Shown here: in pieces, positions 1 to 64,000 of the stretch | How the letters are laid out: every line of letters starts with the position of its first letter | Position numbering within the stretch: position 1 is the first letter of the stretch | Origin: a virus | Length of the DNA: 64,000 nucleotides | IMG/VR virus record: IMGVR_UViG_3300032087_002150 | Location: 64,001-128,000 of that record | Direction: 5' to 3' (one strand) | The notes under the pieces: model-generated | What the model was told of the DNA's origin: nothing | The model's input: only the letters and a program-made list of their open reading frames with translations | The model's database searches: none | Made by a program: the position numbers and the translations under genes

Positions 1-235
1 GCGCACTATTAGACGACGCTGCAACTTGCCATCCCGATAAGTATATCGCATGAATACCAGCCTTGACATGTTGTACTGCCTGTTGACCGTTGTATGCTCC
101 GAATGTATTTATATATGGGTGCGTAGCGAACAACTTACGAAGGTTAGTCGCGCCCATCTTTGCTAATGTGTGCTCTACTTGCACCGATCCTTTTAATTTA
201 TCCACTACCTCTGGACTGTAGTCACGCTTCTTCAT
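1..235 (-). CDS. aceA: Isocitrate lyase, 5' part (runs off the window edge; not in ORF track)
   Basis: Manual translation from ATG at 235: MKKRDYSPEVVDKLKGSVQVEHTLAKMGATNLRKLFATHPYINTFGAYNGQQAVQHVKAGIHAIYLSGWQVAASSNSA. Matches the ICL N-terminal pattern (R-x-Y-S/T...L-R/K-GS...TLA...GA...KAG...AIYLSGWQVAA). Confidence 0.9.
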   Translation of the reverse strand, partial: MKKRDYSPEVVDKLKGSVQVEHTLAKMGATNLRKLFATHPYINTFGAYNGQQAVQHVKAGIHAIYLSGWQVAASSNSA

Positions 236-647
236 TGTCTTTCCTCAATGATAACTTTTCTAAACTAATTTTATCTTTCGCCGACATAACGTATGCCGCT
301 ATTGCCAAAATAAGAATACCGCCACTCTCATAAATTATATTCAAAGGTTCAGTGCCTTTGGTTTGTAGTATGATCATACGAGTCAATGCTGTCATCGCAA
401 TGATCAATGGGAGTGTTACTGGTAGTCTATGGTCTTTATAGAAGGCACCAACCATGCCCAATATCTCAGCGTAGATAAAGAGTAGGAAAAGGTCAGCAAG
501 ATCCATCCTACCCTGTGTTGTGAACATACTGATGATATCGTATACAGCCGCCCAGACCGTACCTGCTACAATGAAGAGAAGGAGTGCCTTCTCAATATGC
601 ATGATGCCTTCACCGACACCATGTTTAATCTTATTTTTACTGATCAT
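222..647 (-). CDS. psiE: Phosphate-starvation-inducible PsiE family membrane protein
   Basis: Four hydrophobic helices; LADLFLLFIYAEILGMV...YK..RLPV.LPLIIAMTALTRMIIL is the PsiE pattern. Start placed at MISKNK (647), overlapping the mazG stop; the track ORF starts at 752. Confidence 0.8.
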   Translation of the reverse strand: MISKNKIKHGVGEGIMHIEKALLLFIVAGTVWAAVYDIISMFTTQGRMDLADLFLLFIYAEILGMVGAFYKDHRLPVTLPLIIAMTALTRMIILQTKGTEPLNIIYESGGILILAIAAYVMSAKDKISLEKLSLRKDNEEA

Positions 648-933
648 CGTCTTTAACGAAAACACCATCGACCATACGACCTGTACGATCTTTGATGTCA
701 TTCCACGCGTGGTGCAAACACTCTTCCAAGTTTGTGCCATTACGTTCGGCAATATTTATAAGGACTACCATACAATCTCCGATGTCGTCTTTGATATCTT
801 TGCCCTTACATACGTTGTCGCTCAACTCACCGACTTCCTGAATCAGTTTACATACCTGATCCTTGTCAGTAGCACCATTGATCAGATTACGATCGTGATG
901 CCAGCGAGTTACCATGTGAATCAACTCTTTCAT
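637..933 (-). CDS. mazG: MazG-like nucleotide pyrophosphohydrolase
   Basis: KLIQEVGEL...IKDDIGDCMVVL...AWNDIKDRTGRMVDGVFVK, the typical single-domain phage MazG-like pattern. Confidence 0.85.
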   Translation of the reverse strand: MKELIHMVTRWHHDRNLINGATDKDQVCKLIQEVGELSDNVCKGKDIKDDIGDCMVVLINIAERNGTNLEECLHHAWNDIKDRTGRMVDGVFVKDDDQ

Positions 934-1688
934 AGTTTTTCCTCATACCAGTCAAAGTCTATAAATGTTTTATCCTTCCAAGTTTCTGGATGTTTATTGC
1001 GTTCCCTCGCCATCTCTAATAATTCTTCAACCCCGTCCCAAGTATGAGGATGATAAATGAAATGATCATCATACTCAGTTTTTTCCTGCCCTTCTACAAC
1101 TCTGATTTCTCTACCATATCTGGTTGGACCAATACCCGAACCATCAAGCATCACTCTCTCATATTTCGTCATCAACCTTTCAACGAAAACTCTTGAACCG
1201 CCATGTATGTTTACGAACTCCTCGTCATATCCACGAGTCGCTAGGAAATCTTCCTTGCGAATAACATAGGAGTTGTACTCTACAGGTTCTTCTTTTCCGC
1301 CAGCAAGAGGAGATGCAAACCACATACCTAAAAACTGATTCTCTTGAAGGTTGGGTATGGCGTCTCTTATAAGTTCGATGTTTTTCTTGTCAACTGCTAT
1401 GTCAACGTCAACCAGGAACACCCACTCATTACTTGCCTGTTGTACACCGAGGTTGCGACAACCGTGTCCATTGAACCCGAGATTCTCAGCAACACGCAAC
1501 ACTCTAAACTTACAGTGAGGAGGAACTATCTGTTTCTTGAGGTGCTGCCTCACAATATCTTTAGCATTTTCTACTTCAGATCCATCGTCAATGATAATAA
1601 CTTCGTCAACCAAATCAAAGCAGTCTTGAGACAAATACCTTGTCAACTGCTTCTCATCTTCGAAGTATGGTGTTACTATCGTTAGCAT
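930..1688 (-). CDS. Glycosyltransferase family 2 (GT-A fold)
   Basis: TIVTPYFE, VIIIDDGS, RNLG, DVD (DxD) and GYDEEF motifs; paralog of 11711-12445. Confidence 0.85.
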   Translation of the reverse strand: MLTIVTPYFEDEKQLTRYLSQDCFDLVDEVIIIDDGSEVENAKDIVRQHLKKQIVPPHCKFRVLRVAENLGFNGHGCRNLGVQQASNEWVFLVDVDIAVDKKNIELIRDAIPNLQENQFLGMWFASPLAGGKEEPVEYNSYVIRKEDFLATRGYDEEFVNIHGGSRVFVERLMTKYERVMLDGSGIGPTRYGREIRVVEGQEKTEYDDHFIYHPHTWDGVEELLEMARERNKHPETWKDKTFIDFDWYEEKL

Positions 1689-2228
1689 TTAATCTTTTAT
1701 CCACCACCAAACGGGTCCATTCAATCCAAAAGGATGTCCATATTCTGCCACTGATTTAGCAACTCCTGGGAACTTATCGCCATAGTCGTCGCCGGAAACC
1801 AGTCCACCCTTCCTTACTTTAGGGATCCATGCTTTCATATCGTCAAGCACAGCAGGATACTGATGCGAGGCATCAATGAATATGAAGTCTAGAGATTCGT
1901 CCTGGAAATCTTTCGCGGCATCCAAACTCAATTTTCGAATTAAATGCGCTCTATCTTTCGCACCCGCTTGGAACGTGATCCAATTTTGTAAGTCCAGATA
2001 ATACCCATAGTTGACACTTGTTTTATCTTTTTCGAGATCTTCTGAAGTTGATCCATCCCAGCGCACATTTTTTGTCGACCAAATATCAACACCATAAAGT
2101 TCTAGACCTTCACACTTACTGATTAAATGTTTGAACGTAGTTCCTTGTTGAACGCCAATTTCTACGCCAACTTTGTACTTATTTTCTTTAATCATTTTTT
2201 CTAAAAAGTTAAATCTCGCCATTATCAT
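1689..2228 (-). CDS. Class I SAM-dependent methyltransferase (Methyltransf_24-like)
   Basis: VEIGVQQG, YGVDIW, LDFIFIDASHQY, W.PKVRKGGLVSGDDY. Confidence 0.85.
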   Translation of the reverse strand: MIMARFNFLEKMIKENKYKVGVEIGVQQGTTFKHLISKCEGLELYGVDIWSTKNVRWDGSTSEDLEKDKTSVNYGYYLDLQNWITFQAGAKDRAHLIRKLSLDAAKDFQDESLDFIFIDASHQYPAVLDDMKAWIPKVRKGGLVSGDDYGDKFPGVAKSVAEYGHPFGLNGPVWWWIKD

Positions 2229-3151
2229 AGCACCTCATATGAATTAGAATATGCCCATCTGAGAGCAGAAGTTGCCTCAAGTTCTAGTGGGCGGTTTTTA
2301 TACCAGTTCCCTGTTTCCATATCTAGTTCTTTACACATCTGAGCGATCTGCTGAGCAGTGATAGGATACCCTGCTTTTACTGCATTACAAGCAGTCGCTA
2401 CCATGATGCGATACATTTGATGATACCAACCTGTACCAGAAACTGATTTATAGTCCATTGCCATTTTATTAGGAAAGAAGGGGCAGTCAAGATATCCAGT
2501 CCAAGTCACATTAGTATTAGTTAGACTGTTCTTTCGATGCTCAATGACTGACTCTTTAATCTCCTCAGGCAAAACATCAAGTAGAGCATTGCCAGTTTTT
2601 TCCTGGTACGGATATTTCCTCAGGAGAGAACCCACACTAATTGGACTACCAGTGTTAACATGGAAAAAGTTATGAGCGCCCACATATCGCGCTGGTATGT
2701 AATACATACGCGAAGAATCTTTTGTTTGTTTGTCGCCAAGATCGCCGATGGATTTATTAAGAGCATACCAGAAGTGCTTGATTTCGTCTCCCTCAACTCG
2801 TCTGTCCAAATCGAATACAATGCGGAATTTAATTTTTTCTGGCGTCGAAGAAGCAGTACTGTAGATAACAAGATTAGTATCTGCGAACCGATTAATAATT
2901 CCATCAATAGTTCCCTCATAGTCGTCCACGTCAACGCATGCCCAGTTTCCCCAGTACTCGACATTTCTGTTTGCACGTGTTGTCCCCTCTTTATAAACAG
3001 CAGGGGATATTAGTTCAGCATCCTTCTTACCAGCAAGAGGTTGCTTTGATAGTTGTTCAAGAAGATAAACGAATGAATCCCAATCAGGCATGTTCAAATA
3101 CCTGTGGGTTTTATTATCGAATGCGTTCTTGAATATGGTTAGTTCATACAT
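2225..3151 (-). CDS. AEP-superfamily primase/polymerase-like protein
   Basis: ACVDVDD (DxD), YSTASS...KFRIVF and D..TKDSSRMYYIP motifs of AEP/primpol-like domains, plus a helical C-terminal domain. Confidence 0.6.
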   Translation of the reverse strand: MYELTIFKNAFDNKTHRYLNMPDWDSFVYLLEQLSKQPLAGKKDAELISPAVYKEGTTRANRNVEYWGNWACVDVDDYEGTIDGIINRFADTNLVIYSTASSTPEKIKFRIVFDLDRRVEGDEIKHFWYALNKSIGDLGDKQTKDSSRMYYIPARYVGAHNFFHVNTGSPISVGSLLRKYPYQEKTGNALLDVLPEEIKESVIEHRKNSLTNTNVTWTGYLDCPFFPNKMAMDYKSVSGTGWYHQMYRIMVATACNAVKAGYPITAQQIAQMCKELDMETGNWYKNRPLELEATSALRWAYSNSYEVL

Positions 3152-3327
3152 TATTTTTCATAGGTTTTAACTATGCTGGACTTAATAACGTCCTCAAGTT
3201 TACCTTCAGTCAGATTCCAAACAACGATGCGTTCGCTGTTAGGGTTAACAGGTAAGTTATGTTCTTTGTACTCAATGGTTTTTTCTTCACCAGTTTTCCA
3301 ATGCTTAAATGTCATATATTTTTTCAT
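3151..3327 (-). CDS. Small hypothetical protein (58 aa; not in ORF track)
   Basis: Manual translation MKKYMTFKHWKTGEEKTIEY...VKTYEK; fills the gap exactly with 1-nt overlaps at both ends. Confidence 0.65.
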   Translation of the reverse strand: MKKYMTFKHWKTGEEKTIEYKEHNLPVNPNSERIVVWNLTEGKLEDVIKSSIVKTYEK

Positions 3328-3941
3328 CAATATTCCAAGAAGGCGATAGCATTACAGTCTTTACCCTGACTGTATGGTTGGATGTAACTTATCTCCCATC
3401 CAGAGTTTCTCGCCGCTAGAAGAACATCTGGTTGATCAATGTTATCTATCAACAATTGCTTCACGCCAAAATCTAAACAACATTTCAAATCAATAACAGT
3501 ATTTTGATATGTGTGCGCGCCATCAATCAAGGCGAAATCAAACGGAGCGGATTTGTCTAGATCAGAGTACGCAAAAATTGTTCGTTGACTAACCCAGTTA
3601 AATCTATCGCCATACTTTTCTTTCATTACCTTTGCCATCATCGCTCTAGTATCTGCTGTGTGTTTTTCTAAATCCTCCGGAACCTCGCCCTTTATTTTCT
3701 TCTTTTGCCTTTCTAAAACATGCTTGGCAACAGATTCATAACCAGGACTCACTGTGGTAACTTTTGCTTGTTTAAAGATTTCAAGTAGGTACGTTGTAGA
3801 GTGACCAAGATGAAATCCTATCTCCAGTATGTTTGTAGGTTCCCACCTGCCTTGTATTTGTTCAAAGAAATCAAAAATATGATTTGTTGGAGGCAAGTGC
3901 CCCCAACCATATTCGAGTTCAACTAGATGATCTAAGTTCAT
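3327..3941 (-). CDS. Class I SAM-dependent methyltransferase (Methyltransf_24-like)
   Basis: ILEIGFHLGHS, FDFALIDGAHTY, LLIDN. Confidence 0.8.
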   Translation of the reverse strand: MNLDHLVELEYGWGHLPPTNHIFDFFEQIQGRWEPTNILEIGFHLGHSTTYLLEIFKQAKVTTVSPGYESVAKHVLERQKKKIKGEVPEDLEKHTADTRAMMAKVMKEKYGDRFNWVSQRTIFAYSDLDKSAPFDFALIDGAHTYQNTVIDLKCCLDFGVKQLLIDNIDQPDVLLAARNSGWEISYIQPYSQGKDCNAIAFLEY

Positions 3942-6457
3942 GCGAAAAAATCTTCAAGACTTACTGACTCTTCTTCTTTCCAACCTATCGCCTCAAGCAC
4001 AGGTCGTACCACTGCCAGGAATGCCTTTTCAAACTGCTGTTCATAATCTATGTATTTATGCAACCCAAACTCCTCGGGAAGGAAATCGTAGAAAGCAATG
4101 ATGTTTTCCTTGATAGGGTTCTTTTCGTCAAGGTAGAGAAACTTAATCTTCTCCCCGTCCTTGATTATATTATACCTGCGATCCAATCCTTTGTCAAGCA
4201 ATAGTTTGTTATAAAGCAGAGATCCGCGCACGTGAATGGGGCAACCCTTTTTGTAGATTTCCTTCGCGTCTCTCCACTTACCAACGTCAGATACTCCGCG
4301 AGGAAAGGCAATCTCGTGAGGATCAAGATTGATGAAATGTTCCTTGAACATACGAATAGAGTTTTGCGTTTGCTTTTCAGTTCCCGATATCATGACAGAA
4401 AACAATGCCTTCAAGGCATCACGACAAGAGGCGGGAGTGGATGACTTGACTGCCTCAATACCCATGATCTTTAGTTTGGGTTTGGCATACTGTACACCCT
4501 CGCTGTTATGTACGTTGAGGATGTATCGCTTCTTCGCTGTCCAGATACCTGCGTCAGCGATTACCTCGCGACCCATTACCATCTTGTTCTCATATGCGTT
4601 CATGTACTCGGCAAGTTCATTGTACGATCGCTCGAACAGGGGTTCAAACTTTTCCTCGCCAATCTGCGACAGGATCTGTACAGTCTGATCTGTATCAGTC
4701 AGTCCCATCTTCTCAACGAGAGGACCGAAGTTAACATACACCGAATCAGTGTCAATCGCGATAACGTAGTCAACTCCTTCGGTCTCCAATATCTTGTTCA
4801 TGTATTCGTTGACTGCCTTCTCTGCCCAACGGATAGACAACTGACCTGACATCGTAATCGCTTCTGCCATGCGAATGTCATAGTAACGAAACCAGCGATT
4901 ACCCAACCCACCATAAAGTGAGTTCATCATAATCTTGATCGCCATTTGTTGAGTATCAAGTTTGGTCACCATCTTCGAGGCACCTTTATCACCCTTCTCA
5001 ACTTGAGATTGTAGTCCAAGCATATGCTTCTTTATTTGTTTACGCTCGGCATACAGACCATCAATCACTGCTGGTAGAACACCACGGAAGTCTTTGGAGA
5101 AGTGTACACCGTTGGCGGCGATACAGTCATGCGGCGACTTACTATCGGGTCTCTCCCGAGCGAGGCAGTTATCAACAGTGACACCAGAGGTGCGTGTACT
5201 CACGATAGTCTCAGGCGACATATTATACTGCATGATCAGGTGAGGATACAGACTGTTCAAGTCAAACGAGATAACCCATGAGTGACGACCGATATGCGGT
5301 GCCTTCACATAACCACCACCGAAGTCAGTTTTCATATGTTCTTTCTTGGGCGGCACGACGATCTTGCGTTTACACAGTTCGCGATAGATGTAGGTATCCC
5401 ACAACTGCGTAGTCCCGAATGCTTCCTGATAGTTACAACCACCCTTGTACGCGATAGTCATAGCAAGGTCAATCAAACCCATCTTCTCGTCGATGCGCTC
5501 GACCAACTGGACGTCTTTGATGTTGTAGTCGATAAACTTCTGATAATCTTCCTTGTACAGCGTGTACAGATTACCGTGCTCCTCGTAGGATAGTTTCTTC
5601 TCACCGAGTACAACGTTCGCGATATGATCCAGCTTGTATGACTCCTGTACGCCATACGAGTACACGCCAAACTTTTGAAAGAGATCCCAGTAATCTAGTT
5701 GCTCAATGCCGACCAACTCATAGACCTGCTGCTTTCTACCCTTGAGACTGATTACTTTTTCTCGAACGATACCCCATGGCGACATCTTCTTGAAGGCATC
5801 GCCGCCCAGTATATTGTTGACTCGATTGACAAGATACGGGATATCAAACAGTCGGACGTTCCAACCTGTTACGACATCGGGACAGGTATCTTTACCGTTC
5901 CAGAAACCAAGGAACTTGAGGATGAGATCTAGTTCGCCATCGCACTTGATAAACTTGATATGTTCAGGAGCAACGTCGATCTGAGTTTTCTCAGGATCAT
6001 ACTTGTCTTCAAGTGCCCAGATGAAAAAGTCAGGGCGACCATGATACTTGAGACAGATAGATTGTACTTCTTTTTCTGCTCGCTCAGGTTCAGGGAATCC
6101 GTCATCGGACTCAACCTCGATGTCGATGTTAGCAACGAGAATCTGAGCAGGGTCGTACGATATTTCGTTGGGATAATGCTTCTGTATGTACTGAGCGGCA
6201 AAGTTATTGTTACCGTGTACCTCAACATTATCTACGTTGTCATAGTTCTTCCAGAACTCAGTTGCCTCGGACAACGTTTCAAACTGTACCTCAGACACGC
6301 AACGACCGTCGAGCGTCTTCCACTCGGAGTCTGGTTTATTTGCGGGGAGATACATAACAGGTTTGAAGGTGTCGCGATACTGCTTGCGTACACCGTTCTC
6401 GTATCCTCGGTAGCAAATACTGTTACCGATACGAGAAATATTAGTATAAAACTTCAT
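3938..6457 (-). CDS. 43: DNA polymerase, family B (T4 gp43-like)
   Basis: DIEV exonuclease motif, SFDLNSLYPH, KIMMNSLYG, IDTDS, KKRY; C-terminal clamp-binding tail SLEDFFA. Confidence 0.98.
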   Translation of the reverse strand: MKFYTNISRIGNSICYRGYENGVRKQYRDTFKPVMYLPANKPDSEWKTLDGRCVSEVQFETLSEATEFWKNYDNVDNVEVHGNNNFAAQYIQKHYPNEISYDPAQILVANIDIEVESDDGFPEPERAEKEVQSICLKYHGRPDFFIWALEDKYDPEKTQIDVAPEHIKFIKCDGELDLILKFLGFWNGKDTCPDVVTGWNVRLFDIPYLVNRVNNILGGDAFKKMSPWGIVREKVISLKGRKQQVYELVGIEQLDYWDLFQKFGVYSYGVQESYKLDHIANVVLGEKKLSYEEHGNLYTLYKEDYQKFIDYNIKDVQLVERIDEKMGLIDLAMTIAYKGGCNYQEAFGTTQLWDTYIYRELCKRKIVVPPKKEHMKTDFGGGYVKAPHIGRHSWVISFDLNSLYPHLIMQYNMSPETIVSTRTSGVTVDNCLARERPDSKSPHDCIAANGVHFSKDFRGVLPAVIDGLYAERKQIKKHMLGLQSQVEKGDKGASKMVTKLDTQQMAIKIMMNSLYGGLGNRWFRYYDIRMAEAITMSGQLSIRWAEKAVNEYMNKILETEGVDYVIAIDTDSVYVNFGPLVEKMGLTDTDQTVQILSQIGEEKFEPLFERSYNELAEYMNAYENKMVMGREVIADAGIWTAKKRYILNVHNSEGVQYAKPKLKIMGIEAVKSSTPASCRDALKALFSVMISGTEKQTQNSIRMFKEHFINLDPHEIAFPRGVSDVGKWRDAKEIYKKGCPIHVRGSLLYNKLLLDKGLDRRYNIIKDGEKIKFLYLDEKNPIKENIIAFYDFLPEEFGLHKYIDYEQQFEKAFLAVVRPVLEAIGWKEEESVSLEDFFA

Positions 6458-6481
6458 TCACTACTCCATTACAGAGTATCT

Positions 6482-6510
6482 ATTGTAACCTATTTTGAAA
6501 GAAAAAGCAA
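6482..6510 (-). promoter_or_regulatory. Sigma70-type promoter for gp43
   Basis: TTGCTT-N17-TACAAT on the minus strand just upstream of gp43. Confidence 0.65.
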
Positions 6511-6513
6511 GTA

Positions 6514-7146
6514 TTATGATATCTTGGATGCCACGACCTCAACAGTTTTACTTCCTTCTGTTCCAACTGCTGCGACTCCTAACACATAGGTTCCATTGAG
6601 ATCAGCATCATCGCCAGTTTCGCCACTAATTGTAAAACGAACAGAATTTGTTAGAAGTTGTTGTGAAGGAACCAACGTTTGGCTTGATCCAAGGGATTGT
6701 GTTACAGTCGGACCAGAGTTGGCGTCAACATATGCTTTTACTGCTGCTTGAGTTGCGATTCTTGTTGAACTATTCGCGGCAAGGTTGGCGTCATTATCCC
6801 ATCCTTCAACATTGATTGCCCCATCATTGAGATTGGCAAAAGTAAGGTCATCAACAGTGAGATTACCAAGGGATCCACCACTAGGACCAGAAAGTCCACC
6901 AGTGATTTCTGTACTACTGCCTGAAACAGAAAGACTTGCTCCTCCTGCTCCAGACAAACTACCACCAGATATTGTCACGCCACCAATGTCGCCTGTTGTT
7001 GCGGTCAGATCACCACTTGCTTGATCAAGAATAATGCTGCCAACGTTGGCGGTGACATCTGAAATGATTTCAGAACCATCGAAGTGCATCTCATCAGTAA
7101 AAAATTCTGATACTAACTCATTATCCAGTAAAGGGTTTCTTGGCAT
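6514..7146 (-). CDS. Gly/Ser/Thr-rich putative virion (fibre-like) protein
   Basis: Low-complexity beta-type composition; the ATQAAVKAYVD motif is common in phage fibre proteins; own late promoter at 7165-7171 and GGAGG RBS. Confidence 0.55.
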   Translation of the reverse strand: MPRNPLLDNELVSEFFTDEMHFDGSEIISDVTANVGSIILDQASGDLTATTGDIGGVTISGGSLSGAGGASLSVSGSSTEITGGLSGPSGGSLGNLTVDDLTFANLNDGAINVEGWDNDANLAANSSTRIATQAAVKAYVDANSGPTVTQSLGSSQTLVPSQQLLTNSVRFTISGETGDDADLNGTYVLGVAAVGTEGSKTVEVVASKIS

Positions 7147-7164
7147 AACTTATTCCTCCGACAT

Positions 7165-7171
7165 TATTTAG
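7165..7171 (-). promoter_or_regulatory. T4-type late promoter (CTAAATA)
   Basis: Variant of the TATAAATA late box upstream of the 6514-7146 gene. Confidence 0.55.
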
Positions 7172-8016
7172 TCTTCAATGATCACGAAGTCTCTGCTCCA
7201 AGTCGGACCAGTTAGTGGATTAACCTTCTCATTAGAGTATGACCCATCCTCTTGTATAAACTTCATAGTGTCGAAAATATTTTCATCCAGTTTATATTTT
7301 GTATTGTTGGTGTTGCCGCCATTTCTAAAGAAGAACTGTTTACAGGCAGGATCTAGTAACTCGTATCCCATGCCTTTTTGACACATGTAAACTGTTTCTG
7401 ATAAACAAGTCTTATCAATATCAACCCTTGCTTTCGTTGGCGCCAACACTTGATAACCATCAAAATCTAGTAGATCTTCCCTCGTCTCCAGATACAACAT
7501 TGTGCCGAATGGACCAGAAACTCTGTGGTCCATATATGGGAAGTTATACAGTAAGTCAACAAACTTCTTGGCGTACCTTTCAGACAACCCATAGAACTCC
7601 ATACAAGTTCCTGGCATAAAAATATCAACCTCACCCCAATACTCATCTACCATGTAACGGAAACTTTCTTCGTTAATCAGGGCAGCGTCATGCTCCATGA
7701 TAGCGATAGGTTCACCAGCGGCGATGCGTTCAATCAACATCAGTTGAGAATGCATGATCGAGTTATGTATTTCGTTGTCGCAGAACGTACCACCAAAGAA
7801 CCTTGCGCGCAAGTAATCTTTCCCATCATCCTCTACATAGAACGGGATTGGTTCTTCGTTCTTTTGAAATCGAATCGGGAGAGTTTTGGGTGTCGTGCAT
7901 TGAACAGGCGTGATGTTAACTATGTCACGAACTGGTTCAAAAGATTTTAGAGAAAGGTCAAGATACCGCATTGACAATTCATTATCAAAGTCACATATTA
8001 TAAATGCTTCAATCAT
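7168..8016 (-). CDS. Putative GT25-like glycosyltransferase
   Basis: N-terminal AFII strand; E.....HS..L.....PIAIMEHDA resembles the GT25 motif E.GC..SH..LW......ILEDD. Divergent. Confidence 0.45.
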   Translation of the reverse strand: MIEAFIICDFDNELSMRYLDLSLKSFEPVRDIVNITPVQCTTPKTLPIRFQKNEEPIPFYVEDDGKDYLRARFFGGTFCDNEIHNSIMHSQLMLIERIAAGEPIAIMEHDAALINEESFRYMVDEYWGEVDIFMPGTCMEFYGLSERYAKKFVDLLYNFPYMDHRVSGPFGTMLYLETREDLLDFDGYQVLAPTKARVDIDKTCLSETVYMCQKGMGYELLDPACKQFFFRNGGNTNNTKYKLDENIFDTMKFIQEDGSYSNEKVNPLTGPTWSRDFVIIED

Positions 8017-8025
8017 GATATAAGG

Positions 8026-8433
8026 TTAGTGCTTGACTCCTATGTTATATTTTGGGCAGAGTTCCCATTCACTTTTTTCTCGGAAAGAAACTACTTTGAT
8101 CTGACGAAGAGGTGCTTTGTCTGCTGCCTTCGATGAGTTGATGATGTTGACCAAACCCCAATCGCTCAGTAGAGTTGCGATTGTATTTCTTCGAGCAACG
8201 TCTGCCTCTTCCAAAGTTGCCTTTTTCCCATCCAGTAGGAATAATTCTTTGAAGTGTACAATAAAATACCTACCCTGTTTGTGCAGGATATGGCAAGATT
8301 GGAATAGTTTCTTTTCCTTTCTAGACGCTATTCCTATTCGCGTTAGTGTTTCGCGAACCTTTAGGAAATCGTCTGGTTCATTCAGCGTGACCTCCAGCAT
8401 ATCTGCTGGCGTCCATGATAGTACCTGTTCCAT
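8026..8433 (-). CDS. regA: Translational repressor RegA
   Basis: DDFLKVRETLTRIGIAS...LFQSCHILHKQGRYFIVHFKELF.LDG...RRNTIA.LL.DWGL. Confidence 0.97.
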   Translation of the reverse strand: MEQVLSWTPADMLEVTLNEPDDFLKVRETLTRIGIASRKEKKLFQSCHILHKQGRYFIVHFKELFLLDGKKATLEEADVARRNTIATLLSDWGLVNIINSSKAADKAPLRQIKVVSFREKSEWELCPKYNIGVKH

Positions 8434-8498
8434 ACAACGGATCCCATATATAAAGTTATACTTGTTATTTTCACTGACAGGTTTATTCTGTCATAGGT

Positions 8499-8879
8499 CT
8501 ATTTAGTGTTTTTCCCTCCTTTGAAAATCCTACTGGACAAGACCTTGAGATCATCTTCGCTGAACAAGTCTAAAACTGCTTCTGCTTTGGCGGTGCTGTA
8601 CCCATACACCTCTTTGATTAAGTCAATCGCATCTATTTTTTCTTTCTTCGCCCACTTACTAAATCGCTTCCTGGGTCTGATCGCATTACGGAGGAAGTCA
8701 AACTGTAGGCGACCATCAAGATGATGATTCCTGTTCATCTCGTTGGCAAGTAGGACGGTATCGCGGAAATAAGAAAGACCACGGTTTACCATGAACGAAG
8801 GATACTTGCTTTCGTTCTCGGCATCAAGCACATCTTTCTTACTGTGGTTTACGCTGTTCAGTACATCAAAGGGATTCAT
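8499..8879 (-). CDS. 62: Clamp loader small subunit (gp62)
   Basis: FMVNRGLS...LLANEMN...QFDFL...RKRFSKWAK...YGYS..KA; lies just upstream of regA. Confidence 0.92.
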   Translation of the reverse strand: MNPFDVLNSVNHSKKDVLDAENESKYPSFMVNRGLSYFRDTVLLANEMNRNHHLDGRLQFDFLRNAIRPRKRFSKWAKKEKIDAIDLIKEVYGYSTAKAEAVLDLFSEDDLKVLSSRIFKGGKNTK

Positions 8880-8888
8880 AATATAGTC

Positions 8889-10520
8889 TCAAAATAAACA
8901 GATTTCAGGATCTTCTTCGAAAGTTAATCCATCCATGTACATAGTCACTGGCGAGAATTGTAGACCATGCTCCAGTTCATGTAGTTGACTCATTATATAT
9001 CTCGTTCTCGCAATGGTCTCTACATTGTTTGTGGGTGGTGGTTGTTCTTCTGGTGGTAGTACGCAAAAACATCCACCCGTTGTTCCCATTTTTACTGATT
9101 GCCCAGCATACTCGCCTGCTTCGTCGGGATAAGTGCAAGTCAGATCATAGTTTGAGAACCTTCCAGTTGCTAGATCAGCATAAGACATGATTGTACCATA
9201 ACCACCATGTATGCCGTCATACTCTGGATTATCTTTATTTGGATTGTATCCTGGTAGATTGTATGCAAAGGAGTATTCAAATATTCCTGGTCTATCAGCA
9301 TCTTCCCATTCGTGTTGAGCACCTAGCAAATGACCAATCTCATGGGCGAACGTTTCATGTGCTCGTTCATAATATCTTGTAGATGCATTTTCTTGGAACA
9401 CACTATTATGGAAACACTGTGCGATGCCTCGAGTTTTACTCAAACCTTGTGTCGCGTCTAAACTAGCAACACCACACGCAATCGGATTTTCTGGTCTCTT
9501 TTTAAACAAGAACGCTATATCAGCGCCAACCTCTCGTTGCCAGTCGTCCAACCCATTAAACTCATAACGACCACCAAAGAATGCACTATACTGTCGATAC
9601 AAGTCACCTGGTGCTACTTCTACCAACTTGATACCAGCCAACCGAACCAAGGTCTTGGTACCAGAAGAAATATACATGTGATTTGATTCATAGATCTGTT
9701 TGTTCACGAACTCTTCAACAGTCATTCCGTCACGATCTTCTTCGGTGATGTTGGTATCAAACACAATCAACATATCAATCACAGCAGTCTCATACTGATC
9801 AGGATCGTAAGGGAAACTAACACCTGACTTCTGTTTTACACCATCACATGTCAGATAACCGTAACGAGAATCACCAGTGTCGGTAGGTGTGGTAGGACAA
9901 TCTTCTGGTTGTGTCATCTGCTCAAAGCATGTTTGATCGAGGTGTTCCAAACGGTCGGTATAGATGCCACCTTCACCATCCGCATAATCTTGTAGGCGAT
10001 CTTCTCGTAACAAGTGATTGATTCTTTCCGACACTATATCCAAATATTCTAGATCTTCCTCCAACTCAACAGCGCAATATGATTCTCCGATCGGCGTACC
10101 TTCTTCTGGTACAGCAGTCCAACCACATTCTTCGGAATCAGTATCTACAACTTCAGTGTAACTACCACCCTCGCCGTCAGCGAAATCCCTCACCTTGTCA
10201 TACTGTCCCAAGTTTTGTACACTGTTCAGTAGTTCTTGGAACCTCGTTTCAGAAGCATTCGCGCAATATGCATCACCCAAAGGTGTGCCGAACACAGGAG
10301 GAGCGACATATCCACACTTGGTTGAATCTGGAGTTTCTTCTTGAGTTGAACCACCATTACCATCGGCGATAGTTTGAATGAGCGTTGTACCGTCACAAGA
10401 TTCCTCAAGTACGGTTCCTTGTGCTGGGTTTGCTGGGGTGGTAATAGTCCCTTGATCATCAGAACTCCCACCGCCACCACAAGCAGTTAACAGTAGAAGC
10501 GGAAAGAGTATCTTTTTCAT
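8889..10520 (-). CDS. Lipoprotein zinc metalloprotease (metzincin, reprolysin/M12B-like) with Cys-containing N-terminal repeats
   Basis: Lipoprotein signal MKKILFPLLLLTA-C; HEIGHLLGAQH zinc motif; TIMSY Met-turn; three repeats of GT..(E/D)S.C...ADG(N/E)GG..T...C. Confidence 0.8.
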   Translation of the reverse strand: MKKILFPLLLLTACGGGGSSDDQGTITTPANPAQGTVLEESCDGTTLIQTIADGNGGSTQEETPDSTKCGYVAPPVFGTPLGDAYCANASETRFQELLNSVQNLGQYDKVRDFADGEGGSYTEVVDTDSEECGWTAVPEEGTPIGESYCAVELEEDLEYLDIVSERINHLLREDRLQDYADGEGGIYTDRLEHLDQTCFEQMTQPEDCPTTPTDTGDSRYGYLTCDGVKQKSGVSFPYDPDQYETAVIDMLIVFDTNITEEDRDGMTVEEFVNKQIYESNHMYISSGTKTLVRLAGIKLVEVAPGDLYRQYSAFFGGRYEFNGLDDWQREVGADIAFLFKKRPENPIACGVASLDATQGLSKTRGIAQCFHNSVFQENASTRYYERAHETFAHEIGHLLGAQHEWEDADRPGIFEYSFAYNLPGYNPNKDNPEYDGIHGGYGTIMSYADLATGRFSNYDLTCTYPDEAGEYAGQSVKMGTTGGCFCVLPPEEQPPPTNNVETIARTRYIMSQLHELEHGLQFSPVTMYMDGLTFEEDPEICLF

Positions 10521-10756
10521 CAGTGTATAGTATCCTCAATATATGGTTGAGAAAGCACCCACTGTACATCGGGCAACATACGGTATGTGAAATGAGAACC
10601 GTAGATATCCTCAACCTTTATCAATTCTTCATGAGTAAAGTCTCGCATCAATCTATCAATTACAAGTTGCTGTACTTCAGTAGCGAGGGAATCAACTTTT
10701 AATCTTACGGATTCCACGTCGCTGTCAGTAAAATCGTAGTCAAACAAACTCGACAT
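10520..10756 (-). CDS. Hypothetical protein
   Basis: In-strand ORF overlapping both neighbours. Confidence 0.6.
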   Translation of the reverse strand: MSSLFDYDFTDSDVESVRLKVDSLATEVQQLVIDRLMRDFTHEELIKVEDIYGSHFTYRMLPDVQWVLSQPYIEDTIH

Positions 10757-11678
10757 TCGCCATCATCTCCGTTAAACAAGCAACCATATTTAGTTCCGCA
10801 TCAGCAACGAACGCTGCCTTGTATTGATAATCCGCAAGGATTAGAACCAACTGAGGAATGCTGTTCGGCGCAACATACTGAGTCATAGCATCATAGATGC
10901 CACGGAAAATAGCAGCGGACTCAACGTCCATGTTATTGGCAACCCATACCCGCATGTTCTTGAAGTCTTTTTCTTTGATATAGGAAAACAACTCCGCGAT
11001 ACTTTCGCTGTTTGACTTACTGAGAACATCCAGTTGAAGTTCGCCGCCACGAGAGTGACGCTGAAGTTCGTTGATGATTCTTCGCCAGTCAGGAGCGTGA
11101 CGCATAATCAGTTCGGCGAGAACTTTTCCGTTATCAAGTTTGACGTTCTCTTGATCCAGAATAAACTTCGCTCGCTTCATAAACTGTTCGCAAAGTTTCG
11201 CCATGTCTTTCTTGCTGGTGTTAAACTCAATCACACCACAACGAGAATGGAGAGGTTCGATGATCTTGTTCTTGAAGTTACAAGTCAGAATGAATCGACA
11301 GTTCTTCGAGAACTCCTCGATAAACCCACGGAGAGCAGGTTGGGTTGACTGTGCATTCAGATAGTCTGCCTCATCAAGGATACATACTTTGTACCCGCCT
11401 GACAAGGAAACACTGGAAGCGAACTGTTTGATCTTACCACGGAGAGTGTCGATATTACCAGACTCCGAAGCGTTGATCAAGATATAGTCAAGGTCAAGCT
11501 CGTTACAGATAGCACGAGCAACAGTAGTTTTGCCAAGACCAGCAGTACCAGTTAGCAACATGTTCGGCACTTCGCCAGTGCCCACAATCTCTTTAAACTG
11601 TGCCTTCAAGTGATCTGGAAGGATACACTCATCAATCGTCTTCGGACGATACTTCTCAACCCACAATGATTCAACCAT
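10740..11678 (-). CDS. 44: Clamp loader large subunit (gp44)
   Basis: LWVEKYRPKTIDECILP, GTAGLGKTT Walker A, ILDEAD, PLHSRC. Confidence 0.97.
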   Translation of the reverse strand: MVESLWVEKYRPKTIDECILPDHLKAQFKEIVGTGEVPNMLLTGTAGLGKTTVARAICNELDLDYILINASESGNIDTLRGKIKQFASSVSLSGGYKVCILDEADYLNAQSTQPALRGFIEEFSKNCRFILTCNFKNKIIEPLHSRCGVIEFNTSKKDMAKLCEQFMKRAKFILDQENVKLDNGKVLAELIMRHAPDWRRIINELQRHSRGGELQLDVLSKSNSESIAELFSYIKEKDFKNMRVWVANNMDVESAAIFRGIYDAMTQYVAPNSIPQLVLILADYQYKAAFVADAELNMVACLTEMMANVEFV

Positions 11679-11704
11679 AATATAACTCCATCATCAACAT
11701 ACAT

Positions 11705-11733
11705 ATTATACTAAATTTGCCGTTTCCAGTCAA
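11705..11733 (-). promoter_or_regulatory. Sigma70-type promoter for gp44
   Basis: TTGACT-N17-TATAAT. Confidence 0.75.
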
Positions 11734-12445
11734 ACGTGATTTTCTCTATATTTTTCCATAACTTAGGATCTAGGTTTCTGGACTTAACCAGATCAACCAT
11801 AGGTTCTATGCCTCTTTGATCACGCTGTTTTACCGTCTTGTCGTCTGGGTACTCAGTCCCAGTCACCTCGTTGTCGATCACGATCTTTCGCCCCATACGG
11901 TTGGAAGGGAGGATCGTATCCATCAGTTTCGGGGAAGCAATCTGATCGAGTCGATCCCTGAACAGTTTGTCTCCCATATGCCAACCACGAAGTTCCTCGT
12001 CATACCCACCAGCGGCGAAGAAATCACTTCGGCGACAGGCGAAGATATTCCCTGGGTCACCACCGAACAGATTGCACAGTACATACTCACCTTCCTTAGA
12101 AGCGGCGATGTCCTTCTGTAATGCCTCACAGAAGTCCTCAGTGAGTTCCTGGTCAACGTCCATGAACATCAACCAGTCATGTCCAGCGGCAACAGAAGCA
12201 CCAAGGTTTCTCGCTCCATGAGCGTTGAACCCATAGTCAACTGCGACTCTGTAGAGCATGACCTTCTTTCTGTTACAGCAACATTCTTCGATGTGAGACT
12301 GTACTATAGGTTTGGCGGGATAGTTGGGAGAGGCATCATCGATGATTATAACTTTGTCAAAATACTTGAATGTACAATCATTGTACAAAATACCCTCAAG
12401 TCTATCAGGGTCTTCATAATATGGTATAATCAATGCCGTGGTCAT
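11711..12445 (-). CDS. Glycosyltransferase family 2
   Basis: LIIPYYE, IIIDDAS, GFNAHGARNLG, DVD, GGYDEE. Start placed at MTTALII after the TAAGGA RBS. Confidence 0.85.
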   Translation of the reverse strand: MTTALIIPYYEDPDRLEGILYNDCTFKYFDKVIIIDDASPNYPAKPIVQSHIEECCCNRKKVMLYRVAVDYGFNAHGARNLGASVAAGHDWLMFMDVDQELTEDFCEALQKDIAASKEGEYVLCNLFGGDPGNIFACRRSDFFAAGGYDEELRGWHMGDKLFRDRLDQIASPKLMDTILPSNRMGRKIVIDNEVTGTEYPDDKTVKQRDQRGIEPMVDLVKSRNLDPKLWKNIEKITFDWKRQI

Positions 12446-12460
12446 ATAGTTCCTTAAAGC

Positions 12461-12531
12461 GAGCAGTTTTCCCACTTACTCAGGTGACGGTGCGCATACC
12501 GACCAGAGCGAGTTTAGAGTCATCTCGAGAC
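12461..12531 (-). ncRNA. Structured RNA element, manA-motif-like (tentative)
   Basis: GUCUCGAGAUGACUCUAAACUCGCUCUGGUCGGUAUGCGCACCGUCACCUGAGUAAGUGGGAAAACUGCUC has stems CGAG/CUCG, CGGU/ACCG and GAGUA/UGCUC, plus possible loop pairing. The 5' half resembles, from memory, the start of the manA RNA motif of marine phages. Confidence 0.45.
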
Positions 12532-12537
12532 TAAATA
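12531..12537 (+). promoter_or_regulatory. Late promoter (CTAAATA) for the plus-strand peptide gene
   Basis: Late-box variant followed 7 nt later by hairpin GACC-ATGT-GGTC, then an AAAAGGAG RBS. Confidence 0.55.
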
Positions 12538-12579
12538 ATAACTGACCATGTGGTCTATAACGACAAAAGGAGTAACAGT

Positions 12580-12672
12580 ATGGAAATGCAACTTCCTCTT
12601 ATCGGAAAACTTCACCTCCCTTCACTATTACTTGGGGGTGGCGCAATGCTACTCTTACTGTGGCTTTTGTAA
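12580..12672 (+). CDS. 30-aa hydrophobic membrane peptide (not in ORF track)
   Basis: MEMQLPLIGKLHLPSLLLGGGAMLLLLWLL*; AAAAGGAG RBS 7 nt upstream; upstream promoter and downstream terminator. Confidence 0.7.
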   Translation: MEMQLPLIGKLHLPSLLLGGGAMLLLLWLL

Positions 12673-12691
12673 CACTAGATAATCTGGTATC

Positions 12692-12723
12692 AAGGGGAGC
12701 ATCTGCTCCCCTTTCATTTATTT
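12692..12723 (+). terminator. Rho-independent terminator (possibly bidirectional)
   Basis: AAGGGGAGC-ATCT-GCTCCCCTT followed by TCATTTATTT. Confidence 0.75.
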
Positions 12724-12875
12724 AACCAAGCATCTATCTTTTCGCCCATCACTAAATCTACCCAAGACGCTCCTTTGTAGAGTTTGCCTATACACCAGTA
12801 AGTTGCATCCCAAACCAGTGCTATTGGGGCGATCAATATTATTTTTCCCCATCTAACGAGTTCTTCTTTCGCCAT
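12714..12875 (-). CDS. Small hypothetical membrane protein
   Basis: MAKEELVRWGKIILIAPIALVWD...; one hydrophobic segment. Confidence 0.55.
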   Translation of the reverse strand: MAKEELVRWGKIILIAPIALVWDATYWCIGKLYKGASWVDLVMGEKIDAWLNK

Positions 12876-13039
12876 AATTCTTTCGACCACTCCGGATGTT
12901 TTACGATCTGTATTTTTTCGTACCCATACCACCATTGCCCTTGTTCGTCCATACACGGGATATGATATTCTCTTGCAGATACGTTCTTCTTTTTTCTTTT
13001 TCTTCCTACAAAAAACTTTTCTGTTAGATTGTCAAGCAT
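12839..13039 (-). CDS. Small hypothetical protein
   Basis: In-strand ORF overlapping the upstream stop. Confidence 0.5.
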   Translation of the reverse strand: MLDNLTEKFFVGRKRKKKNVSAREYHIPCMDEQGQWWYGYEKIQIVKHPEWSKELWRKKNSLDGEK

Positions 13040-13715
13040 CGCATTCGTACACGAACGAACAACCGTGCCTCACTTCAATGTCATAGGGAATGTAAGCACA
13101 ATGCGGTACGTTCGTTTTGTAGATTGTCATGGTTTTGTATTTCGACGGTGCCATGCCTAGAAACTCAAATCCCCAAGTTTCCCAATCATAGTTTATATAT
13201 TGAGTTTTCTTCGGCATATCTTTCAAGCGATTATAACTTTCATTCAATGCGTGGTTGGGGTCTACGCGAAAGTCATACTTGTTGTCAATCATTTCGCCGT
13301 GATACTTGTATAGATTAGTGCCGCTATGTTCCACATCATCAGTCAACCAAAGATTACATGCTATTCCAGTGTCATAAAATCCTTCTTCAATATCTTGATG
13401 AGGGATTAGTGCTTGCTCATAACAACCAAACATTTCCTTCGAGTAATAGTTTGACCAAGAGGAAGTGTTAGCGAAGGTTGGTTTCGCCTCAGAATTAACA
13501 TACTCTCTGTAGAACTCATGTAAGAAATTGTATATCGCTATTGTCCCATCCAGTTGGGAAATCATTTTATTGAAGAAAGGGTTGTATGGATTGCCTTCAT
13601 CAACATACTCGCAGTTTTTAACACCAGCAACGAAAACATCGAAATCTAATATTGAGTCGATGTCTTCAACGACCCAGTATCCCACATCATATTTGAGAGG
13701 ATGGTAGGTGATCAC
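13032..13715 (-). CDS. 2OG-Fe(II) oxygenase-like protein (DUF6445-like)
   Basis: PHQD...NLWL...GTNLY...H jelly-roll pattern. GTG start at 13715 overlaps the upstream TGA. Confidence 0.55.
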
Positions 13716-13891
13716 AGTCCGATCAATCCCCAACCGTGATTAGCAATCGCGTTCAATATAATGAAGATACAAGTTGCCATGTGAGTGAACCACCAAATTG
13801 TACGGATGACAGCAACAGAGTCTGCTTGGCGATTAGTTTCGCCAACCTTTTCACCGAGGGACTGCGCCCAGATTCTCCACCATTTTCTCAT
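13712..13891 (-). CDS. Small membrane protein of a family common in marine T4-like phages (not in ORF track)
   Basis: [59 protein letters not shown]; WR.WA..LGEK...AD..A.IRT pattern. Confidence 0.75.
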
Positions 13892-13897
13892 ATTAGT

Positions 13898-13974
13898 TGG
13901 TCGGGGATGCAGGATTCGAACCTGCGACCTTCCGCTCCCAAAGCGGACGCACTACCAAGCTGTGCTAATCCCCG
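13898..13974 (-). tRNA. trnP: tRNA-Pro(UGG)
   Basis: CGGGGAT acceptor stem, anticodon loop TT-TGG-GA, GGTTCGAATCC T-arm, encoded CCA. Confidence 0.97.
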
Positions 13975-15407
13975 ATTTGATACCTTATAAAATCTCCGTG
14001 GGGCAAGCAATCTTGCCTCATACTATAAACTTGCTGTTTCCTATGATTGTAAAATAGGTTCGCCTCTTCAGATAGGTCTAATATTTGAAGATAGTTTTTA
14101 ACAGCATCCTCACTTATCATACCGAGACCGTTAGCAACTTGCAAGTATCCATGCGAACCGAAACTTGTAATGTTAGAAACAACGTCAAAATCTTTTTCCG
14201 TCAACATAGTATACTTTAATTGTTCATGAAAAGCAACTATCCATTCCGGAGTGGACTCATCCATGTATCGCCAAAAGTCAGTGTCAGTTCTTCTTGTATA
14301 ATAATGAAAACGCAAGAAGTCTAACACTTCATCAAACATCAGGCGACATCGTTTATTGTACATCAACCTTTGATAGGATAGGTTGTCATGTAACAAACAA
14401 TCTGCTAGAAGTTCCGCTTGAATAATGGTAGACTGTATTGTAGTCGCCTCTAATGGTTCAACGAATCCGCTAGAAAGTCCGACTGTTATACAGTTACTGA
14501 TCCACTGTTCTTCAAGATACCCAACCTCAAAGGGCACGACTCGCCCATCAACTTCCTTGCCAACTATTCTGGTGAGGTCATCCATCGCCTCATCATCTGA
14601 CAGGAACTTATCTGAATAGATGTAACCGTTACCGTGTCGATGCTGTAACGGAACTCTCCACATCCAACCATTACCAGTTGCCTCTGCTAGAGTGTAGTTC
14701 GGCAAATCATTCATATCCGCTTCGGTTTGAAACGCGATAGATCTATTGTTTGGTATTAGGTGAGTCTTGTCAATATAGGTTGGATCGAAGTTGTCAATTA
14801 ATAATCGGGAGAATCCAGTGGCATCAATGTATACATCACCAACATGTATTGAACCGTCCTCTAACTCGATACCAGAAATCAATCCATCATAACTTACGAT
14901 GACTTCTTTCAACACCCCATCAACTATCTTGAGGCAATCGGAGCATCTCTTTTGTACATACTCCCCGAACTCAAATGTGTTGATGTGAATAGCATAGTGA
15001 TCTAGATGCGGCGAGCACATTCTACGATCAGTATAATATTCATCGATGCCTACACCAGAAAATGTTGACTTGTTTAGTTTACTGGCGCAGTAGAGTAGGT
15101 TCAACCCAGGATAACTGTTATGATCATCAAACTGTTTGAAGTTGTGATAATAATAAGAACCGTCGTTTAACCAGTTCTTGAACTTAACACCATACTTGAT
15201 GGTGCTATTAGTATTTTCTAACAGATCCTGAGTTGATATTCTTACACGATTAAGGTAAGAATGAATGGCAGGGGTGGTACTTTCGCCGACCCCAATACCT
15301 TTGTTAGAATGGTCGTAGATAATCGTGACATCATAACCAGAGCGAGCAAGAAAAGTTGCTACGATACTCCCGCTGGTTGATCCACCTACAACTACAACCT
15401 TCTTCAT
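13965..15407 (-). CDS. Flavin-dependent halogenase (tryptophan halogenase family)
   Basis: [12 protein letters not shown] motif, [28 protein letters not shown] (WxWxIP), FVEPLEAT. Confidence 0.88.
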
Positions 15408-15419
15408 AGAAAGAGGGTA

Positions 15420-15439
15420 GGTGTTGCCGAAGCAACACC
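15420..15439 (-). other. Stable cUUCGg hairpin between genes
   Basis: GGTGTTGC-TTCG-GCAACACC on the minus strand; weak U-tract, so a stabiliser or weak terminator. Confidence 0.6.
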
Positions 15440-15446
15440 GTCCTAT

Positions 15447-15689
15447 TTACGCACCCAGTGCAGCGTAACCAGCAGCGACTACTGCGCGAGTAGGAGTACC
15501 CATGCGGTAGAACGACTTGGTTTGACCCTTGCTGTTAGTGCGCTCATTTGCGTAGATGGCGAAACCATCTGCTCGCAGAGAACGAACTACTTCGTAGGGG
15601 TTCTTAACGCCGAAACGAGCAGAGATCTGCTTAGCAGTCAGTTGCTCACCAGTTGTAAGTGCTTCAAGCACGCGTGCCTTCGTAGACAT
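15447..15689 (-). CDS. Small winged-HTH-like protein conserved in T4-like phages
   Basis: LTAKQISARFGVKNP..VRSLR..GF.IYAN...YRMGTPTRAVVAAG; GAGGAG RBS. Confidence 0.7.
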   Translation of the reverse strand: MSTKARVLEALTTGEQLTAKQISARFGVKNPYEVVRSLRADGFAIYANERTNSKGQTKSFYRMGTPTRAVVAAGYAALGA

Positions 15690-15743
15690 AATATAACTCC
15701 TCAAGAGTTTTCAAGTTTAACAATGCGCAGAATTGCGCGTTCA

Positions 15744-16292
15744 CTACAATGATTCAAGATAGGAAAGGATGCTCTGAGGAGAAGTGACTTCATATGGATC
15801 ACTTTCACAGTCATCTTCCTTTCCTGGTTCCTCGAACCAATGTAATACGTTTCCGTCATCAATCACAGCGGCATAGCGCCAAGAGCGACGACCGAATCCT
15901 AGATTATCCTTCGCAACCAGCATCTGCATACCATGGGTAAACTGCGCTGATCCATCAGGAAGCATCTTAACATTCTGAACACCTTGCGCTTTCGCCCAAG
16001 CATTCATAACGAAAGAGTCGTTCACGGAGACACAATAGATGTCTTGGATTCCATGAAATCTCTTAAACTTCTGATGCAACTTATCAAAGTCAGGCAACTG
16101 ATAAGTTGAACATGTTGGGGTAAACGCACCTGGCAAAGAAAAGACGAGCACACGGCGACCATGAAAAATCTCGGCGGTGCTTACATCTTGCCAACGATAA
16201 GGGTTGTCACCTTCAATAGATTCATCTCGGACACGTGTCTTAAACACCATATCTGGTACACGAGATACCTTATCAGTCTTGATCTTCTCCAT
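15744..16292 (-). CDS. Peroxiredoxin (Prx5 type)
   Basis: LPGAFTPTCS, SVNDSFVMNAW, LGFGRRSWRYA. Confidence 0.93.
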   Translation of the reverse strand: MEKIKTDKVSRVPDMVFKTRVRDESIEGDNPYRWQDVSTAEIFHGRRVLVFSLPGAFTPTCSTYQLPDFDKLHQKFKRFHGIQDIYCVSVNDSFVMNAWAKAQGVQNVKMLPDGSAQFTHGMQMLVAKDNLGFGRRSWRYAAVIDDGNVLHWFEEPGKEDDCESDPYEVTSPQSILSYLESL

Positions 16293-16308
16293 TACTGGAT
16301 TCTCCTAC

Positions 16309-16527
16309 TTACTCGTTTTCGCTGTGGAACTGTTCGCACATCTGAGCAATCTGTACACACTGGTCGCGGAGTTGACCAATCGCGGACATTTCTTCACCTT
16401 TTACTGCGCCTCGCTGACACATAGCATCAAGTACACTGATAGTGGTGCGCGAAGTACGGAAAGAAGCATCATAGATGGGACGAACATCGTCCAGTTTAAA
16501 AGTTTTGGTTTCAGTCTTAGACGACAT
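16309..16527 (-). CDS. Hypothetical protein
   Basis: Start at MSSKTETK after a GGAG RBS; R.TISVLDAMCQRGA.KGEE...IGQLRDQ. Confidence 0.7.
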   Translation of the reverse strand: MSSKTETKTFKLDDVRPIYDASFRTSRTTISVLDAMCQRGAVKGEEMSAIGQLRDQCVQIAQMCEQFHSENE

Positions 16528-16529
16528 AT

Positions 16530-17207
16530 TTATTCTCCATAAGTTGAGGATGGTTCGAGTGCTACGATATATTTGATATCTCCAGTATCTTTCTTCCACT
16601 CGGTGATCATTTTACTGGAAATAGAAACCTCATAGTCGCCCTCAATCATTTTAAGATTGCCGATGTTCGCGACAAGTTTAAAATCATCAATGTCAGATGA
16701 CCCAGGAACGATGAGGTCAAATGAGTTAGAAGTTGGATCAGTCACATCTACAACTGACAACTTGATGCCGTTCTCACTTGGCAGGATACTCATTTTCTCA
16801 TGACCGAGAGCGGATGCTGCTCGGCGAAGTCGATTCAACGTAGTTGAGTTGATATTAAACTTAGCAACTTCATCAGGCAAGGTGATCGACTTTTCAGTGA
16901 AGGTAAGGATCTCCTCAGAAGCATAGTAATACTTACAACTGTTGAGTCCAGTCCCGTCTGAAACTACCAGATGATCGTCATTGAAAGTTAGATGATGATC
17001 ATCCAAGATACTGATTACTGACAAGAACTCTCCCATATCATAAAGACCGAATCGCTTAGGGAAATCCTGATCTAGAGTTGCTTCCGCGAGAATACTTTTA
17101 CCGCCAGATAGACTGTTCAAGGTATTCTGTTCTCGGATCAACATGTTTGGATTAATACTCGCAAAGTTCTGAAGAACCTTTAAAGTGTTTTCATTGAGTT
17201 GCATCAT
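16530..17207 (-). CDS. 45: Sliding clamp (gp45)
   Basis: TLKVLQNFASIN...FGLYD..EFLS...NLKMIEGDYEVSIS...YIVALE; AAGGAG RBS before MMQLNE. Confidence 0.93.
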   Translation of the reverse strand: MMQLNENTLKVLQNFASINPNMLIREQNTLNSLSGGKSILAEATLDQDFPKRFGLYDMGEFLSVISILDDHHLTFNDDHLVVSDGTGLNSCKYYYASEEILTFTEKSITLPDEVAKFNINSTTLNRLRRAASALGHEKMSILPSENGIKLSVVDVTDPTSNSFDLIVPGSSDIDDFKLVANIGNLKMIEGDYEVSISSKMITEWKKDTGDIKYIVALEPSSTYGE

Positions 17208-17352
17208 TATCTCCTTCTTCAGATTCGATACGCCATAATATATCTTCAACAGCAGTTATGTAACCAGTGATCCATAACTCACTCTGCTCATAGTATCCTT
17301 TCCTTGCTTCCTTAATGATGTTGTAGAGGAAAGGTTTTAAGTCTTCAACCAT
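17191..17352 (-). CDS. Small hypothetical protein (53 aa; not in ORF track)
   Basis: MVEDLKPFLYNIIKEARKGYYEQSELWITGYITAVEDILWRIESEEGDNDATQ; overlaps both neighbours. Confidence 0.55.
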   Translation of the reverse strand: MVEDLKPFLYNIIKEARKGYYEQSELWITGYITAVEDILWRIESEEGDNDATQ

Positions 17353-18014
17353 CATTTAATAAATGCCCACGTGGAGTCGTATGCTATCAAAGAACGAGGT
17401 TCGTCAAGAGTCTCACGGAACTTACGAACCTGATCACGAACTCCTCGATCATTCCAATCATGCCCAGAAAACAATCCACCTGTTTTGACTTTTGGCCACC
17501 ACTCGCGCAGTTCCCGAGCACATTGCTCTTCACTCAGATAGGCGTCTAAGAAAACGAAGTCTAGACTATCATCTTCAAACTGCTTCACTGCTTCGCTGGT
17601 ATCCATCTCCAAATATTCACCACGATCTTGCGCACCACTGTGGCGAAGGAAATGATATGCCATACCTCGCGCAAGTTCCATCTCCTGAATATTGGTAGTC
17701 TTTCCTGCTCGCGTCCCATCGGTACCAATGTAATCTTCATAGGGAACCCAAGCATCGACACCATATAGTTTTTTGATGTTAGGGCAGCATTGTAGCAAAG
17801 CACAGAATGAGTCGCCACGGTACAAACCAACCTCAGCACCAATGATATCTTCACCCAACGTGCCGATAGTCATAATCAAGGCACGGATATCGGGATAAGT
17901 GATCGTGAAGTTGTAGGGTTTATACCCTTCTTGCTTGGTAAACTGGTCACCAATAGTTGGTTCCAGTTCACGGCGACGGTCAACCCAAGTATCTGGTGGA
18001 TATTTCTTCAACAT
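17352..18014 (-). CDS. Class I SAM-dependent methyltransferase (Methyltransf_24-like)
   Basis: GAEVGLYRG, YGVDAW, LDFVFLDA, WWPKVKTGGLFSGHDW; paralog of 1689-2228. Confidence 0.85.
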   Translation of the reverse strand: MLKKYPPDTWVDRRRELEPTIGDQFTKQEGYKPYNFTITYPDIRALIMTIGTLGEDIIGAEVGLYRGDSFCALLQCCPNIKKLYGVDAWVPYEDYIGTDGTRAGKTTNIQEMELARGMAYHFLRHSGAQDRGEYLEMDTSEAVKQFEDDSLDFVFLDAYLSEEQCARELREWWPKVKTGGLFSGHDWNDRGVRDQVRKFRETLDEPRSLIAYDSTWAFIK

Positions 18015-18037
18015 AACTATATTCTACCTATCCAAAC

Positions 18038-19174
18038 TCAAATGTCAAGCTCTTCAGAGGAATTATTTTCCTCAGTCTCAACTCTGTCGTCGAGTTTAGT
18101 ATATAGGTCACGGAAGGCAAGTTTTGTCTCATCGTCGAAACGATTCGTGCACATCTCGATGGCAGTCATGCGATCACCAAAGATGGCGAATGCCTTGACG
18201 ATATGAACCAGTCGACGCGTCGAGATGATCTCATCAACGCCACCATCCATAAAAGTCTTGCGAATGATATCCGCCCAGTCGACGAGTTTCTGAATGTAAT
18301 CAGGGTCATTGACCTCAACAGACTCAGCAACCTTGTCGAGAATCCTACGCTCGATAGAAACGGAAGGATACTCCTGCTCACAGGTGATCGGATAACGCTC
18401 AAGGAATGCTTCGTTGAGGATGTTAGTACCGATGAAGCGACCATCGTCAGATCCCTTCCCCTTCGTGTTCGCTGTAGCAACCACGGTGAACCCATGAGCA
18501 GGAGTGATATACTCACCAGTTTTCTTGATGAAGTATCCCTTGCCCTCAAGGATAGACTGAAGACACATGACTTTGGCAGGGTTCGCCAAGTCGATCTCGT
18601 CGCAGAGCAGGACGGCACCCTTCTCCATCGCCTTGATGACTGGTCCCTTGAAAAACTTGGTATCACCGTTGACCAAACGGAAACCACCAATCAGATCGTC
18701 CTCGTCAGTCTCGACGGTGAAGTTGACGCGAATGACTTCGCGTTTGGTCGCGGCACATGCCTGCTCAACCATGTAGGTCTTGCCATTACCAGACAAACCA
18801 GTAATGAAGATAGGATAGAACTGCTTCGACTTGATCACGTCACGCACGGTGCGGAAGTTGCCGAAGGGCACGAACAACGCATCCTTGTTAGGAATCAGGT
18901 TGTGCTCAAACCCATCACTGTCCACGATCAATGAAGCAGTGGGAGCGGGAGCGGGAGCAACCACAACTGGCGCAGCAGGCGCAGAACCATCGACAGCAGG
19001 AATGCGGTACATATTACGACCCACACGTGTATCTTTGTTCAGTGCCCAGTGAGGGAATCCCTGACCGATGTTCTCGGCGGTCTCCACCAGTTCGGCACGT
19101 GAATAGTTCTGCTTTTCACCGAAGTTGGCGATCAGTGCTGAAACCAATTCTTTGCGTTGCTCAATCTTGCTCAT
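18038..19174 (-). CDS. cobS: CobS-like MoxR-family AAA+ ATPase
   Basis: GLSGNGKT, TDEDDLIGGFRL, LLCDEID, ATANTKGKGSDDGRFIGTN.LNEAFLER, ISTRRLVHI. Confidence 0.9.
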   Translation of the reverse strand: MSKIEQRKELVSALIANFGEKQNYSRAELVETAENIGQGFPHWALNKDTRVGRNMYRIPAVDGSAPAAPVVVAPAPAPTASLIVDSDGFEHNLIPNKDALFVPFGNFRTVRDVIKSKQFYPIFITGLSGNGKTYMVEQACAATKREVIRVNFTVETDEDDLIGGFRLVNGDTKFFKGPVIKAMEKGAVLLCDEIDLANPAKVMCLQSILEGKGYFIKKTGEYITPAHGFTVVATANTKGKGSDDGRFIGTNILNEAFLERYPITCEQEYPSVSIERRILDKVAESVEVNDPDYIQKLVDWADIIRKTFMDGGVDEIISTRRLVHIVKAFAIFGDRMTAIEMCTNRFDDETKLAFRDLYTKLDDRVETEENNSSEELDI

Positions 19175-19209
19175 AACAATATCTCTCTTTTAACTCAATC
19201 AATACAACT

Positions 19210-19270
19210 ATTATGAATGAAAACGTGTCCAAAAGCAAATCTGAAATACTCTAATAGAATCAATAACTTA
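19210..19270 (-). promoter_or_regulatory. Early promoter with upstream IHF-consensus box (copy 1)
   Basis: TTGCTT-N17-CATAAT; AATCAATAACTTA (WATCAA-N4-TTR) at 19258-19270. Confidence 0.65.
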
Positions 19271-21604
19271 GGCAACCTTCGCCACCAAGTCATTGAGCAT
19301 CTTGCGGGACTTCTTGCTACCAACCATTGACTTGCGGAAGGCAGTGCGGAGGCGACTCTTGGTCGCACCCTGTAGGGTATCGTCGATCTTGCTGTCAACA
19401 ATCATCAGGGATGACTTGCGGATCAGGTAGCACTCATCATATCCGACAGCAGGCATAGTGATGAATCCTTCCTTACTGTACTGATGCCAGAGGTCATCCA
19501 TAACAGTCCAATCTTTGAACCCGACCATACTGCCATAGTCACTTTCCATGTGGCGGCGACTGTTCTCAGCGATACGATATCCGATCACGTTGCTACCAGT
19601 TGCATTCTTGTACATGGCGAGAAGCATATCGGTCGCCTGAACATTGCGATAGTCATACTTCTTGTTGCCACGGAAAGTTCGGTTGGTCAACGGGCAGGTG
19701 ATAGTCACATACCCATCGCGATACAGGTTGCTGCGAACAGGACTGTACTGATGACCAACAGCGTCCATCTCGTGAGACATGCCATCCGTCAAGAAGAAGG
19801 TGTTGAGCACGTCGAGTTGATGTTGCTTGCGGAAAGCAATCGCCAAGGGTGTGCCGATAGCGATCGCCTCGTCCATAGGTGTACCGCCAAGACGGAAAGC
19901 ATCAAGTTCAAGGAACCTTCGCGCACAATGCCAGAAAGAACGACCGTTGATGTCGCCGATATTGTTGGCGAGTTCAATCATGCGCTTCTTGCTGACGTTA
20001 CGACAAAACTGAGCAAGCAATGCCTTAGCGATAAGAATCATATCTGGTTTACGCTGATCGCTGCTGAACAACTCAAGGAGGCGACCGTCTTGGACGAGAA
20101 GCGTGCCCTTGTTCATATCACGTTGATCAACAATGTTTCCATGATAGGACAGCGAGTTGGTGAAACCATACACGCGGAAGGGCACGTTGATCTGTCGACA
20201 GAAGTGAGTCAGGAGCAGAGTCTGCTCGACAGTCTCATACATGACGTCGTACATAGAACCTGACATGTCAAGGTACATAATGAAACCATGGTTCTTGCCT
20301 TCAGGTACAATGGTGACTTTCTTAAAGATATCGTCAGAGAACTTGTAGTTGTTCATCTTGACCGTGTCGATGACACCAGTTTTAGAAGTCAAGGAACGAC
20401 GATGTTCGCCAGCAGACTTCTTCATCTCAAACTCTTTGACCATAGCATTGACTGCTTTCTTATTGACACGCGACCACTCGTTGTAGAGCGCAGTGCCAAA
20501 AGTTTCAATCATCTCAAGACGAATCTCGGTCTCTGCCTCAATACGTTCGGAACGCCAAGTTTCTAAATCACGGTCATTTATCTTGTAAGAGATGAGGTCG
20601 CCGTTACGAATCTCATTGACTAAATCCTTGTGCGAGATAACGTAATCGCTCCAGTTGCGAGTGTAGTCATTGACGCGGAGGTTGGTCACCTTACCACCAT
20701 GCGTAGTGTAGATCTCATTGTTGATCGAATCACGCAAGGTCTTGTCGGTGTTAGACATGGGTTCAGCGGGAGCACCACCTGCCTGATCGGAGAAGGAATC
20801 ATAGTCGCCTTCCCACTCACCTTCTTCCTCCTCACCATCTTCATAGTCAGAGGATGTTGGCGAACCTGAGTTGTCGTCGGTGTAGTCGTCACCCTGTTCA
20901 GAAGCAGACTCCCCTGCTTCAGATTCCATGAGTTCTTCATCAGAGTCATCTTCGTCCCAACCCATGGCAGGTTCATCGTCATCCTGCTCCTCGCCTTCTT
21001 CCTCGGCAAGTTCTTGAGCACGTTGCTTCGCTTCTTCCTGTTGCTGCTCAAGTTCTTCCTTACAGAAACCAAACAGGTCGTCGGTGATAGAAACAACGTC
21101 TTCCCAAGTTTCGGCATTTTCAATACGGGGCAACCACTGCTTCTCGTCGTCAGTAAACTTGACGCCAGCAGACATACCGCACTTGAAGTAAGTATTGATG
21201 CGGTCAATCAAACCCATCTGGTTAATCGCGTCGATGTCAGCACCGAAGAAACCATCGGCGAGCAGTTTACGATAAGACTTGATGAAAGGAGCACGCAGAC
21301 CAGGATACTTGCGCTGGATCAACTTCTCGATCCGAGCATCCTCGACCACGTTGAGGAATGACTTGTAACCAGCACCCTTGGCGCATACAGCGTCATGCCA
21401 ACCTTCAAGGGGAGTGTAAAGAGCGTGACCCACCTCGTGACCAATCAGGTGGTCCTCGGTATAAGCAGAAACATCTGCCCACATAGGCAGAGTCAGTACA
21501 CGGTTCTTGACATCAAACATAGCAGTCCGCACGTTGTCCTGTACGACCGTGATGTTCTCGGTCGCTAGAAGTTTGGCGGTAACTGACTTTGCTGCTTGAT
21601 CCAT
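19268..21604 (-). CDS. CobT-like vWA / metallopeptidase partner of the AAA+ ATPase
   Basis: HEVGHALYT, NVVEDARIE, acidic linker, DMSGSM MIDAS motif, GGTP, FLTDG. Confidence 0.85.
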   Translation of the reverse strand: MDQAAKSVTAKLLATENITVVQDNVRTAMFDVKNRVLTLPMWADVSAYTEDHLIGHEVGHALYTPLEGWHDAVCAKGAGYKSFLNVVEDARIEKLIQRKYPGLRAPFIKSYRKLLADGFFGADIDAINQMGLIDRINTYFKCGMSAGVKFTDDEKQWLPRIENAETWEDVVSITDDLFGFCKEELEQQQEEAKQRAQELAEEEGEEQDDDEPAMGWDEDDSDEELMESEAGESASEQGDDYTDDNSGSPTSSDYEDGEEEEGEWEGDYDSFSDQAGGAPAEPMSNTDKTLRDSINNEIYTTHGGKVTNLRVNDYTRNWSDYVISHKDLVNEIRNGDLISYKINDRDLETWRSERIEAETEIRLEMIETFGTALYNEWSRVNKKAVNAMVKEFEMKKSAGEHRRSLTSKTGVIDTVKMNNYKFSDDIFKKVTIVPEGKNHGFIMYLDMSGSMYDVMYETVEQTLLLTHFCRQINVPFRVYGFTNSLSYHGNIVDQRDMNKGTLLVQDGRLLELFSSDQRKPDMILIAKALLAQFCRNVSKKRMIELANNIGDINGRSFWHCARRFLELDAFRLGGTPMDEAIAIGTPLAIAFRKQHQLDVLNTFFLTDGMSHEMDAVGHQYSPVRSNLYRDGYVTITCPLTNRTFRGNKKYDYRNVQATDMLLAMYKNATGSNVIGYRIAENSRRHMESDYGSMVGFKDWTVMDDLWHQYSKEGFITMPAVGYDECYLIRKSSLMIVDSKIDDTLQGATKSRLRTAFRKSMVGSKKSRKMLNDLVAKVA

Positions 21605-21628
21605 ATCTTTCTCCTCAACTCAGACTAT

Positions 21629-21689
21629 ATTATGACTGAATCTGGGTACAAAGTAAAGTCTAAAAAACTCTAATGAAATCAATAACTTA
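21629..21689 (-). promoter_or_regulatory. Early promoter with upstream IHF-consensus box (copy 2)
   Basis: TTTACT-N17-CATAAT; AATCAATAACTTA at 21677-21689. Confidence 0.6.
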
Positions 21690-21932
21690 GAAATCGAAAT
21701 GCTCAACGCGAGCATATTCAGGGTATTCAGCGGCGAGTTCTTCGGCATGAACCGCATACTCAAAGAAGAAAGTATGCTGATAGTTGTCAGTCCATGTCTC
21801 GAAATGCCATGCTTTTTTAGGCAGGTGTTCTTTGCACCATTCGCGACCTTCAAAGAATAGGTCAGAGTGCAGGTGGCAAGCAGTTCCTGGTCGCCACCTG
21901 AGTTTGTACTCAAAGATTTCTTGAGGTGTCAA
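21687..21932 (-). CDS. Hypothetical protein
   Basis: MTPQEIFEYKLRW...WCK...W....TD.Y.HTFFFE; overlaps the upstream stop. Confidence 0.65.
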   Translation of the reverse strand: MTPQEIFEYKLRWRPGTACHLHSDLFFEGREWCKEHLPKKAWHFETWTDNYQHTFFFEYAVHAEELAAEYPEYARVEHFDF

Positions 21933-22498
21933 AGCATAGACTCCAATGAGTTGTGCTGCCAGTCAGAGATACGATCCCATTGAACTTCCCAGAGCATCTC
22001 CTGACCTTCTTCGTCAAACTCGCGTTCTTCAGGGTCAAAGTGCGCTCGAAGTTCTTCATCGTTCTCGAGGCACATGTCGATAAACTCATCGCTCTCAAGT
22101 TCTTCTTGATCTTCCAGACCGCCAGCATCAAAGACTGCGCAACCAATAAAGTTACAGAACTCGTCTTCATATGTCAAGGCGAGGCGAACGCCAGCATCTA
22201 CCACACCAATCTGTTCAGCAAGGTAAGCGCAGAACTCGATACAGGGTGACCAAGCAGAATACATAGACAGACCATACTCATCATGATCTGTAAGGTATGC
22301 CCACTTCGCGCCAACGAGGTCGCACATATTCTCTCGATTCATATCGTCGTAGGAATCAAAGAAAACAAACCCAAGATGCTTCTCACCACCTTGAGTATCG
22401 TCTCGATCCAATCGACCAAGGATTTCGTTCCAAACCTCACGACCCTTCTCATTCAACTCAGAACGGAGACTGAGGTATTGACTCACATGATTTGCCAT
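21929..22498 (-). CDS. Hypothetical acidic early protein (SAWSP motif, ferredoxin-like fold tentative)
   Basis: MANHV...GAKW...SAWSP...YEDE; GGAGG RBS behind an early promoter. Confidence 0.65.
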   Translation of the reverse strand: MANHVSQYLSLRSELNEKGREVWNEILGRLDRDDTQGGEKHLGFVFFDSYDDMNRENMCDLVGAKWAYLTDHDEYGLSMYSAWSPCIEFCAYLAEQIGVVDAGVRLALTYEDEFCNFIGCAVFDAGGLEDQEELESDEFIDMCLENDEELRAHFDPEEREFDEEGQEMLWEVQWDRISDWQHNSLESML

Positions 22499-22531
22499 AG
22501 TATCCTCCTAGTTTGATAAGGCAACTTTATT

Positions 22532-22592
22532 ATTCTGCCTGAATAAAACCGCAAAGGCAAATCTAAAAAACTTTAAGATAATCAAGGACTTA
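22532..22592 (-). promoter_or_regulatory. Early promoter with upstream IHF-consensus box (copy 3)
   Basis: TTGCCT-N17-CAGAAT; AATCAAGGACTTA at 22580-22592. Confidence 0.6.
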
Positions 22593-23399
22593 CGCAAAGA
22601 AATCTTCTAGTGAAACGGAACTAGACTTTTCGTACTTGCCTCCACTCTTATCTCGTAGACGAAGTTCAGCGTGCCCAGTAGAACTACGAATGTACATAGA
22701 GCAAAGATCTGGAAACATCTCAGCAATCTTGGTGATCGAATCATGCACATATTGCTCAGTCCTTATAGTTTGTAGTCCACCTTCCTCTTTGTAATAGTTG
22801 GACTTCACTGTGTATTTATCAAGGCGGCACAGTACACCGTGTTTCACATACTGTCGCAGACTATACTCATAGTCCTCGCCATGATTAGTTACACGATCAA
22901 GGTATTCATCATGATCACAAATGACGCCAAACATAGAAGCAATGATATAACAAAGTTTAGAGTAGACTCGATCCTTCATAAAGTATGCGTTCGCAGCTGC
23001 GTAGATACCAAAAGTTTTAGCACCGAGTTCCTCACAGTTTTTAAACCCCTGTTCAATAATCTCAGTGTAGAGATCATCAATGGGTTCTAGAGTTTTCTCA
23101 TCCTTCCTACGTTGTACCTGTTCAATGTCGTCATCAAACATCATCAGGTAAGTGCCCTCTGGGTAATACTTCTCAATCCAGTTACGTTGAGCACCGATAG
23201 TCGGGACACCAACTACAATGTTGCCTCCATACTTGTGTCCAGCAAGTGCCTCTTTGTATACTGCTTCCTCTTCTTCATTCGCAACGAAAACAGTAACACG
23301 TTCAGGTGGGATGTTATGTTCCTCAAATACCTTGAACGTCTTATCTTGAATAGTCTTAGATCGTTGGTAGGAAGGGCAGGCGATTTGATAATCAATCAT
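22590..23399 (-). CDS. TET/JBP-associated (GREB1/TAGT-like) GT-A glycosyltransferase
   Basis: IACPSYQR, AQRNWI, MFDDDI, GEDYEYSL, GGLQ; in an operon with a TET/JBP dioxygenase; C-terminal SVSLEDFFA. Confidence 0.8.
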   Translation of the reverse strand: MIDYQIACPSYQRSKTIQDKTFKVFEEHNIPPERVTVFVANEEEEAVYKEALAGHKYGGNIVVGVPTIGAQRNWIEKYYPEGTYLMMFDDDIEQVQRRKDEKTLEPIDDLYTEIIEQGFKNCEELGAKTFGIYAAANAYFMKDRVYSKLCYIIASMFGVICDHDEYLDRVTNHGEDYEYSLRQYVKHGVLCRLDKYTVKSNYYKEEGGLQTIRTEQYVHDSITKIAEMFPDLCSMYIRSSTGHAELRLRDKSGGKYEKSSSVSLEDFFA

Positions 23400-23799
23400 T
23401 ACAAACTCTCTTTCTTAAATCACTAGAACTAAATCGGTGGTCTCTTTTGTTAAAGTATAGATCGATGTCACGTTTGCGACAAATATCTTTACCAGTAAAA
23501 TCTTTATCCCGATACTCTTCGCCGAGGATACGCACGTTGATATGATACATCGCTAGGATATCTTCTAGGTCTGCCTCAGTAGAGTATGGGATAATCTCAT
23601 CAACGTAGCGAACTGCTTTGAGTTGAGTGTATCTCTCGACGACAGTTTGAATAGGTTGATTTTTGTTAGGACGGTCAAGAGTCGGGTCTACCTGTAGTCC
23701 ACAAATCAAATAATCACATTGGTCTTTGGCATCACGAAGCATTTGTACATGTCCAGCATGCAGCAAATCAAAAGCACTACAAGTAAACCCAACTCTCAT
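23392..23799 (-). CDS. TagD-like cytidylyltransferase / nucleotidyltransferase
   Basis: FDLLHAGH (HxGH), ER..QL.AVRYVDEII.Y, RFSSSDLR. Confidence 0.88.
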   Translation of the reverse strand: MRVGFTCSAFDLLHAGHVQMLRDAKDQCDYLICGLQVDPTLDRPNKNQPIQTVVERYTQLKAVRYVDEIIPYSTEADLEDILAMYHINVRILGEEYRDKDFTGKDICRKRDIDLYFNKRDHRFSSSDLRKRVCND

Positions 23800-25220
23800 C
23801 CGAAAAACTCCTCAAGCGAACCTGCTTGTTGGAAAGCATTAGGATGATATTCCATCAACATGGACTTACCACCCTTCTTTTCAAGGTATTCATACCACTC
23901 AGTCTCATCCCACATGCCAGGGGAGACACCATTCCAATACTCGCGCCATAACTTATGCTCTTTGTTAAGTCGGCGGTCATCAACGTATTGTTTACGATAC
24001 GACTCATACTCCCAAGAACCCAACTTATCCATATCCTCGCGGAAGTAATATACCAGAGACATACGCATCAAGTCATCTTCACCTGAGTCGGGTGCTTCGA
24101 TAGGAGTGTTGCCATGGATCACTCGCATGTTATCAACGAGTAGCAGGTCTCCTGGTCGAACGTTGATAGCAACGCGAACCTCTGGACAAACAAGATAACC
24201 ACCCTTCCAGTTTCGCTTACCGTCACTGATCACAGTCAGGTTTGAGAATCCTGGGACGAGCGAACCTTGGTCACGGTGGCATGCCATACGTGCATTACGA
24301 TCCTTGGTGGTTGTGTTCACTGTAATCGTAGTGAAGGTTGTATCCTCGCCGATCAAGAAACGGTTGTCCAATCTATCAGCAAATGCTTTCTGCTTGCTGT
24401 ATCGTTCAGGAAGCAACTCGGCGAAAGTCTTGTCGAGTTTACGAGCGAACGGATATGACTTCTCAAACTTCTCACGGTTGTGGTCAACGTATGAAGTCGC
24501 CCGACCATATGGGATACGTGGGTATCGACCATAGAAACCTGCGATACCTGACCAGATAGCAGTCGCATAAGAAGTATCGGAGATCATGGTATCACGAACA
24601 CGCTGAGCATATATTGATGCTGCATGAATATCTGGAGAATAACCAAGACCCTTGGTCAACTCAGAAAGTCGCACCATTAGTTTCGGAAAGAACCCATCAT
24701 ACTCGCCGAACTCTTTCTCAATAGCAGTCGTCAACCAAACTTCGCCTCTCGCCTGCTCATCGTTGCTGCTTTTAGCAATCTCTTCCAACGGATCAGATCC
24801 GTCGATGCTTGGCGGTTGCCCTTTGATGTACCAATCGAGGACTCTACTTTGAAACGCAGTGACCCACTCGCGACCATATGACTTGCCTTCCCTCGGACCT
24901 GCTGCTAGACCACGATTGTTCGACTCAACTGCTGCGCCATACAACCCTTCAAGAGCACCGTCCTGTTCTTCCTGAGTAAACACACCCTTGCGGAACTTAA
25001 ACGCAATACGATCCTCGTTTAGAGTATCACCTGTCAACGAGTTACTCGGAAGATAAAAATCTGTATCTCTATCAATCAAGATGTCATAGTGTTCCTCGTC
25101 AACAAACTGACCAAGGACTTTGTCTTCAGACTCTATGAAGTTAGCAATGTATACATCTTGACCTTCGTCACCAGTGAACCAGTCCCAAGTGTAGTTTCCG
25201 TGTTTGATTTTTTCGTTCAT
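23796..25220 (-). CDS. TET/JBP-family 2OG-Fe(II) DNA dioxygenase
   Basis: FTTITVN...ACHRD (HxD)...GGYLV.PE.RVA...RPGDLLL...HGNTPI...RMSLVYY(F)RE; C-terminal SLEEFFG. Confidence 0.85.
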   Translation of the reverse strand: MNEKIKHGNYTWDWFTGDEGQDVYIANFIESEDKVLGQFVDEEHYDILIDRDTDFYLPSNSLTGDTLNEDRIAFKFRKGVFTQEEQDGALEGLYGAAVESNNRGLAAGPREGKSYGREWVTAFQSRVLDWYIKGQPPSIDGSDPLEEIAKSSNDEQARGEVWLTTAIEKEFGEYDGFFPKLMVRLSELTKGLGYSPDIHAASIYAQRVRDTMISDTSYATAIWSGIAGFYGRYPRIPYGRATSYVDHNREKFEKSYPFARKLDKTFAELLPERYSKQKAFADRLDNRFLIGEDTTFTTITVNTTTKDRNARMACHRDQGSLVPGFSNLTVISDGKRNWKGGYLVCPEVRVAINVRPGDLLLVDNMRVIHGNTPIEAPDSGEDDLMRMSLVYYFREDMDKLGSWEYESYRKQYVDDRRLNKEHKLWREYWNGVSPGMWDETEWYEYLEKKGGKSMLMEYHPNAFQQAGSLEEFFG

Positions 25221-25227
25221 AGTTCCT

Positions 25228-25256
25228 ATTCTACTAAATCACAAATCAAAAGTCAA
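25228..25256 (-). promoter_or_regulatory. Sigma70-type promoter for the TET operon
   Basis: TTGACT-N17-TAGAAT just upstream of the ATG at 25220. Confidence 0.65.
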
Positions 25257-25409
25257 TACCTGAGAATCAACCATTGTAAACTTTTGACTTTTGGTTCGTA
25301 TCTCTAATCCGTTGTATTTATGTTTGATCCCGTTTTCAGTCATTTCCTTAGATAAAGAGGCGAGGTCATTGTACTTCATTGATTTCTTCTTGGGAATATA
25401 TTTCTTCAT
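25239..25409 (-). CDS. Small basic hypothetical protein (56 aa; not in ORF track)
   Basis: MKKYIPKKKSMKYNDLASL...VLTFDL; ATGA overlap with the upstream gene. Confidence 0.55.
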   Translation of the reverse strand: MKKYIPKKKSMKYNDLASLSKEMTENGIKHKYNGLEIRTKSQKFTMVDSQVLTFDL

Positions 25410-25921
25410 TTATTATGTTTCTTTGCACCTTTAAGGTACTCATTACCACAATCAGAATGCGGTCCATTGGCATCAACGTAATGTAAGAAGGATTGGTAAA
25501 CCATACCATCTGGATTAGAATCTCTCCAGTGCATCAATGGGCGGTGGTATACTACTGCGTCACCTTGTTCCATAGCATATGAACCACCATCCCAATGAAA
25601 CTCCCAAGGAGATTTTTCATTGCGAAGGCAAACAGTGACACTGACTTGACAAGCAGGACGATCGCTGTGCTTCTCTAAGGTTTCTCCTACGGAATATATT
25701 CTACAATAGTCGTAAGTTGGAATGAGTTCTAATCCAGTAATAGATTCCATCTTCTCGAGAGAATCTTCTAGTAAGTCCCAGTTTGCACCATAGATTGCCC
25801 AAGAGTTTCTACATTGACCGTCATCAAACTGCATATTTTCTTTCATGCTTTCCATTCTATCTGCGTATTGATTCGCAGTGTCAATGTCCAAGAACCCTTT
25901 TACGACTTGCGCGAGTTTCAT
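25406..25921 (-). CDS. 2OG-Fe(II) oxygenase
   Basis: PTY.Y.RIY..G..L.KHSDRPAC.VSVT...GDAVVY...HWR...Q.FLHYV..NGP. Confidence 0.85.
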   Translation of the reverse strand: MKLAQVVKGFLDIDTANQYADRMESMKENMQFDDGQCRNSWAIYGANWDLLEDSLEKMESITGLELIPTYDYCRIYSVGETLEKHSDRPACQVSVTVCLRNEKSPWEFHWDGGSYAMEQGDAVVYHRPLMHWRDSNPDGMVYQSFLHYVDANGPHSDCGNEYLKGAKKHNK

Positions 25922-27636
25922 GCTGCTATCTTCGAGAAGTTTTTATCTTTAACGAACTCAATCTTAGAGTCGAACTTACCCTCAAGCATTTCACCTTTGT
26001 GTGAAATGATAAACACATTGGTATCTTCGCCGAGAGTATGAATAATCTTCATTAGGTTTTCGATACCTGCTTCATCTAGCGATGAGTCGAACGTCTCATC
26101 AAGGATGAGAAGATTAGTACTGATACTGTTCTTCATCTTAGCAACCTGTCGCCAAGTAAACAAGAGCGCCAAGTCGATACGTTGCTTCTCGCCCTCAGAG
26201 AAAGAGTCATAGGTAAACGAATCACGGTGGCGCGATCGTATAGTTTCTTGGAAACTTTCGTTAAGGTCAAAGTGAACATAGAAGTCTAGGATAGACAGAT
26301 ACTGATTGACGAGCTTGTTGATAACAGGCAAGTATTGTTTTACGATTTTAGTTTTGATGCCAGTATCCTTCAGCATCTCTGCTATCACACTGTTGTATGC
26401 TGCTGTATCATTTAGTTTATTTCTAGTGTCCATCAACTCATGGTATTCTTTTACTAGAACATCATAATCGTCGTTCGCCTTAGCAAGATCTGATTTATCA
26501 TCGGACAAGTTTTCAATGTCGTACTCAGCAATCTGTATTTCCGAGTTACACTTGTTAATCAAATCTTGATGCGTTTGTATCTCGTTTCTCCATTCTTGAT
26601 TCTGACTTGACCTAGACTCGCCTTCAGCAAGACGCTCGGTTACTTCTGCTGTTTCCTCTGTGATTTTAGCAAGAGATGATTGAAACTCTGTTGCTGTGAC
26701 TTTTGCTTGCTCGATTTTCCCTCTTTTGAGTTGCTCGTCGATGTCTTGCTCACAGGTGGGGCAGGTCTGGTTGTTCTCATAGAATCGTGTTTCCTTGACT
26801 AATGCTTTGATTTTAGTTTTTATTTCAGTATTGGCAGATTGAAGATCGACCAAAGCAGATCTCGCTTGAGTGAGTTCTTCTTCTAATCCTATACTGTTCC
26901 CAGAGATTTTATCAGTCAGTTCTGTGATGCTATTAATATGTGATTCTTTCTCATCCTTGTATCGTTGGATGAGTTCTTCTTTTTCCTGTTTAGCATCATG
27001 ATTGAGTTTAGAGATATCGCGAATGTATTTCTTTTGTGCTTCAGTTTTGGTTTCGTTAATCTCAATGTCATGGTATGCTTGATTAATCTTTTCTTTCAAT
27101 GCTGAGTTTCGTTCTTTCAGCAACGCATTCATCTTAGAGAACACGCCGATATCAAGTAGATCTTCGATCACTTCCCTACGGTTGAACGCAGACAGTTGCA
27201 TAAATGGAGTGAAGGAAGAAGAACCAAGTACCACTACCTGATGAAATGTTTTATGGGTCAACTTCAGAATATTCTGCTCTAGGACTTTTTGATATTCTTT
27301 GTTGTGAGAGTTTTGATTGAGCAGAGTACCGTCAACATATATCTCAAACTTCGCAGGTTTTAATCCACGAAACACCCTGTACTTTTTAGCACCGATAGTA
27401 AACTCCACCTCTACTTCACACTTCTTATCGTTGACCGAGTTGACCAGTTGTGGTTTATTTATGTTTCTGTGCGCTTTGCCGAACAATGCGAACGAGATAG
27501 CATCGAGCATAGTTGATTTACCCGAACCGTTTTGTCCAACAACTAATGTGTGTTTGCTCGCATCTAAACTTATATCCGTCCAGTTGTTACCAGTGGACAA
27601 AAAGTTTTTGTATCTAACCGATGTGAAATATATCAT
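25918..27636 (-). CDS. 46: Recombination endonuclease ATPase subunit (gp46)
   Basis: GQNGSGKST, CPTC zinc hook, FSEGEKQRIDL, LILDETFD, ISH. Confidence 0.97.
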   Translation of the reverse strand: MIYFTSVRYKNFLSTGNNWTDISLDASKHTLVVGQNGSGKSTMLDAISFALFGKAHRNINKPQLVNSVNDKKCEVEVEFTIGAKKYRVFRGLKPAKFEIYVDGTLLNQNSHNKEYQKVLEQNILKLTHKTFHQVVVLGSSSFTPFMQLSAFNRREVIEDLLDIGVFSKMNALLKERNSALKEKINQAYHDIEINETKTEAQKKYIRDISKLNHDAKQEKEELIQRYKDEKESHINSITELTDKISGNSIGLEEELTQARSALVDLQSANTEIKTKIKALVKETRFYENNQTCPTCEQDIDEQLKRGKIEQAKVTATEFQSSLAKITEETAEVTERLAEGESRSSQNQEWRNEIQTHQDLINKCNSEIQIAEYDIENLSDDKSDLAKANDDYDVLVKEYHELMDTRNKLNDTAAYNSVIAEMLKDTGIKTKIVKQYLPVINKLVNQYLSILDFYVHFDLNESFQETIRSRHRDSFTYDSFSEGEKQRIDLALLFTWRQVAKMKNSISTNLLILDETFDSSLDEAGIENLMKIIHTLGEDTNVFIISHKGEMLEGKFDSKIEFVKDKNFSKIAA

Positions 27637-27887
27637 AAGACAGGGAACCTTTCTATCAGATCATAGAACCCACCAATGAGTTCATCGTCAACCCAAACAA
27701 TTGGTAAGGGTTTATCACTAACCCAATATTTTGCGACTTCTTCCGGAGGATTTTTTGCCATTCCAATATCAAACTTTAGAAACTTGTATTCTATTTCTAA
27801 AAGTCTACAGTGCATTTCGCAACGTTTTGACCAAGCACAAATATCCTCACCAAATGGGCCAGTCATGCCAACTATTACAACCATCAA
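27633..27887 (-). CDS. Glutaredoxin-like protein
   Basis: CAWS, P.VWVDDELIGGF.DL. Confidence 0.65.
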   Translation of the reverse strand: MMVVIVGMTGPFGEDICAWSKRCEMHCRLLEIEYKFLKFDIGMAKNPPEEVAKYWVSDKPLPIVWVDDELIGGFYDLIERFPVL

Positions 27888-28945
27888 GAGATTTCCATAG
27901 TTTGCGCTTCTACCATCAAGTCTGTCATTTCTTTCTTGATACGTTCTTTATCTAAGATAGTTTCAACGTTGTCAACATACTGTGATAGCAAAGTAGATGT
28001 ATCTTCAACTTCAAGTCCTTCGTCGCTTACCGACTCACCAGTAAACTCATTGAAGTCCTCTTGTATTTTAAGATCATAGATATCGCGTTGCTGAATCCTG
28101 TCGATGAATCTCTCGAAAGTAAACCCATCGGTCTTATTAATCACAACAACCTTCACGAACCTCTTGTCCAGTATGGACAAGTCCATCTCGTTGTAATCTT
28201 CCTTCTCATCATCATAGCGAATGCGATGGAAAAGTGTCAGCGGATTACGAACAGGAGTTAGTTCGCGAGTCTCAGTATCAAACACATGAAAGAACTTGTC
28301 ATCATGTGCATCATTCCAAAAGAACTCCATCTGAGAACCAAGGTAATGAATGTTGCCTTGATTAGACTTACAGTGATAATGTCCAGAGAGTACCAACTCA
28401 AACCTGCGTAGATTATCAGTAGACATACCGTGAGTACAAGGCACGCCCCGAAGCATATCAAACCCATTCAACTCAAAGTGACCGCCTACAACATCTGCCT
28501 TACAGTTTACTAGAAACTCATTTATTTCTTCCTCATTGTCTTGGCATATCCAAGGAACCAAAGCAAACTTCAACCCATCATAATCAAGGACAGTTGCTTG
28601 TTGTACAATGTTCACCTCGTTCATGTAATGACCGAGCAGTTCCTTCAATGAGTTGAGTTCGTTGGTATTCTTATAATAGGTGTCATGATTACCAGGAATG
28701 ATGTCCATCGTAATCTTATCTTTACGCAACCTTTCAAGAAACACCTTACGATTACTGTTCAGTGCTTTGAAGTTAATGAACCTTCGGTGTTCGTAATAGT
28801 CACCAAGGTGCACGATATGTTTGATGTCGTTCTCTTCCAGATATGGAAAGAACACTTCGTTATAGAAGCGTTCTTGGTAATCTATAAAAATATCTGAAGA
28901 GTTCCTGATACCACAATGGGTATCGTTTAGTATGGCAAACTTCAA
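27884..28945 (-). CDS. 47: Recombination endonuclease nuclease subunit (gp47)
   Basis: NDTH.G.R, HLGD, GNHD, GHF, SGHYH. Confidence 0.97.
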   Translation of the reverse strand: MKFAILNDTHCGIRNSSDIFIDYQERFYNEVFFPYLEENDIKHIVHLGDYYEHRRFINFKALNSNRKVFLERLRKDKITMDIIPGNHDTYYKNTNELNSLKELLGHYMNEVNIVQQATVLDYDGLKFALVPWICQDNEEEINEFLVNCKADVVGGHFELNGFDMLRGVPCTHGMSTDNLRRFELVLSGHYHCKSNQGNIHYLGSQMEFFWNDAHDDKFFHVFDTETRELTPVRNPLTLFHRIRYDDEKEDYNEMDLSILDKRFVKVVVINKTDGFTFERFIDRIQQRDIYDLKIQEDFNEFTGESVSDEGLEVEDTSTLLSQYVDNVETILDKERIKKEMTDLMVEAQTMEIS

Positions 28946-28947
28946 AA

Positions 28948-29544
28948 CTATTCCTCTAGGAATTCTGTGAGGTCTGAGTCAACTTGATATGATTTTTTAC
29001 GATTAGCGACCTTGGTCACTTTCTTATACTCATCAACTGCTTTGTCTTTTTCTTTCACGTCATCAATGCGGCGACGAAGATTATCAACAAAGGACTGCAC
29101 TGCTTTTGCTACTTGCGGATCTTCGTCAGGGTCAACCATAAACTCTTCGATGCCTGACTCAGCAAGGAACTTTAGTTTTACGTCTTGTTGTTTCTTTTCT
29201 TTCTTGATACGACGAATGAACGCAAACCAAGAGATCTGAGTAAAGTATCCGAATGCGTTTGGTTTACCCTTTCTAGTTGCTGCTTCAATGTTGTAGTTCC
29301 CCACAGCATTCAAACAGTTTTCAACTGCGTCCATCACCATTTCTTCACGATAGGTGTATCGGACAAAGTTTGATTTATGCGAAAGACCTTCAGCAATTTT
29401 TAGAAAGCAGCGAGCAATGTAATCGGTAACCATCGGATCGGGTTGATTCTTTTCCCTCGCCTCTCTAACGGTCTTTACATAATCTACGACTGCTTGTGAA
29501 AACTCTTTGTTATTCACATAATGTGGACGTTCGCTCGGTTTCAT
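28948..29544 (-). CDS. 55: Late transcription sigma factor (gp55)
   Basis: HYVNNKEF, IA..LS.K.NF..YTYREEMV.D.VENC, NAF.YFTQI...AF.RRIKKEKKQ. Confidence 0.95.
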   Translation of the reverse strand: MKPSERPHYVNNKEFSQAVVDYVKTVREAREKNQPDPMVTDYIARCFLKIAEGLSHKSNFVRYTYREEMVMDAVENCLNAVGNYNIEAATRKGKPNAFGYFTQISWFAFIRRIKKEKKQQDVKLKFLAESGIEEFMVDPDEDPQVAKAVQSFVDNLRRRIDDVKEKDKAVDEYKKVTKVANRKKSYQVDSDLTEFLEE

Positions 29545-29572
29545 AATAACTCCAAAAAATACAACAAATAAT

Positions 29573-29601
29573 ATTGTACTCTAAAATGATTGAAATGTCA
29601 A
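29573..29601 (-). promoter_or_regulatory. Sigma70-type promoter for gp55
   Basis: TTGACA-N17-TACAAT. Confidence 0.75.
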
Positions 29602-29987
29602 TCTTTTGGTTTAAACGTGACTACATTGTTTTCGAGAGGAGTTTTGGGTACTGGTTCGCCGTTACCCAATGCCTCTTGAATAGTCTTACAAGAAGTTAGA
29701 TACTGATCTATGAGAGAATCTGCTGGTGTGCAAAGGCAGACTACTGATATTGGGTTTACTGCGCAATGAGTTTCTAAGTTTTCAGTGTATGCAATAAACG
29801 GTTTCATCACATAATAGTTTCTTCCCTCAATAACTTCAAGGTCGTCATAATCAAGATCATCCAGTTCGTTAACAGTTACCGCATAGTTCAACGTAAAAGA
29901 ATTTTCATCTTGCTCAATCATTTGAGCAATGACGACGTCCCCTGTATTGAGAAGGAATTGCCCGATAGAAGGTCTACTGATATTCAT
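29598..29987 (-). CDS. Conserved hypothetical protein (Sm-like fold tentative)
   Basis: QF.L.TGD.VIA; syntenic position between uvsW and gp55. Confidence 0.6.
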   Translation of the reverse strand: MNISRPSIGQFLLNTGDVVIAQMIEQDENSFTLNYAVTVNELDDLDYDDLEVIEGRNYYVMKPFIAYTENLETHCAVNPISVVCLCTPADSLIDQYLTSCKTIQEALGNGEPVPKTPLENNVVTFKPKD

Positions 29988-31447
29988 ATATGCACCTTGT
30001 GTAGTTCAAAGTCAAACTTCTCTCTATTGTAGATCTTGATCCGCTCGCCTGAGTGATTCAAAGTGAAGTTCTTTTTCGACTGCCATTGTAAGTCGTCGCA
30101 GAGATCATAGAGTTTTGTGTCTTGACCATTGTCTGCTTTTCTAAGTCCTCTACCGATTGACTGTAGAACTTTGACTTGTGATTTAGATGGACTTGCAAAA
30201 ATAATGTTATGGAGGTTCCTAATGTTAATACCAGTAGAAAAAGTGCCAAGACTTGCAACGATGATAGCATTTTTTGATCCCTCTACGATTCCCCGTATTG
30301 ATTCTCTATCCGAAACGTCAGTACCGCCATGTACATAGAAAACACTGTCAAACTTTTCTTTTATTAACTTATGGAGCACTTCACCATGCTTCTCAACAAA
30401 CTGAAAGAGAACTAGAGTGTTGCCTGTTTGAGTCAATGCGAGATTGCGTATCAAATTGTTTCTAGGTTCATATCCAACAAGGAAGTCCACTTCTTCCTGA
30501 TAAGTTCTCCCTACATTCATTCTACGCAGTTCTTTCGGATAGTCAAGAACTAATACATCTATTTTTAGTTTAGCGAGAGTGCCCTGATCTTGTAGGTCGC
30601 GAGTGAAGGTCACTCTCTTGGTTGGTCCGAATAATCCCTCAAGCACAAGTTTATTCACCTGAGTTCCGTCGAGCGTTCCTGTTGTACCAAACCTATAATC
30701 TGCCTCGAGGCATTTATTCATCAGGGTTGTTAATGACTTCGCCTTAAATAAGTGACACTCGTCGCCAAACACACAACCGAACTGCTCGAACCATTCTTTG
30801 CCCAAGCGATAGACTGACTGCCAAGTTGTGATGACTACCCTCTTGTCAGTCTTTTTATCTTTGCCTGAGTATATGATATGACATTCCTCAGGAGAGTCGA
30901 ATCCATAGTCCTCAAAGTCCTTGTACATCTGCTCAACCAACGATGTTGTTGGCACGACTATTAGTACCGACTTCTCATGTTGATCAAGATACCAACGCAT
31001 TAGGTTATAGATTATGAACGACTTACCAGAACCTGTCGGTGACAGCAAGAGGCAGCGTTTGCGTTCTATACCGTGTACGATAGCATCATACTGATAGTCG
31101 CGAGGAGCGAAAGGCATTCCCCACATTGCTTGAGAAGCAACTAACTTCTGATGATCCACCTTGTTAGTTGCATTGGGTAGACCGTAGGGACTGTCCTTCA
31201 ACTGTATATGGTAGTGACGATCTGCTGCGAACCTACAAAGTTTCGTATACAATCCAACGTTGAGTTCACAAGTCAGCGAGTTGAACAAACGAATCTTACC
31301 GTCCCACTGTCTGCGCCGCACAGCAGGCATAAACTTAGCACCAGGAACGTTGAATGAAAAATACTCACTCAGCTCGTGCCGAACTCCTGGTTCGCAGAGA
31401 ACTGCCATCATAGAATGGTTCTGCATTTGAAGAGTGAGTGTTGCCAC
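29984..31447 (-). CDS. uvsW: UvsW helicase
   Basis: PRDYQ, SPTGSGKS, DECH, GTTGT, QSIGRGLR. Confidence 0.96.
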   Translation of the reverse strand: MATLTLQMQNHSMMAVLCEPGVRHELSEYFSFNVPGAKFMPAVRRRQWDGKIRLFNSLTCELNVGLYTKLCRFAADRHYHIQLKDSPYGLPNATNKVDHQKLVASQAMWGMPFAPRDYQYDAIVHGIERKRCLLLSPTGSGKSFIIYNLMRWYLDQHEKSVLIVVPTTSLVEQMYKDFEDYGFDSPEECHIIYSGKDKKTDKRVVITTWQSVYRLGKEWFEQFGCVFGDECHLFKAKSLTTLMNKCLEADYRFGTTGTLDGTQVNKLVLEGLFGPTKRVTFTRDLQDQGTLAKLKIDVLVLDYPKELRRMNVGRTYQEEVDFLVGYEPRNNLIRNLALTQTGNTLVLFQFVEKHGEVLHKLIKEKFDSVFYVHGGTDVSDRESIRGIVEGSKNAIIVASLGTFSTGINIRNLHNIIFASPSKSQVKVLQSIGRGLRKADNGQDTKLYDLCDDLQWQSKKNFTLNHSGERIKIYNREKFDFELHKVHI

Positions 31448-31626
31448 TAGATACCGTAGATGTCTTTTCTAAAATCTTCACTTTTACCAAACTGCGCTGC
31501 TGCTTCTTCTTTCGCTTTCGCTAGAACGATAGGCGAGTTTGGCTTACGTTTCGCTCGATAAGAACCATGCGAACTTAACTTTGCTCTCTTTCTAACTTTC
31601 AGACTGACTTTCATCGTCTTCGACAT
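31447..31626 (-). CDS. Small basic hypothetical protein
   Basis: MSKTMKVSLKVRKRAKLSSHGSYRAKRKPNSP...; in strand with neighbours. Confidence 0.55.
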   Translation of the reverse strand: MSKTMKVSLKVRKRAKLSSHGSYRAKRKPNSPIVLAKAKEEAAAQFGKSEDFRKDIYGI

Positions 31627-31972
31627 ATCGCTTCCACACTCCATCTGTTGTCAATTTAAAACATGCTATAAAAAAATCAGGGCGAGTGTTACTCGTCCAT
31701 TCTTCAGGGGCAATCATACTCATAACATCTTGCCCTTTATTATTGTACAGATAATACTTCTTCCCAATGATGGGAGTAACGCCGATAGCAGCATTCTCCA
31801 CACGTGTAGTATCTTGTACCAGTTTCACAAGAGCATCATACTCCTCTTGTAACTTTTCTATCCTGCCTTCTATATATTGGTTTCCCTTCAGTGGGTTGCC
31901 ATGGTCAACGATAGCAGGAAAAGAAGGTGTCGTACCATAAGCGAGCAGAGATTTTTTATCCCCCTGACTCAA
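31592..31972 (-). CDS. DUF2452-like protein
   Basis: LAYGT.PS.PAI...P.IGKKYYLY...SMIAPEEW...F.L..DGVW. Confidence 0.65.
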   Translation of the reverse strand: MSQGDKKSLLAYGTTPSFPAIVDHGNPLKGNQYIEGRIEKLQEEYDALVKLVQDTTRVENAAIGVTPIIGKKYYLYNNKGQDVMSMIAPEEWTSNTRPDFFIACFKLTTDGVWKRYVEDDESQSES

Positions 31973-32396
31973 ACCTTCGTACCTCTATGATATTTCGAAT
32001 GTGTTGATGACGCCACTTTATACCCTCTACCATTTCCTTCAACGCATCAACCATTGCTTTATAGTAAGCAATCTTTTGCTCGCTCTGCTGTATCTCTTTA
32101 TCACTGTCATAATAATAACTGAGATCGCCTTTCATAATCTTCAAACCATCGAAAGGATCATGTTCCCACCCAAGCGAGTTTATTTCTTCTTGAGACAGTT
32201 TTCCGTTATACCAAAGGAACTTATTCTTCAACAACACTTGTTGATTCGATTCCGCTCTCTTCAATAGAAGTTTCGCTTGGGTCAAATAACCCAGATACTT
32301 TGCGTGTAGTTTTGGTGTGTCACGAGAACAATCATCTAACTTATGGGATATCTCACAATCTTGCGACCATTGCGCAAGAATATCATCAAGATTCAT
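31956..32396 (-). CDS. uvsY: UvsY recombination mediator
   Basis: W..D..I...PKLHAKYL...WYNGK...D.EI...WR...IRN.IE.RRFESG. Confidence 0.88.
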   Translation of the reverse strand: MNLDDILAQWSQDCEISHKLDDCSRDTPKLHAKYLGYLTQAKLLLKRAESNQQVLLKNKFLWYNGKLSQEEINSLGWEHDPFDGLKIMKGDLSYYYDSDKEIQQSEQKIAYYKAMVDALKEMVEGIKWRHQHIRNIIEVRRFESGG

Positions 32397-32399
32397 ACT

Positions 32400-32918
32400 T
32401 TACTCTATTTCAAAATAACTAAACCTGAAACTCGCTGGGAAACTGACATACTCAACTCCTTGGTTCTGCGCCTCAAACTGAATGTCGCCGATAGCAACTG
32501 GGATACAGTCTCTATACTTAAACAGTTTGTTTTTATTGTTCGCGCTGTTGAGTGCAGTGATTACTATGTCAGCATATGTTGGTGTAGTGCTACTTGATCC
32601 ACCAAAGTCATTTCTCTTGGCGATCTGTTCATTGTTAACCAACCTTAACATCCAATCATACAACTCAGTGTAGGAGTTTAAATCCTCATCTAACAACACG
32701 TTCATCGTCAGTTCGCCGTACTGCATTTGGTTTCCTGGCATAGGAACACCTGCTATACGTTGGTATGGTGTTTCAGCTGCTGGGTTTGATGCTCCAGGAT
32801 GATTGATAGATTGTACGAAAAACTCAAGATTCGCATAATTCTGACGATCAATGATGACCCGAAACCCAGTCGGTTGAAAAAGGTTGATGTTGGTTGTTAA
32901 ATTGTTGGACATGTACAC
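32400..32918 (-). CDS. 3: Tail completion / tube terminator (gp3-like)
   Basis: P.GFR..I...LEFFVQS.N.PG...YGEL....LLDEDL.SY.E.Y.WM...F.FSYFEI. Confidence 0.8.
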   Translation of the reverse strand: MYMSNNLTTNINLFQPTGFRVIIDRQNYANLEFFVQSINHPGASNPAAETPYQRIAGVPMPGNQMQYGELTMNVLLDEDLNSYTELYDWMLRLVNNEQIAKRNDFGGSSSTTPTYADIVITALNSANNKNKLFKYRDCIPVAIGDIQFEAQNQGVEYVSFPASFRFSYFEIE

Positions 32919-32937
32919 TTTCCCTATTGAAAGGTCT

Positions 32938-32966
32938 ATTCTATACTATTTAGGCATAAAAGTCAA
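32938..32966 (-). promoter_or_regulatory. Nested sigma70 and late promoters
   Basis: TTGACT-N17-TAGAAT with CTAAATA (32947-32953) inside the spacer. Confidence 0.6.
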
Positions 32967-32974
32967 TAGGGTAT

Positions 32975-32998
32975 AAAAAATGCCCCAAAAGGGGCATT
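32975..32998 (-). terminator. Rho-independent terminator
   Basis: TGCCCC-TTTT-GGGGCA followed by a T-run. Confidence 0.7.
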
Positions 32999-33016
32999 CT
33001 CTCTCAAGATAAAAGT

Positions 33017-33412
33017 TTATCCTGCTGGACATACTGATGCGTCGTCAGATGCATCAAACTTCTCGTCACCGCAACCATAAGTACGGTCGTTGTTCGTGTC
33101 ACAAGCACGTTCCCATGCCTGATCAGCAAACGAGTAACCAAACTCATAGAGCACATGTGCTTTACACCACTCGTGCGAACCAACAGGGTTGGGGTTAGGA
33201 GTTGGTTCTGGGCGATCTACCTTCTCAGTTGGCCACTGCTTTTTAAACTGCACTGACTTTGAGTATGGGTGATAAGACCAAAGGTTTGGTTGCTTAGAAA
33301 CGAAAATGTATTCGTCGTCAGCAACAGTGTAGACATCACCGTTATCATAAGTGATGGTATGAGCGTGTGCCAAGATGGGCAGGCACAATAAGAAAAGAAT
33401 AATATTTTTCAT
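33017..33412 (-). CDS. Secreted/periplasmic hypothetical protein
   Basis: Signal peptide MKNIILFLLCLPILAHA; four Cys in the C-terminal half; late promoter TATAAGTA at 33463-33470. Confidence 0.65.
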   Translation of the reverse strand: MKNIILFLLCLPILAHAHTITYDNGDVYTVADDEYIFVSKQPNLWSYHPYSKSVQFKKQWPTEKVDRPEPTPNPNPVGSHEWCKAHVLYEFGYSFADQAWERACDTNNDRTYGCGDEKFDASDDASVCPAG

Positions 33413-33475
33413 ATCATCTCCAAGTTTGTTTCGAAACAAAATGCAACCTCATGTTGCAGTATTACTTATACAAAT

Positions 33476-33499
33476 AAAAAAGGGGGACCGAAGTCCCCC
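33476..33499 (-). terminator. Terminator after gp23
   Basis: GGGGGAC-TTCG-GTCCCCC-TTTTTT. Confidence 0.88.
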
Positions 33500-33544
33500 C
33501 ACACAAATACCGATTTTTATTATTATTGTTCGGTATACCGTATC

Positions 33545-34885
33545 TTAGGCAGAAACCATCAGGTTGTCTACACGGAAGATGCGGTAGTATTGGTTGGTCT
33601 TAGCAGAAGCGAGACCATCAGCAGGTGAGTTACCTACGAATGGGTTAGACGCCATGCCATAACGAGTCTTAAACCCGATACGTGGCTGGAAGTCGTTCTC
33701 GCCGACAGCGCGAACCATCTGGAGTGGTACATATGGGCAGTAGAATACACCTGCGTCATATGGGTTAGTGCCCTTGTAACCAACAGTTACATAGTCAGCA
33801 ACCGCATATGGGTCGATGTAGATGCGCATACGACCGTTCAGAACACCAGCAAAAGTGTTACCAGTGTCGTCAACTTCCAGAGAAGTGCTCAGAGCAGGAG
33901 CGTAGTCAAGCATACCAGAAGCAGCGAGAGCAGTAGCAACATCAGAAGATACGATTGCTACGTTACCCTTACCACGACGAGTTTCTTTAGCGATAGTGTT
34001 CGCTTCACGATCCAGTTGAACCAGCAGACCCTTGAACTTCTCAACAGACCAACGACCATCAGCGTCCGTAGACAGGTCGAAGATACCGTTGGTAGCAGTG
34101 TTAGCAGTCAGTGCACCAGTCTTCGCTTGGCTGTTGATAGTACGGATAACTTCGCGGTTGATTTCAGCAAGGATTTCTACTGAAAGGATGTTAGCGAGTT
34201 CCGCTTCAGCGTCAAGACCGTGGATTGCTTTCAGGTCTTGAGCGAGTTCGATGGTGTACTCTGCCTTCAGCGCACGTGACTTAGCAGTTACAGTCGCCTT
34301 CTCGATGGTGAAACCCATCTCGTTGAAGTCAGAAACACCGCCAGTGCCGAGTGCTTCAGCGTCAGCAGTTGGCATACCGCCACCAATGCTTGGACCAGAG
34401 CGGTCGTCATTGATAGTGCTGTCGCCGTTTGAGTCAGTTACACCGTCAAGACCAGAAGGACCAGCAGTGTGAGTCGTAGAAGAGTCACCAGAGTATGGTA
34501 CAACTGCTTCGTTGAACAATGCTTCTTGATCTACAGTAGTGCCAGAAGCTGCTGACTTGTAGCGAGACTTCATAGCGAAGATCAGACCAGTAGGACCAGA
34601 CATTGGTTGAACACCACATACGTCGTATGCCATCAGGTTAGGCATAGCGCGACGAACGAGCGAGATCAATACTGGGTTCCAGTTGTCAGCACTTGAAGTA
34701 TTGTTAGCAGCAGCAGCTTCGTTCAAGAAAGATGACTGAGCACCTTCAGCGCGCATTGCTGCTTCTTGGTTTTCAAGAATAGCAGCAGTTACTTTGCGAC
34801 GATAAGCATCTTTGATGTCGCCTGCTGATTCTTCGTTAAGTACTGGTGCCCACTTCTGCACCAGTGATTCGTAGTTCAAATCCAT
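33545..34885 (-). CDS. 23: Major capsid protein (gp23)
   Basis: LISLVRRAMPNLMAYDVCGVQPMSGPTGLIFAM, SRALKAEYTIELAQDLKAIHGLDAE, FQPRIGFKTRYG. Confidence 0.99.
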   Translation of the reverse strand: MDLNYESLVQKWAPVLNEESAGDIKDAYRRKVTAAILENQEAAMRAEGAQSSFLNEAAAANNTSSADNWNPVLISLVRRAMPNLMAYDVCGVQPMSGPTGLIFAMKSRYKSAASGTTVDQEALFNEAVVPYSGDSSTTHTAGPSGLDGVTDSNGDSTINDDRSGPSIGGGMPTADAEALGTGGVSDFNEMGFTIEKATVTAKSRALKAEYTIELAQDLKAIHGLDAEAELANILSVEILAEINREVIRTINSQAKTGALTANTATNGIFDLSTDADGRWSVEKFKGLLVQLDREANTIAKETRRGKGNVAIVSSDVATALAASGMLDYAPALSTSLEVDDTGNTFAGVLNGRMRIYIDPYAVADYVTVGYKGTNPYDAGVFYCPYVPLQMVRAVGENDFQPRIGFKTRYGMASNPFVGNSPADGLASAKTNQYYRIFRVDNLMVSA

Positions 34886-34913
34886 TTTTATTTCTCCTTA
34901 TGGGTAATATGGA

Positions 34914-35945
34914 TTAAGATCGATTGATTTTTCGCATGGCGTTGAGGTAAGATTCCATTGAAGGAGCAACTTCTTCAGAAACAACGTCGCCGTCAGTTTC
35001 TTCGACAATCTCTTCTTCGGTTTCTACCGTCGCCTTAGCAAAGAATGACTCTTTGATAGTAGCAACTTTGGACGCAAACTGTTCAGCGTCATCAAAGTCA
35101 ACACCTTCTACCAGAGAGTAGAACTTCTCTTTCTGAGTATCAGCGAGTTCAGATGCTGCTTCGGCAACGATTGCTGCACGCTTCAGACCTTCAACTTCTT
35201 CACTCAGAGAAATCGCATCAGCAGTGGTCTTGTTGAGAGCTTCTTCGAGTTCTTCAACTTGATCTGCCAAATCGTCAACGAGGTCAACCTTGGATTCTGG
35301 CACGTCGATGTAAGACTCAGTGAAGAGGTTCTTCAACCCTTCCATGAAGTTCTCAGCAATCTCAGCACGCAGACCAGTTTGGATAGCGACTTTGTTGTCT
35401 TCCATCCACTGCTCAACCACGTAGTTCAGGTAGGAATCAACCTTTTCAACCAACTCAGTCTTCTGCGCAGCAGTTTCCTCAGCGAGTTTTTCTTCGTAGG
35501 ATGATTCGATTCGCTCTACTTCTTCAGAGAGCTTTGATTTCAATGCTGCTTCAAAGATTACAGCAGTTTTTGCCTTAAACTCATCGCTGAGAGTGGCTTC
35601 AGACTCGACTAATGCTGCGAGTTCTTCAGAGTGAGTATCTGCTTCCGCAACTACTTCTTCCTCTTCCAACTCGACTTCTTCGCCCATCATCTTACCGTAT
35701 GCTGCTTGAAGGTCAACCTTCTTCATAGCATTCAACTTACCGTACATAGCATTAATCATACCTGCTTTGGTCTTTGGCATTGGTTCGCTGTTGCTCTTGT
35801 CACCCGTACGAGCAGGTGCTTTATCAGTTGCGTCTGCTGCCTTATCGACAGATGCTACTGATTGTGCTTCAGCGTTTTTCATATCATGCCCTTTTGCTTC
35901 CGCAACTTCCTGCTCATCGCGGAGTTCAATGTTTTGATCTTCCAT
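34914..35945 (-). CDS. 22: Prohead core scaffold (gp22)
   Basis: Acidic coiled coil; IFEAAL, VDSYLNYVVEQW; lies between gp21 and gp23. Confidence 0.92.
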   Translation of the reverse strand: MEDQNIELRDEQEVAEAKGHDMKNAEAQSVASVDKAADATDKAPARTGDKSNSEPMPKTKAGMINAMYGKLNAMKKVDLQAAYGKMMGEEVELEEEEVVAEADTHSEELAALVESEATLSDEFKAKTAVIFEAALKSKLSEEVERIESSYEEKLAEETAAQKTELVEKVDSYLNYVVEQWMEDNKVAIQTGLRAEIAENFMEGLKNLFTESYIDVPESKVDLVDDLADQVEELEEALNKTTADAISLSEEVEGLKRAAIVAEAASELADTQKEKFYSLVEGVDFDDAEQFASKVATIKESFFAKATVETEEEIVEETDGDVVSEEVAPSMESYLNAMRKINRS

Positions 35946-35958
35946 TGTGTTCTCCTTA

Positions 35959-36630
35959 TTAAAAAGATCTTTTTAAGGATGAGAGGAAATTTTTGTACTC
36001 AACGATTTGATCCACGCCATTAATAGACGGAAGCGCATCGACATGAGTTTCGATTTCAGTCTCTTGTTCCTCACATATCTCTTGAGCAGTAAGTACGCCA
36101 TTGTTCCAGACCCATTCAACACCTTCCATGATTCCATTAACAAATGCTCCTGGTGCAGATGGATCTTGCACGATGTCAACCGTGCTTAAAACAAAGTCGT
36201 CCTTAACATACATTGCGCCATTGCGCTGCTCAAGACTACCCATTCCACGAGTTGAGACACCAAGATTTACACCGCCCTCAAGCAATCCCTGTACGATCTT
36301 GCCCATAGGAGTATCTAATATTGATGCCTTTCCGATAACATCATTGCCTTCAAAGTGAAGGTCAGTGATCTTATGCGAAACTTTGTCGAGGTTGACGGTT
36401 GGACCATCAGGATGGTTCAGTTCGCCAACTGCTCTATCTTTTGCGACCTGCTCGGAAACATACTTCTCGACGGCAGACTCCATAATTGGTTTAGGGTACA
36501 CCCTACCATTACGGTTCTTCTGCTCTGCCTGAGCAAATACACCTTCGATAACATATGACTTCTTGCCGTCTTTTCTTTCTTCGACAAGACACTGTAGTGT
36601 GTTGTCATTATATTCAGCAATTAGTTTCAT
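35959..36630 (-). CDS. 21: Prohead protease (gp21)
   Basis: NRNGRVYP, GELNHP, GVSTRGMGS, DIVQDPSAPGAFVNGIME. Confidence 0.96.
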   Translation of the reverse strand: MKLIAEYNDNTLQCLVEERKDGKKSYVIEGVFAQAEQKNRNGRVYPKPIMESAVEKYVSEQVAKDRAVGELNHPDGPTVNLDKVSHKITDLHFEGNDVIGKASILDTPMGKIVQGLLEGGVNLGVSTRGMGSLEQRNGAMYVKDDFVLSTVDIVQDPSAPGAFVNGIMEGVEWVWNNGVLTAQEICEEQETEIETHVDALPSINGVDQIVEYKNFLSSLKRSF

Positions 36631-36827
36631 GTTAGTTCCTTGATCGCAGTTTCTATTGATTTTTGTGCGTCCCTTTGACTACGGAACGTATCTAACATAT
36701 CTCCGTCAATATAGGCAACGAAACCTTTGGCAGTCTTTTGTATCTCAGTTTTAATTCTGCGATACTTCTTCGTCCAGACTACTTCGCCCTTCGGTTTGCG
36801 TTGCCTTAATTCGGAGAACGTAATCAT
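36627..36827 (-). CDS. Small head-region protein
   Basis: ORF between the gp67-like gene and gp21, behind late promoter TATAAATA at 36834-36841. Confidence 0.6.
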   Translation of the reverse strand: MITFSELRQRKPKGEVVWTKKYRRIKTEIQKTAKGFVAYIDGDMLDTFRSQRDAQKSIETAIKELT

Positions 36828-36836
36828 AAGATTTAT

Positions 36837-37376
36837 TTATACGTTTTCTTCTTCTGATTCGTCTTCAGACTCTTCAGAGTTTAAAATTTCTTCAACTTCA
36901 TCAGCATAGAGTCCAAGGGTATCCTCTGGTTCCTCATGCTCTTCCTCATCAGGAAGTTCTGCTACTGGTTCTTCTGGAGTAGGTTCTTCTTCTACTTCAG
37001 GTTCTTCAACCTCAGCAACTTCTGGTTCCGCTTCTGCCTCTGCTTCGACTTCAACTTCAGTCTCTGCTTCCGCTTCCGCTTCTATTTCTGCATCAACCTC
37101 GTCTATTGCTGCCTCTACTTCCTCATCAGAAAGTTCTTCTTCGGCACCGTTATAAACTTGATTGGCGATTCGAATCTTTTCTTGGTCCATAGCATCATTG
37201 ATTCTATCTTGAATCAAATCTTGGAACATTTTACTAGAGGTGAAAGCATCACCCTTTTCAATTGAGTTCACCAAATCAGCAACTGTAACAGTTACAGGTT
37301 CTTGTGTCTCGTTTGAGACATCACTCATTTCAACTTCAGGTTTAGTTTCCATCATCATCTCCTGCTGGTTCATCAC
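36837..37376 (-). CDS. Acidic prohead core protein (gp67-like)
   Basis: Extremely Glu-rich; directly downstream of the portal gene. True start uncertain. Confidence 0.65.
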   Translation of the reverse strand: MMNQQEMMMETKPEVEMSDVSNETQEPVTVTVADLVNSIEKGDAFTSSKMFQDLIQDRINDAMDQEKIRIANQVYNGAEEELSDEEVEAAIDEVDAEIEAEAEAETEVEVEAEAEAEPEVAEVEEPEVEEEPTPEEPVAELPDEEEHEEPEDTLGLYADEVEEILNSEESEDESEEENV

Positions 37377-38916
37377 CTAGTTCATCTTCTTTGGGACCTT
37401 CATTCGCTATAGCGAGGTCCATTTCTTCTATTTCTTGATCGGTAAAATGAAATACATTTTTCATTACCCATTCTTTAGAAAGATATTCACCAACATACTG
37501 GGATGCTTGATCCATTAGACCTAAACGCTCTCGGAACACTTCAGCATCTTTCAGTTCAGTATAATGATTATCTTTATAAAAGTCTACTCGAATGCGATTG
37601 TGGAACAGTTCCATCCAATCACTATCAGTAATAATTCCTTTCAGTACAAGTTGCTGTCGAAGAATATGAATGAACAACTTGCTGAATCTAGCACGTAATC
37701 GTGAGATAAACTTCTGGAATTTAATTTCTTCACGATTGATCTCAGTAGCACGACCGAGCGAATACGCTTGCTCCTGCTCCAGTCGAGATACTGGCACGTT
37801 CAGTGCTTGATAAACCTTGCGCTGGAAATACTTGATGTCATCAATCTCACCAAGATTTGAACCGCCAGGAAGTGTAGTCACCTCAGTTCCGCGACCACCT
37901 TCTCGGCGTGGTAACCAGAAGTCATCAAGCATAGACATATGCTTACGGGAATCTTTCAGTTCGCCAGTTGCCTGATCATATACCAGTTTGTTTCTGTAGC
38001 GAGTCATCAAAGAGTTTACATACTCTTCTGCCTTACCCTTCGGCAAGTTACCAGTGTCAACGTAAAAGATTCTTCGCTCGGGTGCACGCGCCAGTCGATA
38101 GATAATCAAGGAGTCTTCCATCATACGCAACTGATTAATTGGTCGCAGTGCTTTATGAAGGTGAGAAATGACTTTCGCTTTCGTGTCGTCCAGTACACCT
38201 GAAGTGACATAACTTACTGAGTCAACGCTGAGTTTAACTGCTTGGTTCGCTGTTGGATCTACACCAGCAGGAACACCTTTCTTGGTTTCAAAGTTCTTAT
38301 CAGAGAAAAGATAGAACTCTTCAACCTTGTTTACAACTTTTACACCTGATGCTTTATCTTCTTTCTTCTTGACGTTACGCACCTTGCGCATCTTCATAGA
38401 GTCGATGTATCGAACCTCTTGAATACCTGCTTTCATGTTTGCGTTATCAACAATCAGGTGATGGTACAGTCTACCGTCAATGTACCAACTACGGAAAATG
38501 TCATGAGCACGCTCATTAAAGGTGAGCATATTCAAAACATTTTGGAATTCTTCAACAATCTTTTTCTTAATACCAACAGAAACATCAACCCTATCAAGAT
38601 TGACTTCTACTACATTTTCGTCGTCAGGTATTACGATTGCTTCGTTTACAATTTCTTCAATCGCCATATCAACTTCAGGGTGAGTTGCTGCTTGACGATA
38701 TTTTCGAATGAGGTCTGCCTGATCTTTTACTTGAAGATCGGCATAGATATTCATGTGAGTGCCATATGCATACGAAGGAGCAGTTACATAACCTGCGCCA
38801 TCGTCGTCAGTTGGCGGAACAACTGATGCAGCAGGAGCCGGTGTTACAGCATCCTGATCTTTTTTAGACCGCCTGATCTCAAAACCAAATAATTTAATTC
38901 CGTCGCCTTCTGCCAT
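37342..38916 (-). CDS. 20: Portal protein (gp20)
   Basis: WYIDGRLY.H, NQLRMMEDSLIIYRLARAPERRIFYVD.GNLPK.KAE, DFWLPRREGGRGTE. Confidence 0.98.
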   Translation of the reverse strand: MAEGDGIKLFGFEIRRSKKDQDAVTPAPAASVVPPTDDDGAGYVTAPSYAYGTHMNIYADLQVKDQADLIRKYRQAATHPEVDMAIEEIVNEAIVIPDDENVVEVNLDRVDVSVGIKKKIVEEFQNVLNMLTFNERAHDIFRSWYIDGRLYHHLIVDNANMKAGIQEVRYIDSMKMRKVRNVKKKEDKASGVKVVNKVEEFYLFSDKNFETKKGVPAGVDPTANQAVKLSVDSVSYVTSGVLDDTKAKVISHLHKALRPINQLRMMEDSLIIYRLARAPERRIFYVDTGNLPKGKAEEYVNSLMTRYRNKLVYDQATGELKDSRKHMSMLDDFWLPRREGGRGTEVTTLPGGSNLGEIDDIKYFQRKVYQALNVPVSRLEQEQAYSLGRATEINREEIKFQKFISRLRARFSKLFIHILRQQLVLKGIITDSDWMELFHNRIRVDFYKDNHYTELKDAEVFRERLGLMDQASQYVGEYLSKEWVMKNVFHFTDQEIEEMDLAIANEGPKEDELGDEPAGDDDGN

Positions 38917-38937
38917 ATTTGAAATCTCAGTTGTGGA

Positions 38938-38961
38938 AGAAAGGGGGAGCGAACTCCCCCT
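38938..38961 (-). terminator. Terminator after gp19
   Basis: GGGGGAG-TTCG-CTCCCCC-TTTTC. Confidence 0.75.
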
Positions 38962-38991
38962 GCTTTACTTTACTTATAGTCTTCTTGCAAG

Positions 38992-39540
38992 TTATCCAAG
39001 AATAGCACTATTCGTCCAGTAGTCGTACTCAATTGTCACAGTAAAGGTCTCGATTTCACCCGCCTGAGCAAAATCAAGGTCAATAGCAGACACGTTAGTT
39101 GGGAACGCATTCTTAAGGATGTACTTGCCCTTAGAACTTGGTGTACCCTGTTGATCTGCCTGATGAACTTCCATATCAACAGCATATGTGCCGATACCAG
39201 AGTTATTTGACTGTTGACCTTCGTTGCTTTCATGGGTGTTGATACCGCTCATCCATGCCTCAAACGCACCACGGAGTTCGTGGTCTACATCATTGTAAAC
39301 CGTGATAGTCCATGGTTCGAATGTTCGGTCGCCTGCCAACTTAATGATCCTGCCTCGGAATGGTACTTCTACCAGTCCAACCGTGCTAGCAGGCAACTGG
39401 GCACTGCGGCACATAAATGAGGCAAGTTCATTGTCACCACCAGCATATCCTGGGAAGTTGACTTTGACCTCGAACATATTGGCACGAGCGCCACCCTTGA
39501 CCAACTTACCGCGAAACTGATCTACATTAAGAATTGCCAT
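38992..39540 (-). CDS. 19: Tail tube protein (gp19)
   Basis: GGAR.N.FEV, PFRGR.IKLAGDRTFEPWT.TV.ND, FP..VS.IDL, F.VT..YDYW. Confidence 0.96.
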   Translation of the reverse strand: MAILNVDQFRGKLVKGGARANMFEVKVNFPGYAGGDNELASFMCRSAQLPASTVGLVEVPFRGRIIKLAGDRTFEPWTITVYNDVDHELRGAFEAWMSGINTHESNEGQQSNNSGIGTYAVDMEVHQADQQGTPSSKGKYILKNAFPTNVSAIDLDFAQAGEIETFTVTIEYDYWTNSAILG

Positions 39541-39568
39541 TTTAGTATCTCCTTGTAGTCGTTACGGG

Positions 39569-41353
39569 TTAGAATTGAATGCCAGAGTTAACGATCTCTT
39601 CAAAGTTCGCACCAGTTCTAGTAGCAACAAAGTTCAACGTGATGAAGTTGATGCTTCTAGATGGCTTGATGAAGAGTGTCGCAACGAACTCGTTACGATC
39701 GATAACTTCTGGGGTGTTGTTACGCTCGTCACACTGTACGAAGAAGTCCTGAATACCACGACGTGCTTGAATCTCTCGCAGGAGAGGTTCTACAATCGCT
39801 ACGAACTCGGCGCGAGTAAACTCGTCGTTGAATTCGAACAGGAAGTTACGTGCAGCAACAGAGATCGCTTTCTCGAGAGCAAGGAACAAGCGTCGAACAT
39901 TGATGCGATCAAACGCAGATGGTCGAGCAAGTTTAGTCTTGTCGCCGAACAGGATAATACCACGTCCTGGGAACTGAACAATTGGGTTTACACCCTTTTT
40001 GTACAGTTCGTCACGCTCTGCTTTACTTGGTGAATAAGCGAGGTTGGTCACACCAACATACTCACCGCGTCGCTCACCAGCAGGTGACCACCATGGACCA
40101 TAGTTTGTGTCCGCAGCAGCCATAATACCAGCAGTGGTAGAAGCAGCAGGAATGTAGATGTAGTTGTCGTTGTACTTGTCGTATACACGCAAGAAGTTGT
40201 TATCAACGATCAAGTAAGAAGACGCTGTAAACTGATTAGTAGTTTCCAGAGTGTCATTTACTGGATCAATGTTGTTAACAACGTCATCGCGAGCAGGCGA
40301 CGCAATAGCAACACAATCTTTTCGGGTTACGCCAGCAATTGCGGCGAGGTCATTAACGAGAGTGACTTGATCAGTCGTCGACGACATACTTGGAGCAATC
40401 AACAATGAAACGTCAATTTGCTCTACGTCTTCGAACTCATCGAATCCGTTTTGGATATCACCGACATCCAAAGCAGCGCCATCACGTCCACCAGAAAGAG
40501 CAGTGTTAGCAGAGTCTTCAGACCAAGATACGTTAGTGGCGTAGTTGGTAGTTCCTGAAGTAGCAGGAGCAGTGCCCCAAGTGGCAGTAGCAATGGTGTT
40601 TACTGAGTCGACATCACCGGACCAAATATAATTTGAACCGTTGTTCAGCACAGTTTTGAAGAAGTTGTCAGAACCGTCTACAGTCTTGGCGCCAGAAGCG
40701 ACAGACAGGAATGGGAATGTCTCGAGGACAGTTCCTTTAGTTCCTGAGATAAGACCGTCTGAGTCAACTACTACAAGGTGAATTTCGTCATGTAACACAG
40801 TTCCTGGTCGGTCAAGTGCCCATTGAGAAGTTCCTGGGATAGCATCAAACTTATCTGAATAATCCCATGCTGCCCAGTTAGTGGCAGTCTGAGCAGATGA
40901 GTCAGTTTCGCCTGATTCAATAGCGAAAATAGAAACTGCGAGAGAGTTACCGAGCTCTCCTGGATACTTTGCGACAAACATGTCGAGTCCAGATTGTTGC
41001 TCGAAGTGATCTTCATTCTTGACTTGGTGCTTAGTAGCAGTCAAAGAAGAGTTAAGTGCGCTGTCACCGATAGCGACGCTACCAGATGGAATCGCACGAC
41101 AGACTTGCAGGTTCCCAGAATAACGCAGGTACTGAGCACAGGAGAAATAATCTACTGCGTGATCAGCATCTGGCGTACCAAACTCTCTTGCGAGTTCATC
41201 TTCATTAGAGACGATAGTTGGTACTTCAACGGGACCCCACTTAAATGCTCCGACATATCCAGCAAGCGAAGTATCAACATTTGGGACCACAGGGGTCAAG
41301 TCGAATTCGCGAACTACGATAGCAGGAGACAGAGATGGAGCTGTAAGTGCCAT
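39569..41353 (-). CDS. 18: Tail sheath protein (gp18)
   Basis: SP.IVVREFDLT, WGPVE, PWWSPAG..RG, FDRINVRRLF, FEFNDEFTR, IKPSRSINFITLNFVA. Confidence 0.98.
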   Translation of the reverse strand: MALTAPSLSPAIVVREFDLTPVVPNVDTSLAGYVGAFKWGPVEVPTIVSNEDELAREFGTPDADHAVDYFSCAQYLRYSGNLQVCRAIPSGSVAIGDSALNSSLTATKHQVKNEDHFEQQSGLDMFVAKYPGELGNSLAVSIFAIESGETDSSAQTATNWAAWDYSDKFDAIPGTSQWALDRPGTVLHDEIHLVVVDSDGLISGTKGTVLETFPFLSVASGAKTVDGSDNFFKTVLNNGSNYIWSGDVDSVNTIATATWGTAPATSGTTNYATNVSWSEDSANTALSGGRDGAALDVGDIQNGFDEFEDVEQIDVSLLIAPSMSSTTDQVTLVNDLAAIAGVTRKDCVAIASPARDDVVNNIDPVNDTLETTNQFTASSYLIVDNNFLRVYDKYNDNYIYIPAASTTAGIMAAADTNYGPWWSPAGERRGEYVGVTNLAYSPSKAERDELYKKGVNPIVQFPGRGIILFGDKTKLARPSAFDRINVRRLFLALEKAISVAARNFLFEFNDEFTRAEFVAIVEPLLREIQARRGIQDFFVQCDERNNTPEVIDRNEFVATLFIKPSRSINFITLNFVATRTGANFEEIVNSGIQF

Positions 41354-41428
41354 TTTAGTTTCCTCTTTGCAAAAAGAAATTATAAGTTTTATACATTATA
41401 AGGTCGGCACCTAAGTGCTCAATGCATT

Positions 41429-41436
41429 TATTTATA
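41429..41436 (-). promoter_or_regulatory. T4-type late promoter (TATAAATA) for gp18
   Basis: Exact late consensus upstream of gp18. Other copies at 36834, 47349, 47765 and 54343; variants at 38971 and 51496. Confidence 0.8.
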
Positions 41437-41447
41437 AGTTGGTATAT

Positions 41448-43073
41448 TTAGGCGTAATCCTCAGGGTTATAGACCAACCATGGGTCTGCCTTCTCCTCAT
41501 ATGATACTTCAGGAACTTCTTCTTGCTTAAATCCGAAGGGTGGGACGTCTTCTTCTATTTCTTGCATACGTTGCTCAAACATCATTTTCTTAATATTGAT
41601 ATCAGTCATCTCTGCAAAGAATGTAGTTTGTACCAAGAAACCGAACATAACAAGGTTCATGACCAAGTCATCGTGATTCCCGTCTTTCGCTTCGTATGAT
41701 GCACCCTTTGCTTCAAAGGTGCTTATTTCTAGTATAGTGTTTTCATCCACAATGTCAAGTTTGCGCTCTTCCAGTAAGTCTTTAAATCCTGAGCATCCAA
41801 GACGTTTAGTTCGTCTTGTCATCTCTACGCCGATACCACTAGATTTTACTGTAGAGGACATGTGCACGTTTTCATATTCTCGTTCGTGATATAATCCAGA
41901 ACAAACCAGTTGACCTGCATCGTTAGATTCTATCACCACATATGCTTGATTGTAAGAAGTCGCCCATTTATAAATAATATCTGGGAAGAGTAGTGGAGAA
42001 ATAAGATTGTTGCGATACACTGCTACCTGTTTGAAAGGTCTACTGCTAATGTCGATGACGTTAAACGTACTATAATCCTGTCCTCTCCCTTTACTTACGT
42101 CAACACACATGACGTATTGTGACCCCTTGCGAGGTTCATCGTAAACAAGTAGATCACCGCCCTCGAGAATTTTCTTGGGTCGACCTGCCTTCAGGTTTAA
42201 CAGGGTCTCGGCATTGATTAACGTATCGCCTGTACCGAAGAAGGTGTTGCCAAACTCCTGATCAAACTGTATCTGAGAAGTGTTATTAATCGTTTCTTCT
42301 TTCCACTTCTCGTCTCTCCCAGGAACGTCCCACCAATCTACACGGAACGGTTTATATTCATTCACACCCTGTACGGCACCTTCCCATATCTTATGGAAAG
42401 GATTACCGATACCGTTGGCGGTAGATGTAATGATCACCTTCGTATCTTTACCTGACGAAACCACAGGGTAAGTTGAGGTGTAAAACTCCGCTGCCCTTTC
42501 GACGAACGCAAACTCGTCAAGGAACAGTAGGTTTACAGACTGACCACGAATAGATGATCCGGAAGTCGCTGCGGCAAATATCTTTGAGTTATTACTAAAC
42601 TCTATACTACCTTTGTTTAGAACCTTACATCCTGGTTGTAGATAAAAAGGCAGGTTCTCTAGCATCAAGGTGATACGCGAAAGCATCTCCCTCGCAGTCG
42701 CACCCTTGTTAGCAAGGACTGCTACAGTTTTCTCAGGGTGAAATATAGCATACCAAAGGAGATATGCTACCGAGGATATAGACTTACCAGACTGACGACA
42801 AGCAAGGACAACAGTAAAACGGTTGTCATTAAATTGCCGGAACATTTCCTCTTGATATGGGTACAACTCAAACGGGACTAGACCATCGTTGAGATTAATG
42901 ATTTTTAAATGGTTAGTAGCAAAGTGAGCAGGGTCCGACATACACTTGGCGTACTCGGCAACTTTTTCTTGAGTCCAATCCTCCTGTATGCCATCTTTCT
43001 TGACATGAGGATTACCGAGATAGTGCGTGTCGGGTTTAGACTTGGTCGTGTCCTGAATCTGCGAGGGCATCAT
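41448..43073 (-). CDS. 17: Terminase large subunit (gp17)
   Basis: RQSGKS, LFLDEFAF, STANG, DVSKG.GQDYS, HDDLVM. Confidence 0.98.
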   Translation of the reverse strand: MMPSQIQDTTKSKPDTHYLGNPHVKKDGIQEDWTQEKVAEYAKCMSDPAHFATNHLKIINLNDGLVPFELYPYQEEMFRQFNDNRFTVVLACRQSGKSISSVAYLLWYAIFHPEKTVAVLANKGATAREMLSRITLMLENLPFYLQPGCKVLNKGSIEFSNNSKIFAAATSGSSIRGQSVNLLFLDEFAFVERAAEFYTSTYPVVSSGKDTKVIITSTANGIGNPFHKIWEGAVQGVNEYKPFRVDWWDVPGRDEKWKEETINNTSQIQFDQEFGNTFFGTGDTLINAETLLNLKAGRPKKILEGGDLLVYDEPRKGSQYVMCVDVSKGRGQDYSTFNVIDISSRPFKQVAVYRNNLISPLLFPDIIYKWATSYNQAYVVIESNDAGQLVCSGLYHEREYENVHMSSTVKSSGIGVEMTRRTKRLGCSGFKDLLEERKLDIVDENTILEISTFEAKGASYEAKDGNHDDLVMNLVMFGFLVQTTFFAEMTDINIKKMMFEQRMQEIEEDVPPFGFKQEEVPEVSYEEKADPWLVYNPEDYA

Positions 43074-43401
43074 GTTGAGGAGTAATATCCTTTTCGTTCA
43101 CTTGTTTCAGCGCACGCTGAAGATCGGTAGTTGAACCGATAAAAACATTCGTCGTTTCTTGTTTAGGTAGTGCCTTGACATCTTCCTTTTCTATATCCTT
43201 CTTTTGCTTGTGAAGGTTCATCAACTGTTGAGAAACATCAGAGGTGTCTTTTATAAGTTTGGCAAGAACTTCATATGCTCTGGGGTGTTCGCTGCTCTTA
43301 GCGACTTCAATCATTTCTTCTACACCGTCGCGACCCTTGCCGATTAAATCGTACAGAGTTTCTCTGGCGAACTGGTAGTCATTATCTTTATCTGATTCCA
43401 T
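43036..43401 (-). CDS. 16: Terminase small subunit (gp16)
   Basis: DY..AR..LY.LI, A..SEHPRAYEV, VFIGST.DLQ. Confidence 0.93.
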   Translation of the reverse strand: MESDKDNDYQFARETLYDLIGKGRDGVEEMIEVAKSSEHPRAYEVLAKLIKDTSDVSQQLMNLHKQKKDIEKEDVKALPKQETTNVFIGSTTDLQRALKQVNEKDITPQHDALADSGHDQV

Positions 43402-44213
43402 TATGGATTATTAAAATAGTCATGAGGCACATAGGTATCACTATCTAGTATTGACGGCGATACGGTATAATCAGAGTCCAATGAAACTGGACGAGGATTC
43501 GTTTCAACTCTTACAGTCTCCAAATACCTATCAGAGTCAGCAGAGTTAATATCCATATTGTACATATCCATGTCGATACGAGTAATAATCTTGCCTTCGT
43601 CTGGTTTTGGACCATAGAAGTTTACTTTCATATCAAAGGTCAAGGTATAGATTATCGTACGACGATCTTCCATCGCTCCTTCAAAGTTATCAGTAAATGC
43701 TACCGACTGTAATATTACAGGAACGTCTTCTTTGATATCCGGATAATCTTCAATCGGTTTAAAACTTACTGTGTATTGTGGAGCAAAGTAAGGCAATATT
43801 TGTTCTACTACTTGTAGGGCATCGTTGTGCTGTTTAGCATAAACATTAAGTTCAAACGTAATAATGTATGGAGTTGCAGTGTAGAACTTACTCGCTTTCT
43901 GACTGTCTTCAATACCAGTTCTAGTAAAATAATTGGTCTTAGGAAGTTGTCGTTGAGCATCATACGCAATTGATAGAACTTCAAAGGACATACGAGGCAG
44001 TTTGATTGCTAACTGTCTTTCATTATCCTCGCCCTGATTCATTTCATTGATACGTTCTAAGAACTTACGAGCAGGCGCATACGCCAGAGGAACTTTTTGC
44101 TGGGCATAAACATTATTACCATCACGGCGAATCATGTATAGGTTGTTGAACATCGCACCAAATACTGCGACGCACTTCCTAACTCGCTCGTGATAAAAAT
44201 GACCGCCAAACAT
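43401..44213 (-). CDS. 15: Tail sheath stabiliser / terminator (gp15)
   Basis: FG.MFNN, VPLAYAP..KFL, LPRMSFE, QVVEQILPYF.P. Confidence 0.93.
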   Translation of the reverse strand: MFGGHFYHERVRKCVAVFGAMFNNLYMIRRDGNNVYAQQKVPLAYAPARKFLERINEMNQGEDNERQLAIKLPRMSFEVLSIAYDAQRQLPKTNYFTRTGIEDSQKASKFYTATPYIITFELNVYAKQHNDALQVVEQILPYFAPQYTVSFKPIEDYPDIKEDVPVILQSVAFTDNFEGAMEDRRTIIYTLTFDMKVNFYGPKPDEGKIITRIDMDMYNMDINSADSDRYLETVRVETNPRPVSLDSDYTVSPSILDSDTYVPHDYFNNP

Positions 44214-45157
44214 TAACTAAAATCCCCAAATGGATTATCTTCGCTGAAGTCTACGAACTCTAATACAGAAACATCAAAGTCAGTGACGTTAGAAGTCCAA
44301 GTACTGCTCGCTCCTATTGGATTTATATCTCCACCAGCAGCGCCAGATTGAATCTGTTGTAGTTCAGCAACAGCAATAGGAGTAGCGATAGAAGTCGCAA
44401 CTCCGACGCTATCAACAGAGAAAACTTGCCTTGTGGTAGTAAAGGACTTGTACTCACCAGAGGTGTTACCAACGTTGGCAAGTCTCATAATATTATCGGA
44501 ATCAGACCAGTGTACAACTTCACCAGTAACAACATAATCGTCGAATGCTTGAGTAACTCTATCCCCTCTAGTGAATCCATTAGAGGCAGAGTCCATAGTA
44601 AGTTGCCACTGATATGCGGCGAACTCTTCAATGTCGTCGATGCCCTGATATGTACCAGTACTGAACCGTTCTCCACTGTACTCGAACAACTCAAGTCTCA
44701 TTCTGAATACAGGAAGTTGCCCTAACTGATAGAAAGGATTCTCATCTTCTACCTTCATAATCTCAAAGGTAGAACCAGATAATGGAATGTGTATCAGGTC
44801 GCCTTCGCGAGGACGATAGTAGACATCATCTTTTTTCTCAACATACTGACGAATCTCGCTGTTAAATCTACGGCGAGCCATAATAACTGTGGCAGCATCA
44901 CGGATCTCTACACCAAACTTTTGAAAGAGGTCGCCCTCTCCATCGTATCCTTCTACGTTTTCAACATAGACTTCTACTTTGAATGCATATCGAAACTCTG
45001 AAAGAATCTCATCATTAAAGACCATATCTCTGGACACAACTTCTCGGGGCAGATAATAAACATCTTGCCCATAGAACTTGAGAGATTCAACGATTAGATT
45101 TTCGTAGAGAGCTTGTTCAGATTTTACGTTGTGGCGAAAGTGTACTGAAGTTGCCAT
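44213..45157 (-). CDS. 14: Neck protein (gp14)
   Basis: ES...YGQDVYYLPRE, KFG.EIRD, RPREGDLI, PFYQLG, ELFEYS, DFSEDNPFG. Confidence 0.93.
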   Translation of the reverse strand: MATSVHFRHNVKSEQALYENLIVESLKFYGQDVYYLPREVVSRDMVFNDEILSEFRYAFKVEVYVENVEGYDGEGDLFQKFGVEIRDAATVIMARRRFNSEIRQYVEKKDDVYYRPREGDLIHIPLSGSTFEIMKVEDENPFYQLGQLPVFRMRLELFEYSGERFSTGTYQGIDDIEEFAAYQWQLTMDSASNGFTRGDRVTQAFDDYVVTGEVVHWSDSDNIMRLANVGNTSGEYKSFTTTRQVFSVDSVGVATSIATPIAVAELQQIQSGAAGGDINPIGASSTWTSNVTDFDVSVLEFVDFSEDNPFGDFS

Positions 45158-45161
45158 GACG

Positions 45162-45920
45162 TTATCCTACAAAGAAGTCTGGCGGCACTTCCTGTTCGAG
45201 ACGCATTCTTTCTCGAATCTTTTCCTGTTCTTCTCTGCCCTCTTCGATATAGCGAGCGCCACTAATGGTGACGCCGCCAGGAAGTTGCATACCTTCAAAC
45301 TTTGACATATTTTGACCCCACTGCTCTTTGATAAGGGCAGTGGTATAGTCCTTAATGAACATATCATTGTAGATATTGGTATGCGTTGTTGGATCAACGG
45401 TTTGATAAACTTCAAGAGCAATATATTTTCCAGCACTCAAGGTGCCGTCTTCAATATCGCTGTGCATATATAAACGATTTTGCCGACGTGCAAAAGTAAT
45501 TAAAGGTAGACCATTGACTTTCATATCAATCAACTCCATGTACTGACGAACTTGGTCATAGTACGACAGACCGCCATAACCAACATCAGACATTTGATGA
45601 AAGTCGCTCATGGCAAATTGGTAGTTGAATGAAAAGAAATTAGAACTGTTAATGACCGAAGCACTAACAGGGAACATTTTAGTTACATACAATATATTTG
45701 TAGGTAGAGTAATATATTTGTTTGTAATGTCGTCAGATGTTAACTGATGTTCGTAATAGACGCGCATAGTTGCGTCGTGATGAAACTCTTGATACAACTG
45801 AATGGCATCATCAATCTTATCTTCGATTTGATCTTCATCGACGTTGACTTCAACAACTGGTTCACCCAGTCTACGAAGGCAAAATTCGATCAGGTCAGCG
45901 CGAGATGAAACTACCGCCAT
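45162..45920 (-). CDS. 13: Neck protein (gp13)
   Basis: LRRLG.PV.EVNVD.DQ, YTTALIK.QWGQN.SKF.G.QLPGGVT. Confidence 0.94.
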   Translation of the reverse strand: MAVVSSRADLIEFCLRRLGEPVVEVNVDEDQIEDKIDDAIQLYQEFHHDATMRVYYEHQLTSDDITNKYITLPTNILYVTKMFPVSASVINSSNFFSFNYQFAMSDFHQMSDVGYGGLSYYDQVRQYMELIDMKVNGLPLITFARRQNRLYMHSDIEDGTLSAGKYIALEVYQTVDPTTHTNIYNDMFIKDYTTALIKEQWGQNMSKFEGMQLPGGVTISGARYIEEGREEQEKIRERMRLEQEVPPDFFVG

Positions 45921-45921
45921 G

Positions 45922-46695
45922 TTATGCTCCGTTCAGCAATGTACCAGCAGAGTCGTAAATTCCGATACCATTAAAACCATCAACTTGATCTGCGTTGAGG
46001 TTTGTTACTTTAGTTGTTGATGCAACAGTAAAAGGTGCTGTTCCTGTTGTGTTACTGAAGTTAACAGTTGCACCAGCAGCAGCAGTAAGTGTAGTTCCGT
46101 TATCGAACGTCAGCGTACCAGTAGTGTAGTTATCGGTAGCACCGCTGCTAAGGAACAATGGGGCATTTGAATCAATTTGACCTTGAACCTTTGCCGAATC
46201 GTACGACTCAACAGTAGCAAAGGAAAGTACACCAGATCCATTCGTAGTTATAAACTGATTAATTGCGCCATCAGAAACAGGATAAGTCAATCCGTTTAAT
46301 ACCGCACCACCAGATGCTGTTAAAGTATTAGTAAAAGTTTTAGCACCAGAAACAGATTGCGTACCAGTTAGTGTAACAGCAGCAGAATCAATCTGACCTA
46401 GAACTTTCGCGGAATCATATGATTCTACAGTTGCAAAAGAAAGTGTGCCTGAACCGTTTGTGGTTATAAACTGATTGATAGCACCATCAACAGTAGGATA
46501 GGTCAGACCATTTAAGACAGCACCGTTGGATGCAGTCAAAGTATTAGAGAACGTCTTAGCACCGCTAATCGTTTGACTAGTGCCGAGAGTTACATAATTG
46601 TTTGTAACATCTGAATTTAATGCCTGAAAGTTGGAGTCTAACTCTGTGAAGGTTAGTGCAGATCCTTTTACGTTTCTTAGAGTGAGTTCGGCCAT
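45922..46695 (-). CDS. Fibre-like virion protein with an internal tandem duplication of about 72 aa
   Basis: LR..KGS.LT..ELD.NF N-terminus; two copies of Q..SGAKTF...LNGLTYP..DGAINQFITTNGSG.LSFATVESYDSAKV.GQIDS; V.NLNAD.VDG. Confidence 0.75.
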   Translation of the reverse strand: MAELTLRNVKGSALTFTELDSNFQALNSDVTNNYVTLGTSQTISGAKTFSNTLTASNGAVLNGLTYPTVDGAINQFITTNGSGTLSFATVESYDSAKVLGQIDSAAVTLTGTQSVSGAKTFTNTLTASGGAVLNGLTYPVSDGAINQFITTNGSGVLSFATVESYDSAKVQGQIDSNAPLFLSSGATDNYTTGTLTFDNGTTLTAAAGATVNFSNTTGTAPFTVASTTKVTNLNADQVDGFNGIGIYDSAGTLLNGA

Positions 46696-46781
46696 ACCAT
46701 TATTTCCTCAGGCAAGTTGAGGGGGAGGATACTCCCCCTTGATCTTTATTCATCACGAATCAACAACTGATTCGTTTTAAA

Positions 46782-47162
46782 TCAGTTTGGCGCTTCGTAA
46801 GTCAGTGAAGAAATACTGATAGTATCGCCAGCACCGATAGAGGTAGATGACAAGATAATGTCGCCACCGCCACCAGTAGCAGTAACTGAACCAGTGAAGC
46901 AAGAATCACCAGCGCCAGAGAATACAGTAAACTTAGTTACAGTACCTGCTTTACAGTTAGTGTCGTCTGTGATTGCAGCAGCAGTAGCAATACCGTTAGC
47001 AGCAGCACCGAAAGCAGTTGCGCTAAAAGCAAGTGAAGCAACTACTGAGTCGTTCTGACCACCATTCTGGAACTTAATAGAACCAGCACCGCCAGCGTCA
47101 ATCAGGTCAACAACATAATCCGCAATACCGTTGCGAACATCAGTTGGGTGAGTAACAGCCAT
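46782..47162 (-). CDS. Small Ala/Gly/Thr-rich virion protein
   Basis: RN..AD....ID...AF.AA..G.A....IT.D...G.GGD..LSS..I..G..ISI; AAGGAG RBS. Confidence 0.65.
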   Translation of the reverse strand: MAVTHPTDVRNGIADYVVDLIDAGGAGSIKFQNGGQNDSVVASLAFSATAFGAAANGIATAAAITDDTNCKAGTVTKFTVFSGAGDSCFTGSVTATGGGGDIILSSTSIGAGDTISISSLTYEAPN

Positions 47163-47183
47163 TTTAATCTCCTTTAGGATTTA

Positions 47184-47348
47184 TTACTTTTGTTTTTCAT
47201 CCCGCTCTTTGCCGTCGGCGACAAGTTTAGCGAGTTGCTCTTTCGAGACTTTTGCGGTCACTTTCACCTCTTCACGAGTGCCATCCTTTCGGATAACTGT
47301 GGCGGTGCCCGTCAACTTTCCAAGACTTGATTTAGTCTTAATACCCAT
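47184..47348 (-). CDS. Small basic protein (54 aa; not in ORF track)
   Basis: MGIKTKSSLGKLTGTATVIRKDGTREEVKVTAKVSKEQLAKLVADGKERDEKQK; fills the intergenic gap. Confidence 0.55.
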   Translation of the reverse strand: MGIKTKSSLGKLTGTATVIRKDGTREEVKVTAKVSKEQLAKLVADGKERDEKQK

Positions 47349-47375
47349 TATTTATAATCCTCAATGATTTAAAAA

Positions 47376-47732
47376 TTATTTAGTTACGCTCTTAGAGACA
47401 ATTATTTTACCTTCTAAGATTCGTTCAACATACGGATTACCTGATGCTGAATCCGTATATTCAATCTCCACGTCATAAACATACCTCCTCCTGGTCAAGG
47501 AGTCGGTTTGTGTGTTAGTGAGGATTATATCAATAATCCCGTCACTAGCAGGGGAAATAACTCTAGCGTCAAATGAAACTGCTTCTGAGGAGTCTGCCCC
47601 ATAACTACGATTAATCTTTCCTCTAACAGTGGTATTCGCTAAATCCCTGTAAGATGCATCTGCGTCAAGAAGTCTCAAACGCCATCTAGCGTCTGCTCCT
47701 TGATCTACATATAAATCTTCATACAATGCCAT
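47376..47732 (-). CDS. Small virion/baseplate-associated protein
   Basis: L.VDQGA...G.I...LT.TQT..L...RYVYDVEI...RILEG.I.V..SVT, a pattern common in marine T4-like phages. Confidence 0.7.
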   Translation of the reverse strand: MALYEDLYVDQGADARWRLRLLDADASYRDLANTTVRGKINRSYGADSSEAVSFDARVISPASDGIIDIILTNTQTDSLTRRRYVYDVEIEYTDSASGNPYVERILEGKIIVSKSVTK

Positions 47733-47767
47733 CTGTTATATCCAAGTATCTTTTTTAACTATTCTAT

Positions 47768-50700
47768 TTATACTTCAATCTGACCAAGTGGTCGTCTGAT
47801 AGTAATTGTCGACAATGCAGGTTTATATATTCTAAATGCTTTAACCAGCGGAATCGCCTCAGTCAACTCTGTACGTTGGGCAACACCCTCTACTGAAGAT
47901 ACACCAACCTCATCAGCGGTTAGATCTGCTTCTATCGAGAATACAGTTCGTTTAGTTACAGCATTAACTACTGAAGGTTGAGCATCTAAACCTGCAACGC
48001 CATTACTATCTGGCACACCTGTTGCTACAACCACTATTCTCTCAGCAACACCAGATGCTGAAGATGATCCTGCTTCTACAGATAGTCCACCTTGGTCATC
48101 AACTTCTCGATCACCAACACCAGCAACTCCGGAGGCACCAACTTCAGCAGCAGTTAGAGCACCGTCTACTATGACAACTACTCTTTCAGCAACTCCAACT
48201 ACTGTTACATCTTGAACAACAGCAGCGCCAGAACCAACTACGGTTCTTTCAGATACACCAGCAACAGTCGAAGATTGAGCAGCAGGAGTTGCGTCAGTGT
48301 CAACAACGGCACGTTCTGCCACACCAGTAACATCAGATGCATCCGCTACCACCAAAGCAGCGTATTCTGTTACAACTTCACGTTCGCCGTTACCAGTTAC
48401 AGAAGAAACACCAACTTCAGCAGCAGTTAGATCGCCGTCTACTATTACGACAGTTCTTTCTGCTACGCCAGATACAGTTGCTTCTTGCGCCTTTGGCGTT
48501 CCTGACGAATTGGCAACAATTTCTGGTACAACTTCTACCTGTGAATCGCTAGGTTGTAGTGAACCAGTTGCTGTTATAACACGTTCCGCTACACCAGCGA
48601 CAACGTTGTTAACAGTAGGTCTTAGGGCATGCGTAGCAAGGTTATCATCAATCTCACGTTCAGCAACGCCTGCGACTCCCGAAGCACCAACTTCCGAAGC
48701 ACTTAGATCGCCATCTACAATAACAATAGTTCTCTCTGATACGCCAGAAACGGTAGAGGATTGAGCAGAAGAAGTTGCATCAATATCGTTTATAGTTCTA
48801 ATACCAGATCCATTAACTGCTGCATCTTGTGTAGTTAAGGAAACTGCTGATCTAATCTCACGCTCTGCTACACCAGCAACAACGTTGTTGAGCGTAGGTC
48901 TTAGAGCATGGGTAACGCCATCGTCTTCAATCTCGCGTTCTGCTACACCAGCGACACCGGAAGCACCAACTTCAGCAGCAGTTAGATCTGTTTCAACAGA
49001 TACGACAGTTCTTTCTGCTACGCCAGATACAACAGCATCCTGCGCCTGTATAGCACCTGTTGAGTTAGAAGTTATTTCTGTAACAGCAGTTACAACTGGC
49101 GCATCGGTGGTAAGAGTAACTGCTGACCTAATCTCACGCTCGGCAACACCAGAAACATCGGAAGGATCGTCAACTATTAGCGCAGATTGCTCGGTGATTA
49201 TTTCGCGCTCACCATTACCAGCAACTACTGAAACACCGATTTCATCAGCGGTTAGATCTGCTTCAACAGATATAACAGTACGTTCGGATGTACCTACAAC
49301 AACAGAAGATTGAGCAGCAGGAGTAGCATCAACATCATTGATTGTACGTTCTGCTGTTCCTGCTACAGAAGAAGAATCAACAGCGAGTGCTTGTACAACG
49401 TTGTTAGTTTCAATCTCGCGTTCTGCTACACCAGCAACACCAGAAGATCCTATCTCTGAAGCAGTTAATGCTCCGTCAACGACAGTGATTTCTCTTTCTG
49501 CTGTGCCAACAACAGTTACATTTTGAGCAGATAAGGTCGCGCCTGATCGTATTTCTCTTTCCGCGACTCCCGATACTATTGCGTCCTGAGATGCTACTTG
49601 CGGTGGTATCGGATCTCTTACAGTTCTTTCAGATACACCACCAACCGTCGAAGACTGGGCAGTAAGAGCGGTGTCAACATCAACTATAGTCCTTTCCGCA
49701 ACACCAGTTTCAATACTAGAAGATTGAGCAGCAAGCGCAGTGCTGACGTCTACAATGATGCGCTCAGCGGCACCAACAACAGCAGAAGGATCATCTATCG
49801 CAAGCGCACTTACCTGAGTAACAACGTTTCGTTCAGCGTTACCTGTGGTTGCCGCTACTCCAACTTCAGCAGCAGTTAAATCAGTGTCAACTCCAACTAT
49901 GGTGCGCTCAGCGACTCCAGTTTCTATAGTTGAAGAATCAGCAGCAAGAACAGTATCTACATCAACAATGCTGCGCTCAGCAAAACCACCTGTACCACTA
50001 CCACTCGTTTGTAGAGAAGAACTTAAGACTGATGGTCCTTTAGTTGCGGTGATATTTGTAATGTTATTTTCTGTTGGTTTTAGTGCTATTGCTCCAGCAA
50101 CTATAGTACGCTCAGCAACGCCAGCAACTACATTGTTTTCTGATGGTTGTAAGGCAGCGGAAGTTACTCGTCCAATATTTGCTGTTACTGTAACTTGAGA
50201 AGGAGTATCTACTTCTGCTGCTGAGACAACAGTTACAATAGAACGTTCGCCATCACCAGCAACATCAGTAATAACTGATTCGTCATCGTGTAAAGAACCA
50301 GATCCAGTGATTTCACGTTCAGATACACCAGCAACAACAGAAGATTGAGCAGTAGGAGTTCCCGATCCAACTATGGTTCTTTCCGATACACCAGAAACAG
50401 TAACATCTTGAGAAGCAGGTGTGGCATCTACATCTGCGATGATACGCTCTGCGACACCAGAGGCACTAGATGGATCTGCGTTTACATCACCATCAACTTG
50501 CCCATGTACTTCAAGTTCAATAACACGCTCGGCAACACCAAAGACTAAGTTATTTGAAGTTGGTTGCGGAGCACCAGAACCTGTAATAACCCTCTCGGCG
50601 GCACTAGCAACGGTGCTACTTTGTGCTTGTATCGCAGCACTCTCAGATACAATAGTTCTTTCTGCTACGCCAGATACAGTAACGTCTTGAGCAGATATCG

Positions 50701-51457
50701 TAGGTGATGTTACAAACCCTTGATTACCTGATCCAGAAACAGAAGATGATTCCGCTGTTACTGTAATGCCACCTTGATCATCGATGATTCTTTCAGCAAC
50801 GCCAGCAACTACATTGTTAGCAGTAGGTTGTAACGTGCCTTGAGCAGTACGAGAAGCACGTGCTTCTCCAGATACATTATTATTAGTGATAGGTTGAAGT
50901 GCCGCTGATCCAACTTGTGTTATTTCGCGTTCGGCGGCACCATCTACTGCTACATTTTGAGCAGATACAGCACCTGATGCATTTCTAGTTGCTGTAGCGG
51001 AACCAGAAACAGTAGAATTTTGTGCTTGCGGGGAACCACTACCATTACTTGTGATTACAGTGGTTCCAGAAACAGAAGATTCTTGAGCAGCAGGAGTAGC
51101 ATCAGTATCTACTACACTACGTTCGGCAATACCTGCGACGTCTGATGCGTCAGATACAACGAGGGCAGCGACCTCAGAGACAACTTCACGTTCACCATTA
51201 CCAGTTACGGAAGAAACACCAATCTCATCAGCAGTTAAATCTGCTTCGATTGTTGTTACAGTTCTCTTGGTAGTACCTGAGACGGAAGAATCTTGTGATT
51301 GGGCAGCGCCAGATCCAGTAATCTTGCGCTCGGCAACTCCAGAGACTGTTGCGTCTTGCGCTGTTAGTTCAACGACGAGTCTATGCTCGCCGCCAACATA
51401 TCCAGAATCATGATACGTATCGTCTACGTATGGGATAAACTGTGCTGATGATGCCAA
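47768..51457 (-). CDS. Giant acidic repeat protein (about 45 units of 24-30 aa, G-V-A-E-R core), probable virion fibre or filament
   Basis: Repeated S.V.G(V/T/N)(A/S/G)ER.(I/V) units over about 1150 aa; late promoter CTAAATA at 51496-51502. Confidence 0.75.
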   Translation of the reverse strand: MASSAQFIPYVDDTYHDSGYVGGEHRLVVELTAQDATVSGVAERKITGSGAAQSQDSSVSGTTKRTVTTIEADLTADEIGVSSVTGNGEREVVSEVAALVVSDASDVAGIAERSVVDTDATPAAQESSVSGTTVITSNGSGSPQAQNSTVSGSATATRNASGAVSAQNVAVDGAAEREITQVGSAALQPITNNNVSGEARASRTAQGTLQPTANNVVAGVAERIIDDQGGITVTAESSSVSGSGNQGFVTSPTISAQDVTVSGVAERTIVSESAAIQAQSSTVASAAERVITGSGAPQPTSNNLVFGVAERVIELEVHGQVDGDVNADPSSASGVAERIIADVDATPASQDVTVSGVSERTIVGSGTPTAQSSVVAGVSEREITGSGSLHDDESVITDVAGDGERSIVTVVSAAEVDTPSQVTVTANIGRVTSAALQPSENNVVAGVAERTIVAGAIALKPTENNITNITATKGPSVLSSSLQTSGSGTGGFAERSIVDVDTVLAADSSTIETGVAERTIVGVDTDLTAAEVGVAATTGNAERNVVTQVSALAIDDPSAVVGAAERIIVDVSTALAAQSSSIETGVAERTIVDVDTALTAQSSTVGGVSERTVRDPIPPQVASQDAIVSGVAEREIRSGATLSAQNVTVVGTAEREITVVDGALTASEIGSSGVAGVAEREIETNNVVQALAVDSSSVAGTAERTINDVDATPAAQSSVVVGTSERTVISVEADLTADEIGVSVVAGNGEREIITEQSALIVDDPSDVSGVAEREIRSAVTLTTDAPVVTAVTEITSNSTGAIQAQDAVVSGVAERTVVSVETDLTAAEVGASGVAGVAEREIEDDGVTHALRPTLNNVVAGVAEREIRSAVSLTTQDAAVNGSGIRTINDIDATSSAQSSTVSGVSERTIVIVDGDLSASEVGASGVAGVAEREIDDNLATHALRPTVNNVVAGVAERVITATGSLQPSDSQVEVVPEIVANSSGTPKAQEATVSGVAERTVVIVDGDLTAAEVGVSSVTGNGEREVVTEYAALVVADASDVTGVAERAVVDTDATPAAQSSTVAGVSERTVVGSGAAVVQDVTVVGVAERVVVIVDGALTAAEVGASGVAGVGDREVDDQGGLSVEAGSSSASGVAERIVVVATGVPDSNGVAGLDAQPSVVNAVTKRTVFSIEADLTADEVGVSSVEGVAQRTELTEAIPLVKAFRIYKPALSTITIRRPLGQIEV

Positions 51458-51498
51458 GGTGTTACCTTTTTATAGTTATAAATCAGTACAACTACTAT

Positions 51499-52182
51499 TT
51501 AGGCAGTTTCTATTTCCTCAATCACGTTTTCGGCCATTGCTTTTCCTCGTTCATCACCATTAAAGACGAATGCTATAGTAGTTCTGAGGCAATTGGTCTT
51601 AGCAGCATGATATAAAAGTCTATCAGGTTCTTCATATGTTCCATAATATCCATACTTACACTGCCAACCCTTCACGTCAGGGATTACTACATGTTCTTTG
51701 GTTTTGGGATCAATATGTTCCCATTGCCCGTCACCGCTTTCAGACCAAGTAAAGATAATATTAAATCCTGGTGCGTTGGCGTTGTTATGCCAACCAATAT
51801 AACCTTTTGGGGGGTAAACCATAGAAAGTGCTTTACGGTGAGCACCAAGATAAATGCAAACATCATCAACAAGTTGTTCACCCTTTCCCGCGAGTTCTAC
51901 TTGTTTGTCGATATCGGCGTATCGAAAGTGTTCCGCTCTCAGTTCAAATCCCATCGATGATTCTGGGTATCCAAAATGTTCTCTACCTTTGTAGATTATT
52001 TGTTTGCGGTAATCGTCTCCAGTGTACCAGTCAGCATCATCATCTTTGTTGTAGTTGCTGACTTTTGCAATGTCAATCGTTTGTACTAAATCAGAATATT
52101 CGTTTAACAGATCTAAGAATTCTTCATTGCGAATAATCGCAGTGTTCATCGGTTCAGCATAAAAATCCATAATATTAATCAA
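51499..52182 (-). CDS. 2OG-Fe(II) oxygenase-like / cupin protein
   Basis: YPP.GYIGWHNN...YHAA.T.C.R.TIAF; HxN in place of HxD. Confidence 0.55.
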   Translation of the reverse strand: MINIMDFYAEPMNTAIIRNEEFLDLLNEYSDLVQTIDIAKVSNYNKDDDADWYTGDDYRKQIIYKGREHFGYPESSMGFELRAEHFRYADIDKQVELAGKGEQLVDDVCIYLGAHRKALSMVYPPKGYIGWHNNANAPGFNIIFTWSESGDGQWEHIDPKTKEHVVIPDVKGWQCKYGYYGTYEEPDRLLYHAAKTNCLRTTIAFVFNGDERGKAMAENVIEEIETA

Positions 52183-54310
52183 CTCTCACATATAGCGTAT
52201 AAGTTTCAATCGTCTCCGGAGTATTAGTTAGTGTCGCACCAGTGTATTGCCCAGTGTATTGAGCAGTATAGTTTCCAGTGAAGTTCGCAGTATAAGTTCT
52301 TGATCCAGCAAATCCTCGTATGCCCAAAAATGTTCCTGGTGTGAGGTAGTTAGAGCTTGCATAGTTTCTAGATCCACCAAAGGATCTGGTACCACCAAAT
52401 GTTCGAATACCTGTGAAGTTAGCATTCGCAAAACCAGCAAAGGTGCCAGGGACTGGACTGGTGAAAGTACCAGATCTCGCACCAGAATAGTTTGCGGGAG
52501 TTACACCTAGGAAAGCAGCATTTGATGCAAAGTTTCCTGCCCTCACTCCAGAATAGTTTGCTGGTGTTACTCCGAGGAAGTTATTATTGCTCGCAAAACT
52601 TCCTGGTCTCACACCAGTATAGTTCGCTGGAGTGGTTCCCAAGAAGTTAAAGTTCGCGGCGAAGTATGCGTTTCTTGTGCCGAGATAAGATGATGTTCTA
52701 CTGCCAAGATAGTTTCTTACCCCAAGATACCCACGAGGACCGACATAGTTTCTGGTGCCAGCAAACTGCCAAGTTCTCGATCCAGCGAATAATCGCCAAC
52801 CGTTAAAGTTCTTCGGTCCTTGGAACCAGCGCAATCCAGTAAAGGGGAGTGGTTCAAAAGGTTGGAAACGAGTGAATACCCTTGCCCCTTGATAACCGCC
52901 AACACCCAAGAACGACTGATAAACGCCAAAGTTTGCTGGCATTGGACCATTGAAGTTTGCAGATCCACCAAATGTTTGTTGCGCTCCTTCGAAGTAAACG
53001 GATCTCGCAAAGTTTGCAGGGGTGGTGACAGAGAAATAAGCACTTCTTGGACCCAAGAAACTTCTTGGTCCAACATAATATGTTGGCGTAACACCTCCAA
53101 ATGCAGCAGATCTCGTACCAGCAAAACTTCTGGGTCCAACGTAATATGTTGGAGTTGTTCCTAGGAAGTTTGCTGCTCTTGTACCAGCAAAACTTCTTGG
53201 TCCAGTATAGTTTGCTGGGGTGGTGCCAAGGAAGTTAAATGCACGGTTTCCTACATAAGAACCTGTTCTTACACCAGCATAGTTTGCTGGTCTCGTTCCC
53301 GCAAAAACTGCTGGAGAAGTAAAATTGGCAGGACTTGTATAGTTACCAGCATAGTTTCTCGAACCACCAAATGCTCGCACTCCAGTAAAATTGGCAGGAG
53401 AAGTATAAGTGGCAGCGTAGTTCCTAGTACCAGAATATTGAACATTAGAATATCCAGTGTACTGACCTGCGTATTGTTGGTCCGCAGTAGTATAACGAGT
53501 GTCTACAGCTGTACCACGTGCTTCCCAAGTTCCTGTTCTCGTAGGTGCGCCCTGTGCCGATGAGCGTAGTTCGTATGTACCGACTTCTCCATGCCTAAAA
53601 TATTTTCCTGCTATCTGTCCAAAGGTAAGCGACATCTCTGAATCAGTCATCGCTTCTAAACCACCATCATATGACGCTAGAGGATAGGAACCATACTGTG
53701 TTCGTTTGACGTGCATCGCATTACATTTAGCAGGAGCAGTAATAGTCTGTCTCTGCCAAATACTATACTGAGTTACATTGCCATCTGTAGTTGTATCAGT
53801 AAAAACATTAGAAAGAGTGGCAGACCAGTCTCCGCTCGGAGCAGAGGCAGCAAGTCTTTGCGATCCAGGATATTCATTTGACTGTATAATTGACATGAGC
53901 GATTGCCCGATGCCATCCATAGCATCAGAATCCATATCAAATATGTTACCGTCCGACTCATAAACAGGACGACGAAACAATCCCGTACTCTGGTCGTCCA
54001 GTTTTACTGCTCCGGAAGCACTATCACCCTTTAATTGATAGAGAGTAGTTGTGGTCGATCCAATAGAAAGTGAAGATCCTGGGTGTGTTCCTACTGCTTC
54101 GTTATAGAAAGTGTCAGTGTATGAACCAATGGCAGAATCTCTATGCGCGATTGTAATAGATGATTTAATAGCAGTGGGACCAAGAGTCCCTCTTTCAGCA
54201 AAGCGCAATCCCGCCTGATACGCGAGATAGTTCTCATTGGTAGAAGTCGCCCTTTGCAAATTGCCAGACGCATCTTTTTGAATAATTGGTAATTTGTAAG
54301 GTTTCGCCAT
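52175..54310 (-). CDS. Virion fibre-like protein with [FY]xGxR repeats (paralog A)
   Basis: Globular N-terminal domain of about 275 aa, about 410 aa of aromatic/Gly/Arg repeats, C-terminal ETYTLYVRV; late promoter at 54343-54350. Confidence 0.7.
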   Translation of the reverse strand: MAKPYKLPIIQKDASGNLQRATSTNENYLAYQAGLRFAERGTLGPTAIKSSITIAHRDSAIGSYTDTFYNEAVGTHPGSSLSIGSTTTTLYQLKGDSASGAVKLDDQSTGLFRRPVYESDGNIFDMDSDAMDGIGQSLMSIIQSNEYPGSQRLAASAPSGDWSATLSNVFTDTTTDGNVTQYSIWQRQTITAPAKCNAMHVKRTQYGSYPLASYDGGLEAMTDSEMSLTFGQIAGKYFRHGEVGTYELRSSAQGAPTRTGTWEARGTAVDTRYTTADQQYAGQYTGYSNVQYSGTRNYAATYTSPANFTGVRAFGGSRNYAGNYTSPANFTSPAVFAGTRPANYAGVRTGSYVGNRAFNFLGTTPANYTGPRSFAGTRAANFLGTTPTYYVGPRSFAGTRSAAFGGVTPTYYVGPRSFLGPRSAYFSVTTPANFARSVYFEGAQQTFGGSANFNGPMPANFGVYQSFLGVGGYQGARVFTRFQPFEPLPFTGLRWFQGPKNFNGWRLFAGSRTWQFAGTRNYVGPRGYLGVRNYLGSRTSSYLGTRNAYFAANFNFLGTTPANYTGVRPGSFASNNNFLGVTPANYSGVRAGNFASNAAFLGVTPANYSGARSGTFTSPVPGTFAGFANANFTGIRTFGGTRSFGGSRNYASSNYLTPGTFLGIRGFAGSRTYTANFTGNYTAQYTGQYTGATLTNTPETIETYTLYVRVD

Positions 54311-54364
54311 GACTATCTGCTATGCCGATGAATTTATTAATCTATTTATACGTTTAGCAACTGC

Positions 54365-55147
54365 TTATGGTTTGCCTTCAAAATGATCCCCAACCTGAAT
54401 CGCTGTTATTTCAGATAGATTTCTAGTAGCAGTATATGATTTATGATATAAAACTGTATTTTCTGGCATAGGCACTTCCCTATGCAACAAAGACCAATAG
54501 TTCCAACGATAGTTGTCTTCAAAAACACCAATCTTCAAGTCTTTATACTTCTCAACTTTTTCTGTTAACCACCAAAGAGTAAACTGATCCCAATGCCTTA
54601 AATGGTATGGGTAAGTTTCTTTATCATAGTTCCCCTCTTCATCGGTCGGCCACCAATGACCTGCTCTTTGCTGCACATAAATGTCATACCATTCTTGCAT
54701 AAATTCCATGACTAGAGGGTTGCTGCTATCATACAAACAAACGCCACCGCAAAGAGTAAACTTACCGCCAGGAAAATCTATGTCTCTAAAGATATGATAA
54801 CACTCTTCTCTTAAGTCAGTGAATACCATATCATTATCGCCGAGTTCATCAAACACCAAGGCGATGTCTTCATGCAAACATTCCATATCTGCGTCAATAT
54901 AGAAAGTTTTATCGAATGGACTTTGAGCCATGCCCCAAAGTTTCGCTCTGTAGTTGTCGTCGCAGAAAATTATATGATCAGCAATCTTTTCCCGACCATC
55001 ACAAAACCGTTCTTCGGTTACAAAGCAGACTTTTGCCTCGGGGTGATAGTCCTTTATCTGCTCTATAAGATTTAATGCCCAAGCATAGTAGACATCTTCT
55101 TTAGAGGCAACAATCAAGTATCCGTTATTTTGACTCTGCTGCTTCAT
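54365..55147 (-). CDS. GT-A nucleotide-diphospho-sugar transferase (GT8-like)
   Basis: GYLIVAS, RAKLW...SPFDKTFYIDAD (DxD), WDQFTLW, RWN, YH. Confidence 0.75.
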   Translation of the reverse strand: MKQQSQNNGYLIVASKEDVYYAWALNLIEQIKDYHPEAKVCFVTEERFCDGREKIADHIIFCDDNYRAKLWGMAQSPFDKTFYIDADMECLHEDIALVFDELGDNDMVFTDLREECYHIFRDIDFPGGKFTLCGGVCLYDSSNPLVMEFMQEWYDIYVQQRAGHWWPTDEEGNYDKETYPYHLRHWDQFTLWWLTEKVEKYKDLKIGVFEDNYRWNYWSLLHREVPMPENTVLYHKSYTATRNLSEITAIQVGDHFEGKP

Positions 55148-55604
55148 TAGTTACAAATCCAATACCAAGTTCTTCCATCATGATTAGTTGAGCGTACAAG
55201 TTGAGTTCTACAAGATTCTTAGAACGTCGCAGTTTGCTCTTTAAAGTTTTATTGGAAGTGTTTTTGATTTGATCGATTTCTAGGATTTTGATCTTGGCGT
55301 CAAACAGTTTTTCTAACTCTCTCGCCTGCTCTTCTGCCTTCTTCCTTTGCTCGTCGATTTCCTTTTCTTTGGATTTGCGTTCTTGACGTTCTTTGGTGTT
55401 CTCGTCAATTTTTTCCTCACCAATCTGTTCTAACAATTCGGTGAAGTCGGGATTTAAATCCCCATTAATGTCAAACTTCCGGACAGTAACGACTTGAGAG
55501 ATTTCTCTGTTATTTTCGTCAGTAATTAAAAGAATGGCTTCTGCCATTTCTTTTTCTTCATTGTGCCAAAAGGCATTGTCCATCCACTTTCTGGTCGCCA
55601 TCAT
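55125..55604 (-). CDS. Hypothetical protein with charged coiled coil (possible fibre chaperone)
   Basis: LF.AK....EID.IKN..N..LKSKLRRSK; sits between the fibre paralog and the glycosyltransferase. Confidence 0.65.
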   Translation of the reverse strand: MMATRKWMDNAFWHNEEKEMAEAILLITDENNREISQVVTVRKFDINGDLNPDFTELLEQIGEEKIDENTKERQERKSKEKEIDEQRKKAEEQARELEKLFDAKIKILEIDQIKNTSNKTLKSKLRRSKNLVELNLYAQLIMMEELGIGFVTNEAAESK

Positions 55605-55627
55605 AAACTCCTATGATATAAAATAAT

Positions 55628-57580
55628 TTAAGTTGCTGACACCCTTGTATATAGTGTATATGTTTCCACATCTACTGGCACTGCCACCAGAGTTTCGCCA
55701 GCATATTGATTACCAAACTGTCTCGTATAGTATCTAGTGTATTGTCCAGTGTACTGCCCTGCATAATAACCAGTGTATGTTGCTGATCTTGTTCCGGTGA
55801 AGTTGATACTAGAAGGACCCAAGTACTGATCAGCATAGTTTCGGTTGCCAGTATAGTTTGCTGCGAAGTTTCTGACTCCTAAGAAGTTAACAGGTGCACT
55901 TGTATATTGTCCTGCATAGTTTCTTGAACCAGCAAACTGCCTAGTGCCAGCAAACTGTCTAGTTCCTGGGAAGTTTGCTGCTCTAGTTCCTAAGAAAGCA
56001 CGAACCCCAGAATATGCAATATAGTTAGTGGATGCGAAATAATTATTTCCTAGGAAGTTAGCAGGTGTTGCTCTGACTCCAGAATAAGTTGGGAATCCAG
56101 TAAAAGTTGCAGGAGCAGGTCCCAAGAAATTCGTAACAGGTCCAGAGAAGTTTTCAGATACCGCAACAAAGTTATTCGTTGGTCCTGGTCTCACCCCTGA
56201 AAAGAAATTCGGAAAACCTGCTTCAAAAGGTGCGGTGTTGCCTAATCTTTGACCAGTGTAAAATGCTGGTCCAACAAAGGTGCCAGGAGTAGGCGCACCA
56301 AAGGTTGTATAACTGCGTATTCCAGAATAAGAGCGAGTTCCTGCGAAGTTTGCTTGCCTAACACCCACATAGGATGATGCAATATTAGCAGTGAAGGTTC
56401 CTGGAGCAGGTCTAGTTCCTAGGAAGTTTCTAGAACCAAGGTAAGAGGATGTTCCGAAAGCAGTAAAGGTCATTGGAACATAATCTGTTGCTGGTCTCAC
56501 GCCCAAGAAGTTAGTCAAGGCAGAAGTAAACTGTGTTGTGGCGCTTGTGTATTGCCCAGCATAGTTCCTTGACCCCGCAAACTGACGAGTTCCCGCAAAG
56601 TTTACAGGATTTGCTCTAACGCCAGCAAAGGATTCAGATTTAGTTCGTGATCCACTAAAAAGAACTTGCCTTACACCGAGGAAAGTTGCGGGAGGATTTT
56701 CATACCTTAATCTTGTGTATTGCCCAGTGTACTGTCCACTGTACTGAGTAGCGAACTGTCCAGTATACTGAGTTCCAGCATATTGCAGAATCTGTGTGGT
56801 GTTCTTTGTATCAACAGCAGTTCCTCTTGCTTCCCAAGTTCCGGAAGCAGTTGGAGCACCTTGCGCTGAAGAGCGCAGTTCGTATTCACCAACTCCGTTC
56901 GTATAGTACCCATAACGAATCATACCGTTACCGATTTCACCAACTTCTGATGCCGACAACTCCTGAAAATCAAAATCGTTTATTCGTTTAATTGGATAAT
57001 ATACTTCTGAGTCAACATTGATTGTGAATTTGCGCCAAATATGATAATCAGTTGTCCCGTCAGTTTTAGTATCACTGAAGCAAGTATCAATCCATTTTTC
57101 GTATTCTGCTGATGGTTGAGTAGAGGACAACCTGAAAGTTCCAACTCTTTCTTCAGAATGGACAATTTCGTTTACTCTGAGAGCAAGAAGTTCATAACTC
57201 GCAGAATCCATAGGGTGTAATCCACCGTCTGAATCTACAACAATCATGTTCTCAACTACGCCATCAAATGGCACCTCATAAACTGAGTCCAACATCTGAT
57301 ACAATGTTGTAGTGGTAGTTGATGGTGCGGAAATGGACGTTCCTGGGTGCGTTCCGATTGGATCAGTGTAGAACGTATCGGTAAAAGTACCAATAGCAGA
57401 ATCTTCAGCAGTATTCGTTAAGGTAATAGCACCGGAATATCGTTTACCTACTGAATCGAATGCACCGACAAGTGCAAGACCACCTTCGTTGGCGAAGAGT
57501 TCTTCTTCCAACAAGGTCATTTGTTTAAGATCGCCGCTTGAGTTTAGGATCTTTATCGGTATGCTATTCCAAGCAGACAT
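55628..57580 (-). CDS. Virion fibre-like protein with [FY]xGxR repeats (paralog B)
   Basis: Shares DSAIG..TDTFY....GTHPG, YELRSSAQGAPT..GTWEARGTAVDT and ETYTLY.RV with 52175-54310. Confidence 0.7.
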   Translation of the reverse strand: MSAWNSIPIKILNSSGDLKQMTLLEEELFANEGGLALVGAFDSVGKRYSGAITLTNTAEDSAIGTFTDTFYTDPIGTHPGTSISAPSTTTTTLYQMLDSVYEVPFDGVVENMIVVDSDGGLHPMDSASYELLALRVNEIVHSEERVGTFRLSSTQPSAEYEKWIDTCFSDTKTDGTTDYHIWRKFTINVDSEVYYPIKRINDFDFQELSASEVGEIGNGMIRYGYYTNGVGEYELRSSAQGAPTASGTWEARGTAVDTKNTTQILQYAGTQYTGQFATQYSGQYTGQYTRLRYENPPATFLGVRQVLFSGSRTKSESFAGVRANPVNFAGTRQFAGSRNYAGQYTSATTQFTSALTNFLGVRPATDYVPMTFTAFGTSSYLGSRNFLGTRPAPGTFTANIASSYVGVRQANFAGTRSYSGIRSYTTFGAPTPGTFVGPAFYTGQRLGNTAPFEAGFPNFFSGVRPGPTNNFVAVSENFSGPVTNFLGPAPATFTGFPTYSGVRATPANFLGNNYFASTNYIAYSGVRAFLGTRAANFPGTRQFAGTRQFAGSRNYAGQYTSAPVNFLGVRNFAANYTGNRNYADQYLGPSSINFTGTRSATYTGYYAGQYTGQYTRYYTRQFGNQYAGETLVAVPVDVETYTLYTRVSAT

Positions 57581-57597
57581 ACTGTATTATCCTTTCT

Positions 57598-58752
57598 TTA
57601 AGCGTTCAACAATGTGCCATTGCGATCATAAACGTTCGGGACTCTGGCGTTGACTTCGGCAAGTGCTCCGTGGACAGTTTTAGCAGTTGTATGCGGAGTG
57701 GCATCACCAGAGGCAGGCATTTCTATTGCTCGAGAGAAAACGATATCTGCGCTGTCAGTTCTCCACACTTCCTGTGAAGCAGAATAAAGTCCAGTGTAGA
57801 AAATTATGTCGCCGGAATTATTAACAATACTGGCAAACTCAGAACCTTCTACAGAATCAGTTTGAAAGTGAATATGCCCATTACCAGAAGCAAGGCGCAC
57901 ATCCGAGTCAGCATCAAGAGTAACACCACCAACAGCGGTAGTAATCATGAGAGTGCGAGCAACTTCCATTCGAGTTTCTGCTGGCGCGAGGTTCCAACTG
58001 ATAACCTGATCGCTGTCTCTATAGAAGTAAATATTACCGTCATAGGTGTCTAGTGTCATATCGCCTGTAACATCAATATGGTATCCACCAGTTACTTCTA
58101 GTTTATTATCTGGACCAAAGGTGTACTCGTATCTTGTATTGCTACCTCGCATGAAGGTAATACCAGAAGCAGAATCTGCTACTTGCAGAGTCAACTGACC
58201 ATCAGTTGAAATGGTGTAGTCGCCAGTTACAGAATCTATGTTACTGGTTCCCATCGTACGATTGAATCGAGTGACGCCGCCATCTTTATGGACGATGACC
58301 CCACCATCAGCATCTAAGGTAATGTTATTTTGAACATCGAATGAAAGATCGCCTGTTACTGTGTGCGTTTCATCGCCAACAGTGATTACGGCGAGAGCGG
58401 AGTCAGTGGTAATCTTACCTGCGTTAGCATCAAATACTGCTTCGATTTCATTAATGGCGTCAACAATCACCTTCGCTTCGGTGTCCAAGTCAGCACCACT
58501 ACCGCCACCAGCACCGTGCAAGTCGCTGTCAAGTTCGTTGAGAGCGTCTACAAGGGTGTTCGCGGTAAAGTCGGTCAAACCCCTTACCTTACCCAAATTG
58601 CCTGATGTTTCTGGTCCAATAGCGGAATCCAGATACTTCATATCTGAGTCAACAATATCACCGAAATGATTAAGGTCAGTGATTAGTTGTTGAAAGGTAT
58701 CCGTCGTCTGAAATAGAGGATGGTCGCTGTCATGAAACATGTTATTCGACAT
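57598..58752 (-). CDS. Fibre/whisker-like virion protein
   Basis: T..LV.A.NE repeats, ITLDADGG beta repeats, C-terminal YD..GTLLN. Confidence 0.65.
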   Translation of the reverse strand: MSNNMFHDSDHPLFQTTDTFQQLITDLNHFGDIVDSDMKYLDSAIGPETSGNLGKVRGLTDFTANTLVDALNELDSDLHGAGGGSGADLDTEAKVIVDAINEIEAVFDANAGKITTDSALAVITVGDETHTVTGDLSFDVQNNITLDADGGVIVHKDGGVTRFNRTMGTSNIDSVTGDYTISTDGQLTLQVADSASGITFMRGSNTRYEYTFGPDNKLEVTGGYHIDVTGDMTLDTYDGNIYFYRDSDQVISWNLAPAETRMEVARTLMITTAVGGVTLDADSDVRLASGNGHIHFQTDSVEGSEFASIVNNSGDIIFYTGLYSASQEVWRTDSADIVFSRAIEMPASGDATPHTTAKTVHGALAEVNARVPNVYDRNGTLLNA

Positions 58753-58753
58753 T

Positions 58754-58984
58754 TTAGTGCTTCTCTATCATTGTTTTTATTAGGTCTTTAAGTTCCGAGA
58801 ACTCTTTTTTTAAATCAGCGATATCTTCTTGCATCGCTTTTTCTTTTTCCCTTTTGGCGATTACACGTTTTTTCATTTCGCGTGCACGCTGTATTTCTTC
58901 CTTGTTTGTATTTAGTATTGCGCCAGTAGAGAGGTCTTTAACTAGACTAGAATGACCCTCAACATGCCTAAGTTCTTTTTTCAT
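58754..58984 (-). CDS. Small coiled-coil protein conserved downstream of the large virion protein
   Basis: VEGH..LVKD..TGAILNTN...LK.E.SELK.L. Confidence 0.75.
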   Translation of the reverse strand: MKKELRHVEGHSSLVKDLSTGAILNTNKEEIQRAREMKKRVIAKREKEKAMQEDIADLKKEFSELKDLIKTMIEKH

Positions 58985-61900
58985 CAGATCAAAGCAATCG
59001 CTTTAATGTCTCGAATGATCGGAACTTGACAACTATTCCTGGTTCTCAACACTATTTTTATTTGGAACTGACGGAAGTCAGGAAGGTTGCCATCAATCCC
59101 GCCTAGAAGATACCTATACTCGCTATATGTAATCTCTCCAGGACCCTGAACATACAGGTTCTTAGGAGGATCATTATCTGGGACGACTCGCTCCCAGTCT
59201 ACAGTATAGATATCCTGATCATCGCCAGTAGTTGTTCGATAATATAAATCGAAATCTGCTTCTGGCGGTACGTGCAACTTAGCAATAATTCGCAAACCAT
59301 TTCCTGCCTCAGGGAGGATAATTGGTTTTGTAATATGCTTGGATGGAGTAGTACCAGACAACGGATGAGTTTCAGGCAGGAAGTCTTGTGGAGCATTCCT
59401 TACGGTATCAGCACCATCAGAATCCCATGCTTGGTTGTCAACGATGTAGTTAAGCATGTTTGCTCCGACACCTTGAATATCAATCATCGGAGTCAAATCA
59501 GAAACGTAACCAGACGCTTTCACAGATTGCGCTCTAGGACCGCCAAAGTTGGAAACCTGAGATGTTTGTAACTTAGTGGTAACAACGATTGAAGGTTCTC
59601 CATTCAACGCTGTTGGACTCAAAGTTTGATCACTATTAGCGAGGTAACGAGGTGTGTCAAAGTATATTGTCTCAAATGGAGTCAATGTAAACATTCCATT
59701 ACCATTTGTTCCTGGGGTTGACGTATCGTCGATATCAAATCTGGTGTCTTGGGTTGGTGTAGAAAGTCCAACCTTACCATGCGAGAATCCGCTAACGAAA
59801 CTTGCTTGATACTGAATACTGGTTCCTGTGAATTCTACATCAGAAACATTCCAAGTAAACCTGTCGATATTACAAGCGGAAAGACTGCTTACTGAATCTG
59901 CGCCAAACTTACCAGTCGAAGTAAAGGTTGATCCGTCATTAATGGCAACATAATAACCATTAACATCAGGATCCACAACCACGTTGGCACTGTCCATAAT
60001 TGAACCGCCAGTAACACCGTTGTAATCAGTTCCTGATCCTAATCCTCGGATAATAACCTTATCGCCGTCTAGCAAGTTGTGGTACTTGTGCTCAACACGG
60101 AAACGAGTTAGGTCGTCCGAATCAACAGATAAACTTGTTGCATAATTGTGGTTAACTCTAAAATCTGGTTGATTGTAGAAATTAACAAATCCTTGCTTCT
60201 TGAACTTCGCAGTATAGATACGGAATGCCAAATCTTGATTCTGTTTTGGAGTCCAAGTAGAACCGTTCTGAGACAAGAAGAGAGAACCAGTTGCAGGTTG
60301 CTTAGAAACACGCTTATCAGTTCTACCGATTACCAGATCATATGTTGTTGCTACAAATGCCTCGTATCCATCACAGTCTGACAATAGAACCAGAGCGTAT
60401 TCTTTACCCGCCTGAATATAAATTGGTTCTTCAAACTCAAAAGTTACTGGGTTCGCTAGAATATTATCCAGAGTAGTTTCGTCAGGATCGGTCACATTAG
60501 GAATCGCAGCAACCACATCACGCACTTCTTTAGCGGTCTTATAAACACAGTGCTGCTCGCTTATAGGCGCACGGTTCGGAGTTCCGTTTGTCACATCTCT
60601 TATCTGTAACTGTAGTTGAACTTGAGGTTCACTAGCAGCAGGTGCTCTCCGCATAAACACATCAATCTTGGTGATGAATGCTCCGCTAGTCATGGATGAA
60701 GCGACTAGCGAGAAAGTCTGCGCCAATGGATCATATGGAACCCAAACAACTTCGCTTTCTGTCGAGATCGTTTCGCTTTCTAACGTCTCTGCCACTCGAT
60801 CAATATAATCCTCAGTTCTAACAACGCGAGTGCTTACAATATCTCTCCTTCTGGTGATTGCACGACCAGCAGCGCGATATCTTGTTTTCGCTCTAGAAAG
60901 TGCGTCGCTACTTACGCCAGAAGAAACGTCCAAAAGTTTTACTTCGCGCGAACCAACTCTAAACTTCCATCCGGCATAGTCATAAACAGCAGGATCTCCT
61001 GCGCCGAAACGAGCAACACCTTCTTTAACTTTCTTCAACCAAGTTTCAAGTTCTTCTTCGTAAGGGAACACTTCAGATTCAGGAACAGGGATGACTGCTG
61101 TATTCGGGATGAACAAATCAAAATACAGATTACCGAATTGGTCTGAAATAAGAACGTTTTCGTTTGAAACATTGAGAGAATTAGGATGCTTCTTCATCCA
61201 AGTAGCAACAGGCGCATATTGTTTATTTTGTGCACCTGCGTCCAGCAATGTGGTGTAAGAACCTTCGTCCCGACTCAATACCCACTGATCCATCCTAACT
61301 CCGTCGAAGTACAACCAGAAACGTGTATCTGGGCGCAGACCTTCTGCTTTACCGAGCACTCGTCGAGCTCGGATAAATGGAACAGTACTTACATCTATGA
61401 TCTTATCTTCGTCGAAAGTTTCAATTTGATCGCTTACTACGCGAGTGCGAACACGCTCAGTAATTCTTTGAGTAACTCGGCGAGTGGTTGTCGTTCTTTC
61501 GATTTCTCGCTCGACACGACCTGCCTCATTAATTCTACGTCCACCCAAATCTCTAGTTGTGGTTCTTGTAGAAACAAAGGTAGCAGTCCAAGTTCTAGGA
61601 ACATATGCAGATAGATCATTCAACTTAATGTAAATGGTTTCGTTGGTAATATTTCTATCAGGCAAGCGATGATTGTCTACCCAGAAATCAGCGGAAGGTC
61701 TTAGTTTCAGATTACCTTCACCAGCAAATACGTTAAATGGGTTGACATTATAGTACCCACGTTCTTCGTATGAGTATGGGGTCATCCATGAAATTACTTC
61801 TTGACTTAGAGCGGAATCAAGAACTTCTTGATAGTCCAGCATCAACATATCGCCCTTTCGGACAATGTTGCTCAAAGAAGGAATAGTAGTTGTGCCTCTT

Positions 61901-64000
61901 GCTCCGGATACCGAGTCGCCTGAATCGTAGATAAAGTCGTTCCAGAACTTAGTATGCTTCGGTTGAATCTCGCCCTTTAACGTATCAAGAGTCTGCGTGA
62001 TCCAACTTTCGTCATCAATAAAGTTCGGTCCAACTTCTGCTGAAGCGAGGGCAAGTCCATAACTGAAATCGTCAACGAAGAAACCAGTCTTAGAGCGAAT
62101 ATTCCCTTCGCCATCCTGCTCGATAAGATTTTGCGCTTCTTGTTCGATAAACGAAAGGGCAACAGTTTCTTCCAATCGCCCGACTCGGTTTCTTAGACGA
62201 TCGATGTCTCGCATAGTGTAGCGAGGATATCGGTTAGTGGAAACCATCAAATCCCTGACAGATTTAGTATTGCCGTTCAACAAAATATTGAAGAGGCGCA
62301 TTGTACTTTCATCTGGTTGAGGAATTCCTGGTACGAGTTCCTCATCTCCTCTCTTAGTATAGAGAACAGGTCTAAATGTGGTTTTGTCGTATGTTAAGTT
62401 GATCCCATCTATTCTCTTATTATAGTATTCTACACCAAAACTAATTGTATCACCATCTCTAGGAATTTCATTGTAGTCTGCAGAGTTTATGGTATCTTCT
62501 AATGGGTTAAGTTTTGGACGCAGGTCGAAATACTGATGTAGAGGATATGGTTCGCCATCCAACTTGGAGACAAACGTAGGAATATCACCGTAGTCAAACT
62601 CAGGGAACTGACTTGTTGCAGATGCTGAGTCAGTAAACAAGTATGAGTTTGGTGAGAAGTATCCGTCATTTCTAGTCCAAGTAAAGTATCCAATCTTCGC
62701 AAGGACTGAGTCGGTAAGATCACTGACTCCTCTGTTTGGGGTCAATGAAACAGGACCGTAGAAGTTATCTCGTTGTCCACCGTCAAATACGACGTTGTTA
62801 GTGATCACTGATCCATCAGAGTCAGAATCATATGCGTGGAGCAATCTCACACCGTCATACAATCCAGACATCGCAGTTCCATCTGCTTTACTGGTAATCA
62901 GGAAACGATCACCAACAGAATCATTGTATCTTCGCAGTTTAAACCAACCTTCTGTGTACTTCTTCGTGTCTGGAGTAAGACCACCAGACTTCAATCCTTT
63001 TTGTACATAATAGTATACTTTGTAGTTGTGACCGTTTACAGGATTTGGGGGAGTAATAGTTGCTGTTCCTGACGATATAGTAATGTCACCCGCGCCGATG
63101 ATAGGCGCACTATCTGTGTCAGTGTTGATGAAAACCCATTGTCCATCATCAACGAAATCTTCATCTGATCCACAAGTGAGTGATAGAGTTCCTGATGAAA
63201 CCGAAACATCATCAAACCTTTGAACTGTCATTTTTACATCACTGACACTCTTAACGCGGTGGTTTGAAATTTCAAATAGAGAATTATTAACTTCCGGTCC
63301 AATTATAAATGCTTGTTGATCTTCTAATTGAAACTGTAATGTGTCAGTAGCAGATGCAGCACCAACTTCGCGCATAGTCTCAACATCGCGGAAGTTTTTT
63401 CCTGCCTGCATTTGAATATCCATCAAATGAACTCGATATTGAGTATCAATACCTTTTACATTATTGCCTGTTTTACCGTTGTCTACAGTTGTCCAGTCCA
63501 TATTAACAACGGACTTAACTCGCGCATGACCGATACAGACACCACTTTCGTTTAGCAGTTGTTGTTTCTTCAGTAAGTTAAGGTTAGAAGGATTCCAGTC
63601 TCCTAAGAAACTATTAGTGCCTGAATCATTGCCCTTGACGCCGAGATAGTTCTTGAAGAAAACGCCTGTGCTTGTGCCTGAATCTGAAGTAGTTGAGACT
63701 GGTTTTTCAACATAAAGAACATTGTCGAGTTCTTGTTCTAAACGAAATCCGTCTACATAGGCAAGGGGATTCAATCCTTGATCATTGACTCCGGACAAGT
63801 GATATCGCATTCTCGTAGCATCACCGTTGGAGTCATCCCATTCGTCAACTTCCAAAGCAAATTTGTTGACGATAAAGTCTCCGAGTGCTTCGTTTTGGCG
63901 AGTCGCCATTCTTCTTTCAATTTGATTAAAACTATCCGTGCCCTGTTTAATCTGTACAATCTTAGATTCTCGAACCTTAGCAAATTCAATGAAGTCCAAT
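58984..64000 (-). CDS. Large virion structural/baseplate protein (DUF4815 / VrlC-like), 5' end outside the window
   Basis: E..GDF.V..F, RYTMRDI..L..R...LE, KTGFFVDDF, NVNPFNVF, DPLAQTF, GSLFLSQNGSTWT..Q..DL.F, F..FQIKIV...P.IRD.KAIAL. Confidence 0.85.
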   Translation of the reverse strand, partial: LDFIEFAKVRESKIVQIKQGTDSFNQIERRMATRQNEALGDFIVNKFALEVDEWDDSNGDATRMRYHLSGVNDQGLNPLAYVDGFRLEQELDNVLYVEKPVSTTSDSGTSTGVFFKNYLGVKGNDSGTNSFLGDWNPSNLNLLKKQQLLNESGVCIGHARVKSVVNMDWTTVDNGKTGNNVKGIDTQYRVHLMDIQMQAGKNFRDVETMREVGAASATDTLQFQLEDQQAFIIGPEVNNSLFEISNHRVKSVSDVKMTVQRFDDVSVSSGTLSLTCGSDEDFVDDGQWVFINTDTDSAPIIGAGDITISSGTATITPPNPVNGHNYKVYYYVQKGLKSGGLTPDTKKYTEGWFKLRRYNDSVGDRFLITSKADGTAMSGLYDGVRLLHAYDSDSDGSVITNNVVFDGGQRDNFYGPVSLTPNRGVSDLTDSVLAKIGYFTWTRNDGYFSPNSYLFTDSASATSQFPEFDYGDIPTFVSKLDGEPYPLHQYFDLRPKLNPLEDTINSADYNEIPRDGDTISFGVEYYNKRIDGINLTYDKTTFRPVLYTKRGDEELVPGIPQPDESTMRLFNILLNGNTKSVRDLMVSTNRYPRYTMRDIDRLRNRVGRLEETVALSFIEQEAQNLIEQDGEGNIRSKTGFFVDDFSYGLALASAEVGPNFIDDESWITQTLDTLKGEIQPKHTKFWNDFIYDSGDSVSGARGTTTIPSLSNIVRKGDMLMLDYQEVLDSALSQEVISWMTPYSYEERGYYNVNPFNVFAGEGNLKLRPSADFWVDNHRLPDRNITNETIYIKLNDLSAYVPRTWTATFVSTRTTTRDLGGRRINEAGRVEREIERTTTTRRVTQRITERVRTRVVSDQIETFDEDKIIDVSTVPFIRARRVLGKAEGLRPDTRFWLYFDGVRMDQWVLSRDEGSYTTLLDAGAQNKQYAPVATWMKKHPNSLNVSNENVLISDQFGNLYFDLFIPNTAVIPVPESEVFPYEEELETWLKKVKEGVARFGAGDPAVYDYAGWKFRVGSREVKLLDVSSGVSSDALSRAKTRYRAAGRAITRRRDIVSTRVVRTEDYIDRVAETLESETISTESEVVWVPYDPLAQTFSLVASSMTSGAFITKIDVFMRRAPAASEPQVQLQLQIRDVTNGTPNRAPISEQHCVYKTAKEVRDVVAAIPNVTDPDETTLDNILANPVTFEFEEPIYIQAGKEYALVLLSDCDGYEAFVATTYDLVIGRTDKRVSKQPATGSLFLSQNGSTWTPKQNQDLAFRIYTAKFKKQGFVNFYNQPDFRVNHNYATSLSVDSDDLTRFRVEHKYHNLLDGDKVIIRGLGSGTDYNGVTGGSIMDSANVVVDPDVNGYYVAINDGSTFTSTGKFGADSVSSLSACNIDRFTWNVSDVEFTGTSIQYQASFVSGFSHGKVGLSTPTQDTRFDIDDTSTPGTNGNGMFTLTPFETIYFDTPRYLANSDQTLSPTALNGEPSIVVTTKLQTSQVSNFGGPRAQSVKASGYVSDLTPMIDIQGVGANMLNYIVDNQAWDSDGADTVRNAPQDFLPETHPLSGTTPSKHITKPIILPEAGNGLRIIAKLHVPPEADFDLYYRTTTGDDQDIYTVDWERVVPDNDPPKNLYVQGPGEITYSEYRYLLGGIDGNLPDFRQFQIKIVLRTRNSCQVPIIRDIKAIALI

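Follow-up and report, generated by a model that had tools for sequence, protein, structure and literature searches.

The window analysed here, a stretch of 64,000 nucleotides, is part of a 151.7-kb record of a marine T4-like phage, which is estimated to be about 84% complete. Three open reading frames were confirmed on its minus strand (Table 1), the first two overlapping by 4 nt and the last two by 8 nt. In a Pfam profile scan, in which scores were set against the family cut-offs, they matched a TET/JBP dioxygenase (TET; Tet_JBP, PF12851, 55.8 bits, cut-off 34.9), a cytidylyltransferase (CT; CTP_transf_like, 52.7 bits, cut-off 21) and a TET-associated glycosyltransferase (TAGT; PF20691, 61.8 bits, cut-off 27.5). 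The original prediction of three overlapping genes for a dioxygenase, a cytidylyltransferase and a glycosyltransferase is thus correct in coordinates as well as in family names. The modification locus is intact within one contig in two DNA runs, and RNA runs yielded nothing but strain contigs which are 95–97% alike. The gene predicted to encode the sliding clamp gp45 was recognised by PF09116, matched the RB69 and T4 clamp structures (1B77, 1B8H, 1CZD, 6DRT) and could be aligned over its full length.

Table 1. Positions of the genes, candidate tails and promoter considered in this analysis, numbered from the first nucleotide of the window.
Feature	Position	Strand	Remark
gp43 DNA polymerase, family B	3938–6457	-	Pfam; clamp-binding tail at 3938–3967
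gp44 clamp-loader subunit (likely)	10740–11678	-	recognised from sequence and position
gp45 sliding clamp, proposed tail partner	16530–17207	-	PF09116
TAGT C-terminal tail, candidate gp45-binding motif	22590–22619	-	last 9 residues as in gp43
TET-associated GT-A glycosyltransferase (TAGT, JGT-like), 269 aa	22590–23399	-	PF20691
TagD-like cytidylyltransferase (CT), 135 aa, tail-less	23392–23799	-	Pfam; uncertain whether it serves the DNA pathway
TET C-terminal LxxFF tail, candidate gp45-binding motif	23796–23822	-	ends GSLEEFFG
TET/JBP 5-methylpyrimidine dioxygenase (TET), 474 aa	23796–25220	-	PF12851; probably a thymine dioxygenase
Sigma70-like promoter, TTGACT-17-TAGAAT	25228–25256	-	10/12 consensus matches; predicted
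gp55 late sigma factor (likely)	28948–29544	-	tail acidic-hydrophobic, related to LxxFF

The three genes had also been assigned a sigma70 promoter of their own. The predicted site is found in the same layout in two close relatives (L001 and L002). Its -10 element ends 7 nt ahead of the TET start codon; any transcript starting from this candidate promoter would be leaderless or nearly so. However, it is the best of 12 matches in the region, of which 9.2 are expected by chance. Taken alone, the match is therefore weak and modestly above chance, yet it is kept in the two relatives.

Judged by their catalytic motifs, which are kept, both TET and TAGT look intact. In TET, the residues H315, D317, H369 and R386, i.e., the HxD...H iron ligands and the 2OG-binding arginine, are invariant across 26 homologs, and a Foldseek search with the predicted model gave TET2 and NgTET1 as best matches (E ~1e-9). 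In TAGT, R13, D89–D91 and E175–Y177 are invariant in the homologs and fit the R...DDD...EDY motif, which Pyle et al. (2023; preprint 10.1101/2023.12.21.572611) describe for trypanosome JGT and for the DNA-modifying GT-A enzymes of phages. The predicted TAGT model has a GT-A fold; profile, motif, fold and the presence of a TET in the same locus agree in placing the protein in the TAGT/JGT-like family.

The substrate of TET, left open in the original prediction, is probably thymine, since a C5-methyltransferase (PF00145) was found neither in this genome (about 84% complete) nor in the complete genomes of the relatives C48C1, DLP6 and Cr30, and since many relatives pair the same TET with an adjoining hydroxymethyluracil kinase and an amino-acid:DNA transferase (ADDT). 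Such a gene pattern is read as thymine oxidation by Lee (2021; PMC8989533) and O'Toole (2026; PMC13229309). Melnitz, used as a positive control for the methyltransferase search, does possess a C5-methyltransferase; its TET is 25% identical to the TET of the window, that of C48C1 67%. The missing part of the genome could hide a methyltransferase. Neither ThyA/ThyX nor a nucleotide-level hydroxymethylase was found in this incomplete assembly. Compared with the known phage clades, TET has no adjacent C5-cytosine methyltransferase as in clades A and B of Burke (2021), and no adjacent ParB-like gene as in clade C1 (ParB-dependent T-dioxygenases): its neighbors are a 171-aa ORF without a ParB match, a 56-aa ORF and CT. 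With clade C2 (ParB-independent; 5mYOX89/97), whose members often adjoin glycosyltransferases, the gene context agrees, but the length of 474 aa disagrees with approximately 290–300 aa. The paper on DLP6 holds no usable statement regarding DNA modification.

Read as a fixed three-gene pathway, the prediction was not supported. TAGT orthologues at 66–83% identity sit directly after TET without an adjacent CT, and next to the closest TETs (86–92%) CT is partnered by an epimerase and other genes, with TAGT absent. Gene order in these relatives indicates that CT is a loose rather than a fixed partner of TAGT. An obligatory CDP-donor step for CT was dropped as unproven on the same grounds.

The last nine residues of TAGT, SVSLEDFFA, are those of gp43. 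At the DNA level, 18 of 27 nucleotides agree between the two tails, while seven of the nine codons differ, as had been predicted, and only two are identical; the tail is thus no recent DNA copy. The end of TET, GSLEEFFG, was likewise given correctly. Among the 202 genes, a terminal LxxFF is expected 0.09 times by chance and was seen four times, namely in gp43, TAGT, TET and a baseplate hub. It is absent from the gp33 homolog and from the two Dam-type methylases of this genome. The hub protein is a reminder that the pattern is not exclusive to DNA enzymes. In the predicted TET model, residues 466–474 lie outside the folded part with a pLDDT <50. Both models place the motif beyond the core as a short helix preceded by coil, the linker ahead of it measuring about 10 residues in TET and about 15 in TAGT. 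The exact nine-residue identity is peculiar to this genome, as most homologs have the consensus only; it is probably the product of this consensus plus some chance.

Next, 100 related loci were surveyed for the tail using a strict LxxFF pattern. It is present on 97 of 100 TETs, the one of the window included (93 strict matches and four LxxMF), on 15 of 16 TAGTs and on all six GT-B glycosyltransferases, as well as on 28 of 53 ADDT and 25 of 48 GNAT proteins. Among the replication and transcription proteins, 16 of 19 gp43 and, by the strict pattern, 19 of 42 gp55 sequences carry it. The background rate amounts to 1.4% (19 of 1313 other ORFs). No tail was found on CT (0/20, in agreement with the predicted lack of a tail in the CT of the window), amidotransferase (GATase; 0/51), amidoligase (0/26), gp46, gp47 or UvsW in these loci, nor on the P-loop DNA kinase in 45 loci of this group, although the kinase acts on DNA. 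Up to three tailed modifiers occur per genome. The original prediction would have been contradicted by homologs in gp45-encoding phages devoid of LxxFF; instead, besides the 97 TETs, 116 of 120 TAGT homologs keep the motif, behind a linker of 7–14 residues.

The TET tail is kept down to about 40% identity, and tails occur on five unrelated enzyme folds. Among gp43-encoding isolates, the TETs of C48C1, DLP6 and Melnitz, the TAGTs of DLP6 and Cr30 and a Dam-type methylase of C48C1 are tailed. The TETs of S-CBWM1, HTVC112P, P12024L, Acadian and Altadena have no tail and all five genomes are without a gp43 match; from the first three, gp45 is absent as well. Close TETs without a tail are located in a contig of a non-T4 phage and in a bacterial mobile element, and a distant branch of short TETs is tailed and found in T4-like contigs. 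Exceptions are the TETs of one gp43-encoding lineage (L111/L112) and of Cr30, which have no clear tail, and the motif is absent from T4 alpha-GT, T4 beta-GT and T6 TAGT. A quick tree, weak in its deep branches, suggests separate gains of the tail. Overall, the tail is real, conserved and probably functional.

According to the original prediction, modifier tails should co-vary with the gp43 tail of the same phage. In a permutation of cognate pairs from 22 genomes, cognate pairs were better than shuffled ones (p = 0.0003; 0.001–0.003 without Det7), with p-values which are optimistic, since the genomes are related. The signal rests on three lineages. In Det7, the divergent gp43 motif VNLLSMM is echoed in the amino-acid:DNA transferase (VNLMTLL) and the kinase (VSLLGLL); Cr30 combines DLSSLF in gp43 with DLSKLF in TAGT (DLSxLF form); and in L058, LDDLFG is common to gp43 and TET. 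Once these three are removed, covariation is not significant (p = 0.07–0.18), and the same applies to TET alone (p = 0.06–0.2) and to the marine LxxFF group. Thus, tails follow gp43 across the three lineages but not inside the marine group.

Motifs of the gp43 type bind a hydrophobic pocket on gp45, and those of gp43, gp55 and gp33 are interchangeable (PMC2988020, PMC6212786). When residues 428–474 of TET were modelled together with gp45, separate runs gave 0.35, 0.19 and 0.23, compared to a mark of 0.32, which speaks neither in favor of docking nor against it. Considering motif and distribution, we think it likely that the tails of TET and TAGT dock on gp45. The two enzymes would sit in the hydrophobic pocket of gp45 rings loaded by the phage. 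As we infer that only phage clamp loaders load gp45, docking would favor phage DNA: both enzymes would be concentrated where it is nicked or has recently been replicated, rather than on host DNA. The clamps used would most likely be those vacated by the polymerase, as for ligase and gp55/gp33, rather than a permanent seat in the replisome. There, TET would oxidise the thymines of the phage to 5-hydroxymethyluracil, to which TAGT would transfer a sugar taken from a nucleotide-sugar donor. The product would be a glycosyl-thymine resembling base J, which probably would shield the genome against host nucleases. Since other T-dioxygenases of phages are active in E. coli, where gp45 is absent, catalysis itself is unlikely to require the tail. 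The complete model, in which gp45-docking tails bring thymine oxidation and glycosylation to clamp-loaded phage DNA, is in our view fairly probable.

The original prediction went further in proposing that both enzymes ride the trimeric clamp and modify nascent DNA behind the fork, with a speed and coverage comparable to T4. In its strict form, they would share the gp45 trimer of the working polymerase and act right at the fork with near-complete coverage. Fork-riding of this kind is a narrower case of docking on gp45, and clamps which are vacated or loaded at nicks are ranked as likelier sites. The trimer does offer three equivalent pockets (PMC6212786), the number of tailed modifiers in one genome reaches three, and T4 alpha-GT is proposed to act together with the replisome (PMC13216743). 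However, a gp45 trimer, which can take up three peptides, accommodates only a single full-length T4 ligase (PMC6212786), and the linkers are short (see above), which makes a ring shared with a working polymerase doubtful. A gp45 motif further implies clamp docking only, as it does in ligase, gp55 and gp33. In E. coli, those T-dioxygenases of phages which have been characterised act in a sequence-specific manner and convert approximately 9–35% of T. T4 itself glucosylates post-replication, and its alpha/beta ratio is largely set by expression (PMC13216743). We therefore consider a seat at the moving fork possible, but unlikely. If the tails bind gp45, the modified base could still be 5-methylcytosine made by a methyltransferase which is either missing from the assembly or supplied by the host. 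The estimated completeness leaves room for such a gene, Melnitz combines a tailed TET with a C5-methyltransferase, and some T-dioxygenases also oxidise 5mC. Nevertheless, this is quite improbable given that PF00145 is missing from three complete genomes which encode this type of TET, that the kinase and ADDT of the thymine pathway adjoin TET in many loci, and that the Melnitz TET is a distant one.

Docking on gp45 could itself be mistaken, if the tail docks elsewhere, such as on another hub protein of the phage, on an adaptor for a protease or within a complex of the modifiers themselves, or if it is a generic hydrophobic C-terminus. The LxxFF end of the baseplate hub would fit, as would the tail-less DNA kinase of this group. 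The ending STAKRLW, common to three modifier genes of the Vibrio phage VPALA, is matched only partly by the C-terminus of its annotated polymerase. This explanation is nonetheless improbable, since the tail is identical to that of gp43, whose partner is established, depends on genomes of the gp45 type, and tracks gp43 at the level of lineages in Det7, Cr30 and L058. Chance, or a recent DNA copy of gene 43, could be invoked because the motif is short and the full identity limited to one genome, but it can be virtually dismissed on account of the chance expectation and the codon differences given above, the preservation of the TET tail at low identity and its presence on unrelated folds. These comparisons refute it for the motif, whereas chance may well account for part of the identity outside the consensus.

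The candidate tails resemble those of T4/RB69 gp43, gp55 and gp33 in being short, acidic-hydrophobic and C-terminal, behind a variable unstructured linker and in a genome with gp45. Unlike the motifs in PDB 1B8H and 6DRT, they are located on base-modifying enzymes and read LxxFF rather than LDFLF; the gp45-binding motif of T4 ligase is internal (PMC2988020, PMC6212786). The original prediction overstated novelty when calling the coupling undescribed for phage TET systems, as an interaction between a DNA glucosyltransferase and gp45 has been published for T4: alpha-glucosyltransferase and gp45 (Sommer, 2004, PMID 15381072, as cited), and co-purification of both in the journal version of PMC13216743, the preprint of which had reported no interaction. 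T4 alpha-GT, which is proposed to modify DNA with replication, is like TAGT a phage DNA glycosyltransferase with a gp45 contact, a candidate one in our case. In contrast to TAGT, it is a GT-B enzyme acting on pre-made hmC, without such a motif terminally or internally, and here the oxidation enzyme is tailed, too.

The chemistry is known as well. Phage 5mYOX and glycosyltransferase pathways similarly combine a TET with a GT-A enzyme bearing R...DDD...EDY, without a C5-methyltransferase (Burke, 2021, PMC8256090; Pyle, 2023), but the tested ParB-independent 5mYOX are much shorter than the TET of the window, which is of a T4-like type and has no ParB neighbor. Trypanosome base J synthesis (JBP and JGT) also proceeds by thymine oxidation and then glycosylation through TET/JBP and GT-A enzymes; the setting here is a phage, and clamp targeting is probable. 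DNMT1, which binds PCNA (PMC9690074), provides a further parallel: there, too, a clamp-binding motif (a candidate one here) recruits a base-modifying enzyme to newly made DNA. There, however, a PIP box serves eukaryotic maintenance methylation, whereas here a de novo two-step viral modification is concerned. Clamp-coupled modification is thus an established idea, from T4 alpha-GT and DNMT1. In the passages searched, the papers on 5mYOX and glycosyltransferases (PMC8256090; 10.1101/2023.12.21.572611; PMC13229309; PMC8989533) do not discuss clamp tethering, and a literature search, covering few subscription papers, revealed no description of such tails on a TET or TAGT from a phage. That TET and several unrelated modifying enzymes of T4-related phages bear a tail of the polymerase type thus appears unreported.

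In post-replicative hypermodification, several enzymes must locate phage DNA and complete their work ahead of packaging; in other phages, ParB has been proposed as a targeting factor. A gp45 tag would be a simple answer to how modifying enzymes target phage DNA. We tentatively suggest, as a generalization which we place slightly short of even, that the clamp of T4-related phages is a general scaffold for post-replicative hypermodification: unrelated enzymes would have independently gained the tail of their cognate polymerase, aiming multi-step modification at phage DNA, which would be completed before packaging. This covers TET, GT-A, GT-B, amino-acid:DNA transferase and GNAT enzymes and, in some lineages, kinase and Dam. 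If true, unknown enzymes with DNA as their substrate could be predicted from the tail, and the host beta-clamp may serve likewise in phages which lack gp45. For annotation, tailed members of a cassette would probably be enzymes acting on DNA; GNAT, for instance, would be pointed to as a DNA-level acetyltransferase. C-terminal tags, which are frequent in screens of such enzymes, could hide the motif. Cultured phages with relevant tails are DLP6, Cr30, C48C1 and Det7-like phages, the last of which have ViI relatives with characterised enzymes.

In the locus L058, gp43, the phage DNA polymerase, is split in two with the TET dioxygenase gene situated between the halves, and the last six residues are identical in TET and the second gp43 half. 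A divergent gp43 tail is likewise common to the polymerase, the kinase and the amino-acid:DNA transferase (ADDT) of Det7, and since this phage is cultured, the sharing is directly accessible to experiment. In VPALA, which encodes a gp45 homolog, all three adjacent genes end with STAKRLW, and agreement of the C-terminal part of its annotated polymerase with this peptide is limited to AKR. Further, the LxxFF tail is present on the Dam-type methyltransferase of C48C1 but not on the Dam homologs of the window's genome. A baseplate hub of the latter genome also ends with LxxFF and serves as a false-positive control for the motif.

Features in addition to the window's tailed modification genes (L, compared locus with local coordinates)
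Feature	Position	Context
TET between two halves of split gp43	L058:8550-13293	
Kinase and ADDT with gp43-like divergent tail	L062:1120-4017; L069:14952-17948	Salmonella phage Det7
ADDT, unknown gene, methyltransferase	L063:3779-6971	Vibrio phage VPALA
Dam-type methyltransferase with LxxFF tail	L035:3895-4779	Phage C48C1, directly after gene 43
Baseplate hub ending LxxFF	L153:7139-7870	Own genome, outside window
TET, GATase, amidoligase, GNAT, unannotated protein, ADDT, kinase	L008:11389-16749 and similar loci	
Closest TET relatives with alternative downstream set	L002:6190-10357; L035:21413-23445; L111	
1123-aa TET fusion	L060:5842-9213	Bacterial mobile element
TAGT and adjoining methyltransferase	L040:5619-7014	Nonlabens phage P12024L
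-10 box region upstream of TET	Window 25221-25256	

L008-type loci carry the same TET as the window. Among the genes following it, including one for an unannotated protein of 430–495 aa, only GNAT and ADDT are tailed, which suggests that this GNAT acts on DNA. The closest TET relatives are followed by an epimerase, glycosyltransferases and a probable flavoenzyme sugar mutase, all without clear tails; the module after TET is therefore exchanged between near relatives. The tail is also absent from the TET fusion, which belongs to the same branch as the window's TET and adjoins Csf3 and CRISPR-associated genes.

Neither gp45 nor a family B polymerase was found in P12024L. Its TAGT and methyltransferase end with QLEIF and QQTLF, respectively, similar to the bacterial beta-clamp motif QL[SD]LF. 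Possibly, these modifiers follow the same clamp strategy as the tailed enzymes, using the host clamp.

ThyA and ThyX had no match in the 151.7-kb record containing the window, and such a gene may be located in the missing part of the genome. Upstream of the window's TET, 7 nt separate the -10 box from the start codon, suggesting that a transcript from this predicted promoter would be leaderless. A 56-aa ORF (25239-25409) terminates within the promoter sequence.

Follow-up and report, generated by a model that had tools for sequence, protein, structure and literature searches.

A marine T4-like phage operon as a candidate pathway for base-J-like glycosylation of thymine in DNA

[quoted passage not shown] The locus raises the questions of (i) which base the dioxygenase acts on; (ii) what the glycosyltransferase adds to it; and (iii) whether NT serves the same DNA pathway. 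We analyzed a stretch of 64,000 nucleotides, hereafter the window (positions 64,001 to 128,000 of IMG/VR record IMGVR_UViG_3300032087_002150), together with the whole contig, which is 151,660 bp long and 84% complete. We propose that the operon is an early-expressed, post-replicative DNA hypermodification system. TET would hydroxylate thymine in phage DNA to 5-hydroxymethyluracil (5hmU), and TAGT, a predicted GT-A enzyme, would then move a sugar from a nucleotide-sugar to the 5hmU hydroxyl. We consider it fairly probable that the operon makes a base-J-like glycosyl-5hmU in the phage's own DNA, where it would shield the DNA against host nucleases.

Gene content of the operon and the TET-TAGT pair

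The operon consists of three co-directional open reading frames on the minus strand, with overlaps of 4 and 8 bases where the stop codon of one frame meets the start codon of the next. Its features, and the polymerase gene used for comparison, are as follows (window coordinates).

25228-25256, minus strand: candidate sigma-70-like (early-type) promoter, TTGACT-17-TAGAAT, a 10/12 consensus match only
23796-25220, minus strand: TET/JBP-family Fe(II)/2OG dioxygenase, 474 aa (PF12851, 55.8 bits against a cut-off of 34.9)
23799-23822, minus strand: C-terminal tail of TET, GSLEEFFG, similar to the C-terminus of the phage DNA polymerase
23392-23799, minus strand: HxGH-class nucleotidyltransferase (CTP_transf_like), 135 aa (PF01467, E 7e-14; motif LLHAGH)
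22590-23399, minus strand: TAGT glycosyltransferase, 269 aa (PF20691, 61.8 bits against a cut-off of 27.5; phrog_842)
22593-22619, minus strand: C-terminal tail of TAGT, SVSLEDFFA
3938-6457: family-B DNA polymerase, the reference for the tail comparison

The Pfam matches bear out the initial annotation's reading of these genes as an operon of a TET/JBP enzyme, an HxGH nucleotidyltransferase and a glycosyltransferase; the span given there, 23392-25220, covers TET and NT but omits the glycosyltransferase. Of the sigma-70-like sites in the region, the promoter candidate scores highest, and it lies directly upstream of the TET start. The operon is surrounded by replication and recombination genes, and a megablast search with it against 50,697 phage records returned 0 matches. 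Two neighboring products were set aside. The 171-aa protein encoded upstream of TET, considered as a ParB-like activator, lacks a ParB signal and resembles a domain of viral 2OG-Fe(II) oxygenases; the downstream p189, considered as a deaminase, resembled APOBEC only weakly and locally (E 0.017), its motif spacing was wrong, and we treated the match as chance. The same phage carries a separate glycan island of two GT25 genes, a methyltransferase, an SDR and a carbamoyltransferase.

The PF12851 match covers TET residues 247-395 and was reconfirmed in a genome-wide profile search. Residues H315, D317, H369 and R386, which form the HxD...H iron triad and the 2OG-binding arginine, are invariant in a 50-sequence alignment. 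For the AF2 model of TET (pLDDT 93), the best PDB folds in Foldseek were TET2, CcTet, NgTET1 and CMD1 (E 1e-9 to 1e-7), ahead of FTO. A weak local similarity to clavaminate synthase and TauD-type enzymes was seen at residues 346-398. The label 'SNF2 DNA repair protein' borne by relatives of TET is unsupported, with 0 Pfam SNF2 matches in the window's protein. TET belongs to the long, T4-like form and is extended at its N-terminus by ~200 aa. A quick tree with SH-aLRT support places it in a clade of 16 rows (SH-aLRT 99), its orthologues being 65-71% identical, and those of sister phages occupy the identical SbcC-CobT slot. TET is conserved in this fixed slot and the cassettes that follow it vary: TAGT, GalE-GT4-Glf, or GATase, GNAT, AADT (PF18724; amino-acid:DNA transferase) and P-loop kinase 3 (PF18751).

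We counted TAGT neighborhoods among 41 relatives, three of which end at a contig edge. In the remaining 38 untruncated loci, TET is always adjacent to TAGT or one ORF away (38/38); TET and TAGT are a fixed pair. Within TAGT, D89 and D90 never vary, and at least 90% of sequences keep D91 (DxD). The AF2 model (pLDDT 92) has a GT-A fold, with RmlT, AvpGT, TarS and TarP as best PDB folds, all of them enzymes that take the sugar from a UDP- or TDP-linked donor. A GT-A model with a DxD motif points to a nucleotide-sugar as the donor, and transfer of a polyol-phosphate is unlikely. We infer from its family and partner that TAGT is a 5hmU-DNA glycosyltransferase; base-J-like glycosylation of 5hmU by the adjacent glycosyltransferase, as first suggested, is supported. 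The T2/T6 DNA glucosyltransferase belongs to the TAGT family and adds a second glucose to glucosyl-5hmC, not to the bare hydroxymethyl base (PMC13390438). The acceptor of this characterized member is a counterpoint to action of TAGT on 5hmU.

The last nine residues of TAGT are identical to those of the phage's DNA polymerase, and TET ends in ...SLEEFFG. Across ~60 T4-like loci, we found this tail on TET, TAGT, AADT, GNAT and one GT1, and never on NT, epimerase, Glf or kinase; the window's NT has no clamp-type tail. Practically every T4-like locus has it conserved on TET, and the short TETs of loci outside the T4-like group lack it. The tail appears to be a T4-type clamp-binding peptide. A predicted complex of the sliding clamp (window 16530-17204; three copies) with TAGT residues 230-269 scored 0.20, the mark being 0.34, and we gave it no weight in either direction. 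Because both end in the polymerase's peptide, TET and TAGT probably follow the replication fork tethered to the sliding clamp. Cassette and tail pattern together suggest a link between modification and the replisome, and they offer a practical rule for separating DNA-acting from donor-making enzymes in such clusters.

The nucleotidyltransferase and the sugar donor

NT has at least 598 relatives in IMG/VR. Among the 80 best of these (82-93% identical), 75 have no TET or TAGT nearby, and in phages with an NT this similar the DNA polymerases are only 27-40% identical to the window's. NT most often occurs in the order DNA polymerase - cupin - NT - PMM-like HAD - SDR or NDP-sugar dehydrogenase, and its usual phage neighbors are sugar-phosphate and nucleotide-sugar enzymes, although several neighboring families received no name in PHROG and Pfam scans. 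Twelve NT-bearing records, one of them a complete 357-kb phage, lack both TET and TAGT; TET-free jumbo phages carry NT. In Bacteroidota, homologues with 64-71% identity belong to polysaccharide loci. Judged by this distribution, NT is a mobile, highly conserved phage gene.

Such a gene might be a passenger in the operon. TET and TAGT would then be a two-gene pathway making glycosyl-5hmU from a host UDP-sugar, and NT an independent mobile auxiliary gene for a host-surface or virion glycan pathway; we give this a little under an even chance. It is favored by the near-constancy of NT across phages with divergent polymerases, by its commonest context, by the NT-bearing phages that lack TET and TAGT, and by the polysaccharide loci of the Bacteroidota homologues. 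Most TET-TAGT pairs also do without NT (32 of 38 have none within 7 kb), and the phage's separate glycan island could use the NT product. The T2/T6 enzyme of the TAGT family, moreover, takes UDP-glucose as its donor. However, NT sits inside the operon with overlapping codons, and five other gene orders also bring it to within 7 kb of TET-TAGT. Such loci concentrate in the TAGT subclade to which the window belongs, in four of the five rows of the starred clade, and the label is clustered (9/500 shuffles). Among whole records, NT is present in 5 of 12 that bear TAGT and absent from all 8 that bear TET without TAGT. A sister lineage keeps TET-NT beside a self-sufficient GalE-GT4-Glf cassette, which again places NT next to glycosyltransferase genes and speaks against a passenger; the self-sufficiency of that cassette, for its part, counts against NT as the supplier of the donor.

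The other reading is that NT, as a third step of the proposed pathway, makes or boosts the activated donor for the window's TAGT subclade, and we regard this as about an even bet. A published precedent is contig 53, a 5mYOX cluster in which a CTP-transferase-like enzyme is required for the sugar donor of heptosyl-5hmC (bioRxiv 10.1101/2023.12.21.572611).

The initial annotation took NT for a TagD-like enzyme that makes CDP-glycerol, an identity that its scores do not sustain: NT reaches 63.8 bits against the TagD equivalog TIGR01518 (cut-off 165.4) and 64.0 bits against the HldE domain II equivalog TIGR02199 (cut-off 181.5). By these scores NT is neither a TagD nor an HldE equivalog, and by sequence it is a distinct subfamily common to phages and Bacteroidota. 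TIGRFAM, PDB and Atlas comparisons taken together draw no line between a TagD-like and an HldE-like enzyme. A TagD-type NT that supplies CDP-glycerol or a different CDP-polyol, with a polyol-phosphate then attached to 5hmU, is in our view improbable. Several observations do point that way: the (R/K)YVDE motif that NT has besides HxGH; its ranking in the PDB, with ECT, then TagD (51 bits) over HldC (32 bits); relatives named TagD in their sources and in automatic cluster names; and the polysaccharide loci of the bacterial homologues, where glycerophosphate decoration is plausible. However, the HldE domain II score equals the TagD score, and scans of the operon and its flanks with Pfam, PHROG and NCBIfam detected no TagF/TagB- or LicD-like phosphotransferase. 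The operon's only transferase models as a DxD GT-A sugar transferase with UDP/TDP-sugar enzymes as nearest folds, which argues against the polyol-phosphate modification originally raised, as do NT's usual neighbors among sugar-phosphate and nucleotide-sugar genes.

If NT makes a donor, an NDP-sugar is more probable than CDP-glycerol. NT may more specifically make a non-UDP-sugar donor (an ADP-/CDP-linked heptose- or mannose-type sugar, or a polyol) that the clamp-tethered TAGT subclade puts on TET-made 5hmU, a possibility that we hold only tentatively. Were it true, this unconventional donor would imply an undescribed hypermodified thymine in an abundant marine T4-like phage lineage.

Thymine or cytosine as the substrate

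The case for thymine began with the reported absence of C5-methyltransferase and thymidylate-synthase-like genes from the 64 kb, which we could extend to the rest of the contig. Profiles for C5-cytosine methyltransferase (PF00145) and ThyA (PF00303) gave 0 matches in the window or the 151,660-bp contig, where control profiles matched. ThyX was not found in the contig, and a six-frame motif scan for PCQ.FS with ENV returned nothing credible. Because the contig is only 84% complete, the absence of a C5-methyltransferase is not absolute. PF00145 was also not found in three of three complete relatives with orthologous TET (C48C1, DLP6 and Cr30) or in the contigs of two further relatives, which are 85-89% complete. 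DLP6 DNA is listed as restriction-resistant (PMC8228603).

A thymine substrate is further favored because TET orthologues adjoin AADT and P-loop kinase, known 5hmU machinery; a kinase with an aGPT-PPlase was considered able to act on 5hmC too (Burke et al. 2021, PMC8256090). The initial annotation had assumed that phage TETs usually pair with a C5 methyltransferase. This premise is outdated: only ~6% of mined phage 5mYOX pathways do so, glycosyltransferases are the commonest neighbors, and T-dioxygenases of phages without C5-methyltransferase have been verified experimentally (PMC13229309). Phage thymine dioxygenases are the subject of publications of 2025-26. Thymine, rather than 5mC, is hence the likely substrate, given the absent methyltransferase and the coupling of orthologues to 5hmU-specific enzymes, and TET would be a thymine dioxygenase that makes 5hmU from T in DNA.

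A cytosine route has a slim chance of being correct. The 5mC that TET oxidizes would come from a methyltransferase of the host, or from one that the phage encodes outside the contig, and TAGT would glycosylate 5hmC, as in published clade A/B phage systems. The incomplete contig leaves room for this route, and the phage 5mYOX-glycosyltransferase pathways characterized so far were reconstituted on 5hmC (bioRxiv 10.1101/2023.12.21.572611). Some phage T-dioxygenases are reported to oxidize 5mC as well. On the other hand, PF00145 is in neither the contig nor the three complete and two nearly complete relatives, the contig scan showed no motif IV or ENV signature, the TET orthologues are coupled to thymidine-hypermodification enzymes, and a substrate from host Dcm-type sites would be sparse. 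That the dioxygenase and glycosyltransferase hydroxylate and glycosylate a protein or small molecule, as the clavaminate synthase/TauD-type resemblance of TET might hint, is most improbable, given a fold closest to the DNA-acting TET2, NgTET1, CcTet and CMD1, orthologues that adjoin DNA-base transferases, the polymerase's tail on both enzymes, and the replication and recombination genes around the locus.

That TET-like enzymes of phages hypermodify thymine after replication is a very recent finding, and the locus is a compact three-gene candidate for glycosylated 5hmU; no such product from a phage turned up in the literature that we searched. The kind of pathway proposed has recently been described for phages. 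The lineage is a common marine T4-like one, and cultured relatives with an orthologous TET (Cr30, DLP6, C48C1) are directly analyzable; besides TET, Cr30 carries an AADT-like gene, TAGT and a distant NT. The mapping of 5hmU could also profit from new DNA glycosyltransferases and T-dioxygenases as tools.

Comparison with known systems

The phage thymine dioxygenases (5mYOX clades C1/C2; O'Toole et al., PNAS 2026, PMC13229309; 5mYOX89, Burke et al. 2021, PMC8256090) likewise belong to the TET/JBP family and have no neighboring C5-methyltransferase. They are linked to glycosyltransferases, as in the window, or to AADT, kinase and GATase, as in orthologues of the same clade, and the chemistry expected here is the same post-replicative conversion of T to 5hmU. 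We place the window's TET with these enzymes, whose characterized members are 5mYOX89, 97 and 176, by gene context and family. The characterized ParB-independent enzymes are ~290-300 aa long, whereas the window's TET has 474 aa, including the N-terminal extension, and a polymerase-like C-terminal tail that is not described in the O'Toole and Burke papers. The ParB-dependent subclass has an adjacent ParB-like activator; in contrast, ParB_N (PF02195) was not found in the window's contig at E<=0.1, a search that a highly divergent ParB could escape.

NT shares with TagD (glycerol-3-phosphate cytidylyltransferase) and HldE domain II/HldC (heptose-1-phosphate adenylyltransferase) a ~130-aa HxGH fold, and both models match it full length, but it scores only about one third of either equivalog cut-off. 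The contig 53 cluster for heptosyl-5hmC, composed of HAD/APH, a CTP-transferase-like enzyme and a GT-B glycosyltransferase (bioRxiv 10.1101/2023.12.21.572611), also has a cytidylyltransferase-like gene adjoining a DNA glycosyltransferase. The window differs in lacking the C5-methyltransferase and the HAD/APH kinase-phosphatase, in having a GT-A (TAGT) rather than a GT-B enzyme, and in that the modified base is probably T. The T2/T6 beta-glucosyl-HMC-alpha-glucosyltransferase belongs to the same family as TAGT (PF20691/phrog_842) and acts on the DNA of a T4-like phage; it extends a glucosyl-5hmC that is made pre-replicatively, whereas the window's TAGT is the sole glycosyltransferase and is paired with TET.

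Kinetoplastid base J (JBP1/JBP2 and JGT) follows the same logic: 5hmU arises in DNA through a TET/JBP hydroxylase and then serves as the acceptor for a glycosyltransferase. The window's glycosyltransferase is a TAGT-family GT-A enzyme, a contrast with JGT drawn by family assignment (Pfam assigns TAGT only), and its TET carries neither a J-binding nor an SNF2 domain. Base J serves transcription control, whereas we propose that the phage modification protects the genome, with a donor that may not be UDP-glucose.

Organization of the operon and its dioxygenase

The window spans bases 64001-128000 of an IMG/VR viral contig of 151,660 bp (completeness 84%). The locus belongs to a marine T4-like phage and is flanked by SbcD/SbcC, CobT/CobS-like genes, the clamp, the clamp loader and a family-B polymerase. 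As the initial annotation had proposed, a TET/JBP dioxygenase (TET), an HxGH nucleotidyltransferase (NT) and a glycosyltransferase form an operon: the three minus-strand genes are co-directional, and neighbouring stop and start codons overlap. The span initially assigned covers TET and NT, but the gene for the TET-associated glycosyltransferase (TAGT, PF20691) lies outside it. We conclude that the locus is a genuine, well-supported DNA hypermodification operon.

Features of the operon
25256-25228, directly 5' of TET: sigma-70-like site TTGACT-17-TAGAAT, the region's best consensus match
23796-25220, minus strand: TET/JBP dioxygenase, 474 aa
23392-23799, minus strand: CTP_transf_like HxGH nucleotidyltransferase (NT), 135 aa
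22590-23399, minus strand: TAGT glycosyltransferase, 269 aa

TET exceeds the Pfam cut-off, its residues H315, D317, H369 and R386 are invariant in an alignment of 50 homologues, and its model (pLDDT 93) has TET2, CcTet, NgTET1 and CMD1 as closest solved folds. An exhaustive search matched it to 1160 cluster representatives (E <= 0.001), most of them ~300-aa proteins aligned to residues ~205 to ~420 only; the full long form is common to ~25 clusters. Orthologues in phages DLP6 (KU682439.2), Cr30 (KF301602.1) and S-CBWM1 (MG450654.1) are annotated 'SNF2 DNA repair protein', a label that looks wrong because Pfam detects no SNF2 domain in the window's TET.

Two further genes border the operon. Just 5' of TET, a 171-aa protein (25406-25921, minus strand; phrog_2954, labelled 'ferrochelatase') is present in some lineages only; we rejected a ParB-like identity, as it resembles a domain fused to 2OG-FeII_Oxy_3 in viral proteins. 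An acidic 189-aa protein (21929-22498, minus strand), which close relatives keep on the 3' side of the cassette, matched no family; its weak local APOBEC-like match (E 0.017, wrong motif spacing) is probably due to chance.

Thymine as the probable substrate of TET

The C5-MTase, ThyA and ThyX families (PF00145, PF00303 and PF02511) had zero matches in the whole contig, with control genomes positive, and a search of all six frames for PCQ.FS together with ENV gave no credible candidate; the contig thus shows no methyl donor route to 5hmC or to 5hmU made before replication. The initial annotation's report that C5-MTase and ThyA are absent is thus borne out, and the wider C5-MTase search that it recommended, run on this 84% complete contig, was negative. 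PF00145 is also absent from the complete genomes of C48C1, DLP6 and Cr30, whose orthologous TETs are 67%, 51% and 38% identical to the window's, and from two 85-89% complete contigs. The initial premise, a methyltransferase as the usual partner of phage TETs, is out of date: a C5-MT occurs in only ~6% of mined pathways of phage 5mYOX, the 5-methylpyrimidine dioxygenases of the TET/JBP class, whose commonest neighbours are glycosyltransferases (GTs), and phage T-dioxygenases have been demonstrated in vivo and in vitro (PMC13229309). DLP6 DNA is entered as restriction-enzyme resistant in a review's phage table (PMC8228603).

TET orthologues (62-92% identical) occur in 29 IMG/VR loci, mostly in one slot ordered SbcD-SbcC-(171-aa protein)-TET-cassette-CobT-CobS.

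Genes following TET in related phages
Closest relatives: NT, GalE-like epimerase, GT4, unknown 342 aa, UDP-galactopyranose mutase (Glf), GIY-YIG-like
C48C1: 342-aa homologue and Glf only
Several lineages (TET 65-71% identical): GATase, (amidoligase-like), GNAT, amino-acid:DNA transferase (AADT, PF18724), P-loop kinase 3 (PF18751)

The SbcC-CobT interval (window 19268-27636; compared loci L007-L035) combines a conserved TET with a slot after it whose cassettes are hypervariable. Other cassettes found there are TAGT, a kinase only, and a GT1 with a GmrSD_N-like gene, and in the closest relatives the swap boundaries fall exactly at the NT gene end and the 189-aa gene start.

A quick ML tree places the TET of the window in a 16-row clade with these AADT/kinase-linked enzymes (SH-aLRT 99), and we therefore conclude that one conserved oxidase supplies interchangeable downstream chemistries, some of them 5hmU-specific. 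The AADT and kinase set is said, in work by Lee et al. 2018, to elaborate 5hmU in DNA. The case for thymine is strong, though short of proof, because Burke et al. allowed that, in contigs carrying a methyltransferase, a kinase with a PPlase could act on 5hmC. The thymine substrate and base-J-like product first suggested for this locus are probably right; given the recent phage T-dioxygenase literature, thymine is the expected substrate and the reading is no longer surprising.

Two side observations concern other chemistries. In C48C1 (OQ984149.1, L001) and loci L008-L011, TET precedes an unannotated ~342-aa protein (phrog_14998) and Glf. This order suggests a DNA base that carries galactofuranose, in which case the 342-aa protein would be a transferase not recognised as such. 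The cultured Caulobacter phage Cr30 (L003, KF301602.1 53365-66681) encodes TET, an AADT-like protein (409 aa), a TAGT (308 aa) and inositol-1-phosphate synthase within 6 kb, and an NT ~93 kb from the TET-TAGT group; two thymine modifications might coexist in this phage.

The nucleotidyltransferase and the donor of TAGT

The TagD-like identity initially given to NT is not supported. NT scores 63.8 bits against a TagD equivalog cut-off of 165 and 64.0 bits against an HldE domain II cut-off of 181, and is thus an equivalog of neither; among PDB entries, ECT and TagD match better than HldC. NT relatives are encoded by at least 598 IMG/VR stretches, and 75 of the best 80 (82-93% identical) have no TET, TAGT, SbcCD or CobST nearby. 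TET and TAGT are absent from 12 NT-bearing records, including a complete 357-kb phage, in searches whose positive controls matched. In phages, NT most often stands in the series polymerase, cupin, NT, PMM-like HAD-IIB and SDR epimerase or NDP-sugar dehydrogenase. Its homologues in Bacteroidota (64-71% identical) sit in polysaccharide loci, among GT4, WecA-like, ManC, UGDH and SDR genes or arranged as GT1-Glf-unknown-NT. Because NT is spread across TET-free phages and glycan contexts, we conclude that it belongs to glycan-precursor metabolism and functions independently of TET.

NT is 82-96% identical among phages with DNA polymerases that share only 27-40% identity with that of the window phage, and it occupies at least four genomic contexts (L036-L113); the gene must be either very mobile or very strongly constrained. 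In Flavobacterium, Kaistella and Chryseobacterium (L181, L186, L192, L204), GT1, Glf and an unknown 403-aa protein precede the NT homologue. This bacterial order echoes the phage NT/Glf cassette, and NT may therefore be part of a Galf-linked glycan pathway.

In TET-bearing T4-like phages, NT follows the distribution of glycosylation cassettes. Five further gene orders place it no more than 7 kb from TET-TAGT (NT-TET-TAGT; TET-TAGT-NT; NT-SbcD-SbcC-x-TET-TAGT; NT ~5 kb downstream; and the TET-NT-GalE... order of a sister lineage), and these cases are concentrated in the TAGT subclade to which the window belongs. NT is present in 5/12 TAGT-bearing records vs 0/8 TET records without TAGT, the latter including complete C48C1 and DLP6 (one-sided Fisher p ~0.05 by hand calculation, treating records as independent despite kinship). 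There is also a published precedent, a CTP-transferase-like enzyme required for 5hmC heptosylation in a phage 5mYOX cluster. We judge it about an even call that NT provides TAGT's donor. NT's real client could instead be a separate glycan-tailoring island on the same contig, outside the window (L155, contig 4000-13000, genes at 4.2-12.2 kb), which encodes two GT25, a class I methyltransferase, a sulfotransferase-like protein, an SDR epimerase/dehydratase, a GT8-like protein and a carbamoyltransferase. The polyol-phosphate modification proposed earlier is unsupported: CDP-glycerol use by a DxD GT-A enzyme is unlikely, and we detected no TagF/TagB- or LicD-like phosphotransferase in the operon.

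Polymerase-like tails and the glycosyltransferase

TET and TAGT carry C-terminal tails resembling that of the phage polymerase.

Polymerase and tails
3938-6457: family-B DNA polymerase, 839 aa
22593-22619, minus strand: TAGT tail SVSLEDFFA, an exact match to the polymerase's final nine residues
23799-23822, minus strand: TET tail GSLEEFFG

Across ~60 T4-like loci (L001-L035, L114-L152), an [ST]LE.FF tail is found on TET, TAGT, AADTs, GNATs and one GT1, and never on the putative donor-makers (NT, epimerase, Glf, GATase) or on the kinase; it is missing from short TETs and from TAGTs of non-T4-like loci. The T4 polymerase gp43 bears a clamp-binding tail. By analogy, the tail probably brings the enzymes that carry it to the sliding clamp, which argues for DNA as their substrate, and the tail may be a general tag of clamp-tethered DNA-modifying enzymes. 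Together, product chemistry and clamp-type tails make the locus worth experiment.

TAGT is modelled as a GT-A enzyme (pLDDT 92) with invariant D89 and D90 and an almost invariant D91, and its closest folds, RmlT, AvpGT, TarS and TarP, are all nucleotide-sugar transferases. TET is adjacent or one ORF away in 38 of 41 IMG/VR relatives of TAGT (57-81% identical), the remaining three being cut at a contig edge; TET-TAGT is thus a fixed module. In the proposed pathway, TET would make 5hmU in DNA and TAGT would glycosylate its hydroxymethyl group, giving a base-J-like product. The TAGT family includes the T2/T6 DNA glucosyltransferase, which extends glucosyl-5hmC (PMC13390438). In contrast, the window's TAGT is the sole GT of its operon and must therefore, if the pathway works as proposed, act directly on the hydroxymethyl base itself.

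Follow-up and report, generated by a model that had tools for sequence, protein, structure and literature searches.

Whether a phage marks its own virion proteins for modification by enzymes that it also encodes is the question raised by the window, a stretch of 64,000 nucleotides (positions 64,001 to 128,000 of IMG/VR record IMGVR_UViG_3300032087_002150) from an uncultured marine T4-like phage. The original prediction proposed, from hand counts, that the dipeptide Asp-Ser (DS) is a tag for phage-encoded glycosylation. We establish here how often the tripeptide D-S-[A/D] occurs relative to chance, how it turns over at individual positions, that inner proteins avoid it and that it is co-distributed with the gene for a 209-aa candidate enzyme. 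Since D-S-[A/D] is enriched about 10-fold over chance in the outer tail, neck and fibre proteins and co-occurs with a sialyltransferase-like gene, this candidate tag probably serves to sugar-coat the tail. The narrower reading, that the motif is a putative acceptor for phage-encoded O-glycosylation of serines at the tail periphery, has about an even chance of being right. The products of the window considered below are the following.

33545..34885, minus strand: gp23 major capsid protein, matching annotated major capsid proteins; untagged (D-S-[A/D] 0 versus 0.46 expected)
39569..41353, minus strand: 594-aa protein, named sheath gp18 in the original prediction; marginally tagged
43401..44213, minus strand: gp15, tail sheath stabiliser (PF16724, E=7e-65); three DSD in a C-terminal extension, with DS at residues 226, 246 and 257
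44213..45157, minus strand: gp14-like neck protein (PF11649); marginally tagged
45922..46695, minus strand: p257, collar or whisker-like, beside the neck genes, with a weak BppL_N match; internal 72-residue duplication, two DS in each copy
47768..51457, minus strand: 1229-aa Ser-rich protein of the host-recognition cluster; untagged (DS 6 versus 8.6 expected; D-S-[A/D] 0 versus 1.74)
52175..54310, minus strand: fibre B, paralogue of fibre A; the late-promoter motif TATAAATA lies 33 nt upstream of its start, and a cupin-like gene abuts it
54365..55147, minus strand: 260-aa probable GT-A glycosyltransferase between the two fibres, apparently in a late operon
55628..57580, minus strand: fibre A, paralogue of fibre B; tags within the N-terminal 190 residues
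57598..58752, minus strand: p384, probable short trimeric fibre (best fold matches are phage fibres, non-significant); 11 DS, nine of them D-S-[A/D], no other protein of the window is as heavily tagged
58984..64000, minus strand: giant VrlC-like virion protein, 1942 aa in full, running past the window end to 64812

The hand counts of DS all proved exact on recount, among them three in gp43 and none in gp19. Significance was assessed with within-protein shuffles (30,000 per protein), and after this correction for composition an excess remained in p384 (11 DS among 28 Ser, 3.1 expected, p=1.3e-4), p257 (6 versus 1.3, p=8e-4, with four of the six non-independent because they lie within the duplication), fibre A (6 versus 1.7, p=0.0045) and gp15 (4 versus 1.1, p=0.016, three of the four in the C-terminal extension). 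The counts for gp23 (3 versus 2.3, p=0.41), gp18 (5 versus 3.7, p=0.31) and gp14 (3 versus 2.1, p=0.35) had also been offered as evidence, but as dipeptides these are at chance level. Values for fibre B (4 versus 1.7, p=0.08, three of the four aligning with fibre A sites and so partly non-independent), the giant protein (18 in the full 1942 aa, 17 of them in the window part, versus 12.3, p=0.06) and gp20 (p=0.05) are intermediate, and in both fibres all DS (6 in A and 4 in B) are N-terminal. Outside the window the excess also survives correction in gp8 (13 versus 3.6, p=3e-5), a gp9/10-like protein (8 versus 1.8, p=3e-5) and a gp7-like protein (9 versus 2.9, p=9e-4). Taken by gene class, the structural block of the window has 79 DS versus 52.4 expected (1.51x) and the non-structural genes 39 versus 46.5 (0.84x). 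The residue that follows DS (n=79) is Asp in 24 cases, Ala in 21, Val in 11 and Gly in four.

With the third residue included the signal sharpens. Nine outer tail, neck and fibre proteins, a set picked post hoc after seeing the data, contain 45 D-S-[A/D] versus 4.3 expected (10.4x, Poisson p about 6e-30). In the same proteins D-T-[A/D] is at 0.36x, E-S-[A/D] at 0.41x, N-S-[A/D] at 1.0x and S-D-[A/D] at 1.15x; the six controls, which include D-G-[A/D] and D-A-[A/D], range from 0.36 to 1.4x, and DS followed by other residue classes from 0.65 to 1.9x. Comparison with SD and ES, which the original prediction had put forward, thus leaves the D-S-[A/D] excess standing, the controls being at or below chance in tripeptide form, though the excess does not extend to all proteins. 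It is significant in p384 (9 versus 0.61, p=2e-8), p257 (4 versus 0.21, p=7e-5), the giant protein (9 versus 1.76, p=9e-5), gp15 (3 versus 0.15, p=5e-4) and both fibres (A, 3 versus 0.21, p=0.0014; B, 3 versus 0.22, p=0.0015), and marginal in gp18 (3 versus 0.68, p=0.03) and gp14 (2 versus 0.28, p=0.03). No D-S-[A/D] occurs in gp23, gp19, the 1229-aa protein or any inner baseplate protein. The idea of a virion-wide tag therefore fails: the motif is missing from the major capsid protein, the tube and the inner baseplate, and is only marginal in the sheath.

The trait is bimodal over 101 related loci, with 66 at 3x or more, 33 below 2x and two between, and does not correlate with GC content. In the tag-rich lineages peripheral proteins carry 892 D-S-[A/D] versus 145.7 expected (6.1x) and inner baseplate proteins only 10 versus 60.2 (0.17x, below all controls), and this sixfold avoidance is confined to those lineages, the tag-less ones having 50 versus 72.9 in peripheral and 21 versus 25.2 in inner baseplate proteins. 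Relatives of the giant protein in tag-rich lineages have 17-21 DS versus 11-14 expected. Counts in tag-less relatives are 3 versus 6.0 (T4), 5 versus 6.5 (S-SSM5) and 7 versus 5.0 (Melnitz); C48C1 has tags in just two peripheral proteins (15 versus 3.2 and 5 versus 0.82) and none elsewhere in the region. Across 121 homologues of gp8 the motif is spread over 53 alignment columns, with 167 occurrences in sporadic columns alone where 70 are expected in total (2.4), control tripeptides being at 0.2-0.94. Four N-terminal DS of p384 (VDSD, YLDSAIG, NELDSDLHG and TDSAL) are near-invariant across 32 homologues, and six C-terminal ones, at beta-hairpin turns in the AF2 model, are confined to the query and its two nearest relatives, other homologues having DG, GG or xG. 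D-S-[A/D] is thus gained repeatedly at new positions, as the sporadic gp8 columns and the six lineage-private p384 sites attest. Because a single tripeptide is involved, is gained repeatedly at new positions and is avoided by the inner baseplate in the same lineages, D-S-[A/D] has the behaviour expected of a tag that a trans-acting factor recognises.

The original prediction had pointed to co-occurrence with a glycosyltransferase family as informative, and the tag does co-occur with a phage glycosyltransferase cassette, also in an unrelated phage. The gene of most interest lies outside the window.

Genome 2300-2929: 209-aa sialyltransferase/Maf-like candidate, last gene of a trio

The conserved, translationally coupled trio consists, in order, of a GT25 gene, a PF03407-like glycosyltransferase gene and the 209-aa gene, and upstream of it are variable glycosyltransferases together with sulfo-, carbamoyl- and methyl-transferases. 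Of 80 loci around the 209-aa gene, 63 contain GT25 and 57 the PF03407-like gene; C48C1 has the 209-aa gene without GT25. Every tag-rich genome open to testing encodes the 209-aa protein, which is found in the window's genome, G001, G002, G003, G012, G004, C48C1 and the contig of L120; the complete genomes of T4, S-SSM5 and Melnitz lack the gene, as does G010, whose sequence covers the syntenic region. This co-distribution is confounded by shared ancestry, which leaves essentially a single deep origin, C48C1 and an unrelated phage. The last of these, DSL-LC06, is a 30-kb siphovirus-like phage of freshwater-lake origin with a distant 209-aa homologue annotated as a sialyltransferase. A tag excess was predicted for it beforehand, and it has 16 D-S-[A/D] versus 5.3 expected (p=1.4e-4); every one lies in the virion half of the genome, eight read DSAG, and the major tail protein has 3 versus 0.20. 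The 209-aa protein itself has no significant match in Pfam or PDB. A profile of its distant relatives, homologous to the family of this phage with an hhalign probability of 99.9%, has GNGPS and CN motifs (GNGPS reads GNGD-x-A in this clade), and its best eight solved-structure matches are Campylobacter CstII or CstI (E=0.006-0.05, profile positions 4-139); PF01973 (MptE/Maf-like) matches two of 42 members (best E=1e-4). With E-values this marginal, the family weakly resembles CstII sialyltransferase and Maf/MptE. No T4-type late promoter was found on the cassette, and no CMP-sugar synthesis genes among roughly 70 annotated proteins.

The distribution of the glycosyltransferase-like gene between the fibres does not follow the tag. 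The 260-aa product has no match in Pfam or PHROG; among its protein-atlas neighbours, PF03407 is found in 30-51% of members, and GT8 also occurs. Homologues are known from the tagged C48C1 and G001 and, next to the fibre genes, from L120, where tag enrichment is reduced; tag-rich G002 has none, and the gene was rejected as the determinant of the tag.

That the pattern is an artefact of composition, of repeats and paralogy or of a DNA-level motif has a negligible probability. The counts are inflated in part by the p257 duplication and fibre paralogy, and the "hot" proteins were chosen post hoc, but the within-protein shuffles, the control tripeptides, normal Ser codon use and replication in hundreds of homologues and at 66 loci contradict this explanation, which we reject. 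Of the Ser codons that follow Asp, 30% are AGY, versus 27% of all Ser codons, so the excess is at the amino-acid level and a GANTC-type DNA motif is excluded. A purely structural role deserves more weight, although it is still unlikely: D-S-[A/D] would be a helix start or tight turn in beta-rich fibre and outer baseplate blocks, ancestral and inherited, its serine bare. Mapped on AF2 models, the DS sites fall in loops, at the N-termini of helices and on beta-hairpin turns. Column 504 of gp8 has Asp in 119 and Ser in 112 of 121 sequences, the four p384 positions noted above are similarly conserved, and in tag-less relatives the same columns hold AP, TP, NP, SP, DE or DN (DG or GG in p384), which are turn or cap residues. 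Such conserved turn and helix-start sites, with xP or xG in tag-less relatives, count against O-glycosylation to the extent that they fit a structural role as well. DSDG suits type-I turn preferences. Moreover, sporadic occurrences of the plain dipeptide are not raised, and concordance of dipeptide excess between proteins fades with phylogenetic pairing, being weak between gp8 and the giant protein (4:0:6, p=0.125) and nil between gp8 and the gp7-like protein. A bare structural motif, however, leaves unexplained the exclusion of Asn, Glu and Thr, the acquisition of one tripeptide by unrelated folds in the same lineages, its continued appearance at new columns and the inner-baseplate avoidance in tag-rich lineages only; homologous proteins in T4 and cyanophages manage without it, and it recurs in the unrelated DSL-LC06 alongside the enzyme homologue.

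That the motif binds Ca2+ or Mg2+ or forms hydration sites, stabilising the exposed tail in sea water, is quite improbable. The marine origin of the clade, the strict requirement for Asp and sites such as DSDG, DSDGSGN and DSDGLGN, which we take to resemble DxDxDG-type calcium loops, speak for it; yet about half of the sites are DSA and have no second ligand, freshwater DSL-LC06 uses DSAG, marine cyanophages and Melnitz lack the motif, and avoidance by inner proteins is unaccounted for. Another modification of the serine or of the aspartate beside it (by a radical-SAM/SPASM enzyme, kinase or hydroxylase), with the glycosyltransferase cassette acting elsewhere, for example on host lipopolysaccharide, is also improbable. 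The radical-SAM/SPASM class includes protein and peptide maturases, and the genome encodes a radical-SAM plus SPASM protein (genome 45084-46235, Pfam) with 178 relatives in IMG/VR; the sole homologue of this protein among 50,697 deposited phage records is in C48C1, 3 kb from the 209-aa gene. The cupin-like gene adjoining fibre B also counts for this explanation, as does the published view that pelagimyophage glycosyltransferases alter the host O-chain (PMC7029224). Against it, no kinase was found, and tagged DSL-LC06 has glycosyltransferases but no annotated radical-SAM gene. Glycosylation of the tag has a difficulty of its own, in that most O-glycosyltransferases accept Thr and D-T-[A/D] is depleted here.

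Among known systems, the Bacteroidota sequon D-(S/T)-(A/I/L/V/M/T) is likewise Asp-led, three residues long and followed by a hydroxy acceptor, and DSA fits it. D-S-[A/D] is nevertheless distinct from it: the acceptor position excludes Thr, the third residue is most often Asp, and V/I/L/M are not favoured there across the clade (0.5x). The Bacteroidota system works in the periplasm and is encoded by the host. The earlier argument that it is not responsible holds, because Thr is excluded, Asp is commonest at +1, and Shine-Dalgarno-like sites precede 43% of genes versus a 15% background. Mycobacteriophage virions are reportedly glycosylated by phage-encoded glycosyltransferases, as Freeman et al. 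in 2023 are said to have shown by mass spectrometry, with Ser/Thr-rich C-terminal tails of capsid and tail-tube proteins as acceptors. Both kinds of phage have their own glycosyltransferases, decoration of the virion in the cytoplasm being a proposal here; the present case, known from sequence, differs in having a defined tripeptide over tail-periphery proteins and an untouched capsid. Host recognition clusters of pelagimyophages and cyanomyophages have fibres interspersed with a glycosyltransferase-like gene (PMC7029224), and the window matches this arrangement from the VrlC-like giant gene to gp14. That study gives the glycosyltransferases a role in modifying the host O-chain and mentions no virion-protein motif, and the conserved cassette linked to the tag lies outside this cluster.

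The closest parallel is with flagellin. Maf enzymes attach O-linked sugars to flagellin serines while the protein is still in the cytoplasm, prior to its export (PMC4065374, PMC11339370). As with Maf and CstII/CstI (GT42), the sugar proposed here would be added in the cytoplasm to exposed serines of a filament protein that is later extracellular, and the 209-aa family has in common with Maf (PF01973/DUF115) and CstII the order of motifs, an N-terminal GNGPS, CN and a later SG..A...G.D, CstII and CstI being the sole solved structures that the family matches. Unlike Maf and CstII, the protein of the phage has a length of just some 200 aa and lacks acceptor-binding domains, the sequence matches being marginal, and no CMP-sugar pathway was found among the roughly 70 annotated phage proteins; flagellin glycosylation, moreover, follows no strict sequon and can also use Thr, in contrast to the strict phage motif.

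We infer that the D-S-[A/D] serine carries a modification, namely a sugar, written by the cassette with the 209-aa gene. In one large uncultured marine T4-like clade, then, selection would maintain D-S-[A/D] as a short linear tag on the tail, neck and fibre proteins that face outward. A phage-encoded enzyme would most likely modify its serine ahead of assembly, while the protein is still in the host cytoplasm. O-glycosylation begun by the 209-aa miniature sialyltransferase/Maf-like protein is the leading candidate for this modification, and the variable glycosyltransferases and the sulfo-, carbamoyl- and methyl-transferases upstream of the trio may extend and decorate the glycan.

The excess of the Asp-Ser dipeptide (DS) in outer virion proteins of this phage is real, and it is sharper than in the original prediction, which took DS to be a virion-wide glycosylation tag. 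All of the DS counts behind that prediction were correct on recounting. Upon shuffling within each protein, the excess was upheld for p384, p257, fibre A and gp15, was borderline for the giant VrlC-like protein, and did not hold for gp23, gp18 and gp14. Within-protein shuffles also gave a significant excess outside the window, in gp8 and in the gp9/10-like and gp7-like proteins. The dipeptide counts are partly non-independent since p257 carries a duplication of 72 residues and fibres A and B are paralogues. Almost all of the excess is due to the tripeptide D-S-[A/D], or DS[AD], which occurs 45 times in nine outer proteins (4.3 expected), 7 times in other structural proteins (7.9 expected) and 10 times in non-structural proteins (17.6 expected), while the control tripeptides DT[AD], ES[AD], NS[AD] and SD[AD] occur at 0.36-1.15 times expectation. 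What the tripeptide marks is the giant protein, the fibres, the outer baseplate, the collar and the neck, and not the virion as a whole; the capsid, the tube, the 1229-aa protein and all inner baseplate proteins have none. A DNA-level motif (GANTC within GAY-TCN) was rejected as its source; serines that follow Asp use the same codons as serines in other positions, indicating that the signal lies in the protein rather than in the DNA. Drift in GC content or amino-acid composition was likewise rejected (GC versus DS excess, rho = 0.14, p = 0.14). A literature search found no published description of a D-S-[A/D] motif.

The source record, of which the window covers bases 64001-128000, is that of a T4-like phage of 151,660 bp (~84% complete) with nearly all of its genes on the minus strand. 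C48C1 (OQ984149) is its closest deposited relative, with cyanophages, Melnitz and T4 further off. Family searches named gp15 and a gp14-like neck protein in the window, and gp8, gp9/10-like, gp7-like wedge, gp6, gp25 and gp5-like proteins past its end. The host recognition cluster of pelagi-/cyanomyophages is a variable island that runs from VrlC to gp14 and contains fibres and glycosyltransferases (PMC7029224), and this phage likewise has a VrlC-to-gp14 island with fibres and a glycosyltransferase (GT)-like gene. Between the giant gene and gp14 are the genes for p384, fibre A, the GT-like protein, fibre B, a 227-aa protein, the 1229-aa protein and p257. Features of this region are as follows.

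58984-64812: giant VrlC-like gene, one flank of the host recognition cluster
57598-58752: p384, probable short fibre
55628-57580: fibre A
52175-54310: fibre B
51499-52182: 227-aa gene, overlapping the fibre B stop, with few homologues (4 of 80 related loci)
45922-46695: p257, collar/whisker-like protein
44213-45157: gp14, the other flank of the cluster

Searches of Pfam and PHROG gave no match for the 227-aa gene. The duplication in p257 is a tandem one whose copies, of ~72 residues, are ~65% identical and have the same two DS sites in each. An alignment of p384 homologues revealed a near-invariant C-terminal RIPNVYDRxGTLLNP, repeated AINEL/AINEI helix motifs at the N-terminus and, in the middle part, beta-helix-like GDITLDADGNxI repeats that differ in copy number among homologues. 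Elsewhere in this genome are two separate genes for D12-class N6-adenine DNA methyltransferases (L128:1395-2243 and L128:13590-14456).

Among 120 gp8 homologues that are 35-90% identical, DS occurs at 2.3 times and DT at 0.56 times expectation; the DS excess is absent from T4, cyanophage S-SSM5 and Melnitz. When 101 loci around gp8 homologues were scored for the tripeptide, the trait was bimodal, with 66 loci tag-rich (at least 3 times expectation), 33 tag-less (less than 2 times) and 2 in between. Peripheral proteins of the tag-rich lineages contain 892 DS[AD] versus 145.7 expected and their inner baseplate proteins 10 versus 60.2, while both groups of proteins are near 0.7-0.8 times expectation in the tag-less lineages. 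In the gp8 tree, basal lineages lack the tag and a single large derived clade is rich in it. A subclade low in DS (L120, L088) was considered as an independent loss and dismissed, as its tripeptide is still at 4.8 and 1.9 times expectation and the gene cassette described below is present. In L120 (8672-11485), the small gp9/10-like gene is absent from its syntenic place between the gp7-like gene and gp8, where it is present in the sister locus L122 (7802-11530); this small gene has no homologue among deposited phages. Concordance of DS between proteins by Spearman correlation was set aside since it mostly reflects shared ancestry, phylogenetically independent pairs giving p = 0.125 or worse. 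For dipeptide excess in such pairs, the comparison of gp8 with the giant protein gave 4:0:6 and that with the gp7-like protein gave none.

The candidate for the enzyme that writes the tag is a previously unannotated gene outside the window, which is the last of three in an operon whose genes overlap at their stops and starts.

genome 3570-4334: GT25, first of the three cassette genes
genome 2926-3573: PF03407-like GT, middle of the operon
genome 2300-2929: 209-aa gene, last in the operon

The 209-aa gene was found in every tag-rich record tested and in C48C1, and is missing from the complete genomes of T4, S-SSM5 and Melnitz and from record G010, in which the syntenic region is covered. Few independent events underlie this phyletic association with the tag. 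Of 80 loci surrounding 209-aa homologues, 63 have GT25 and 57 have the PF03407-like GT, and the genes upstream are variable. In this phage the upstream genes include a second GT25, a GT8-like gene, a sulfotransferase, a methyltransferase, an epimerase and a carbamoyltransferase. They form part of a variable glycan cluster (L002:4948-12235, at the left end of the genome and outside the window), close-packed on one strand and lacking the late-promoter motif, that also contains a PRTase-like gene and two unknown genes; its epimerase is of the NAD type, its carbamoyltransferase is of the NodU type, and its gene set varies by genome as in O-antigen clusters. Three other genes were rejected as determinants of the tag. 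GT25 goes with the tag in all informative T4-like genomes but is not essential, as it is missing from C48C1, which nonetheless has the tag, though in two peripheral proteins only; the 209-aa gene thus correlates better with the tag. The GT-like gene between the fibres is found in lineages of low dipeptide excess and in C48C1, and is missing from the tag-rich record G002. The GT8-like gene is also missing from G002 and is broken by stop codons in G001. In the latter, the record behind L022, two TGA and one TAA interrupt the gene (G001:C1:71096-71880); a pseudogene and an error of assembly are both possible.

Assignment of the 209-aa protein to an enzyme family relied on remote similarity. In the window's own genome, PF01973 had no match at E up to 1 and a search for GxGPS was negative. 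In the tag-rich record G003, PF01973 weakly matched a six-frame ORF (E = 0.006) that is the orthologue of the 209-aa gene (46% identical). A profile of the close 209-aa family found nothing significant in Pfam or among solved structures (PDB); PF01973 matched 2 of 39 members of this family at E about 0.1, and a protein atlas gave a weak pointer from the family to PF01973. Searching 1.8 billion proteins by profile recovered distant full-length relatives, and the consensus of 42 of these reads GNGPS, GCN, SGHxA and WGxDS where the phage's own family reads GNGDxA, CN, CGH and YGFDS. The two profiles are homologous (99.9% hhalign probability), and PF01973 matched 2 of the 42 distant relatives, the best at 1e-4. 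Against solved structures, the distant-relative profile matched only the Campylobacter sialyltransferases CstII and CstI, which filled the top eight places at marginal E-values (0.006-0.05) with their motifs aligned. Maf/GT42 (CstII-like) CMP-nonulosonate transferases, whose fold is a GT-A variant with a Rossmann-like core, have an N-terminal nucleotide-binding GNGPS motif and then CN and SG..A...G.D; the distant relatives have GNGPS, and the phage family has GNGDxA. The 209-aa protein is read as a putative miniature member of this class, an assignment that is marginal. No NeuA/NeuB-type (CMP-sugar) genes are present among roughly 70 annotated proteins of the genome, and host CMP-Kdo is a possible donor.

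A distant homologue of the 209-aa protein (P0375) matches two deposited phages, C48C1 and DSL-LC06 (OR003941.1), the latter being an unrelated, siphovirus-like freshwater phage of 30 kb with many glycosyltransferase genes. Enrichment of DS[AD] in DSL-LC06 was predicted before counting. The phage has 16 DS[AD] versus 5.3 expected (p = 1.4e-4), all 16 in the half of the genome that encodes the virion, 8 of them within DSAG and 3 (0.20 expected) in the major tail protein; counts of the controls DT[AD], NS[AD] and SD[AD] are only 2-4. About a quarter of this genome (1732-9017) is given to sugar enzymes, comprising two methyltransferases, a heptosyltransferase-like protein, two glycosyltransferases, a KpsC-like (Kdo transferase-like) protein and the mini sialyltransferase-like protein.

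The motif differs from the known O-glycosylation sequon of Bacteroidota, D-(S/T)-(A/I/L/V/M/T). That sequon accepts Thr, whereas DT[AD] is at 0.36 times expectation in the tagged proteins, 0.22 in gp8 homologues and 0.49 in 239 peripheral proteins. In the third position Asp is the commonest residue here (24 of 79) and only Ala fits the sequon; DS[VILM] is at 1.9 times expectation in this phage and 0.51 across the clade. The Bacteroidota machinery is periplasmic and encoded by the host. Shine-Dalgarno-like 4-mers precede 43% of genes versus 15% in the background, which argues against a Bacteroidota host. As in virion glycosylation of the mycobacteriophage type, glycosyltransferases are encoded by the phage: genome 2300-12235 has two GT25, the PF03407-like GT, the GT8-like gene, sulfo-, methyl- and carbamoyl-transferases and an epimerase, with one more GT-like gene between the fibres. 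Exclusion of Thr is unusual for O-glycosyltransferases and is a point against glycosylation. A further point against it is that the late promoter TATAAATA, which the structural genes have, was not found for the cassette.

A purely structural role for D-S-[A/D] appears unlikely. It would account for the location of the gp8 dipeptide excess in conserved columns, with sporadic DS no commoner than control dipeptides, for the presence of xP, DE or DN in the same gp8 columns of relatives with less DS, and for the placement of DS in loops, at hairpin turns and where helices begin, as predicted by AF2 models of gp8 and p384. An argument from the lack of a raised gain rate, however, holds for the plain dipeptide only and was overturned by analysis of the tripeptide. 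DS[AD] spans 53 columns of the gp8 alignment, and its sporadic occurrences there are by themselves 2.4 times the total expectation (0.2-0.94 for eleven controls). In addition, p384 has gained six private sites at which relatives read DG or GG. Together with the avoidance of the motif in inner proteins, these gains are the behaviour expected of a motif that is read by a trans-acting factor.

Glycosylation is the best available reading, although narrowed to the tail periphery and with an enzyme other than the one originally in mind, and the chances that D-S-[A/D] is a glycosylation tag of the tail periphery seem evenly balanced.

Alternatively, the writer of the tag could be encoded by a radical-SAM gene upstream of the window.

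genome 45084-46235 (L128:5084-6235): radical-SAM and SPASM protein, 383 aa

It may act as a maturase of proteins or peptides. It has 178 relatives in IMG/VR, and its sole homologue among 50,697 deposited phage records is in C48C1, 3 kb from the 209-aa gene.

For glycosylation of the tail periphery, a more specific scheme is proposed tentatively, and is somewhat doubtful as a whole: D-S-[A/D] would be the sequon of an undescribed cytoplasmic O-glycosylation system of phages, with a mini GT42/Maf primer and transferases that extend and diversify. The stripped-down GT42/Maf-type enzyme of ~200 aa would prime the tag serine with a sugar, perhaps Kdo- or sialic-acid-like and drawn from the host CMP-sugar pool. 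The conserved PF03407-like GT and GT25 would lengthen the glycan, which the variable set of outer transferases would then diversify. The outcome would be a strain-specific sugar coat on the tail periphery in a very abundant marine clade and in at least one unrelated siphovirus-like phage.

Even with an unmodified serine the pattern would need explaining, as one machine shows sixfold enrichment of the motif on its outside and sixfold depletion on its inside, and does so only where the lineage has the enzyme gene. A strict three-residue sequon read by an enzyme of 200 residues, if confirmed, would make an appealing minimal system for the site-specific glycosylation of proteins. The many 'LPS-type' glycosyltransferase genes of pelagi-/cyanomyophage-like genomes, now regarded as modifiers of the host surface, would then be reinterpreted as genes for virion decoration. 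Were the tag a site of glycosylation, a group of marine myoviruses that ranks among the most abundant would be clothing its host-recognition apparatus in variable glycans of its own making, with consequences for host range, for the stickiness of the particles and for their resistance to proteases and grazers.
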